A stretch of 64,000 nt of DNA from Magallana gigas. Its lineage: Eukaryota. Positions 1 to 64,000 of this stretch are shown one piece after another. The stretch spans positions 3,224,001 to 3,288,000 of the forward strand of contig NC_088861.1 in the NCBI RefSeq assembly GCF_963853765.1, in the 5' to 3' direction. How positions within the stretch are numbered: position 1 is the first letter of the stretch; the number at the start of each line of letters is the position of its first letter. The notes beneath the pieces were generated by a model. The model made no database searches and had not been told where the DNA came from. It saw nothing but the letters and a program-made list of their open reading frames with translations. The position numbers were made by a program, and so were the translations under genes.

Positions 1-598
1 TAATTATGATCTATCTATGAATGAAGTTTGCATTTATAGTATCAGGCATTCGGTGAATTCTACTATTTGCGCACACATTACGATTCGCACTACTTTGTTA
101 ACTATGCAGTGACAGCTTTGTGTAAATTAAAAATTTCATATTTTGATGCATTTTTCTTGAGATTTAAACTTTTATACAGTGACATAATTATTCAATCATA
201 CTTAAATGCTTAAAAAAAATTAATGGGGAAGTACTCTAGCCTTGCCTACTATAAAAGTAAAGTTAAGTTACATGTGTATTCGAAAAACAACAAAACATTG
301 CAAATTAAACTATTTTATGCATGTTGTAGTTTCGGCATAACATTTAATTTAACTTATTTCATAATACTGATAGTTCATATCACATGCCAATCATTTCTTT
401 AAAAGGAGTACTTTATTTCTGTACTGTTTACCGACAACTTTACAATTACAGCGCCTTTGAACTTATGTGTGCATATGGCACGGAATCCCGATTCAGATAA
501 ACGTGAGCTACCCACGCACAGGAACCAAGCTAGCTCATGCGCAGGCTGGATTTTCCCCTTAGCATCCGGTTTAACCTCGCTTACATGTATATATTTTC

Positions 599-632
599 TG
601 CGTGGACCTCAGGGTCCACGCAAAAATCTTGT
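599..632 (+). mobile_element. Helitron-like 3' terminus (GC-rich hairpin followed by CTTGT)
   Basis: TGCGTGGACC-tcag-GGTCCACGCA 10-bp stem at 599-622, then AAAATCTTGT. Similarity to the second duplicate copy (16161 onward) begins immediately after it. Confidence 0.5.
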
Positions 633-970
633 ATAAAATGGAGAACAAATTATATGATTTCATCTTTAGAATCATTCATTCCTGCTGACTATAAATATAA
701 TAACAACTTACATATTTATTTAGTACATTGTATTAAAGACAACTTGTGAAAATTGAACATATTATACGTGTGTTTTAAAAAATATTATGATAGATCTAAT
801 ATATGTACATGTTTACATTATAGAATGAATACAGAAGCTATGAATAGTTTTGAAATTTCAATGCTTTGACTATCTACAATAAAATTAACTCAGTCAATGC
901 CACGTGATGAAATACTAACACTTAAAAACAATAACATTTTGTGCATTGTAAATTGTTTATTCTTTTAGGT

Positions 971-1275
971 TTACATTTTAAAGGGTCTTGCCTATGATAA
1001 CACTACGTTTCGATTTGCACTATATAACTCATAACTTCACATGACGCCAAATTGAGGCGTCAGCGGGGTTTGCTTATTTACATTTAAATATTAAATCGTA
1101 CGATGGCTTAAAATTATATAAATAGAAGTAATAAGGAATCAATCTTTGAATATTAGTAGGTATTAATTTCGGCCGGGGCGTGATCAAATCTATCATAAAG
1201 CCCTTCAGTCTTTATTGGATTCGATCACGCTCCGACCGAAATTATCACCTCATAATACTCAAAAAATGATTGTTA
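971..1275 (-). mobile_element. Non-autonomous element with a long terminal palindrome (copy A, inverted)
   Basis: Reverse complement of 1488-1790, with an imperfect palindrome at about 1130-1272. Absent from the equivalent site in duplicate copy 2. Confidence 0.7.
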
Positions 1276-1487
1276 AGGAATATAATTATATCAAATTTTG
1301 TACTTATATTGATAGAGAATGCAGGAAAGTACATGTACTGCTTTCTTTAAAATATAAAATGCATTGAAAAATTCAATTCAAGATATATAAATGTGAATTT
1401 GTTTTTGAATCGTTAATTGAAAGCTCTAGCAAACATGTACAAGTAGCTGCCAATAAAAGGAATATGTTTATGTGAGAATGATAACTA

Positions 1488-1790
1488 TATAAGGAATAAG
1501 GAATCATTCTTTGAGTATTATGAGGTGATAATTTTAGTCGGGGCGTGATCAAATTCAATAAAGCCCTAAGGGCTTTATGATAGATTTGATCACGCCCCGA
1601 CCGAAATTATCATCTCATTATATTCAAAGAATGATTCCTTATTACTTATATTTATATAATTTTAAGCCATCGTACGATTAAATATAAATAAGCAAACCTC
1701 GCTGGCGCCCCAATTTTTAGTTATGGGTTTTATAGTACAAAATCGATACGTAGTGTTATCACAGGCAATGACACTGGAAAATGTAAATAT
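1488..1790 (+). mobile_element. Non-autonomous element with a long terminal palindrome (copy B)
   Basis: About 149-bp palindrome at 1495-1643 centred on AAAGCCC-taa-GGGCTTT. Copy 2 has the empty site (gataactat|tttgcatatg). No clear target-site duplication. Confidence 0.75.
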
Positions 1791-1799
1791 ATGCATATA

Positions 1800-2802
1800 T
1801 GAGGGTCAATCAAAAAATACGAAGACAATGTGGCTGTCTATCACATATTTTTCATGTAAGTCAAACTAAACAGATTAATCTGTGCACCAACACTTATGTT
1901 ATTGATATGCAAAGTTTTAGTCCATTTCATTAAACGGTATTTTTGTTACCCCTTTTTAAAAACAACATGTTTTGTCAGATATACCCCTTCTTTATATCAC
2001 GCTTAGTCTTTTGTGCCTTTCTTCTTACAATTTAAAATGGCACTGAACCACTTAACATCTTATTTGCACACATTTGTTCGAGAATCATTAGTTAGTTCTT
2101 CAATTTTTTCATTTTCTAACCGTGTATCTCTTGGTTTACAGTAAAGATAACCCTGAACGTCGTTTGACATTACTTATTTTATGACCAAATATTTACAGAT
2201 ATTCTACTCTCTTTTGGACTGATTATATTCAAAATACAATTACCACCACCTCCACAAAATTTATTACAGTATAACGCAAACTTGCAAATAATTGTTGACT
2301 TATTTTTTGTACCATTGAGCATTTTCACAGCTTGAATCGGCTTTTTCCTGAGTTAAATCCATTCTGTTTGTACTTCTTGTTGCGCCGTGACGTCCGGCGA
2401 CGTCGATGTTTTTAGTCAATTCTAAAGAGGACTATATGTCTTTAGTTACTAATATCTGTTAGACAAAGCAATATATCCCCTCATTATTTTGTACATAGAA
2501 TAGCATGACTATACTTAATTTGAGGTTTAAATATTATTTGGTTTTAAGCCCCATTTATAGAGATATTATTTTCAACATTAAAATGTTTATTGTTGTCATA
2601 ACACAAATTTTGACCGTGCGCCATGACTTCATTTTTGCAAGATTAGATTCTAAATAATTCTTAGAAATAAAGGATTTTATTAACTTTTTTCTTGCAAATT
2701 GTTTGAAACTATTGCTAAATTATGTCTACCAAATTTAGTAATGATATGACTTTAAGTAAGATAGCTATGACAAAAGTCTTCGTATTTTTTTATTGACCCT
2801 CG
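1800..2802. mobile_element. Tc1/mariner-like non-autonomous DNA transposon (about 1.0 kb)
   Basis: Terminal inverted repeats (T/C)GAGGGTCAAT-AAAAAATACGAAGAC of about 27 bp, flanked by TA at 1798-1799 and 2803-2804. Empty site in copy 2 (gcatatgtttatatacaaat). No transposase ORF. Confidence 0.85.
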
Positions 2803-4509
2803 TATTTATATACAAATTTGGTATAAAATGTAAAACAGAAGAGGGCAAACTCATATAAAATTTTCTTCACCTACTGTTTTGATGCTGTGAGCTGACATAG
2901 TTTTTTTTTTTAAGTTTTATTACTTTTGATCTCATGCAGTATCTATCATATACACGAATGTAGATATTCTTACATGTTAGTATACATATACTTGTCACTG
3001 CATGAGGTGTATTGACAATAAGCAGTTATATATGAGGAACGTTTGCAGTAAATACAATTGTAATTAAATATTTTTAGTCGACATTATTTGGAAGTGCACA
3101 TCGCCCATTCTTTGATTTAATTAGCTTTAATGAATTGATTGATTTAAAATATATAGAACACAGAGTCTTTCCTAAAACACTTTAAAGAATTTACTCTTAA
3201 ACATTCACACGACGAATCGTTATATATGTACGCGTAGCAAAGATCTAGATCTGTTGCAAGACAGCACGATTTTCTCGGGTAAAAAATATCCATACATGCA
3301 CAGGTCAATTTAAAAGATCTAGTCGATTTAAAATAATCAATCGCAACTTATCGGGCCTTTCCAGCAGAACTCGGAAAATCATTTAACAGCTGGTTATAGG
3401 AAAGGCCAGGCGTGAAGTTGGGAAATTGTGAACAAATCCGGGCCAAAAAATTGTGGAAAACGGACATACATACTGATTAAGAAACCTGTATATCTACTGT
3501 AAAGAGGTATTTGATTCCTACTATTTCAGTTGTTCTCGTTAAGATATAATAAGTTGTGCCTATTTTATAAATACGCCATACTAATTCATCATTAGTTCAT
3601 AAACAAGGCTTTATTCTGTCGCGTTACTCTGGACCATCCAATAGGGCAATTGGGAGATTCTGATAGGGGGAGGGGGGGGGGGCAAATTGTTGTTGGCGTT
3701 TTAATTTACAGAAGTCCCTTTGAACTCTTATTTCAAAGTAGACTGTTTATGTCTAAATCGACTTTCTGCCTCTCTTCGAAAATGTATTGCGTGTTCTTAC
3801 CACAATGAACCACTATAATGCCAAACCTAATTAAGTCCTAGCAGTATTGTGAAGTTTAGTTTGTTATTTATGTAATGTCTCTAAAATTTTAATTATCGTA
3901 TTACGAAAATTAGGAGTATTGCTTCAAAATGATATATTGTACAGCTATACATAATCAAAGTACCATGTCGAATTAACAACAGCATGTTAAGGAAACCTGG
4001 GCAGGCGCTGTTTTAAATGATGTTCATTTATAAAGAAATAAAAGAGCCCTTTCATTGTATTTAGAGCACATGGAGAAAAAAGGGTTTTCAACACAGTTAT
4101 TTTTAACTTGTTTTGATTGTTCATACAAACACACTGTCGAACTGGTTTTCCTTTTAAAGGGTCAATGGTTGGCCTTTATAGATTTATGTAAACAATGCGG
4201 ACAGTGCATCAGTCTATTGATTGCAAAAAGGATTTGCTGCGTTCTTCGTTGTAAATGGAGTAAAATTTATTCTCGCATTGATCTTCGAAAAATAAACTTG
4301 TATCTGTATAAAACATTTGCTTTTCAATGAAAATGAATCAATTGGAAAAAATGTTCCTTAAGCACTTTACGTACTAATACTTACATTTGCAAATATGTTT
4401 CCTTATATGAACCTATAGAATAACGAAAAAAAGGTAAATTATGTGTGATCTTTTTAATTTCTGACTTTAGGGTAACATCTGATTTGTAAGAAGAGGTGCA
4501 GGACAAAAC

Positions 4510-5099
4510 ATGGACTTTCTGAGCGTGGCTTTGTATGTGTTGTCATGGATACTGTCCCTCATATTTCTGAGAGCAGGCTTGGTCAAAGTAACTAGTCGTT
4601 TATTTTCAAAGGACCATAAAGAAACGGTAAGTAAAAATAAAATTGTTAGAAATATATAATTAATAGGGCAATGATGAGGATAAAGTTGATGACTAATCAT
4701 AGTGTAATTGAAAATTAAAAACATTTATTGTAGTTGTAAAATTTGTAAAGAATGATTATTTAGTAGTAGTATTTTAATATCTAGAGACAAGAGTTTGCAC
4801 AATATGCTACTGTGTGCCCCACTATGTTATTCGGAATCACACCTTCACCAGATGGATACATGCTTTTGGTCGGAGTCATCGAGACACTTGCCTCTATCCT
4901 GCTTTTGGTGCCTTATACCGATTTGCATACTTGGATGTATTTAATATTCTGTGTCATGTTGGCGCTTTCAATTTACACACATGGTGTTTTAGAACAATAC
5001 TTCAAAATGGTCTATGATATATGTCTTTTCCTAGCATTTATAGTGTTATATAAAGTTGGACCTATAGCTTTAACAAACCAGGAAAACGATCTCGAATAA
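4510..5099 (+). CDS. TMEM35: TMEM35/DoxX-family small multi-pass membrane protein (TMEM35B-like), 143 aa; exons 4510-4626 and 4785-5099
   Basis: ATG 4510, GTAAGT donor, CTAG acceptor, phase 0. Protein MDFLSVALYVLSWILSLIFLRAGLVKVTSRLFSKDHKET/RQEFAQYATVCPTMLFGITPSPDGYMLLVGVIETLASILLLVP... matches from memory the TMEM35B pattern (G-x-x-K in TM1; F-x-Q-F/Y...P...FG...P-D...VG..E). Confidence 0.85.
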
Positions 5100-5933
5100 A
5101 TTATAATACTTGTGTGACTGCAACTCTGAAATTTTAAGTAACAGTTGATTACAAAGCGTTGTAAACGAACACTTTAAAAATCAATAAAGAAAACTTGTTC
5201 GATTTAAACATTATGATTCTACATTAATGTGCTGTTTTAATTTCGTTCATAATAGACATGTCAATCAATGTTGCCCCATTTGCACTTAGTAGAACTTACA
5301 TCTATTGTATGTGCAGGTTTTATTAAATGCAGTCTTGGGAACAATCTTTTTTACAGTTAAGCCACCGAAAGTGGCTTACATACACAGAGTTACTGTAACA
5401 AAACAATGCATATAGTAAAAACATATTTTATTGCATCGTATACTGTTTATTTTCATTAATTTTTTCGTTCAATGCGGAGCTTGTTTTTAATATTATGGAA
5501 CATTTATATAGAACACAATTATGAAAACTGCCTAACATTTTATGTGCGTGATACTACATGTAGATAAAGAATAAAATGAAAAGAATTCATTGTGGAATAC
5601 GTCTGACCATGACAAAAAGCATTCCCTTTCTCTCTGATTATCTTTCTGTTGCATTTCTGCCTATTTAATAAACTCTATAAGCTTAAATGGGGAAAATGAA
5701 TGTTTGCTGATGAAAATGTGTATTTTTTTTTTATCGTATCAAAGCTAATTAAGCCATTCTTGAAAAACATGTGAAATAAAGTAAAAATTATTAGTAATAT
5801 ACGGAGTATAAAAATCCTAAAATATAATATACTACATTGATAAAATGTTATATTCTACAAATATAATGTTAATTTTAAAAATTTTGATTATTCTCATGCA
5901 TCTCATTATCACAAATAAACTCATAAAGCTTAG

Positions 5934-8900
5934 TTAGTCCAGATCTGACGGTTCTGGTTCCGGTACATATATCTGGAAGTTGTCATAATCACTAAGAGTC
6001 CTGCATGGAGCCTTATCAGGCTCCGTCTCTTTAGCCTTATTAATGACGACAGCAACATTACTTTCATTTTTATGACGTACATGTAACGGTCGCCATTTCC
6101 CTTCTCGGACGTTCTCGCAAACAGGTGGCTGCGCTGTAATACATTCTTCATTGTCGATGTTAATGTCAATTATAGTATTAAGGACGTCCAATGCTTTAGC
6201 CTCGTTTGTACTTGCAAAAGTGGATTTTTCGATTATTTTTTCGTCCCGGTAAGTCCATTTTGGATCGTTTGTGGAGCCACTTTTACCTGGAATCAGTTCT
6301 TCATGACTTCCTCTAAGGTACTCGTCCGATTTGACTGACACACCGTCTCCTGACTTAGCGTCACCTGGCACATCTGCATGAGATGTTCTTCTCTTCTTCA
6401 GAATGGGAAATGAACGCATGATAAATTGCATGTTAAATATAAATAAAAGAGACATTTTGATGATATTTGCTTTAAATAAAACAAGTAAATGTATGTAGAG
6501 ACATATTTTAAAGTTACAAGATAAATTATCTTCATTTATGATCAAGTACATTCATGATTGAAGAATAATTATTAAGAATATCAATATGTAAAAGAAAAAA
6601 AGTATAATTTTTTTTTTTACTATCAATTTTTTCCCTTACCATAATCCAAGACACCAAAAAACAAAAATTGAGAAAACTGCACTGGAGTGGGATTGTAAGT
6701 TGTGTAATAGGTGATATTAAATAGAAAAAAACCTTTAGTTCTGTACTTACTGCTTTAGACTTCTTGCAGTAGTATACTGTTGCTATAACAACAAGGAAAA
6801 AAACCACACAGACAGATACCGCTGCAATGACTATTATTTCCGTTTCCGTTAGGCCTGTGGGTCCTACTTGTGATTTTCTGAGGTTGAAATCATTTTCATC
6901 ATCAACTATTTCTAATATAACAAAATCATAATTATAAATTTGGAGAATGAGAACAGCAATGAATAGAAATAAAGGGCAATGCTAGGCTCCGTTTTTTCTT
7001 TCAAGTTCATGTTACTATTCCGCAGTTTATTTTTACCTGTACAGTTTGTACCACTCTCCACCACCGTCCTGTTTTCAGTGCATGGTTCACATGTGACCTG
7101 ACCCGGAAGTGGTTGATAATGACCTTCAGGACAAGGGACACATTGAGAGGATACCATGTACATTCCGTGGGCACAGGGAACTAGTAAAACAAAAACGTCA
7201 TTTTGTTTCAATGAAACATTACTAAAATGCGGCAATTTTCTACTGCTATTAAATTACATACCACAATATACTTGGCTTGTCCTGTTCACCAGATATGTCC
7301 TGTTATTACAGCTATAGGACGGACTGCCATGACTGGCAGATACTTTGGTAACGTCGGATAACCCCGAGGTACAGTTGAGTCGAAAGTACGGCATGAGTAG
7401 GGAAGGAACGTTAAGAAATATCAGCGTGATATAGTCAAGACAAACCTCACGGACGTCAACGCTTTCTTCATAGAACGTAATCAATATTGTATTTGTTATC
7501 TGCAAAGAAAGCCCAATTATAACTTTAAAGAAGATCTTTTAAACCACTCTGTTTGATACTTTTATTTAACAATGCTATCGTTGATGATCTTACTTGAAAC
7601 GCGAGTGAAACTGATGTGATGTTTTCGATCTTCACACCCCCAGCGTTTATACCCAAATCCCCACAGTAGTCTGTGATGGTCTTCTGAAATAGGTCCTTGT
7701 TTCTTTCTGTGATTTCTCGGAAATCTTGAAGACAGGACAAAGCTACTTGGTCCACAGTGCTGTAAGTCGTGTAGAGGGCGCTTGTTGTAAAGGGAATATC
7801 GTATTCTGTAGAATGAAACGAGAACACATTACCTGTCGATTTTCTTTCTTTTGAATTACCAAATATTAAATTATTATACGAATACACCCGTTTTGTATTT
7901 TTTCTTTAAAGTGGTAAACTAAATATATCCTCCTCAGGGTTTAAGCAGTTTTTGGAAACATTCTATAATCATAATTTAAACAGTATTTATTTAGTATCTA
8001 GCAATTTAGCAATGCCCAGGTTTGGTTTTAATTTTCAATGGAGAATATTTATGAAGTAAAGTGACGGTTGTTCAGAATAAGGTTTTCATTGCGATACAAA
8101 TCAAAGACAGTAAAATTACAATTAGGTTCATACCCAGACAGAGTTTCCGGTTTGGAGTCAACACATCGCCCTCACACCTGTACTCTACAGACACCTCCCC
8201 CTCACCGGTGACGTATCCACTGCTGCACTCTACCGTACAGGTTTGGTTGTGTGCAGCGCACGTGTATTTTGAATTTGGAATGGCTGAGGAAAGTTGGTCC
8301 AAACCACACGGAATGGTGTAACCTTACAACATAGAAAAACGCATATTTTGGAACATAAAATTGTCCCTAAACCGACGCATATCTTCTGTTCCAACTGCAA
8401 ATTCAAGTTTCACAATTTTCTAAAACTATTTTGTCGAGTTTTACAATCCCTTAACTGGCAACAAGTCTGACTGTACTATAACAACTTATTAAATGACATT
8501 AAGGACTCTATGCCACTTTTTATATATTTTTTAACAATCTCGTAATACAATAATGTAATACTTATTTCATACGGGTGAGAACAGATGCCTGGGATAAATA
8601 TAAACGCTGCTCCCTCCTTTGTTTAATCAAACGTTTTTATTTAAAATATTTTTGGTACGAGTTTGCTGCGTTATTACATAAAGCAATGGCCTGGTTCCTT
8701 CAATGCAATTAATCAACAAGAGACTTACTTATACAACTCTTAAGAGGAGGAAACCATCCTTCTCCGCTGCAGTTATACACTGTAGAAAGTCCCCCGTCAT
8801 CTTGTATGTACCCACCCAAGCAGGTGGACATACACATTTGATTCTCAGAGGTACACGTTAAATCAATATTTTGGGTCTTCTGGGATAGGAAAGTAGAAAC

Positions 8901-11241
8901 ACACACCGAATCTGGAAAAGTTTGAAAGGAATTTCTTCAATTCCTTTTTTCTAACCTGTTTATTGTCAAACAGGAACATAAAACGAAAGAATGGATTTTT
9001 GTCTACATGTACCTAGACATTTAGTTCTGTCCCCTGTGACGTGTTTTCCGGTTGGACATACGTCACAGGTCAGCTGACCCAGAACTGCCTGATACGTTCC
9101 TTGGATGCAGGGCTTACATCGGGTCGAGTTTAGGTAATTTCCAGGAAAGCAATGAACTTAAAAAAATTCATATAAGGTTCAGTCATGAAATCAACATATA
9201 TTATTATACTTTCATGTTAAATACTGAAATCTGATTGGTTTAGACGCAGTTGATAATCCGTTCTATTACCCTCAGCGTTAGCAACACACTTAGCAACGGG
9301 TAACACAACGAATTGTTACATGCGCGTAAATTATGCGCGTACGGTTCGCCGTGGAATTCACGTCATTTCTATATAAAATCAGTAAAAAAAAATCTCTAAA
9401 ATTAATACATTCAGTATAATAAAATAAATAGTGCCTGTTTGGTCATTGACACCCCATCGAAAACCATTGTCAACCTCCGCTTCGCGTCGGTTGACAATGG
9501 TTTCCTCGGGGTGTCAATTTCAACTGTTACCCTCCCAAACAGGCACTGTTTATATACTAGTATACTATAGGATTGGTTCATGTAACATAAATAGCAATGA
9601 CCGTCCAGGAATTTCTTCAAGACTAAAATCACTTTGCATCACAATATGTAGGTTCGATGGGGATTCTTACCACATCGAACACCCCCTGAACTCGCCAACG
9701 GCTGTGAACCAAACATCTCGGTACAGTTGTACTCAAAGACGGCGCTCCTTGTCGTCTGCTTTTTTGTTACTGCGATGTGCGAAGCACCGCAGGAAATGAC
9801 GGAGAAAGGTTTCAGATAGTTCTGATTCCCGTTAGATATGATTTCAATCATATCCATGCAGATATCGCGGGATGTCTCGGTACCTTCTCCTGAGAATTTG
9901 ACGTGGAATACAACATTAACCTGTAAAAAGCAATATGACAACTTGTCATTTATTAATATGAAGTCACAAATATTTTCATTTCTAAAAGTTGGATCTTTGA
10001 AGGTTAGTACATATATATTTTACCTGAAAAGCCAAAGGTGAAAGTTCCAAATTTTCAATTGAAATAGATCCGGTCTCCAGCTCTCCGCATGTCGAACGAA
10101 TAGCATTCCGGAAGCTGCTGATACTCTCCCACATTCTGACGTTAAAACTGTAGAGACAGTTTCCGGCTGGCTGGTCCTCTGTCACATACACGATGGTAAA
10201 GTTTGTCGTCATCACTGGAGTCCTTGCAGCTGTCAACAACAAATATACAAATCTTGATAATCCAGCTTTCTTTGTAACATGTGCATGACGAAACGTGTTT
10301 CTTATAAAACATGTATCTTGAAATATGTGTATATTACTTTTCAAGTAAGTCAAACACATAACAACAAGTTTACTTGCAAATTGTCCCTGACAAAAACACC
10401 CCATTTTAACAGTTAACCCACGCCGACTCTAAATATTGTCATTGAGCTGGTTGACGGCTAATCGTTAATGTAAGGATTTGATTTTGTTCGGAATATTAAC
10501 TTGGTGTTAATATTTGATTTATTAGACCATATTTAACACAGCAACAATTAGTGAAAGCCTTACAAGTTCAAAACACTTTTTATGACAGTGTTAAATAGTT
10601 CCGTTCTTTATTGGGTTGGTTCTCCGAAATGTTGCCTTTTCAACATAAGATAAAGATCTGAAAATTTCACTTTTCGTGTACTTAAAAATCAATATTTCAA
10701 AAATAATTAGTCTGAGTAGTCTAGAACTAACGGATTAATAAATCACTCCTAATTAAGACTAATTGTATTACACCCCCCCCCCCCACACACACACACACAC
10801 ACACACACAAAACCAAAAAAAAATCCTTCAAATCATATCTGAATATTAAACGTACGCAGACACGTAACCGTGTTCGGGATCCATGAGGTACCGTTACAGA
10901 CGTGAATCGTCGTCTGACTTCCGTTTTCTAACACATGACCGGAAGTGCAGGTGGACTGACAAGAGGTAGTGTTTTGATAACAGTTTTCCTGGAGTGTTGC
11001 GTTGTAAAGATGCCTCGACAGCTCCTCATCATCACAGGCGTACACTGGTTGTTAAGGAAAAAAACCGAAAATGTCACAGTAGAGTTGCTTGTGTTTAATG
11101 GTGTTAACTTACTCTAATAAAATCTGCATATCATGAAAAAATTTCATTTTTTGCTCAAGAAGTTAATATCCCCTCCCCACAATTCTTACCTTCTGTCTTC
11201 ACAGTGACCAAACACAAAAGGAACACAACACAATTCCTCAT
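5934..11241 (-). CDS. Type I membrane protein, about 816 aa: signal, module M1 (Sushi-like, SEA-like, GCC), Sushi-like, module M3, TM, 153-aa tail. Exons 11241-11190, 11044-10856, 10229-10024, 9920-9671, 9156-9013, 8911-8729, 8322-8134, 7832-7594, 7499-7262, 7180-7037, 6905-6751, 6395-5934
   Basis: All 12 exons have GT-AG borders with compatible phases. Signal MRNCVVFLLCLVTVKTE; Sushi-like C...C...C..G..W...C exons; GCC repeats (CVPCPEGHYQPLPGQVTCEPC; CKPCIQGTYQAVLGQLTCDVC); TM IIVIAAVSVCVVFFLVVIATVYYC followed by KKSK. Domain names are from pattern recognition only. Confidence 0.85.
9195..9556 (+). mobile_element. Intronic non-autonomous element ending in an approximately 130-bp palindrome
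   Basis: Palindrome at 9424-9553 (GTGCCTGTTTGG...CCATTGTCAACC-tccgcttcgcgtc-GGTTGACAATGG...CCAAACAGGCAC). Shared with 26475-26836. Left boundary approximate. Confidence 0.6.
10771..10809. repeat. poly(C) plus (CA)n microsatellite
   Basis: Read directly; a shorter allele sits at about 28056-28088 in copy 2. Confidence 0.95.
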
Positions 11242-12126
11242 TCCACGCACACCCGGAAGGTAATTCGGTTATAATATGCACATTTGTTGATGCCAACATG
11301 GTTAAACTTGGTGTCTTCTACGAGACGGGAAAATATTGATAAGATAGGTCGTTACGTTAAATGTCTTACTCAATTACTATTGCGACTGAAAGCGATCAGG
11401 CGAAACCAATCCATGGGAGATCTAATCGGTGAAATAATACCCGTATTTAACTTGACAACTTAAATGAAAGCTTTCTGAAGAAGAAAAAAATGATCATGCT
11501 TTTGAGCATTGACTTCTAAGTATGTAAAATCTTTGCATTGGTAACAAATTTTCTCATTTTGCAATGTATCATTATATGAACAGTTGCAATAAAATGAAAG
11601 TTTATCGTTGTGCGCATCTAATGGCTTGAAATACATTTAAATTGCAGTGACAGAATTACTTCTAGATTTGTTTCGGCTGCGTTTTTTGATGTTTTAAAAA
11701 ATCAAATATTTTAAAAGCCTTTCAAATAGTAAGAAAAATTCCATTTTAAGGAGACTGAATGGCAAACACCTTGCCCGTCATTATTACCTTAAAGTAACTA
11801 TAGTTTCAGAGATGTATTCCTTAGCTAAAACATACTTTGTAAACAATGTAAATATTTTTCTATTTATTTAAACAGAGCTAGAGCTTCGTCTCGTGAGGTC
11901 AAACGAGGGTTCGTGAACCATACCATCATGATGGTATAATTTACACAACACCACAAAACAGTTTAAAATATACGGTGTATCTATTACTTATTTATGAATA
12001 TTTTTGTATGTAAAATATTATATTGGGAGAGGGCTAAATACGTTTTAGAACTTGTGCCCGATCCCATTGTAATCATTTTACAATAAAATAAGTTAAAACT
12101 AGACCAATGATTTGTTTTAAAAATAA

Positions 12127-13030
12127 TATAGTTTTCCCGCGTTTCGTAGAATAGCGGGAAAATGTTGTATGATATTAACGTGTTCGAATAGATTCGCGTA
12201 GGAATACAGGGCGGGGCCATAGGAAGGCCAGTATAAAAGGTCAGAGTTAATAGTAAAGGTCATTCTAGCCAGTTTCACTCAGCGCACGAAGCTTACATTC
12301 TTTTTTCGCGGGCACCATGGCGGCACCAAGTGACGAATTCTTACAAAGAGTTTCAGAAATCTAACACCAACCGAGGTTTACCTGTTTTATTGAAAGCGAG
12401 TGTCAAACGATTGACAACAAAATGACATTCTTGACCTCTGTTACGCAACCTTTATCAATGAGTTTTTGAATCTCAGAACAAACTACTTTCACATTGTCCC
12501 TAGCAGATTTATTGTTGTCTAAACACACACTTTTTGGAATAGATAGCTCTAATAAACTATTGTTTACAGATAACAATGCATGTAGTTCACTATGATTTAC
12601 AGATAACTCTAATTAAGTATTGTTTACAGATAACAATACACGTAGTTCACTATGATTTACAGATAACTCTAATTAACTATTGTTTACAGATAGCAATACA
12701 CGTAGTTCATTATGATTTACAGATAACTCTAATTAACTATTGTTTACAGATAACAATACATGTAGTTCATTATGATTTACAGATAACTCTGATTAACTAT
12801 TGTTTACAGATAACAATACATGTAGTTCACTATGATTTACAGATAACTCTAATTAACTATTGTTTACAGATAACAATACATGTAGTTCATTATGATTTAC
12901 AGGTAACTCTAATTAACTATTGTTTACAGATAACAATACATGTAGTTCATTATGATTTACAGATAACTCTGATTAACTATTGTTTACAGATAACAATACA
13001 TGTAGTTCACTATGATTTACAGATAACGCA
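12127..13030 (-). mobile_element. Probable Helitron/Helentron-type non-autonomous element carrying an internal tandem array
   Basis: Hairpin TTTTCCCGC-13nt-GCGGGAAAA (12132-12162) followed on the minus strand by CTATA. It coincides with the end of homology to copy 2 and contains the 60-bp array. Far boundary not defined. Confidence 0.45.
12551..13030. repeat. 60-bp tandem array, about 8 units, each with two TTTACAGATAAC sub-repeats
   Basis: Unit AATTAACTATTGTTTACAGATAACAATACATGTAGTTCACTATGATTTACAGATAACTCT recurs in phase every 60 bases. Confidence 0.95.
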
Positions 13031-15182
13031 AATTAACATATATACAAATATACAAAATGGAACCTTTAACGTTATCAAATATGCCTATAAAATAGATTAG
13101 ATTAAAATAGATTTATATTACTTTGAAGCTTAGAATGCAAATGACTGTTAATTATTGTAACAACAAGTTACTATCAACATCAATAAAGAGAACTTGTGCC
13201 ATTTGAATGAATTTTTTTTCAATAAGTGTTAATTGATTTTTTTAAAGTATTGTTCAAATAACTCAAAAAATTCGGAATTGAAAGCAATACAAGTATAAAT
13301 AACAACACTGCAATATTCCAGACTTAGCTATGCTTCTGCATTACCAGCTTACAATTTTTGGTCATTGTTGCAGTGTAGATAGTGCACATCTTAAGTGTAC
13401 GACTTTGCATTTAGTCACGGAAAAGTGTCTATCAATTGTCCAACTATCGGTAATAGAGTAATGCTCACACATTATTGATAGATTAGAGGAGGGAGAGGGA
13501 ACTGATTTCTTTTCAAATCGATAGTTTAATTAAAATCGAAAAATTGAAATAAACATCCGAGAAATGAAATCACTATCCACTTCACACAATGCAGAATGAC
13601 GCTCCCCCTTTTGTGAAATGCTTAGAAAAAATCTCAATATGGGTACGAATTAAATCGATGTATTTTCCCGGGATATCTTTTTATCTTCATTTTTTGCCTC
13701 GTCCTTTATCAAACCTTACAAAGAATAGAAAGCACTTCAAAACAAAGATCTTTGGGATTTTCATTTTGCTTGGATAATGAGGTAAAAGAAATCCTGGGAT
13801 ATACTTTTAAAGGAGAGCGCCATTGCACAATAGAATTTCAAGAAAGCTAACTCTGTTCCTTTTATTGAGAAACAAAAGCGGTAGAGGTTGTTCCATACAT
13901 GGATGCATAAAAGAACAGCAAAAAATTGTTATATACATGTAGGATAGATCTGCTCCAAAATAATATGCAAAATATCATTTTTATTTTAGTTATCCTAAAT
14001 CAACTCGCACGTGTACGTGCACTTTTCAAAGTGTTGTCAACTTTCAAGAAAATGTGAGGCACGAGATTGTGATGAACAAAAATACTTGTCAGTTTAGTAA
14101 GCTCCGGACATACCCTGTATCTACTGAAAGATACAGATTCAGTTCTGCTTATAATAAGGAAGTTATTAATAATGTACATATTTGCTATTGAAACGTAGAT
14201 AATTATAAGATCAGGTGTAAGTTTAACACCACTAGTAAGTTGCTTTACACCATTTTGGTATTTGTTTAATCTCCGATATCTGAACAAATATTTCGTTGTA
14301 TAACAAACATGCTTGGCATTCTATCGAAGATGGAGGTAAAGTACAAGTTGAAAAAAGCTAAAGAACTAATAAATCTAAAATTGTAGAATTATTATATTGT
14401 TGTAAATAAACATACATGTACTACTGTACAAATAATCTCTCACTTATTGATTTTTCTTTTGCTTTTAATATACTTCCTAATGTATAATGTCGCCTTGTAT
14501 TAAGCGTCTTTACATATGTAAAATCACGTAATACTTCTACTACTAAAATTAGAACTTATAATGACTAAAAGCGTTATTTTGCAAACTACCCAATACATTT
14601 GTACATAATTGCATGCTGAGGTCACATGGTACACAATTCACAACAGCCACATTAAAAATGATGACGCTTTGTGATTCTAATGGACAAAGTTATATAATGG
14701 GGATATAATATATAATATGCAAGTCCAAACGGGGAAGATTTGTTTAGCAGTATAAAATACAATATTTACATTCTACTGTGTTTTTCCATTAAATTTCGTG
14801 ATGTTTAAATGCTTCTAATTGCAACACCTATTCACTGCATATGAATTTACGAGTAATTTACATAAGTAGTTCTCAATCAGTGATGTCTATGTTATCAGTT
14901 AAAAAATCATTTCATGAATGTTGTCAAAACAGAAAGTTTTATAATTATTCAACAAAAAAGTTGACTTTATTGTTAAAAGCAACATTTCAAGAGTTATTTA
15001 TCATGGATTATATTTTCATGCTCGTCGATCTCATCTCAACAGTCTATGTGAAAACCAGTTTCAACCGGTTTTACAAAAGTAGCTGTTCTTGCTGTTACTT
15101 ATTCACTCCCTCCGTGATCTGCACTTTATATCGATTTATTCAAGTAAACAATTGATTTCTTCAGTAAGGGAATGTAAATATA

Positions 15183-15339
15183 AGCATTAAATGATTTATT
15201 TTTGACGTCGTCGTGTCAATAACTGCCGTCAGGTGAGCAGACAAATTATAATAACGCGCTTACGCGCGTTACTCAATGTGTCTGCCCACCTGACGGCAGT
15301 TATTGACACGACGACGTCAAAAATAAATCATTCAATGCT
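15183..15339. mobile_element. Near-perfect 157-bp palindrome, probably the end of a non-autonomous element
   Basis: Arms AGCATT-AATGATTTATTTTTGACGTCGTCGTGTCAATAACTGCCGTCAGGTG-GCAGACA around AACGCGCttacGCGCGTT. Confidence 0.7.
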
Positions 15340-15512
15340 ATAGTGGCTTGTGCAGAATTTGCTGTAAAAGAAATGATCGTACGTAGAAATATGGTGGTAA
15401 AGGATAAATCTATCCCTATGAAAGAGTTGTGTTCAACTATTAATTAAAGTCGCAGTGATATTCAATTTTTGACTTCAGGGGAATGCATGTTTTGTAAATC
15501 TGCTGTTAAAAC

Positions 15513-16164
15513 ATGGACTTTGTACGTGTTGTCATGAATACTGACCCGCATGTTTCTAAAAACAGGCTTTGTCGAAGTAACCAGTCGTTTATTTCCAAAA
15601 GAACACCAACAAACAGTACGTTAAGATGAAGCCCTTATATTTCTTATAATAACAGTGAAACATGAATGTTAGCGATGTTCACATACAAACATTATATTTT
15701 AAAAATTATGACAGAGGCGACTTAAAACAAATTATTTTACCTAAGCGAATTGTAAAATTTTCAAAAATGATGTGCTGTAATTTTCCAAGTAGAATGTAAC
15801 TATTCTAAGTCTATCATTTATTTTCCAGAGTGAAGAGTTCGTGCTGTATGCTTCTGTATGTCCAACTAAATTATTCGGGTACACTCCACCGCCACGCGGA
15901 TACATGTTTGTGATCGGGTTCATACAGACGCTTGCTTCATTCCTGCTTTTGCTGCCTGCTTTTGCTGCCTGCTTTTGCTGCCTTTTACCGCATTACACCC
16001 TTGGATGTATTTAGTATTCTGTGCCATGATGACGCTTTCAATTTACAGCCATAGTGTTCTTGGAAACTCTGGCAAAGTGGCGATAGCAAGCTGTATTTTA
16101 TAGCGTGTATAGCTTTATACAAAAGAGGACCTATTGCCTAATTTAAAAAATAACTCTCGCATAA
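15513..16164 (+). pseudogene. TMEM35-like pseudogene (older paralogue); exons 15513-15615 and 15829-16164
   Basis: Same two-exon layout as 4510-5099. It has a 14-bp deletion after ATGGACTTT, TGG>TGA in the ancestral frame, and a 13-bp unit CTGCTTTTGCTGC triplicated at 15943-15981 (frameshift). Confidence 0.85.
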
Positions 16165-17817
16165 GATGGAGAATAAATCTTTTGAATTGTTCATTCCAGC
16201 TGACTATAAGTTAATGTTAATAACAACTTACTTATCATTCAATACATTGTATTAAAGAAAACTTGTGAAAAATGAACATATTATTAATGCGTGTGTTTTT
16301 AAAAATATTTTGAAAATATACGTTTTACATTATAGAATATATAAATGTACTAGATCCGTTTTTGTTTGTTGAAGCTGTGAGTAGTTTACAAATCTCAGTG
16401 TTTTGACTATCTAAAATAAAATTAATTCAGCCAATGCCACATGCTGAAATACCAACAAAGTTATAACATTTTCTGCATTGTCAATTGTTTATTCTTTCAT
16501 AGTTAATGTGGGGCTTTGGTTAGTACATATATTTTATGGAATGTTTATATACAATCCAAAATGGTTTAAAATATTCTAAATATAACTATATCAAATTTTG
16601 CACTTATAGAGAATGCAGGAAAGTATTGCTTAATATGCTTCTTTAAAATAGATATAAAAGGCTTTGAAAAATTCAATTCAAGATATATAAATGTGAATTT
16701 GTTTTTGAATCATTAACTGAGAGCTCGAGCAAACATGTACAAGTAGCTGCCAATAAAAGGAATATGTTTATGTGAGAATGATAACTATTTGCATATGTTT
16801 ATATACAAATGTGGTATAAAATATTAAAGAATTTACTCTCAAACATAGACACGACGAATCGTTATATACGCGTAACAAAGATCTAGATCTGTTGCAAGAC
16901 TGCGCGATTTTCTCGGGTAAACAATATCCATACATGCATAGGTTAATTTAAAAGATCTAGTCGATTTAAAATAATCAATCGCAACTTATCGGGCCTTTTC
17001 AGCAGAACTCGGAAAATCATTTAACAGCTGGTTAAAGGAAAGGCCAGGCGTGAAGTTGGGAAATTGTGAACAAATTCCGGGGCAAGAAATTGAGGAAAAC
17101 GGAGATACCTGTATATCTACTGTAAAAAGGTATTTGGTTCCTACTATTTCAGTTGGTCTCGTTAAGATATAATTATTTGTGCCTATTTTGTAAATACGTC
17201 ATATTAATTCATCATTAGTTCATAAACAAGGCTTTATTCTGATGGGGGGGGGGCAGAATGTTGTTGGCGTTTTAATTAAAAATAGTCTCTTTGAACTTTT
17301 TTTTCAAAATAGACTGTTTATGTCTAAATCGACTTTCAGCCTCTCTTCGAAAATGAATTGCGTGTTCCTAAGTCTTAGCAATATTGTGAAGTTTACTTTG
17401 TTATTTATGAAATGTCTCTAAAATTTAATTATCGTATTACGAAAATTAAGAGTATTGTTTCAAGATGACACATTGTACAGCTATACAAAATCAAAGTAGC
17501 ATGCATGTCGAATTTACAACAGCATGTTAAGGAAACCTGGCGCTGTTTTAAATGATGTTCATTAATAAAGAAATAAAAGAGCCCTTTTTATTATATTTAG
17601 ATCTGTATAAAACATTTGCTTTTCAATGAAAATGAATCAATTGGAAATAATATCCCTTAAGCAATTTACGTACTAATACCGGTACTTTCATTTGCAAATA
17701 TGTTTCCATATATAAACCTATAGAATGAATAGCGAAGAAGGGTAAATAATGTGTGATCTTTTGAATTTCTGACTTTAGGGTAACATCTGATTTGTAACAA
17801 GAAGTGCAGGACAAAAC

Positions 17818-18405
17818 ATGGACTTTCTGAGCGTGGCTTTGTACGTCTTGTCATGGATAATGACCCTCATATTTCTGAGAGCAGGCTTGGTCAAAGTAAC
17901 TAGTCGTTTATTTTCAAAGGACCATAAAGAAACGGTAAGTAAAGATAAAATTGGAAGACATGCATAATTAATAGGACAATGATGAGGATAAAGTTGATGA
18001 CAAATCATAGTGAAATTGAAAATTAAAAACAATTATTGCAGTTGTAAAATTTGTAAAGAATGATTATTTAGTTTATTTTTTAATATCTAGAGACAAGAGT
18101 TTGCACAATATGCTAATGTGTGCCCCACTGTATTATTTGGAATCACACTTTCACCAGATGGATACATGTTTTTGGTCGGAGTCATCGAGACGCTTGCCTC
18201 TATCCTGCTTTTGGTGCCTTATACCGATTTGCATACTTGGATGTATTTAGTATTCTGTGTCATGTTGGCGCTTTCAATTTACACACATGATGTTTTAGAA
18301 CAATGCTTCAAAATGGTGTATGATATATGTCTTTTTCTAACATTTATAGTGTTATATAAAGTTGGACCTATAGCTTTAACAAACCAGGAAAACGATCTCG
18401 AATAA
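17818..18405 (+). CDS. TMEM35: TMEM35/DoxX-family membrane protein, second intact copy, 143 aa; exons 17818-17934 and 18091-18405
   Basis: Same splice sites and length as copy 1, with a few substitutions (for example THGVL>THDVL, EQYFK>EQCFK). Confidence 0.85.
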
Positions 18406-19220
18406 ATTATAATACTTGTGTGACTGCAACTCTGGAATCTTAAGTAACAGTTGATTACAAAGCGTTGTAAATGAACACTTTAAAAAATCAGTAAAGAAAA
18501 CTTGTTCGATTGAAACATTATGATTCTACATTAATGTGCTTTTTTAATTTCGTTCATAATACACATGTCAATCAATATTGCCCCATTTGCACTTAGTAGA
18601 ACTTACATGTATTGTATGTGCAGGTTTTACTAAATGCAGTCTTGGAAACAATCTTTTTTACAGTTAAGCCACAGAAAGTAACAAAACAATGCATATAGTA
18701 AAAATATATTTTATTGCATCGTAAACTGTTTATTTTCATTCATTTTTTCATTCAATGTGGAGCTTTTTTTTTAATATTATGGAACAGTTATATAGAACAC
18801 AATTATGAAAACTGCCTAACATTTTATGTGCATGATAATACATGTAGTTAAAGAATAAAATGAAAAGAATTCATGGTGGAATACGTCTGACCATGACAAA
18901 AAACATTCCTTTTCTCTCTGATTATCTTTCTGTTGCATTTCTGCCTATTTAATAAATTCTATCAGCTTAAATGGGGAAAATGAATGTTTGCTGATGAAAA
19001 TGTATATTTTTTTATCGTATCAAAGCTAATTAAGTCCTCCTTGAAAAACATGTGAAATAAAGTAAAAATTATTAGTAATATACGGAGTATAAAAATCCTA
19101 AAATATAATATACTACATTGATAAAATGTTACATTCTACAAAATTAAATATAATGTTAATTTTAAAAATTTTGATTATTCTCATGCATCTCATTATCACA
19201 ATTAATCTCATAGAGTTTAA

Positions 19221-22200
19221 TTAATCCGGATCTGACATTTCCAGTTCCGGTACATATATCTGGAAGTTGTCATAATCACTGAGAGTCCTGCATGGAGCCT
19301 TATCAGGCTCCGTCTCTTTAGCCTTATTAATGACGTCAGCAACATTACTTTCATTTTTATGACGTAACGGCCGCCATTTTTCTTCTCGGACGTTCTCGAA
19401 AACAGGTGGCTGCGCTGTAATACATTCTTCATTGTCGATGTTAATGTCAATTATAGTATTAAGGACGTCCAATGCTTTAGCCTCGTTTGCACTTGCAAAA
19501 GTGGATTTTTCGATTTTTTCGTCCTGGTAAGTCCAGTTTGGATCGTTTGTGGAACTACTTTTACTTGGAATCAGTTCTTCATGACTTCCTCTGAGGTACT
19601 CGTCCGATTTGACTGACGCACCGTCTGCTGACTTGGCGTCATCTGACACATCTGCATGAAATGTTCTTCTCTTCTGCAGAATGGGAAATGAACGCATGAT
19701 AAATTGAATGTTAAATATGAATAAAAGAGACATTTTGATGATATTTGCTTTAAATAAAACAAGTAAATGTATGTAGAGACATATTTTAAAGTTACAAAAT
19801 AAATTATCTTCATTTATGATCAAGTACATTCATGATTGAAGAATAATTATTAAGATTATCAAAATGTAAAAGAAAAAAAAGTATAATATTTTTTACCATC
19901 AATTTTTTCCCTTACTATAATCCAAGACACCAAAGAACAAAAATTGAGAAAACTGCGTTAGAGTGGGATAGTAAGTTGTGTAATAGGTGATATTAAATAG
20001 AAAAAAAAACCTTTAGATCTGTACTTACTGCTTTAGACTTCTTGCAGTAGTATACTGTTGCTATAACAACAAGTAAAAAAACCACACAGACAGATACCGC
20101 TGCAATGACGATTATTTCCGTTTCCGTTAGGCCTGTGGGTCCTACTTGTGATTTTCCGAGGTTAATATCATTTTCATCATCAACTATTTTTAATAAAACA
20201 AAAGCATAATTATAAATTTGGAGAATGAGAACAGCAATGAATAGAAATAAAGGGCAATGCTAGGCTCCATTTTTTCTTTAAAGCTCATGGTACTATTCCG
20301 CAGTTTATATTTACCTGTACAGTTTGTACCACTGTCCACCACCGTCCTGTTTTCAGTGCATGGTTCACATGTGAGCTGACCCGGAAGTGGTTGATAATGA
20401 CCTTCAGGACAAGGGACACATTGAGAGGATACCATGTACATTCCGGGGGCACAGGGAACTAGTAAAACAAAAACATCATTTTGTTTCAATGAAAACTGCA
20501 TGGTAGCAAATGATTTACTTATCCAGCATTATACATTGTGTAAAAAACTTAAGAAATAACAATCATTGTTGATCTATAAAGTTTAATTCATGAGAATTTA
20601 CAATATATAACATTGCAATACATGCAACCTTTCTAGGCAAGGAAACATTACGAAAATGAGGCAATTTTCTATTGCTATTGAAATACATACCACAATATAC
20701 TTGGCTTGTCCTGTTCACCAGATATGTCCTGTTATTACAGCTATAGGACGGACTGCCATGACTGGCGGACACTTTGGTAACGTCGGATAACCCCGACGTA
20801 CAGTTGAGTCGAGAATACGGCATGAGTAGAGAAGGAACGTGAAGAAATATCAGCGTGATATAGTCAAGACAAACCTCACGGACGTCAACGCTTTCTTCGT
20901 AGAACGTAATCAGTATTGTATTTGTTATCTGCAAAGAAATCCCAATTATAACGTTAAAGAAGTTCTTTTAAATCACTATGTTTGATACTTTTATTTAACA
21001 ATGTTATCATTAATGATCTTACTTGAAACGGGAGTGAAATTGATGTGATGTTTTCGATCTTCAAACCCCCAGCGTTTATACCCAAATCCCCACAGTAGTC
21101 TGTGATGGTCTTCTGAAATAGGTCCTTGTTTCTTTCTGTGATTTCTCGGAAATCTTGAAGACAGGACAAGGCTACTTGGTCCACAGTGCTGTAAGTCGTG
21201 TAGAGGGCGCTTGTTGTAAAGGGAATATCGTATTCTGTAGAGAGAAACGAGTATTAAATAATTACACGAAATACACCCGTTTTGCATTTGAAGTGGTAAC
21301 CTTAATAATATCCTCATAAGGGTTTAAGCAGTTTTTGGAAACATCCTATTATAATAATTATAACAGCATTAGTATTTAGCAATTAAGCATGCAATGCTCA
21401 GGTTTTAATTTTCATTGGAGAATATTTATAAAATAAAGTGACGGTTCTCCAATATAAGGTTTTCATTGTGATACAAATCAAAGACAGTTATGTATAAAAT
21501 TACAATAAGGTTCTTACCCAGACAGAGTTTCCGGTTTGGAGTCCACACATCGCCCTCACACCTGTACTCTACAGACGCCTCCCCCTCACTGGTGACGTAT
21601 CCACTGCTACACTCTACCGTACAGGTTTGGTTGTGTGCAGCGCACGTGTATTTTGAGTTTGGAATGGCTGAGGAAAGTTGGTCCAAATCACAAGGAATTG
21701 TATAACCTAGTTACAACATAGAAAAACACATATTTTGGAACATAAAATTGTCCCTAAACCGACGCATATCTTCTATTCAAATCAACTATTTCTAATAAAA
21801 CAAAATCATAATTATAAATTTGGAGAATGAGAACAGCAATGAATAGAAATAAAGGTCAATGCTAGGCTCCATTTTTTCTTTAAAGTTCATGTTACTATTC
21901 CGCAGTTTATTTTTACCTGTACAGTTTGTACCACTGTCCACCACCGTCCTGTTTTCAGTGCATGGTTCACATGTGAGCTGACCCGGAAGTGGTTGATAAT
22001 GACCTTCAGGACAAGGGACACATTGAGAGGATACCATGTACATTCCGGGGGCACAGGGAACTAGTAAAACAAAAACGTCATTTTGTTTCAATGAAAACTG
22101 CACGGAAGCAAATGATTTACTTATCCAGCAATATACATTGTGTAAAAAAAACTTAAGAAATAACAATCACTGTTGATCTATAACTATAATCTAGTCCTTC

Positions 22201-25200
22201 ATATAAAATTTAATTCATGAGAATTTACAATATATAACATTGCAATACATGCAACCTTTCTAGGCAATGAAACATTACTAAAATACGGCAATTTTCTTTT
22301 GCTATTGAAATACATACCACAATATACTTGGCTTGTCCTGTTCACCAGATATGTCCTGTTATTACAGCTATAGGACGGACTGCCGTGACTGGCGGACACT
22401 TTGGTAACGTCGGATAACCCCGACGTACAGTTGAGTCGAGAGTACGGCATGAGTAGAGAAGGAACGCGAAGAAATATCAGCGTGATATAGTCAAGACAAA
22501 CCTCACGGACGTCGACGCTTTCTTCGTAGAACGTAATCAGTATTGTATTTGTTATCTGCAAAGAAATCCCAATTATAACGTTAAAGAAGTTCTTTTAAAC
22601 CACTATGTTTGATACTTTTATTTAACAATGCTATCATTAATGATCTTACTTGAAACGGGAGTGAAATTGATGTGATGTTTTCGATCTTCAAACCCCCAGC
22701 GTTTATACCCAAATCCCCACAGTAGTCTGTGATGGTCTTCTGAAATAGGTCCTTGTTTCTTTCTGTGATTTCTCGGAAATCTTGAAGACAGGACAAAGCT
22801 ACTTGGTCCACAGTGCTGTAAGTCGTGTAGAGGGCGCTTGTTGTAAAGGGAATATCGTATTCTGTAGAGAGAAACGAGAACACATTACCTGTCGATTTTT
22901 CTTTCTTTTGAATTACCAAATATTAAATAATTACACGAAATACACCCGTTTTGCATTTGAAGTGGTAACCTTAATAATATCCTCATAAGGGTTTAAGCAG
23001 TTTTTGGAAACATTCTATTATAATAATTATAACAGCATTAGTATTTAGCAATTAAGCATGCAATGCTCAGGTTTTAATTTTCATTGGAGAATATTTATAA
23101 AATAAAGTGACGGTTCTCCAATATAAGATTTTCATTGTGATACAAATCAAAGACAGTTATGTATAAAATTACAATTAGGTTCTTACCCAGACAGAGTTTC
23201 CGGTTTGGAGTCCACACATCGCCCTCACACCTGTACTCTACAGACGCCTCCCCCTCACTGGTGACGTATCCACTGCTACACTCTACCGTACAGGTTTGGT
23301 TGTGTGCAGCGCACGTGTATTTTGAGTTTGGAATGGCTGAGGAAAGTTGGTCCAAACCACAAGGAATTGTATAACCTAGTTACAACATAGAAAAACACAT
23401 ATTTAAGAACATAAAATTGTCCCTAAACCGACGCATATCTTCTGTTCCAACTGCAAATTTAAGTTTCATAATTTCCTAAAACTTTTTTGTCGAGTTTTAC
23501 AATCACTTATCTGGCAACAAGTCTGGCTGTACTATAACAACTTCCATTCTATAAACCTATTAAATGACAAGGACTCTATGCCACTTTTTATATATTTTTG
23601 AACAATCTCGTAATTCAATAATGAATAGTTATTTCATACGGGTGAGAACAGATGCCTTGGATAAATATGTTAATTTGTCCATCAGTATCTTCCACTGACC
23701 TTTGGTCGTCCGCAGTGCTGTGGTAGTCGGTGAAGAGCTCGTGGATTTCTCTGTCGATGTTTCAGTCGTTTCTATGGTAACAACCGTTGTTGTCAAAGAC
23801 ACAGACGTTGACAATATTGTCGAAATTGACGTCAAGACGTTTTGTGTCGTTTCCTTTGTCTCTGCTAAATCAGTTGTTATGGTCTGCTCTGTTGTAGTCA
23901 ATTCCGTTGATTGCTCTGTGACATTTGGTAATAACGTCACTTCCGTTGGTGGCGAGGACCCAGCGTGAGATATATTACCCAAAGTTGTGATTTCTAAATT
24001 GTAATAAAAAACCTCAAACATAATAAAATCTAATGGCAAATTCTACATAGTTAACTCTTTATGTTCTTATACTAATAATTAAGTTCAAACCTACTTTTCT
24101 CATCATAGTCATACCTTCTAGTCGACATTCAGTGCGGTCCTCGTTTACTTTTGTCCAATCAGAGCAGTTTTGACAAAAAGTTTGGCCAATAAATGGTTGA
24201 TAAGTTCCATTGGGACACGGTAAGCATGTCAAATCATTTTGAAATGTCCCAGCTGAACATGGAACTATGAAGAATGGTCAAAATGAAAAAAAAAAATTGT
24301 CAAATCTCGTACCTAAAATATTATAATAAAGACTATATCTTATAATGGTACCATTAATATAAACAAACTAAGGTAGTAATAAGGAATTTGTAGAGGAATT
24401 ACTATAAAGAAATATTGTAATTTACTGAATTAATAACAACTGTATAGGCAGGTATAGTATCATCTTTTGCAATGGTACTGAAACTAATGTGAATCAGACC
24501 ATTACTTTTAATTATACAGTATACGTTTTCTTTTGATTAAAGTTTTGAACTCGTACAGTTGGTTTCTACACAATCATCATTTTACATTGATATGTAAGAA
24601 TTTTACTTGGTTTCAGTAAAACAAACCCAAAATGACAAAATCAGTTCACTCACTTTGTTTAGTTTTAGAACTCTGACTTACTGCAGTAGGACGCCTCTGT
24701 GGAGTTGATGACGAGCCGTCCATCCGGACAGTTAAGCACATCGCCGGATCTTTGTGCCGATACTTTGGTCACATTGGTTCGCCCGTCCGTGCATTGTAGG
24801 ACTGTGTATGGATGGAGATAAGTCGTCCGACTTTGAAAAGTAATTTTTATTATGTCCATGCACACATCCATTATTTTTGTTGGCCATGATCCATAAAATT
24901 TCAGATGAAATGTCATTTTTATCTGTTAGAACATTGATAATTGTATTATGACAAAAAACACTTTTTTTAATTGATACTGACGCATTTACCATAATTAATA
25001 TCTAGAGAAAAGTTAAATAGCACACTTTTTACAAAATAATTCTCCAAACGTAAGTAAATAATCTTAAAATATGATAGAAAATAAACTAAGTCAATACAAA
25101 ACTTTGTAATCAATATTTGGGCAATGGCATTCATAAAATGGGGGATTTAGATTGTACAGGTTTTCCCAAAATAAAAAACTAATGAAATTTTGTAATTATT

Positions 25201-35216: not shown

Positions 35217-38200
35217 ATGATACGAACTCTAGTTTTAGATCTATATTTTGTTGTCTTGCTGATCTACAATGGTGTATTGAAAATTTCAGGTAAGTGTGTA
35301 GCTTTCATTATCGCAGAATGAATTGGGGTGTGGAATGAGGCCGGCTGATCAACCATTGTTTATTTAAAATACACTACAGCTCAGCATTATTCATTCACAA
35401 ACCTGTACCTAGTCTTTCAGATCCTTAAATAGCTGCTTGTTTGAAATTTTAAAAAGCATAAACAGTAGAAAGTTGTTCATAACTTTATGATAACTCGGCT
35501 GATTTGTTAAAACAAATAAACAGATGCAAAGTCTTCATCAGACTTAATTGGAAACCGGAAGTAAAATTGCCTAACACATTATCCAGAATCAATTTTTTTT
35601 TATGTTGACAACCTGTAATAAGTTGCATCTTTCTCTTCGGTCTTTTAGTTGTAACCTTAAGAGAAAAATGTGATTTTGTTAATAAACTTTTTAGTGCTTG
35701 TGATAACATATTGATTATGTGGGTCCACTTTCGTTTTGATTTGTCGATCTTAAGGATTTCTCGGTAGTTATTTAATTATGCAAATTTGCACAACATTAGC
35801 ATAATTCATATGGTTCTTAAAATTAGATTCATAATTACCATCTACCAGTTAATTAACTGTTGATATTTTGCCCTTTATGGTTTTGACTTATTTACTCAAA
35901 ATATGTTGAATCAAAAATGCATTTAAAAATCTGACTGATGTGCAGAATTGCATACTAGTCAGTAACACTACTTTAAATAATGTAAAACATTAAAAGAATA
36001 CATAAAATTTTAATGATAAAAATTTTATACAACAAACGGTCCGTATACTAGTAAGCCATATGACAATTTTTTTCTGTCTGATACTGGACCATATGAGCTG
36101 ATGCGATACATTAACATACAGGCATTTGATTTAATAAATATATTATATATGTCGACATCACATATATACATGCAATATTTATTGTATGCAAAAAAGCACT
36201 GATCTACATAAAGTTAATTTGTTAACCTGAGCAAACTACATGTAATCCCAGCAGTTTTGTATTTTTCAACAATAAAAATCGGTGTTTTTTGTGCTTCACG
36301 CGGGTACTAGTAGCTTGCATTACAGAAAAATATTTCATTGCTATGTTACTTACATATACCTTCATTTTCCAAATGCCGCACAAAAAGAGAGCTTATACGC
36401 TCGTATTTACATCTATCTTTAAATCATTCCATCAATTAGTATTGAGTAAGAGTACGTTTATCATTTATGTTATAAATAAGATAAAACAAAAGAAACAACC
36501 AATTTTCCAAATGTATGAGGATTACCAACTTGGGAGTCAATGGTCAGTTCGCGAAAGTCTGTGGGTGTGCTCATTGTAGCTCTATCTTTGATCGACCAAG
36601 AAATAATCCAAAGAAAGTTAACAGCAAAAGCTAAAAAAAGACATTAAAGGACCATGTAAAAATTCATCTTGGTAGCTACTAGAAGTAAACTTGTCATTAA
36701 AAAGGTTAACAATGCATCCAAAAGCAGTTTAGAATGCATGCAGTCTTACACCGGCAGCTAGCTTATTTCACTGGATAGCATACATGTATATTAATTACTG
36801 TCCTGTCATGCATGTATGAATTACAACTCTTTAACAAAACTATCGTAAGATCTATCACAGGGCATATCTTAGGATTTTCATAAGATCTGACTTATGACAA
36901 CAATAAGAATCATCAAATCCGTTGCACAAAACTATCAGACAATTCTAAAGTTACACTTCATACTTGCGTATGCTATCTTTTTATTGCAAAATGTTAAAAA
37001 AGGACTAAAAGTCTAACAAAGCTGTTTTCTTTTTGCTTATTTTTGTTTTGTTTTATGCTCGTGTATGATATAAATGTTTATGTGTTATTAATATGCTCTG
37101 AAATAATAATTGTTTTTTGCACAACGTGAACATTTTTTACCATTGGTAGTGGTGTTACTGTTAAACTAAGCTGTTTACATATTGCAAAAGTTGGTCTAAT
37201 GAACATTGGCATAAATAAATAAATATGAATTAGACCATAGATGCATATCAAAGTTTTACTCTGCACAAACAGTCTGTTTGTTCGAATTCAGTTATGACCA
37301 TCAGATATGATACTTTTGTGAAACAGGAATGGTGTGATCTAAATTTTGGTCTCAAACTTAGTCATAAGATAGTTCTGTGAAACCAGTCCCCTAATCGTAA
37401 GATATAGAGGAAAATAGCTCTTTTTTAAAGAATCTTTTAAATACAAGTATGTACAATGTAATATTAATTTTCAGGAACAAAGTCATGTCCGAAAACAGAC
37501 CTTCATGGTAAGTATCTTATAATTTTTGTTGCAAACATAAGTCGTTAGTCTCTTACATGGCTAAAAACAATTGTAAGCCGTTCGCATTTTCCTTGGTCAA
37601 AAGTTCGTGTTCTTAGTAAAATGTACAAGTACGAGTACATAAACCAAATAGCGTTTAATATGTCAAACTGTTTTTGCCTATAACCATGTGTAGTAATAGG
37701 AATGGTCATAGAAAGTAAATTCAACGGAATCTCAAGGAACATATCTTAAAAATTTCAACGAGACATGTATAAAAATTACATAAATAGTTTTGATTTTTAT
37801 TTTCAGTAACCAACATGTGTTCACCAGACAATTTCTTCTCTAACTTTATTTACCTGGATGTCCACAACGCTAGTCTTTACTACCTACAATCGTGTATATG
37901 CACGCTGCACGTGCGTTTTCCTGGAACACTTTACTTTAAGACTTTACAAACACCGCCACCAGATTGTGGATCTGTAATGCACGTGACCAGTAGCGATGGC
38001 AACCAAGTACACGTATTCCACTGTGGAGGGAATACGTCATTTCCTGTAAAAACAAATGATATGATAAACATATCAATTCATAATTTAGGAGAACTGAGTT
38101 ATGATACTTCATACTGTTATGTTATATCACTGGGTCAGTAAATTTACTTGTTTTGTATCAATACTAAGTGAAAACTAAAATACATTCCAATAATTAGGCA

Positions 38201-39454
38201 ATTGATTTGCGCTCTAGGCTGAGGTTAGGTGGTGAAGAAATTGCCCATCATATACACTTAAAATTTCTATTTATGATTTGTTAAGCTATAAACTTTTCTT
38301 TGAACCACTATATTTTAGCTAGTTTTACTATATAATATCTTTACACAAAGCCTTCTTAAAGAGATCAATTAAGTCTTAAAATGATCACGACCACCCAGTC
38401 CTCTTATCAAACGGGAGCTTTATTTTTCTTTCAGCATCAGACAGCGGAGTTGGTACGAATGCTTTCCAGATCATGTGTCCTGATTTGGAGAGACTCACGA
38501 CCACAACTACAACCTCTACTGTGACGTCATCCGCCCCCGCTACCTCCCCCAAACCAACTTCTACAGCTAAGGTCACAGCCTCATTGACCTCAACAAGGCC
38601 TTCCAATATCGCTCCAACAACTGAATCTGAAAGTACAAGTGCTGTTTTAGAAGTCAAGGAATCTGTTGTCAGACAGGATGTACCACGTGAGTCTTCGACG
38701 GTTTACGTTCAGCTTCATAAGAAAGCAAGCACTAGTTGGTTGAAAATTATATTTCATAAAAAGCATTAAATCTAAAAAAAAAATTAAGGCAACATTTTCT
38801 GGTTTTTATTTTGACAGTGGAAGTGATAATCACGGTCGCCATACTTGTTCCGGTGGCATCGATAGGTATCGTGTTAGTATCCATTTACCTTTGGAGAAGG
38901 TAAGCCATGAATCATCATTTCCTTTAGAATGTACTGTGTAGTTAAAATATAATAGAATACCCTATTTCTATACTATTTTTCATAGAAAAATACTTCAGAG
39001 ACTCTTAAGAAATTTGAAGAAAGATCACCGTTTCCGCGAGGAAGCTGTAATAGACGTAGGTGATGGGTTAAAAGAGAATGTCTCTAACCATAGCAACGAA
39101 GATCTGAGCAAAGAAGACAAGACAAAAATATCCGTTGTCAATGTTCGAATTGCTAACACGACGCCAAAAGCACCACGTGTCGTCACACTTCGGAAGTCCC
39201 ATAGCAACAAAAATATCATCGTCCTTTCGTCAGAAAAATCAAGCAGAAAGGCCAACGGAAGTGACGAAGCTGATGACGTAGCATTAGAAGAAAGAAGAAA
39301 CCGACTCCATTGGAAAAGGTCGGAAACCGATAGTGGTTATTTTACAGAAATTCATTTAGGAAGTGGGTCCAAAACAATAATTACAGTTGAAAATCTTCCA
39401 AAATTGCACAACGAAGAACAAATAAAATATGATGATATCCAAACAGAGCTTTGA
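35217..39454 (+). CDS. CUB-like/mucin-stalk type I membrane protein, paralogue 1, about 411 aa; exons 35217-35289, 37475-37507, 37807-38133, 38435-38686, 38818-38899, 38986-39454
   Basis: Signal MIRTLVLDLYFVVLLIYNGVLKIS; 6-Cys exon (VTNMC...CIC...CG...C...C); Thr/Ser stalk; TM VIITVAILVPVASIGIVLVSIYLW-RR. All GT-AG with consistent phases. Confidence 0.85.
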
Positions 39455-39647
39455 ATGAAGTTCATATCGGTGGATCCAAAAAGTGCAAATATGTTGACTA
39501 AAAATGATGTTTCGCAGTGCTACTCTATAATTTACTCAAAATCAATATTTTAAGGTGGAATAACACATCATCACAAGATGGCTGACCGCTGATCGAAACG
39601 ACATATCGTTTTATTAAAAAGATTGTATGGACTGGAATATGTAACTT

Positions 39648-39718
39648 ACTCCATAGCCGAGTGGATAAAGTGTCAGACTTGTCATCCGTACATCCCGAGT
39701 TCGAAACCCGCAGGGGCT
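39648..39718 (+). pseudogene. tRNA-derived remnant or SINE head
   Basis: A-box-like TAGCCGAGTGG and B-box-like GAGTTCGAAACC at tRNA spacing; stems poorly paired. Confidence 0.45.
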
Positions 39719-41795
39719 TTTGTTGTTACTTACTGCAATGATTATTTTAGATACTAGTATTCATTTTTTATCCCCAAACTACAAATTTTACGTTTATTTG
39801 ACATTTGTACAGTTTATTTATCATTATATCTTTCATTATCAAAAAAAAATTCATGTTAATTTGAGTGACTTTTTCCAGGTGTGTAATTCCACCTTAATCA
39901 ATGTATGTACTTTTTAGGCGTAAATATTATAAGTAATATGCTTATTCTCTGGTGACATTGTTCTAATGATATATCCATTTTTTTGATGTTGGCTGTATTT
40001 TATTGTTTATTTCATTTCATTATGAACTATTTTATATTGATGTTTACTGAATATCATCATGAATTAATGTAACTATTTAATATTGTATATTATAGCAAAT
40101 GGTATTTTTCATCAGCATGAAAGAAAAGTGCTTATATGATTACACTATTTTTTTTTAGAGTTATATACATTTGTTATTTTTCTACTGTGCCATGTATGTA
40201 TGTTTTATTTATTTGAAATTTATAAAAATATCTTGTTAACCGTTTAAACCTTCCGACGTATTTTTGTGATCTGGGTGATAATTAATGAGGCTGGCAAAAC
40301 CCCGCTTTGTTAACGGTCGCAAGTAATTCAAAAATGCAAATTCCGTGTATAAACAGCAGAAAATTCGAGGGGATGGAAATATGTGTAGTTTTAAAAATGT
40401 GTTAATATCCATCCATGCGTACGATTCATTTACTTTACCGTCTATTAATCGGAAAATTTGACACTGAATTCCCCGTAAAACTGAACACAAACAAAATATT
40501 CTTTCTCGTATAATCCATAATCATGCACATTAAGCCGGAAATAAAGTGCTTTATTACATGTACTTTGTATCTTGTCAAGACGACGCACATACATGTAATG
40601 TTGATATAAGCCGATTCACGTTTAAAAGATCAGGTAGATGAAAGGAGCCTACAACTTTTTGAAATTTGAGATATGAATTCTTTCAGTGGTGCCTCATAAC
40701 AATAGCTTGCTCTTGTGAAATGTACCGGGCATGATTTTAAGATAAACACATTAAAAAGTAATGACCGTTTTCATCTGCCATTTTCAGTGAAATATGAAGA
40801 AAACAAGCAACAAATTTCGAAATTTTACTGTTTTTGACGAATTAAATAGATAATGCGTACAGTCCCTCTAAAAACGGAGTTTTATAAATGTTAATTCTTG
40901 ATCTGTAAAATGATTTCAATTGAACATAGGTATGGAAAATACTTTTTATAGGATTTCCAATGGAAAGCCAGGAAAATGTCTCATTTTCTATAATTAATGA
41001 TTACATTATAGTCAATAAGTATTTTAAAAGATATATCAAATCAATTATAACATCACAGTGGATCACGCACCAAAAAGACACTAAAATCAATTACTAGATC
41101 TTAAACTTGAATATTTTACTATTTCGACGTTAAAGGACCTACATGTAAATAGTGTAAATGTGTATTGTCCTTACATTGAAATCGTTAAGTACAATAGGTC
41201 CTTATGCCCTAATTAAAGGACATTAATCGGCGAGTACTTAATAGTTAAATGAAACCGACTGGAAAGGTGCTCCTTCGTCAACCGTCCGTTAATCTCATTC
41301 ACAATTAATCTCCGTGTTTGCGCGGAAAAGAGGTTAATCAGCGTTTTATTTATTATATATTTGGGGCATTTTAAATATTTAAATGTATGTTAAGTTGTGG
41401 ACCATGAAATAAGTGTCTATAAGAACGGACCGGCAAATTCCGATCGGGCCGATTGTGTCTTTGTTCAGATCGATGGTTGTAGAGAATGCGCTTATCGAAG
41501 AAAGGAACCAGTATGTAGATTTGACGTCTATTGTTTCGAACAGATCTTCTCTATTGCAAAGGACCAACACTTGCTGTTTAAATAATCCGCCGTGTTAATT
41601 CTGAAATCAAATACGGATCAGTCATAATGCACACCCCTCTGAGCTAGAAAGGGAGTAATGAATGTACGCACCCCGATACGACCAGCGCTGTTTGAGGCTC
41701 GAATGACAATTTTGCTGGAATGATTTTTTAACAACGTTTAGGAATTTAAAAAAAAACCATTTTGTGATTATCAAAGCCGTGATATATAAAAAAGG

Positions 41796-44700
41796 ATGGA
41801 GCTGTTAGTCGCTTTGATTTTCCTATATTTCACAAAAGGTAAGGAATGAAACACTATATTCGTGAATTGATGAAATGCAAAATTTCCGACTTATGGCTAA
41901 TACAGTGGACGGCCGATCAGTTCCGTCGAAATCAATAACAAACCTAAAATCGATGCTCCAAACCGGTTTCTACCTTGCCTTAATGAGCCTTTATTGATTT
42001 ATATCAACACCATATCCAAGTTTTAGAGTTCTTGTATTAATAGTAAAACAGACATTAATAATTCAATTTGTCAAAGTCTTGCAAAAGCACTTGCATGCAA
42101 TATCAATTTATTGTTTTTAGAGCATCGTTCTCTTAAATTCTATTTCATAACAGTTAGAAGAATATTTACTTTTGAAAATACATGTAAAAGTGTGTCAGAT
42201 TCTATAAACGAAAACTCACAAAATGCAGCATTCATTATTTGAAAAATTCATGTATAAATAGCTGTTCGCCATGAATAAAATTAGCTCTTAAACTTTGTGC
42301 CAACTCGCTATGAATGAAATATTTGATTTTGAGGTCTTCGGCCAAATTTACAATGGCGCACCTCTCGAAATTTAAAAACCAAATACTCTTTGAGTAACAC
42401 AACAATGGGTGTCATTAAAGAAACACGCAAACAGTTTGCTTCTTACGCTGTGAATATGTAAACCATCTTTGGCGAACAATGTTGAACTCCGTCAAATTGT
42501 AAATCACGAAAATGACTCTATCCTATTTCCAACTCTTTGAGGGTACCAGAACACCAATTCATCGGACCAAACCATGCTTCAGTTTTCACAGGGGTACTGT
42601 TGTAATGGCCTGTGTATATGTCATTTGCGACAAATAAGAAGTTATTTACTGAGTAAACACTTTTTCAATGCATTTCAGAGGCGTCTTTGAAATCCTTAAA
42701 ACCTTTCAATTTGGATTCGACAGACATTTACTTGTTTGGGAATACGATCTGGTAACTTCGCGGATATCTAAAAGAGAAAAATGTCTTCTTTATGATTTTT
42801 TCATTGTAATATTTTTAGCATCTCCCTGATCAAAAAAGTTCAGACTACCATACCTAATAATTGTCATTGTTTCATTATTATAATCAAAGTACTGAAAATC
42901 CCAGAAAACACCAACTAGCATGATTCGTAATTATACTGTTGTTTGCCTCTGGTTAACGTTCAGGTCATGCTTTGATATAGATTCATCATAGCATTATATG
43001 TTTTGGAACAAAAATTATTTGAATCATGTTGTATTGACTGCCTCTTAGAAAATATGTTGTCAGTTTTTAAGCCAATTTGTAGTACTAGTATTAGAGCGTA
43101 CAATCATCCATTACGATAACTCAAAATCAATATTATCGGCATTGTTAAAAAAACAAGAAAACTTATATTTATCAATAAGCAATGGATTGGGCAGTAAGTA
43201 ACGTATCTCTAAATGGCTGTTTACAGGTGCTGCTCAACTTTCGTTTTGCGCACAGTCTTCTTCGCCTATTCCAGGTAGGATAAAAAACTTGTAGTTATGC
43301 AAACGAAAGTAACAATAACAATTCATTGTATTATTCTTCATCAAATTTGTTATTTCAAATGGTAATCATAAATATGATATTCATATCATTAAAATGAGAC
43401 AAATACAAGATACCGAACTGTGCTCATGTACGATAATTATACGTTGCAACATTGGTATATTTTTAACAGTGGCTACCATGTGCAAACCGACTACCGTTAT
43501 CGGTAACCACGTGGTGATTGACGTCACTGAAGCAGAGGAGAGAATGGTGGATGGTATTAATGCTTGCACCTGTTACCTCACCCCTGTTATAACCAAAGAG
43601 AAAGCTAGACTTTACGTACTCAAACAGAGTTCTCTGGAACCTGGTTATAATGGCTGTGGATCTAGAATCGATGTTATCATCGACAGTACGCAAGAATCTG
43701 GAGTGATTCGAAATGTCTGTTTTTTGAACGGAAATGTAGAGCTACAAAATAACACTATTGGAAATATCTCGTTTGTGAAAGAGTTCTATCCACACGACGA
43801 CAGATACTGTATCGGGCTACGATCAGGTAAATTTATTATATATTTTGTGTTTTTTCAAAATGTCTTAAATATCTATGACTGTGTTTTGTTAAGCAAAGAC
43901 TCTCCCCGGCGTAGTATATCCCTCAAGAAAAACGGGTATCTGAGTTTATCAACCTAAGCAAAAGTTTACTGAAAATCAATTTCCCTTATGCAGTTAAAAA
44001 TTTGCAATGTAAAAACTTAAATGTGACATGTATTACATCTGCAACTCCACAACTTTTTCATGAACATGTTAAGAATTCATAGCATTATTAATAATATCAT
44101 TTCCTAATACCTTCAATTGATGTTATTTTAGACTTCCGATCAAATTTCAAGACTGTTTATTTGTTTGTGATTACCAAAACACGGTATAAGCATGATTATA
44201 GACAATTAATTAGCAAGGAAGAGGAATATCAACCTGATACTAGCTTTTCTTGGGGGAGTGTAGTAGGGTTATATGACTCAGTGATGTAAAGAAAAAAATA
44301 TATGTTGAGGAATATTCTCTGTTGTTGCACAATTAAATGAATTATAATAAGCTTTCAATATCATTTCACTTCCACGTAGATGATTCGGGTGCCACGTTAC
44401 AGGTGCAGTGCTTTGCACCAGGAGAGGAAGCACCGTTCCCAACACGACCCCCCTCTACAACGGGCTCAACGTCTCCTCTTCCCACAGATCCCATTACCAC
44501 CCCGGTTACCAGTGCATCAACACCACCGGTGACCACCGCAAAATATACCACTGCCGCGCCGCCACCTCCTACCACGTCAACTGAAGAAACCACACAATTT
44601 ACCACAGCGAGGGCAACAACGCCCAATCCTACAACAGTTGCACCAATTACGACGAAAACTTCCGACCAAACTACAACACATGAGGCATTTACAACAGAAG

Positions 44701-47700
44701 CTGTATCCATGACCTCTAGGTCAGAGGCAATTACAACTAAATTGCCTTCAAGTACAACGGTAAACACACCTTCATCAACTTTATCACCAGATACCACCCC
44801 CAAAACAACAACCCAGTCCTCTGTTACATCAGAAAAACGCGAAGAAACACACAGTACACAGTCACAGATTACCACAACAACTGCTGATGTTTTAACGACT
44901 GATTCAGCGACAAGTTCAGCGTTAATTGTTTCAACATCAGAACAAACAAGTACATCAACAATAACAACAACAAGATCGCTACCGATAACGACAACATTAA
45001 TTGAAGCTCCAACACCATCACCATCAACCACTGAAACTACGACTACATCATCTAAACTAACAACGCCGGAGCCAACTACATCGATGAAAACAACAACATT
45101 TTCACCAACAACTACATCGACAAAATCTACAACAGCATCACCATCAGCATCAGAACCATCAACAACCACGTCAATCGAAACAACACCATCGCCAACAACA
45201 ACTACATCCATTAAAACAACAATTATAACACCACCACCAACTACATTGATAAAAACAACATCATCACCAGCAACAACATCTACGCCATCAACAACAACAT
45301 CTATTAAATCAACTTCATCTTCACCGCCCATAACTACATCTACCATTATATCAATCATACAATCAACAACAACAACTACATCGATGAAAACAACATCACA
45401 ACCAACACAAACACCAACGACAACTTCATCAATCAATACAACACTATCGACTTCCTCAGCTGCAACAACTCCAATGACAACAACAACAGAAAAATCTGTA
45501 ACAACAAATCCAGCTGATACTGAGGCTCCAATCTCGTCTTCATCTCCTGTTGTAACGAGTACGGCACAAGCTGTCACAACATCTCGGCCCGACACCACAG
45601 CTTCTTCTAATGCAACACAAAGTCCCAACCAAGGGTCGCCGGAAAAGGCAGACGACGGAGTGCCTTGTAAGTCTTTTGATTCCCTTGTGATTTTTTGCCT
45701 ACACATATTTTGTCTCCATATACTAGTACATGCAACACGCATGTATACCCGTTCATGCCTTGGTCATTTTATCTGTTGGAATGAAGATACAACATGATTT
45801 ACATGAAAGAATCAAACATTCACACTGGTGTAAATTTGCATTCTATTCCATATTTGGCAACAATATTTCGACTTTATGAATATTAACAAAGTATTGCAAA
45901 TGAATATCAATCCTTTCTTTAGGTACTAAATAATATCAATCATTTTAACGTGAAGTTTTCCATTCCATTGTATTTTGCATAGCGGAAATGTAATCTTCAA
46001 TGAAGCAATTATATCAGTAAACATGTCGAAATGTGTACTGTGGAATCATTTAAATCCGTGGTGGGGGGGGGGGGGGGGGCAATTTTCATATATTGTCGGT
46101 TTTATGGATGCGTTGGTTTTCAGTTTCAGTAAAAAAACTAACTCTTTCAAAACAAATTTTCGTCGAGGATGTAAATTCGTTGTAGAGCCGAGGACTACCC
46201 ACGAATACCACGAAAATTAAGCCATCACGAATTCTAATATTTCCATAGTATTTCTTTCACCATTATAATCAGATCAATGATACAATTATTGCTATATTTT
46301 TTCCAGTATCCATCATCATTCCTGTAGCAGTGGGCGGGGTCGTGCTTCTTGTCGTCATTGTAGCTGTGTCCGTTTGTATCAGGTAAGTCCAATCACAAGA
46401 AAGGCCAAAGAAAGTAGAAAAATATTGTACTATTACTTTAGAATTTTTAATGTACCACGCATTTAACTGTTTATTACTTCAATAATTCAAACGTAAATAA
46501 ACATGGGTCACACAATGAATTTAACCAATAAACTAATTCAATCGATGTCTAAGGTATTTGTAATTTGCATAATTATGTATGTACTAGTTTGATAATGACA
46601 GTCATATAAGGTATTAATAGTAGGCCTATGTGCTTTTTTTTAAAAATTAAAGTAAGCCAATGTTTAAGATGTTTATTTTCTATAATATAGCAGGAAACAG
46701 AGGAACAGAAAGTACATGCTATAGGAGTGGTAAATGTTAACTATTATAGTTACACGGGGATATTTGGGTTTTAACTGTGTGCCGCGAAAATCACCATTCT
46801 GCTACACTTAATGATTAATTGCGCAGCTTTACTTTTATTTATAGCTAGTTTTATAATTTCTTTTCTGTTTAATTTATTATGAAATAATTTCTTTAAAAAC
46901 CCAACAAATAATAATTATACAGGTAAGATAACAGTTAATTAGAAACATATACGTTGCATCAACATGTAGGCATTAGCTTTGTGTATCATTTGAAAAAGTC
47001 TTACGCAATGTAATTTTTTATCTAAGAACTCATACTGCCTTTCCTTATATTAGCAGACATGAGCTCACATCTAGTTTAAAGTGTAATTGTAGGCCTCAAT
47101 TTATGCCGTATTCATTTCTTTCAGATTACGCAGATAATGTTTCATTTCCTCAAAATTTATGGTAAATCTAGGCGAATTTTTTTTATGTTTTAACCCAGAA
47201 CATGTTTCGTTCTAAAACATGTATATCTATTACCTTTAATTGTTGGCACAGTCTAGAATGTTTTCAGATTAAAAACAAACTTGTATTGCCTGACAAGACA
47301 GTTAAAAGAGTTTCTTTTCCCCTCTGTCTGTCTTTTTCTCTGTTAATGTGTGACCCACCATAGCCATTATAACCAGCAAATGATAGCAACAATCGTTCCT
47401 ACAAGACCAGGATGTGTTTGCACCGTCTAATTGCGTAATAACAGGCTCACATTCTGTGTCGTCCAGGAATTTTTCTAAAACTATTAATTCTGTCGTGAAA
47501 TACTCGGTTTGCCTCGAGAAATCGTTTTTTTTTTACTATTAGCACATCCATTTCACTTCATCTAGGCCTAGTTTAATTCTTCATTATATCAGGACGTTGT
47601 CATTTTTTCTTTTCTTTTTCACTAAGAAGGTATTCGTTAAGGTTTTGGGGAAGGGTTTTTTTTTGGTATAATCAATTACAATCGTTTTGTTCAACGTGAC

Positions 47701-48158
47701 TTTTTAAAATCATTTTCAATACCATTTGAATTACGTATAAGGTAAAATAACAATCATTCCTGAAATTATTGCCTTTTTGTATTCACAATGAAGTTTTCAA
47801 AATGCAGTAAAGTTAACGAGCTAAAATATACATGGACAGATCATAATTGCATTTTATAATAACATTAGATTTTTCAATTATTTCAAATGCAATTAATTTC
47901 AGGCGCGGCAGCAGGGGTGGGGAAACACTTATTGGAATGGCAGAACGGCAGATAAACGACAAATCAACGTACGACAACCCGACATACGAGGACTTCTGGT
48001 ACTCCAACAACGTCACAGAAAAGGATGTAGACACGGACTCCATGATGCAGGAAAAAGACCGAGCCGACAGTACGGAAGATGTAAATCCGGAAAACGAGGA
48101 ACAGGGAGTAGAAGTGAGTCAAGTGAAAGTAGACGGTGATACTTGGACACACTTATGA
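41796..48158 (+). CDS. CUB-like/mucin-stalk type I membrane protein, paralogue 2, about 688 aa; exons 41796-41838, 43227-43274, 43470-43826, 44380-45666, 46307-46382, 47903-48158
   Basis: Signal MELLVALIFLYFTKG; 6-Cys exon (VATMC...CTC...CG...C...C); 429-codon Thr/Ser/Pro exon; TM IIIPVAVGGVVLLVVIVAVSVCI; tail with YDNPTY. Phases are identical to paralogue 1. Confidence 0.85.
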
Positions 48159-51100
48159 CGAAGTGGAAACTTCTAGTCCCCTGTGCCAAATAGCCATTTC
48201 ATTTGCAATATCCAGAATATGCCTTGTGTTTCGTGCAAATAAGAACTGCTGAAAAAACATGAATGTATGTCAGATTTTCAGTTTTTTATTAATATGAACC
48301 ATATCATTATAAAGAAAGCATGATTCTTTCATTCATCATATTTGTATTGTTTTATGTCAACTTAACCTTGTGGAGTTAAAGTGTAGTGTATAAAATATGA
48401 TATGAATATATATGATGATTTAATGTGTATACAAATACTGTTTTATATATATCTCTCGTTAAACAAAGTACATGGTACCAGTATTTTATTTACATGTAAT
48501 AGTATTGTACATGTTTCAGAACCATCGAATATCAAAGTTCAGTTAAGTTTAATGGTGGCAGAAACATGGTCTTAATGGTATACATGAAACTAAATATTAT
48601 TTAGTGAAAGTTATAAAATGAGAATTTTTAAGGATTTCTTATTGCAAAAGACGGCATTATGAACAATTCTATGTCATGTTATCAGTAATACTTATTTCAA
48701 TACAAATGACATCTTTAGATTAATACATGTTATCTGTTAAAAGAAATATTCGAATAGTAATGCATGAAATATACTATTCGAAACGATACCAATTCTTTAA
48801 GAGAAATGTGTCAATGTATTTGATATGACATGCAGATTATGCATCACTGTCCAATAATTGTGTTTCAACTTTGTTGATTTACATTATATTTCATTGTTTT
48901 TACCATTCAGCAGTTATATCATGCATTGAATTTGACCAATCGATCTTCATTGCCATGCGTTACCGTGTGTGTATATATCCATTAATGACTTGACTGTCTC
49001 ATCAGTAATCTCCCTTAAGACTAATTGTTTTGAGGGTATGTCGGAGAGATTAATGGGGACAGCATTACACAATGGAGACGTTTTTCATTATATTGCAGCG
49101 AGGTTTGTGATTATCTGCCAGGAAGTTGCGGAAAATAGATCAACAATATCCGTGAAAACATGTGTCATTAGCTAAAGGGTTGATAGAGTTATTTAATATT
49201 CTGCTATCAGATATTGTATGATCTTTAATTACAGTTAAATCAGGCCAACTCATATTATTTATTTTGTTGAACATTATATAATATATCTTTTTATAAACTA
49301 TTGAAATGTAAAATCCAAACATATGTATATATTTTTATGTCTATTACTTCGAGTTATTCATGTACATGTACATACAACTCACAATTTTCACGTTCTATTA
49401 TTTATATTTAAGTAACATTAAGCGATCGCGCAGCATTAACCTCCATTTTTATAACTCCCTAGTCACTTTGTTTTGAATTGTGTGATAATGTAATTGTGTC
49501 ATATATTTGTATGAACTATTGGTTTGTTTGAACAAAAATATAATGGGAGAAAGTAATTGATTTTATTAATTGTATGCGGGATGAATAAAGTACACAAATA
49601 AACTCCACGACTTTTTTTTCTGACTTTTGCTTTTGACCTCACCTGTATGGCATGCAGGTAATCCATCTTCATTGAAACCCATAAATCTTTGTTGCAATTT
49701 TATCGGTCCTACAACTGGTACATTCTGAATGCATACCTCCTCCAAAGCCCCGGGGGTGGAGCAATAGGCTGACCCCTCATTAATTTGGTAATGCGCGGAC
49801 TGAGTCAGTGTTTTTTTTTTTCTATTTCTATCAATTTTCGGTGCGTTTCCTTGAGTCTTCTTTACCAATATATATAGGTGTATTCCCTAAATGTTGTCAT
49901 GAAAACGTGAGAATATTAATGGTCAACACTCCTGCGCTAATTGTAACATTGTATTACATGAAATATATATGTGTGGCCGCACCATTTAGATTTAAGATAT
50001 TACCTACCAGTTTGTGGCGATGGTGCAAACAAAGATAAGCATTCTCTATTTAAAAATGAAATGTGTATAACATTGCCATTACAAAACTTTGTATTTTAGT
50101 TTGGTAAATAATAATTTTAAAAAAATCAAATTAAAGTTATTTATCTTTCTTCAAAAAGCTTGAGAAGCAGTACTGAATAAAGCATAATATGCCCAGGTAA
50201 GGAGAATCTAAAAATAAAAAAAAAGTTTTATTGATAAACTTAAAAAAACCACAAGAAGAGATAACACTGGAACCATTTTTGCATTTCATGCGTTTTATTG
50301 GAAAGAATTGTGTTAATGACAAAACAAAAGACGAATTGGCATAAAAGATAAAAAAAAAAAATCCCCCGAGATTTATGGGAACTCTACTGGTGGTCCAAGA
50401 TGCGGCAATATAGGACAGAATAAAAAAAAAGGCACGAGCCCGTTAATTTTTTTTCTTTTAAATGTATAATCTAAATCAGAATTATTCTATTTTGACATGC
50501 AAACAGTTTTTGTCACAAAGCAAGGGAGTTTAACGTCACAAACTGTCTCAGATTGCTTGGGCTGGCATGCATATCTTTTTGCGCGCTCTGTGCATTTTGA
50601 AAATTATTACTTTTAGGGCTGGATGAATTAAATTCATGTTAAAAGCACACAAAGAAAAGTTGCTACTACATATGATGACATTATGTTATATATTCCATCG
50701 AGTGACAATTATTAGGAACTAGAATACCAAATTTCAGTCTTTTGACCAAACTGTGATTATCCGTAAAAAGCAGGACATTTATCACGATTAGCATTTGATC
50801 TGTCCAAAAATGCGAGCAAATTATATGTATAATTGGAATTCAATTACAATAGTATTTGGTTCAATTTTTTTTTTTCAAAAATTCCATGGTAAACAATTCT
50901 CTAGATTTTACTAGCTTTCATGCAAAATCTTGAACAGTAAATACGTGCAGTTACTCATGTGGAGTGAAACATTCCTTGTATAAGAAAGGGCTTGGACAAA
51001 TGTAGTTTGTCAACCATTCAAAAGTATGTTTCGAAAATAAACACATGGTTCACACATCAAACATTGCACAATGTTCAGAGCTTGTTGCAAAATAGAGTTT

Positions 51101-51801
51101 GGAAACAATGTTTATATAACATTGCCTCGTACATCAGATTCCATGCTAAATTTTGGGCTGGTCCTCCATCTACATAGGAACAGACCTGAATGATTTGTCA
51201 AAAACATCATTAACTTGCTGTGTTGTGGTACCTTTCACCGCAAAATAACTTAGTATCCGTAGTCAAACACCCTCGGCTTTTACTTACTCTGTGAGGAGTC
51301 CGTATGGTCAATTAACCCATCACATTTTCTGGTACCCTTTTTCAAATATGATTATTTCATCCATAAATTACTTTTTAGTGAACTAAATTCCATGTAAAGC
51401 TCTGAAAGTTCAACATTTTCCTATATCTTTTAAAATACACGCAGGTCTTCTTCTTTGGAAGATTAATAAAGTCTTAAGTGGCCACGACCATGCAACCTTC
51501 TTAAACAACCCGAACTATCTAAAACCAATAATATCACAAAGTGAAATCGCTATAAGAGTTTCTTATATATTTTTGTTAAATCATAATTATGCTTGTAGCA
51601 TGTCTTTCCGTTACATAATATGCATATTTATCAGTAAATTAACCACCAGGATTTTGTAAATACATGTTTGAATGTATCACTAATGTTGAAATTTTTTTAA
51701 TTTACTGGTTGGCATTAAATACAAAATTTACAACTATTAAATTCTGTATTTACTGCCAAAACATGACAGATATATCGCTTTAAAACTGTATCTCTAATTT
51801 C

Positions 51802-51947
51802 NNNNNNNNNNNNNNNNNNNNNNNNNNNNNNNNNNNNNNNNNNNNNNNNNNNNNNNNNNNNNNNNNNNNNNNNNNNNNNNNNNNNNNNNNNNNNNNNNNN
51901 NNNNNNNNNNNNNNNNNNNNNNNNNNNNNNNNNNNNNNNNNNNNNNN
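51802..51947. other. Assembly gap (N run)
   Basis: 146 N characters. Confidence 1.
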
Positions 51948-52301
51948 TTTATACTATCACAATAATCACTTTCATGTATATGAGAAAAATCTCGAAATGA
52001 TAGAGATAAAGATTGGAAAAAAAAATGTGCATGTATGTCTAATTGATTCATATTAAGTATATCATTTGATAAATAAATTTAAAGTAAAAAAGAAATTGTG
52101 TTTACATGTTGCCTAAGGATAAATCTGTTATGTTTTCTGTTAAAATCAAAATTATATTATATTAATGCTATTATAATAGGAAATGTTAGGCTAATAATGT
52201 ATAATTATTTATATAAAGAGACACATCATTAATTGATAATGATGTACATGTATTTATGTAAAAAGAAACATTGAATGCAATGGTTACATTGTAACATTTA
52301 A

Positions 52302-52798
52302 AGGGGCATGGTCACGATTTTGGTCAAAAATTATTTTTCCGATTTTAACATTCACAATGCTTCAGAAAGGCATTTTTAATAGGCAACCGAAATTTGAGTG
52401 TCATTTGTTGAGTTATAAGCGAGTTACAGAGCTTGAAATTCTTCGCTATGTAAACAAAGCGTTTGTTTACATTTTGAACTTTGAAGTAAAAATTTCAGTT
52501 TTAAACTTAAAACGAATGTGTTAAACGTTAGGAACTGTTTATCCATGCCTAAAATAAATAAAAAGATAGACAAATAAGCTGGAAAAAGATTTTTTACTGG
52601 TATATTGAACCTATGTAAACAAAAACAGGGCACGAGCCTTGTTTACATGACGAAAAATTGTGAGCCCTTTATCTTGCTTATAACTCTAAGAATCACTCTC
52701 AAATTTTATTTGATTATTAGAAATACCTTATTGAAGCATTGTAAACAATAGAAATCGAAAAATAAAATTTGACCAAAATCGTGACCATGCATGCCCCT
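52302..52798 (+). mobile_element. TTAA-flanked MITE with AGGGGCATGGTCACGATTTTGGTCAA terminal inverted repeats
   Basis: Inverted termini and TTAA at 52298-52301 and 52799-52802. Same family as 57175-58129, in opposite orientation. A TTAA target fits piggyBac- or Kolobok-type elements. Confidence 0.85.
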
Positions 52799-53481
52799 TT
52801 AAAATATCTAATAGTTTCTATATGATCAGATATTTTAAGTAGGAATATCTGTATATATACACAATTTATTTTATGCAAAACGATACACTTGTTAAAACAT
52901 ATTCCATGCTATTAAAATCAAATCTGAGACCATATTATGAAAAAGATGAAAAGAGGACAACCTTAATTCTGGCAATAAAAGAACCGTTAGGGAGTAATCG
53001 TTTCTCCTTCTGATGCTTCAGACGGACAGACAGGGTCTGACAGCGAGAAACAGATTAACAGGGGGAGAAGTCATTAATCCGTGAGACATCCGATGACGAA
53101 TCGACGATTAAGGCATTCGACAGGGAGCTGTCATCCCCTGCACAGGTAACGCGCGCCCAGGTGTAGTGGACAGCCATCAGTGCAGGTTTCCTCACCTGTA
53201 GATCCAGCGCAACGGACGTGCATATCAACAAGCGGACCGACCCCTCCCCGAGCTCTTGTCCATCATTTGAGAGCAGTCACTGTTGAATTAATGCCGTTTT
53301 AACCAGATCCAGAGACTGAACATGTGACAAGACGAAAAAGCGGAAATATTTGTTTCGGGGACTGATTATTTTTCCTCTCCGGTGATGGAACCTTAGATAG
53401 AGGGAGAAATCAGGAAATCTTAGGGGAAACTTAACTTCATTAGAGGACATTCATCCAAACAGAACTTTATTTCTTATCATC

Positions 53482-56400
53482 ATGAGCGTTCCCAAGGAAT
53501 ATCGTGGTCTCCTGTATGTTTCATATGTTCTTCTTCATGTGTTGTGCTTGTTTAATGGTGAGTATTTTATTTACCTTCGCTTCTTTTAATTAATCACTGG
53601 CCTATTTACAAGTATCATTGATGACCATTTACAAATGTTTATAGTATTTCTTTTTACATGAATGATTACCCAAAACATATTTCACCTAACGTTTTGTGTA
53701 TGAATGAAATAAGAATACATTTAGACCGCAGGCAAAATATAGAATACATAAAAAAGTAATGATTTGTTTCGCATTAACCTCGAAATGCGCGATATTTCAA
53801 AGAGAAACTCTGATTTGCATAACAATCTAATTAACATATTAAACATAGGTACAGTACACACAGTCTGTGCTGGTTAACATGTGTCGAAAGCTGTTCAAAG
53901 GAAGTGGTGTACATTTGTGAACTTTTCCCCCTATATTCTAGGAATGGAGACATTCACAATTTGACACAATTCCAAATCTTTTCTGAAACTGATGTGACTT
54001 TATTTCTTTTTTCAAAATTTGACATGATAACCAAGAAAATCGAACGAAAAAACAGTAATACTATTGTACTAAATACCAAAATTACTAATATACCAGGTAT
54101 TTCAATCAAATATCGATTAAATCAATTATATTTTCAAAATTCCAAGAATAAAACAATTTGCTTCAAAGTTCCGGTTGTTCGCTGATTATTTCTTAAATGT
54201 ATTTGTGTTTCTCCGAAAGAATTTCATTTTTTACGAGATTTCACTCGTATTCGGCAGTATTTACGTGAAGTTGGTACAGGGCCGAGAAATAATTAGGGTA
54301 ATGCACTGGAATAGACGATGTTCTTTTCTTGTTCTGGCCAGATCTAATGGAATAAAAACCTCGGCTATTTTCCACTAAACCATTCATAACCCAGGTCGAC
54401 TGGCGTATATCATAGTTAATAACAAAAGCATGTGTGTATTTACTATTTATCTCATGCATCAAACGTGCTTTGAATAATAGTTTGTTCCGCAATGTTATTT
54501 CACTACATGCAATGATATATGGTTCTGCGACTTTGTTCCGCTCTACTTTTGTATGTTCATTTGGTTTCTTCTGAATAATTTTCGCTTTGTTAAAACTTCA
54601 AGCAACAAAATTACATTTTGTCTTGGAGAGGGTTTACATAGGCATACTATAGTAGTCTGTTGCCCAATCCTTTTGAATTATCAATAAAATATGTTTAAAT
54701 TAATTACTTCAAGCAATGAATAAAATCGTTCTGGAGTATGTGTTGGTAAAATCTGTTAAGTTTTAACAGTCTAAAATGATTCATTTATGTTATTGTATTT
54801 AAAAAGAAAGAAAAAAAATCCGTTCCATGTTCCGGCCCTCACGACAACCATTCTTTCACATTTTCAAAGTGTTTTCGGAGACATAAAAACGAAGTAAATT
54901 AACCCGTTAAAAATGTCACCGCTCATAAAGCAGCAAATAACATCTCGAGTCTTGCCCATGGTTTGGTGCAATCAAACTGTCATCCAGTGAATTAGGACAT
55001 TAACTGCCAAAGGCTTGCATGGACTTTGTGCATTAGTGGAGGGACACCTCATCGACGATTTATATGGCGGATGAATAAATAGGTGTAAACATTACGCCCC
55101 AAGGACCCCCAAAAATTAGCAGACGAAGGCTCAACGGATGTTGTAATTATTAAATGACAAATATGAATTATGGCTTAATGAAGTTTTCGTACATATCTTT
55201 TTGAATACACTCACGCGTGAAGGATGCTTGATTAATTGGTCTTAAATTCCCATGTATGTTTCCATCCCTTGATGACTCTACATGTAAAGTTATTCAGACT
55301 CATTTTCATATTCGAAATTCCAATTTTCATTTAATCATTTTATCAGCTACGGAATAAAACCTATCAGGTATCCATATATGAACTCAAGATACATAAGAAT
55401 AGCCATAAAATTTATTCAGGACCAGAATCCGTTTGTATTAATTTTCTCATACTACAGGCGGAAATAAAAAAGAAGATAAATTTAGCCTCCAATAATGAAT
55501 GAGTCACACATTTGCAATGATTTTTTTAAGGGAAAACTAATACACATAAGTAACCGTTACTGCTGGCCCCTTTAGAAGAGACCAACGACCACAACAATTC
55601 TCCTTGTTTTGACCACACTAGCGCCAGTCAAGGCCCCAGTGTTTGGCTGAGTAATATGTTTTGGTCGAGAGTAGGGAGGTTTTTACCAGTGTGTACCAAT
55701 GCCAGTAGGTGACACAGATCGAAGACTATGATTGGGAACACAAATCGCCGGCCATTAACGGTCTCTGTTTACGCGTAAATCCGTCAGGAAGGCCATTCTT
55801 TACATCGTTTCCCAAGTAATCACAACATTCTTGTCACCTTGTAAGGCGTCAACAACTTCTAGAATCTCTTCCTAACAATGCATGTCTTTTACTAGGTTTC
55901 CATTATAATAATGGAATCTTGTCTCCATTTTACCCCCTTATTTTTACAACTCCCAATTTCTTTTCGTAATTTAACAGAGTATGCATGTTTTATTACTATC
56001 ATTATAATGGTTTTCATGACAATGGGATCTTCTATAACTCACAAAATTATTCTTAAATAGTATCTTCAATATATCTTCATAACAATACAAACGTTTACTA
56101 AGATGACTTCATAATAAAAGGGGAATCTTCTACAATACTATTTTTGAATAATATTTTCAATATACTTTCATAACTGTACATGTCAGTTACTTGGTTTTCA
56201 TTAAAATAATGGAATCTTGTATCCATTACCTCTTTTTATCTAAATCTATAACAACTCCTAATGTCCCTTCGTAACAGTGCATATCTCTTTCTATGATGTC
56301 TTATGACAACGGGAAGAATCTATCATAATAATCACCAGTTTTCAAAACTATATATAACATCTTTTTTCTTGATAGGAAATGAACAAAAAATAGAAACTCT

Positions 56401-56606
56401 TTCAATCTTTCAATACTCCCATGTTGTTGTAAATTTATAAGCGGTTGACAATTAGTTGTTCTTTTGTAATTGATTTATTTATTGCTACCCGGTAAATTCA
56501 AAGTTGAAAACATGACAACATTCATTTGGTAAAGTCAACATTGTAGCGAAGTGGAAACATGACCATTAGACTTTATCAATGCATTTTGTGTTTTCTGTCA
56601 TGTTGT

Positions 56607-56644
<38 letters not shown>

Positions 56645-56679
56645 TACAACATGAACATGATAACTAGTGTCATGTTGTA

Positions 56680-56717
<38 letters not shown>

Positions 56718-59700
56718 ACAACATGACAGTTTCTCCTGTGCAGTAAATAAGATTACAATTGCAGTAAAGGGGGCTGCATTTACATTACATAGAGTTTATA
56801 TACGGTGAGTCCCTCATGGTGAAAAATGGCCGTTTGTTGTAGGTATACGCTAGAGGGGAGCGTTAGTTGCCAACGACGCTCTGCTTCTCTTTTTGAAGAC
56901 GCATTGCAGCTGTTTGATATATCCTTGTTATATGAGTAAAGCAGAAGCAGAAACATATAAATATGCATTAGAGTTTTATTAATACCTCCTACTCATTGTA
57001 AGGAGGCAGTCGTAAAAGGTTGAAATATATATATGCCATTAATGGCATGTAAGTAATATTACCGAAGGGAGGGTCGCACACACAGGTATCGGCATATTGT
57101 ACATGTATTATGCATGTATTATGCAAGTAAATTCAGGCGAGTTCATTTACATGTATATGTGAATGAAAACTTAAAGGGGCATGGTCACGATTTTGGTCAA
57201 CTTTTATTTTTCTGTTTTTATTATTTGCAATGCTTTAGGAATACATCTCTAATGATCAAATGAAATTTGGGTGCCAGTCGTTGAGTTTTAAGCAAGATAC
57301 AGGGCGTACAATTCTTCGTCATGTAAACAAGGCTCGTGTCCTGTTTTTGTTTACATAGGTTCAATATACCAGTAAAAAATCTTTTTAAAGCTGGTTTGTC
57401 TATCTTATTATTCATTTTAAGCATAAATAAACAGTTGAGTTTTAAGCAAGATACAGGGCGTACAATTCTTCGTCATGTAAACAAGGCTCGGGTCCTGTTT
57501 TTGTTTACATAGGTTCAATATACCAGTAAAAAATCTTTTTAAAGCTGGTTTGTCTATCTTATTATTCATTTTAAGCATAAATAAACAGTTGAGTTTTAAG
57601 CAAGATACAGGGCGTACAATTCTTCGTCATGTAAACAAGGCTCGGGTCCTGTTTTTGTTTACATAGGTTCAATATACCAGTAAAAAATCTTTTTAAAGCT
57701 GGTTTGTCTATCTTATTATTCATTTTAAGCATAAATAAACAGTTGAGTTTTAAGCAAGATACAGAGCGTACAATTCTTCGTCATGTAAACAAGGCTCGGG
57801 TCCTGTTTTTGTTTACATAGGTTCAATATACCAGTAAAAAATCTTTTTAAAGCTGGTTTGTCTATCTTATTATTCATTTTAAGCATAAATAAAGAGTTCC
57901 TAACGATTAACACATTCATTTTAGGTCTAAAACTGGAATTTTCACTTCAACATTCAAAATGTAAACAAACGCTTAATTTACATAGCGAAGAATAGTAAGC
58001 TCTGTAACTCGCTTATGACTCATCAAATGACACTCAAATTTTGGTTGCCTATAAAAAATGCCTTACTGAAGCATTGTAAAGATTAAAATCGAAAAAATAG
58101 TTTTTGACTAAAATCGTGACCATGCCCCTTTAAATCAGTTGTAGAGTATTTCTGTTGCACTTATGAAAAGTAATTTGTGGGAATTGTTTAATTATACAAA
58201 TGCAATATCCTGTAGAAAAAGACAATTTTGGAAAATTTAAATGCATAAAATAATGTCATTATACAATGCACATGGTGTATATATAAAAGGTGTAGATATT
58301 AAGGTCAATACCATTAAACAATTCCGAGTTAAAGATTTGGATATTAAGGTTATTGTTAACAAATTGACGTTTTTTGTAACCATACCTTTTCTTTCTTATT
58401 TCAGTGTCGTTTGCAAAGAAGTGCCTACACCATGAAGGACCTGGTATGTGTACCCTTCTCTTTCATTTAAACCATTTCAATATTAAAGAAATATACCCAA
58501 AATCCTCACATTAAAGCAATTTCAGAAATTTTGCTACCGGATATCTTACCATACCACAGATAGTTTAACTTACATGTAAAACTATGCTGCTTGGAATTCA
58601 AATTCTGCAATTTTAAAACACGTGAATTTCTCTTAAAGTACAAACCAGAAAATAATCCAGGAAAGTCATGCTAGTATATATATATATACAGCGGGTACCC
58701 CTCTTGTAACATGTACATGTACAGTTCAACATACATGGGTCATGTATTTAGGATGAGACACATTTTGCATGTCGCCCTGTAAACGCTAATATTAATTCCA
58801 AGGTTGAAGATCAAAAACATTCTACTGTGCAGGAAAGTAAGAAAAATGGACAAGAGAAAGGGGCGTAAAGATTTTATAAAAAACAAAAACAAATGGCATA
58901 CACGGTCCTCAATCCCCAAGCCGTGTGGTCATAAATTCCTAGAGAATAAAAGAGCACTTTTCTCGTCGGGGGAGGAATTTGGCTAGACAAGGCTTTATTA
59001 CCCGTTACAGAGTCCTTTGATTCAATATGGAGGTCAACCACATCTTGTCAACTGGTCCCTAATTTAGATTTCTTTCTACATTTTTATTAGGCCAAACCTT
59101 TTTGTTAATCTATGCATGTGAATAAAAGCTTATTATTATTTTTTTATATGTATAAATGTGTTTTATTACATGTACACATTTGAGGAATTTTTGTACGTAA
59201 AATCTACATAGCGTTCACTCTAAGGATACAGTATATTTCAGGGTACAAGAGTCATTGATTATTTGAAATGATTCTTGGGAATTTAGATTGCGAAAAATTT
59301 GACGCAAACCAACATTATAATTGTGTGGACTTTTTTATATTAAAAATTCTGCACGACATAAGCAATTAATAGAAGTAAAATAATATTTACATAAGTATTC
59401 ACTTACGACAAAATTTATGTATGCGGTTACGTGATATATATACTAGTTAATTAAGCTGCATTCTTCAAACGCTTGCCAACATCCCTTAGGGCAATGACCT
59501 AAAGCATTTTTGAATGACACAATTCAGTGAAAATTTGTAGGAGTTCATTATTCTTAATGCACAGTGCATTAACACAACAGCTCTTTGCCAAAGTAGTATA
59601 CATGTATGTACAGATATAATTCATTAATCAGGCTCAACACTACTTTCACTAACGATAATGTCCATATCGTATTTCAACAATGCGCATCCCGATCCCGATG

Positions 59701-62700
59701 TGGCTAACAGAGAACAAAGTAGCTTTCATATTGCTGATGGGATTGGGGAACATAAAAAGGCCTCCCGTCAAAGGGCTTGCGTGGTGGAGGTGACAGTGTT
59801 ACACCAGTTAATGTCCACATATGACAGCTTTGTCTCTGTTCAGCGCTTAAGCTGTTGCTTTGAACCTAAATCATTTTTTGGTCATTATGTGCCTAAGGGG
59901 GACAGACGGACAGTATCGGTCATTGAGTTAACATTTATTTGTCTCTCATCAATATACATCAATTCGGGAATTTCAATTTAGCGGGTCTAAACTTGGAAGT
60001 GCTTAATTAGTTCGTACCTGTTTTTACTCTTAGACGTTAGCTCTCCGTTTTCTTGATTGATGCATGTTTCTTTGCATCGATCAACTCGTTTAGTTTAGAA
60101 CAAAAATAAAGATGTATCATGTCCAGTGGCGTAGCTAGCGCTAGAATGAAGTATAGGCACCAAATACGGCGAGGGGTCTGGGGAACGGAAAACGGATTTC
60201 ATGTTTTATAGAACACACAGGAACAAATTTTAGGCACTTTTCGTACATAAAATTTTGAGTTTTTTTTTAAAGATTTTTTTTTCGTAGTAAAAAGGCAAAA
60301 AAACATTTTTTAATACAATCCAACATTGTTTTCACCAGCAGTCTTGTTATCAAAGTGAATTGCGGGAAGAAGATGGGGAAATAAGATAGGGCAAATGCCC
60401 ATTCGGTTTCATCGTAAAATACAATTTTGAATTTATTTTATCAATTAAATTAATTCAAACTTATTATAATACAAGTTTGCAAAAGCACAATTTCTAAATA
60501 AATTCAGTTTTTATAATGTTTAACAAACGATAGAGAAAATATATTACCTTAAATTCTGGTAGAATCGAACCCACAACATAAAAACCCTACTTATAGAAGG
60601 TTAGCTAATGTCTGGTGCTCTAACTTCTGAGCCATTTCATACACAACAAAGTAAATTGTTTAAATATTACGCGTGCCTTGAACTTTGGCTACGAATTTAC
60701 GGACTTGAATTATTTTTTTCAAAACGTTAAATTGTTGAGATACAAAATGGTATTTTTATTGTATAGTGGGTCATCTCTCCACGTTTTTGTTGATTGAAAT
60801 CGGTTTGTTTTCCATAAAACCTTATTTAGTCTATGAGAAAAATATGGAGCAGAGACTCACTATATAATAGAAAAGACCTTGAAGTTGTAAAAAAAATGAC
60901 ACTATTGGAAGTTTTGATATGCATGTACGTATACGCCTGTTTGAGTCAACATATTCCAAGTATTGAACATATTTAAAGGTTAAAAACCGATGATATGTTA
61001 AATATTTCTTGTTTTAAATATATTTTTTTTAAATATCAGATTTATTCATATTTAAATTTTTCGGTATCTTTTCCGTCCATGCATAAATATTTTACACGCC
61101 TTATCCACCCATCTTCTTACACTAAAGCTATTATCTGTCTCTATAGTTTAGTTTACTATTAAAGGGAAAACATTAAACTTTGTAATTGAATGTCATGATT
61201 AAAAAACAGTTGTAATGGTTATTTTAAATTTTGATAATAATAAGAAAACAGATATATTGCTTTGTTTTTTTTAAGTCGTACATTATGTTACACGAAGTCA
61301 ATTAAAGGCGTCTATATTTATAAGCCGCAAATTTGTCAATGATAGTTGAGATCGCAATATGCCTCGATCTATGAATATGATTTTAAACATTTCATCCAGT
61401 GGTCTTACTTTTGGTTTATTGCCCGACATGTTTTTCACTGATTGACTGCGCCATAATTAGCATCATCGACGTCACATATTTGTGACCTCAAACAATCAGA
61501 GTTTTGAAATAGGGAAAAGAAAGATATTTGCTGTGTGCTTTTTTTTTAATTTTTTTTTTTTTAATTAAATGTGACATTTTAACATTTTTAATTTTTGGTC
61601 TTAAAATCATGTGTAGGCACGTGCCTTAAGTGCCTAACGGCAGCTACGCCACTGAATTGTCATCCTTTTTGTTGTTCATGCAAACTTGCCAAATTTCATT
61701 AGATCTCATTTGTAACGCTATAATTGAAAATATACATTTGTAAATACAGGGTTTGCAAAATCATATAATAATGAAAGTATATGTTTTCATCTTAGGAATA
61801 GATTTCTTTTTAAGGGAACTTGTTTCTCACAATTTAATTTGTATGCCCTTTCACGTGTTTCTTTTAAACGATTCCTCTACCGTATACATCAATCTGATAT
61901 TAGTATACACTTGTACTAAGAATATTCCACTGTATTACTTTATTTAAAACAAGCATGACTTCTTTAACATTCCCTTTTGCATTCATTAACTTACATTATG
62001 AAAACAATATCAGGATCACCTTGAATGTGCGTTTGTGTTGAAACCCATTATACAGCTACTGTATTAGTTTCTTAATTTAGCACTTGTAATGTAAAGAAAT
62101 AACGGGCTTTAATTTTGTTTCCTTTGTATTTTCTAGTCGTGGAGATGTGTACTGACAGTGTAATCCAGGCTCAACATGCAGTCATATTAGAAACTTCTTT
62201 ATTTTCCGGAAAAGGGAACTGTGTATGTACATTCAATGTAACTGGTGATTACCTGGAAATAGGCCATCTTGACTTTCCCGAGCAATGCGGCAATAAGTTA
62301 GACTTCCATCTAGGAGCGGAAGGAAGTCCTCATAGTGACGTTCAGTCTATTGAATGTACCAAAGTCACAGCAGAGTTCAATACAACGGAAGTGAAGGAAG
62401 GAAATGTTCTGTTATCACAAACGGAATTTGGTGCCGCGGAAGCAGGATCATCTTGCGTTTCTATGGAAACGGATCCAAATGGTAAATGAAAATGAAATGA
62501 TCAAAAAGTTAAATTGTGATCGGATTTGTGCTTGGCCATTTCGTAATATTGCTAAAAACTGCAACATTTTCCGAAAATGACTATATTTTAAATTTCCACA
62601 AAATCCCTCTTTTTCTGTTATTCTTTTATTAATCAAAAATGCTTTTTAATTTTGACAGAGTTTGTTTATGTGCACTGCGAGGCTGTTGTAGAAGAGAGCA

Positions 62701-64000
62701 CAAGAACCCTGACTTCAGACACCACTGCAGACAACAAGCTGACTCCTATTTCCATTAAAGATATGTTTCAAGATCAGTCAACTGGGGCGTCAAATGCAAT
62801 TCAGGAACTTCTAAGTAAATCCGGATTAAGTCAGGATAGTATTTTTATGGAACCCAATCTCATACAGACTCAGTCAATCAACTCTCTCAATCTGATGGAC
62901 AAAATGGTCACTCCGGAAATGATAGGTGAAGATATGACTGCTTCAACACCAAGGAGTGTTTCATCAGACTCCACTCCCATGTCAACAAAACAGACCACAG
63001 CTGAAACAACTGTATCTTCTGCAACAGTCCCACAAGAAACATCATTACTCGAAACTACTGAACCAACAACAGTGTCTTCTTCAGTTTCTTCATCTACTAC
63101 TCAAGAAACAACTGCTCAGACTACCAAGGGTTCTGCCATTTCTTCAACTGTTTCACAGAAAACATCTTCAACCTCATCACAAAGGTCTTCTACCACCACA
63201 ACCACTAGTAATCTGACAACACCCGTCGTTGATTCTTCATCTCTCACTTCTACTGTCGCGAGCACCTTGTATTCTTCAACACCAAAACCTGAATCTCATA
63301 CGGATGAACACAGTCTCTCATCATCTACATCATCACCATCAACAACAAGGAGTAGTTCTACTTCAAACCCATCATCAACCCCACAAGCAGTAACACAGGC
63401 AACCAGCTTGAAAGTGGAAAAAACAACAGTTGAAGAGAATGTCACACCAAGTGTACCTCCATCTTCTACAACAGTTTCAAATGAGGTGAAAACAACAATT
63501 TCAACACAAGAGACATCATCTACAACTGCAGCAATAGATGTTACCTCGAGAGACAAAGGTTCAGACACCACAACACAAGAACCTACAACAAAGTCGGTAA
63601 CACTAGATGTGTCACCGACTGTGAAAAGTTCAGACATAACTACAACCATTTTGTCAACAACTGTTCTAGGACTGTCCTCAAAACAGGAAAAATCTACATC
63701 TTCCGCACCAAGCTCAGACCTGACGACATCTGTTTTGTCTTCCACGCCAAAAAGTTTACCCGTCACAGCGTCCCCAGTGGATAATATTCCATTGAAAATG
63801 CCCGAAGAATCAAAGACAACACCATCAGAACCAGCTGAGACGACGACGAAAATATTTCCGACCAAATCTGTAAAAGATACAATTTCAACACCAAGTATGC
63901 TTGAACCATCAACTCCTGAAATTTTATCCACCTCTCAGTACACGTTTTATACCGCACTCCCTGACTTAAACGAGCTCTATTCAGAAGAACTTCAACGCAT
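53482..64000 (+). CDS. CUB-like/mucin-stalk protein, paralogue 3, 3'-partial; exons 53482-53557, 58405-58443, 62137-62481, 62659 to beyond 64000
   Basis: Signal MSVPKEYRGLLYVSYVLLHVLCLFNG; micro-exon VSFAKKCLHHEGP; 6-Cys exon (VVEMC...CVC...CG...C...C). I read the Ser/Thr-rich frame as open from 62659 to the window end; the ORF track omits it because it has no stop. Confidence 0.8.
56595..56729. repeat. 135-bp palindrome whose arms are themselves hairpins
   Basis: CTGTCATGTTGTAAATTTTGAATTTACTGGGTGGGTGTAAATACAAAATTTACAACATG followed by its reverse complement. Confidence 0.85.
57175..58129 (-). mobile_element. TTAA-flanked MITE expanded by an internal tandem array
   Basis: Same termini as 52302-52798; TTAA at 57171-57174 and 58130-58133. 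Confidence 0.85.
57280..57893. repeat. 154-bp tandem repeat, 4 near-identical units, inside the MITE
   Basis: GTTGAGTTTTAAGCAAGATACAG starts at 57280, 57434, 57588 and 57742. Confidence 0.95.
60124..61654. mobile_element. hAT-like non-autonomous element (CAGTGGCGTAGCT termini), probably with nested insertions
   Basis: 13-bp inverted termini CAGTGGCGTAGCT / AGCTACGCCACTG with subterminal TAGGCAC motifs. No clean 8-bp target duplication. Confidence 0.6.
60558..60634 (-). pseudogene. Degenerate tRNA-derived (SINE-head-like) segment
   Basis: Minus strand TGGCTCAGAAGTTAGAGC (A-box-like) and GTGGGTTCGATTCTACC (B-box-like). Confidence 0.35.

Follow-up and report, generated by a model that had tools for sequence, protein, structure and literature searches.

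A 64,000-nucleotide stretch of the Magallana gigas genome (contig NC_088861.1, positions 3,224,001 to 3,288,000; hereafter, the window) raises the question of whether three neighboring plus-strand genes encode one family of membrane receptors, and of what the cysteine-rich module at their N-termini is. A sequence-only reading of the window had proposed that the three genes follow a single exon-phase blueprint, and our gene models confirmed this proposal. G1 (35217-39454), G2 (41796-48158) and G3 (53482 to about 1.65 kb beyond the window end) share the exon order signal, micro-exon, head, stalk, transmembrane (TM) and tail. In each gene, the signal exon ends in phase 1, while the micro-exon (one Cys), the head exon (six Cys) and the Ser/Thr/Pro stalk exon (with the eighth Cys at its start) all run from phase 1 to phase 1, and the TM exon runs from phase 1 to phase 2 and is followed by the tail exon. 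Canonical AG/GT sites and these phases were found for every exon that the earlier reading described, including the phase-2 TM exon and the tail exon of the two complete genes, G1 and G2. The TM and tail exons of G3, located past the window end, keep the phases of their G1 and G2 counterparts.

The G1 model is matched exactly, exon by exon, by three independent transcript contigs (1.6-1.76 kb). Exon 1 (35217-35289) contains the start codon and encodes the signal peptide, and the 5'UTR extends back to at least 35076, as the cDNA contigs L073-L075 align from 35076 or 35087 to 35290. The micro-exon (37475-37507, 33 nt), which encodes Cys 1, is found in the protein P0001 and in the cDNA contigs. 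The head exon (37807-38133, 327 nt) encodes six Cys in the motifs VTNMC, CIC and CG and is likewise present in cDNA, while the stalk exon (38435-38686, 252 nt), the TM exon (38818-38899, 82 nt) and the tail exon, which continues to the stop codon (38986-39454), are supported by both sequence and cDNA. The stalk exon starts with the last strand of the head and Cys 8, followed by 83 aa with 39% Ser+Thr. The tail bears an ITIM-like IKYDDI close to the C-terminus and no NPxY. Past the stop codon, the 3'UTR continues with an optional intron (39551-39893) seen in the cDNA contigs. The product of G1 comprises 411 aa and is 99% identical to P0001.

For G2, RNA joints or loose read ends support all of the junctions as far as the TM exon. 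Exon 1 (41796-41838, 43 nt), with the start codon and the signal peptide, has its end carried by a loose read end before 43225 (run X2). The micro-exon (43227-43274, 48 nt) is connected to the head exon (43470-43826, 357 nt; VATMC, CTC and CG) by the joint 43274|43470, present in the RNA runs X2, X20 and X21, and the head exon is flanked on its other side by the joint 43826|44380. The stalk exon (44380-45666, 1287 nt) encodes Cys 8 and then a 428-aa mucin-like stretch with 50% Ser+Thr and 12% Pro. Its junction with the TM exon (46307-46382, 76 nt) is supported by the loose end GAGTGCCTT before 46307. Two other acceptors for the TM exon, at 46273 and 46249, were rejected, as both break the reading frame and the RNA evidence points to 46307.

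Downstream of the TM exon, G2 has an extra exon of 39 nt (46691-46729) with an in-frame stop codon, defined by the joints 46382|46691 and 46729|47903 (run X2); the second joint also confirms the acceptor of the tail exon (47903-48158). By translation, inclusion of this 39-nt exon shortens the cytoplasmic tail to only 11 residues, and the tail exon, which contains the NPxY motif YDNPTY, is coding only when the 39-nt exon is skipped. A direct joint between the TM and tail exons was not found in the four RNA runs. All G2 transcripts observed include the exon with the stop codon, so that the NPxY tail may be produced only rarely. A distant copy of G2 is located at C9:0.61 Mb; the alignment between them covers only the head exon and the beginning of the stalk, and the head exon shows a dN/dS of 0.14.

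Transcripts demonstrate expression of G1 and G2 only, and the G3 model is supported by its orthologue in C. virginica only (P0014, 965 aa). Exon 1 (53482-53557, 76 nt), with the start codon and the signal peptide, aligns to the N-terminus of P0014, and the micro-exon (58405-58443, 39 nt) encodes KCLHHEGP, identical in P0014. They are followed by the head exon (62137-62481, 345 nt; VVEMC, CVC and CG) and by the stalk exon, which occupies 62659-64000 in the window and continues to 64794, encoding Cys 8 first and a stalk of 711 aa with 38% Ser+Thr. The TM and tail exons lie beyond the window end, at L041:1149-1227 and 1386-1650. An alternative signal exon at 61771-61840 was discarded, as no in-frame micro-exon follows it and the orthologue indicates 53482-53557. 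Over the entire protein, G3 and its C. virginica orthologue are 57% identical. In the TM segment and the proximal tail, a part that comprises DNPLL and a subsequent acidic run (DxxLL-like), one of about 63 residues differs. We counted this conservation in support of a putative functional constraint on the TM segment and proximal tail.

Could any of these genes be a pseudogene or an artefact? Transcripts, undisturbed reading frames and canonical splice sites rule this out for G1 and G2; it is unlikely for G3, whose frame is intact and whose orthologue is full-length. An assembly gap (N, 51802-51947) lies in the intergenic region between the G2 stop codon (48158) and the G3 ATG (53482) and none of the three models places an exon or reading frame in it; G3 may have an untranslated first exon upstream of it. 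Weak profile matches at 7401-7553, 20830-20982 and 22457-22609 come from the reverse strand of a different, duplicated gene and do not belong to the family.

The ectodomains of G1, G2 and G3 contain exactly eight Cys each, arranged directly after the signal peptide with the spacing C-x10-12-C-x23-27-C-x-C-x19-27-C-x18-22-C-x29-32-C-x14-19-C. The module of about 135 aa spans three exons: Cys 1 and Cys 8 are encoded by the exons that flank the head exon. The abalone protein P0031 (Haliotis rufescens 'mucin-5AC-like', XP_046363232.2) shares this 8-Cys module, including VxNMC, and, as in the oyster family, has Thr/Pro linkers after the modules, a TM segment and a short tail. It differs from the oyster proteins, which have one module, in bearing four in tandem, and is known only from computer annotation. 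Because these four units are separated by Thr/Pro linkers, they fix the borders of the module. The G1-G3 head exons have VxxMC, CxC and CG in common at a mutual identity of 18-27%, and blastn detected no nucleotide similarity among the three genes (E<=1e-3), both as the sequence-only reading had described. The family profile, which was built including these three heads, matches the head exons with E-values of 4e-49 (G2), 8e-47 (G1) and 1.5e-27 (G3), and independent members score 1e-13 to 1e-27. With E-values of 1e-27 to 1e-49, the shared head is not due to chance. The eight Cys are conserved across the aligned oyster and abalone members, and they would form disulfides within the head. The stalks are presumably O-glycosylated; together with the conserved Cys, their Ser+Thr content (38-50%) supports the earlier proposal of an 8-Cys head on a glycosylated stalk.

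The same reading had suggested that the domain is unnamed, a view that our searches support. No Pfam family matched the exons of G1-G3 or 37 family members, and a sequence-profile search of the PDB with the head returned nothing. Every named source labels the relatives 'uncharacterized' or 'mucin-5AC-like'. In the literature, nothing was found under the LOC and XP numbers of the orthologues or on a CUB-like oyster mucin, and the titles and abstracts retrieved for 'mucin-5AC-like' and Crassostrea did not appear relevant. These results support the view that the head, as far as sequence comparison can tell, belongs to no named sequence family.

AlphaFold2 modelling of the G1 head, the only one modelled, was unusable with four sequences (pLDDT 51.7) and reached a pLDDT of 85.7 with a 37-row family alignment. 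The predicted structure is an all-β jelly-roll sandwich that appears most like the CUB or GOLD folds, and CUB_2 appeared as a language-model neighbor of the head (0.79-0.80). The head could be a genuine CUB-superfamily domain that has diverged very far, and the family an oyster branch of CUB-domain receptors, a possibility to which we give somewhat less than an even chance. The Pfam CUB HMM (PF00431) found no match in the G1-G3 head exons at E<=10 or in the 37 family members at E<=1, while recovering 67 genuine CUB exons elsewhere in the oyster genome at E<=1e-8, and the CUB_2 HMM (PF02408) matched neither set. Profile-profile comparison by hhalign of the family alignment with oyster CUB domains gave a probability of 0.15% (E 0.4), the latter profile being small (seven single-exon domains) and used without secondary structure. 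Compared with CUB domains (such as Kremen1 5fws, spermadhesin 1spp and MASP-1 CUB2 3pob), which have four conserved Cys in two disulfides, the head has eight conserved Cys at other positions and with other spacing than in the oyster CUB alignment; it is also split over three exons and lacks the conserved motifs of the oyster's own CUB domains. Similarly, there is no sequence similarity to the GOLD domain of the p24/TMED cargo receptors (5gu5, 5azw), a luminal domain of the early secretory pathway, or to the bacterial collagen-binding domain of ColG (1nqd), neither of which has a mucin stalk or the 8-Cys frame. Structure searches with the head, by Foldseek against the PDB, by shape in the ESM Atlas and among the Swiss-Prot models, gave nothing clear.

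The family is larger than the three genes counted earlier: we counted at least 41 head exons in the oyster genome, of which 36 lie in a single plus-strand tandem array of 0.9 Mb (C9:14.9-15.83 Mb). Among 1.84 billion representative sequences, the family profile had 41 matches at E<=1e-3, and the approximately 20 looked up by source were all from oysters or Haliotis, so that the family appears to be restricted to oysters and abalone. For each of G1, G2 and G3, a separate orthologue exists in a different oyster genus or species, at the tip of a branch with a length of 1.6-2.3 changes per site, and G3 clusters with the four P0031 modules. These relationships bear out the suggestion that the family is old, and, judged by the tree, G1-G3 are paralogues that diverged long ago within a mollusc family of presumed type I membrane glycoproteins. 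In the array, the heads diversify while keeping the Cys frame; the median dN/dS is 0.75 and exceeds 1 in 12 of 61 pairs, as pairwise point estimates over about 110 codons with a few pseudogenes included.

The spliced translations of G1-G3 consist of a signal peptide, the N-terminal head, a Ser/Thr/Pro stalk (83, 428 and 711 aa, respectively), one TM segment and a cytoplasmic tail. Across the family, the tails bear NPxY, ITIM-like, ITAM-like or DxxLL motifs. GNPLY or DNPLY occurs in P0006, P0023 and P0105-P0109, YTEL-x11-12-YES[IL] in P0107 and P0039, and YEEI in P0008. P0107 and P0108, nearly identical in head and stalk, differ in their tails: one is ITAM-like, and the other has NPxY. For the array, the tail statistics were drawn from a small number of annotated or transcript-derived proteins, and a tblastn search with known tails against the short 3.3-kb array loci returned almost nothing. 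Such motifs are short and can occur by chance. From their architecture and tail motifs, a receptor-like nature of G1-G3 is plausible.

TIM-1/3/4, CX3CL1, CXCL16 and GPIb-alpha are type I receptors with a head on a mucin stalk. They share the plan of a signal peptide, a globular binding head, an O-glycosylated Ser/Thr/Pro stalk of variable length, a single TM pass and a short tail bearing Tyr motifs, and often lie in tandem gene clusters. Their heads are IgV, chemokine or LRR domains, whereas that of the oyster proteins is an unnamed, predicted 8-Cys jelly roll; the two groups are not homologous, and the likeness is one of functional analogy only. In the phagocytic receptors Draper/CED-1/MEGF10, NPxY binds the PTB adaptor CED-6/GULP. 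Their tail combines NPxY with an ITAM-like YxxL/I-x11-YxxL/I, and both types of motif occur in the oyster family, although on different members. The Draper/CED-1/MEGF10 ectodomain is composed of EMI and EGF repeats, unlike the oyster head.

We consider it probable, though by no means certain, that G1-G3 are real type I membrane receptors, with an 8-Cys head on a stalk, that convert binding into uptake or signalling; surface recognition with endocytosis or signalling would be their most likely function. By the logic of head-on-mucin-stalk receptors, and with NPxY and ITAM-like tails that recall Draper/CED-1, a stiff glycosylated stalk would keep the disulfide-locked head off the cell surface, the head would bind a putative extracellular ligand, and the tail motifs would link binding to uptake mediated by clathrin or PTB adaptors or, alternatively, to tyrosine-kinase or phosphatase signalling. 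G2 can also be produced as a tail-less isoform.

The Ser/Thr-rich stalks, up to 711 aa long and very variable in length between paralogues, and the name 'mucin-5AC-like' that NCBI gives to the abalone relative would also suit membrane-tethered mucins for barrier, hydration or anti-adhesion, in which the head is a structural cap without a specific ligand and the tails are sorting signals only. We regard this as unlikely: the G1 stalk is just 83 aa, P0008 and P0109 are nearly stalkless, and yet the head is always kept, with eight Cys conserved between the aligned oyster and abalone members and with purifying selection in the G2 pair. Moreover, the array heads diversify within a constant Cys frame, as expected for a binding surface. 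Tandem expansion and, among recent duplicates, dN/dS values close to 1 or higher are also in line with cell-cell or gamete recognition, on the egg coat or the sperm surface, in place of immunity or endocytosis, and the predicted head fold sits at the N-terminus of two entries that bear the name ZP domain-containing protein, which we take to be from Lottia and Pomacea. However, the oyster proteins contain no ZP or other reproductive domain and, as a weaker point, the G1 and G2 transcripts were assembled from many runs of several studies, including oyster metatranscriptomes, so that we consider a gamete function very unlikely.

Surface recognition by a family of type I receptors, as preferred here, could extend further. 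Oysters lack adaptive immunity and depend on surface receptors from expanded families, and many of these are still annotated 'uncharacterized'. With about 36 fast-evolving array heads, which would be paired with alternative ITAM-like, ITIM-like or NPxY tails, the family might be an unrecognised immune-receptor superfamily of molluscs, in which G1-G3 are old, conserved founder lineages. This is a speculative reading, which we rate as unlikely; if true, the family would work like the paired activating and inhibitory receptor clusters of vertebrates or like Draper-type phagocytic receptors. Even with a barrier or gamete-recognition function, the family would still be a clear case of modular evolution by exons that all have phase 1 at both ends. 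For a domain named in none of the databases tested, this analysis defines the module borders, the Cys frame, the exon plan and a predicted fold, so that domain databases can take it up as a new family. As this domain is tied to tails with endocytosis and tyrosine-signalling motifs, oyster immunology gains a candidate receptor family for studies of OsHV-1, Vibrio and Perkinsus.

The three plus-strand genes G1, G2 and G3 encode proteins with exactly eight Cys in each mature ectodomain, at closely similar spacings. The sequence-only reading had described a three-gene family with a common exon plan (signal exon, one-Cys micro-exon, six-Cys head exon, stalk exon opening with the eighth Cys, transmembrane (TM) exon and tail exon) and little identity among the heads. 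The family and its plan were borne out, amended by an additional exon in G2 and by the completion of G3 outside the window. The divergence was equally evident, as the head exons share 18-27% pairwise identity and no nucleotide similarity among the three genes was detectable. A joint profile of the three heads, which contains these sequences, matched their own head exons at E values of 1e-27 to 1e-49. Together with the eight Cys and their close spacing, these values indicate that the shared head is not due to chance.

All of the exons described, read from the DNA and the plus-strand stop-free stretches of the window (C9:3224001-3288000), have canonical AG/GT borders and the phases originally stated. 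G1 (35217-39454) consists of six coding exons for 411 residues, and its translation is 99% identical to the best library-search match, the database protein P0001. Three transcript contigs (1.6-1.76 kb), obtained independently from public runs, match the G1 exons exactly, block by block, and place the 5'UTR from about 35076. The 3'UTR contains an optional intron (39551-39893): two of the three contigs splice from 39550 to 39894, while the other continues unspliced through to 39665.

For G2 (41796-48158, plus strand), RNA contigs and raw poly-A reads define the joints 43274 to 43470, 43826 to 44380, 46382 to 46691 and 46729 to 47903. Loose ends of RNA further link exon 1 to the micro-exon, and the end of the stalk exon, GAGTGCCTT, to 46307. 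The other TM acceptor considered is out of frame, and the RNA evidence corrects it to 46307. The first mates of the raw reads lie on the minus strand, as expected for plus-strand RNA in a standard stranded library. Between the TM and tail exons, the contigs contain an additional exon of 39 nt (46691-46729), whose in-frame stop lies about 6 nt ahead of the next junction. The G2 transcripts seen therefore code for a form with an 11-residue tail, and the 39-nt exon predicts a tail-less isoform. By the reading frame, the long G2 tail would need this exon to be skipped, and no joint running from the TM exon straight to the tail exon was seen in the RNA runs, where coverage was low. The intron ahead of the TM exon also holds a poly-G-containing stretch (46028-46240), where the summed contig depth is very high and odd joints are numerous; it looks like a repeat expressed elsewhere, outside G2.

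G3, read from the DNA and its orthologue, starts at 53482 on the plus strand and continues with the micro-exon (58405-58443). The DNA further gives the head exon (62137-62481) and a stalk exon that begins at 62659 and ends 794 bases beyond the window. The TM and tail exons follow in the adjoining stretch, L041 (1149-1227 and 1386-1650, plus strand), in the same phases as in the other genes. The predicted product of 979 residues aligns end to end with Crassostrea virginica XP_022290781.1 (P0014) at 57% identity, and the gene model is complete just outside the window. The first ~60 residues after the eighth Cys of the G3 'stalk' (62700-63050) are non-mucin-like and near identical in C. virginica (LTPISIKDMFQDQSTGASNAIQELLSKSG...). 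This portion gave no Pfam match, and could be one more short conserved element.

An assembly gap of Ns (51802-51947) lies 3.6 kb past the G2 stop and 1.5 kb ahead of the G3 ATG. It lies outside every exon and frame of the models, and the finding does not depend on continuity across the gap, except that an untranslated G3 leader exon is possible. In G3 intron 1, a 154-bp unit is repeated four times with 99% matches (57280-57898), and ORFs directly downstream of the gap (~52420-52750) translate similarly to this repeat, which suggests a related copy near the gap and a possible cause of it. Intron 2 contains a ~1.5-kb element (60120-61660) between the inverted repeats CCAGTGGCGTAGCTAGC ... GCAGCTACGCCACTG, which looks like a non-autonomous transposon. 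Farther upstream lies a segmental duplication (4700-10500 and 18000-27800) in which minus-strand exons of a different membrane protein are repeated. It comprises a Cys-rich Ephrin_rec_like exon (6915-7253, with copies at 20193-20528 and 21795-22166), near-identical tail ORFs (5937-6551 and 19224-19829), a Sushi-like exon and a Thr-rich exon, as well as plus-strand exons (4785-5096 and 18091-18402) with a weak, sub-threshold match to DoxX_2.

The proposal that the head is an unnamed domain stood up to the searches. No Pfam family matched the exons, the stalks, the tails, the 37 aligned family members or the full-length relatives, and a sequence profile search of the PDB with the head gave no match. 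A HMMER search run exhaustively against 1.84 billion representatives returned 41 proteins at E<=1e-3. About 20 of them were traced to their source; all were from oysters (Crassostrea/Magallana, Saccostrea) or oyster-derived assemblies, except for one from abalone, and their names are 'uncharacterized' or, for the abalone protein, 'mucin-5AC-like'. Three long proteins among the 41 matched in several stretches; two of these, P0018 and P0022, seem to have no relation to the family. The third, the abalone protein P0031, bears the head unit four times in tandem, each copy consisting of a Cys followed by VxNMC, CxC and four more Cys, with a Thr/Pro linker after it. This repetition delimits the module: it opens with the Cys of the micro-exon and closes with the first one in the stalk exon. 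We found no domain name for the head and no paper on these genes, which public annotations already predict, only as uncharacterised proteins. Both the general fold and the architecture belong to known types, while the eight-Cys module, its exon plan and its expansion appear to be previously undescribed.

The AlphaFold2 model of the head, built from a 37-row alignment, is confident (pLDDT 85.7, pTM 0.81) and all-beta, with about 11 strands. According to this model, the head probably adopts a CUB/GOLD-like jelly-roll fold, yet it failed every sequence-based test of CUB membership that we ran. The family profile aligned by hhalign with seven genuine single-exon CUB domains of the same genome at a probability of 0.15%, and among named language-model clusters, those closest to the head are mostly CUB families, at scores below the trust line of 0.9. 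That the eight-Cys head is a true, very distant CUB homologue, a plain member of the superfamily, is therefore plausible but falls short of probable in our judgement. In its favor, an array member whose sole globular part is the eight-Cys head (A0A8W8JFP7, P0109) bears the automatic UniProt name 'CUB domain-containing protein'. Pfam records no domain for this protein, so some other profile method evidently sees a CUB likeness. The head model matched AlphaFold DB clusters (TM 0.55-0.73, E down to 3e-8) better than any solved structure. The matched entries are mostly unnamed, two being named ZP domain-containing proteins, and include what we take, from the accessions, to be mussel, scallop, limpet, snail, brachiopod, annelid and rotifer proteins. 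Judging from these predicted structures and the accessions, the head fold may range more widely in Lophotrochozoa.

A broader profile detected at least 41 head exons in the 564-Mb genome: three in the window, one G2-like copy at C9:0.61 Mb on the same chromosome, 36 on the plus strand at C9:14.9-15.83 Mb, and one further match too weak to place. The 36 form a tandem array of ~0.9 Mb (C9:14907580-15829756, L042-L071), 12 Mb from the window. The six Cys are retained in most of these heads; a few contain stops or lack one Cys. The median pairwise dN/dS of the array head exons is 0.75, with values above 1 in 12 of 61 pairs, mostly recent duplicates, a pattern suggestive of selection that is either relaxed or diversifying. 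The maximum-likelihood tree pairs each window gene with an orthologue of a different oyster genus or species: G1 with Saccostrea P0007, G2 with C. virginica P0008 and G3 with C. virginica P0014, at the tips of branches 1.6-2.3 changes per site long. Thus, the three genes are old lineages rather than recent tandem copies, in agreement with the great age first proposed for the family. The array forms its own clade (99/95) and G3 groups with the abalone modules (95/90), in a tree for which the tool warns that long branches may join falsely. The G2-type copy (C9:613730-614086, minus strand; L003, L072), 2.6 Mb from G2, has its own short stalk, TM segment and tail. Its alignment with G2 is limited to the head exon, at 92% nucleotide identity and a dN/dS of 0.14, and to the initial 77 nt of the stalk; the introns, the remaining stalk, the TM segment and the tail are unalignable. 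This pattern is consistent with exons that evolve as modules, all of them beginning and ending in phase 1.

In translation, the three proteins have a signal peptide, the head, a stalk of 83, 428 or 711 residues with 38-50% Ser+Thr, a single hydrophobic TM segment with basic residues after it, and a tail. The stalk is probably glycosylated, and the head Cys presumably form disulfides. The G1 tail has IKYDDI near its C-terminus, matching the ITIM consensus, and that of G3 resembles a DxxLL sorting signal, with an acidic run after DNPLL. The G2 tail contains YDNPTY, an NPxY motif, which is the PTB-adaptor and endocytosis signal of the LDL-receptor and Draper type. Tails of relatives carry GNPLY or DNPLY, YEEI, and YTEL-x11-12-YES[IL], the last of which conforms to the broad ITAM pattern. 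Moreover, the database proteins P0107 and P0108 are near identical in head and stalk but differ in the tail, which is ITAM-like in one and of the NPxY type in the other.

The proteins could alternatively be passive, tethered mucins, or could serve gamete or cell-cell recognition. Between M. gigas and C. virginica, the TM segment and proximal tail of G3 differ at 1 of ~63 residues, as compared to 57% identity in the rest of the protein, which argues for a real function of the tail. On the basis of these motifs and of the likeness to receptors with a head on a mucin stalk, such as the TIM family, CX3CL1/CXCL16 and Draper/CED-1, the G1, G2 and G3 proteins are most likely surface recognition receptors, in which the head would bind an extracellular ligand and the tail, through its motifs, would drive uptake or tyrosine-based signalling.
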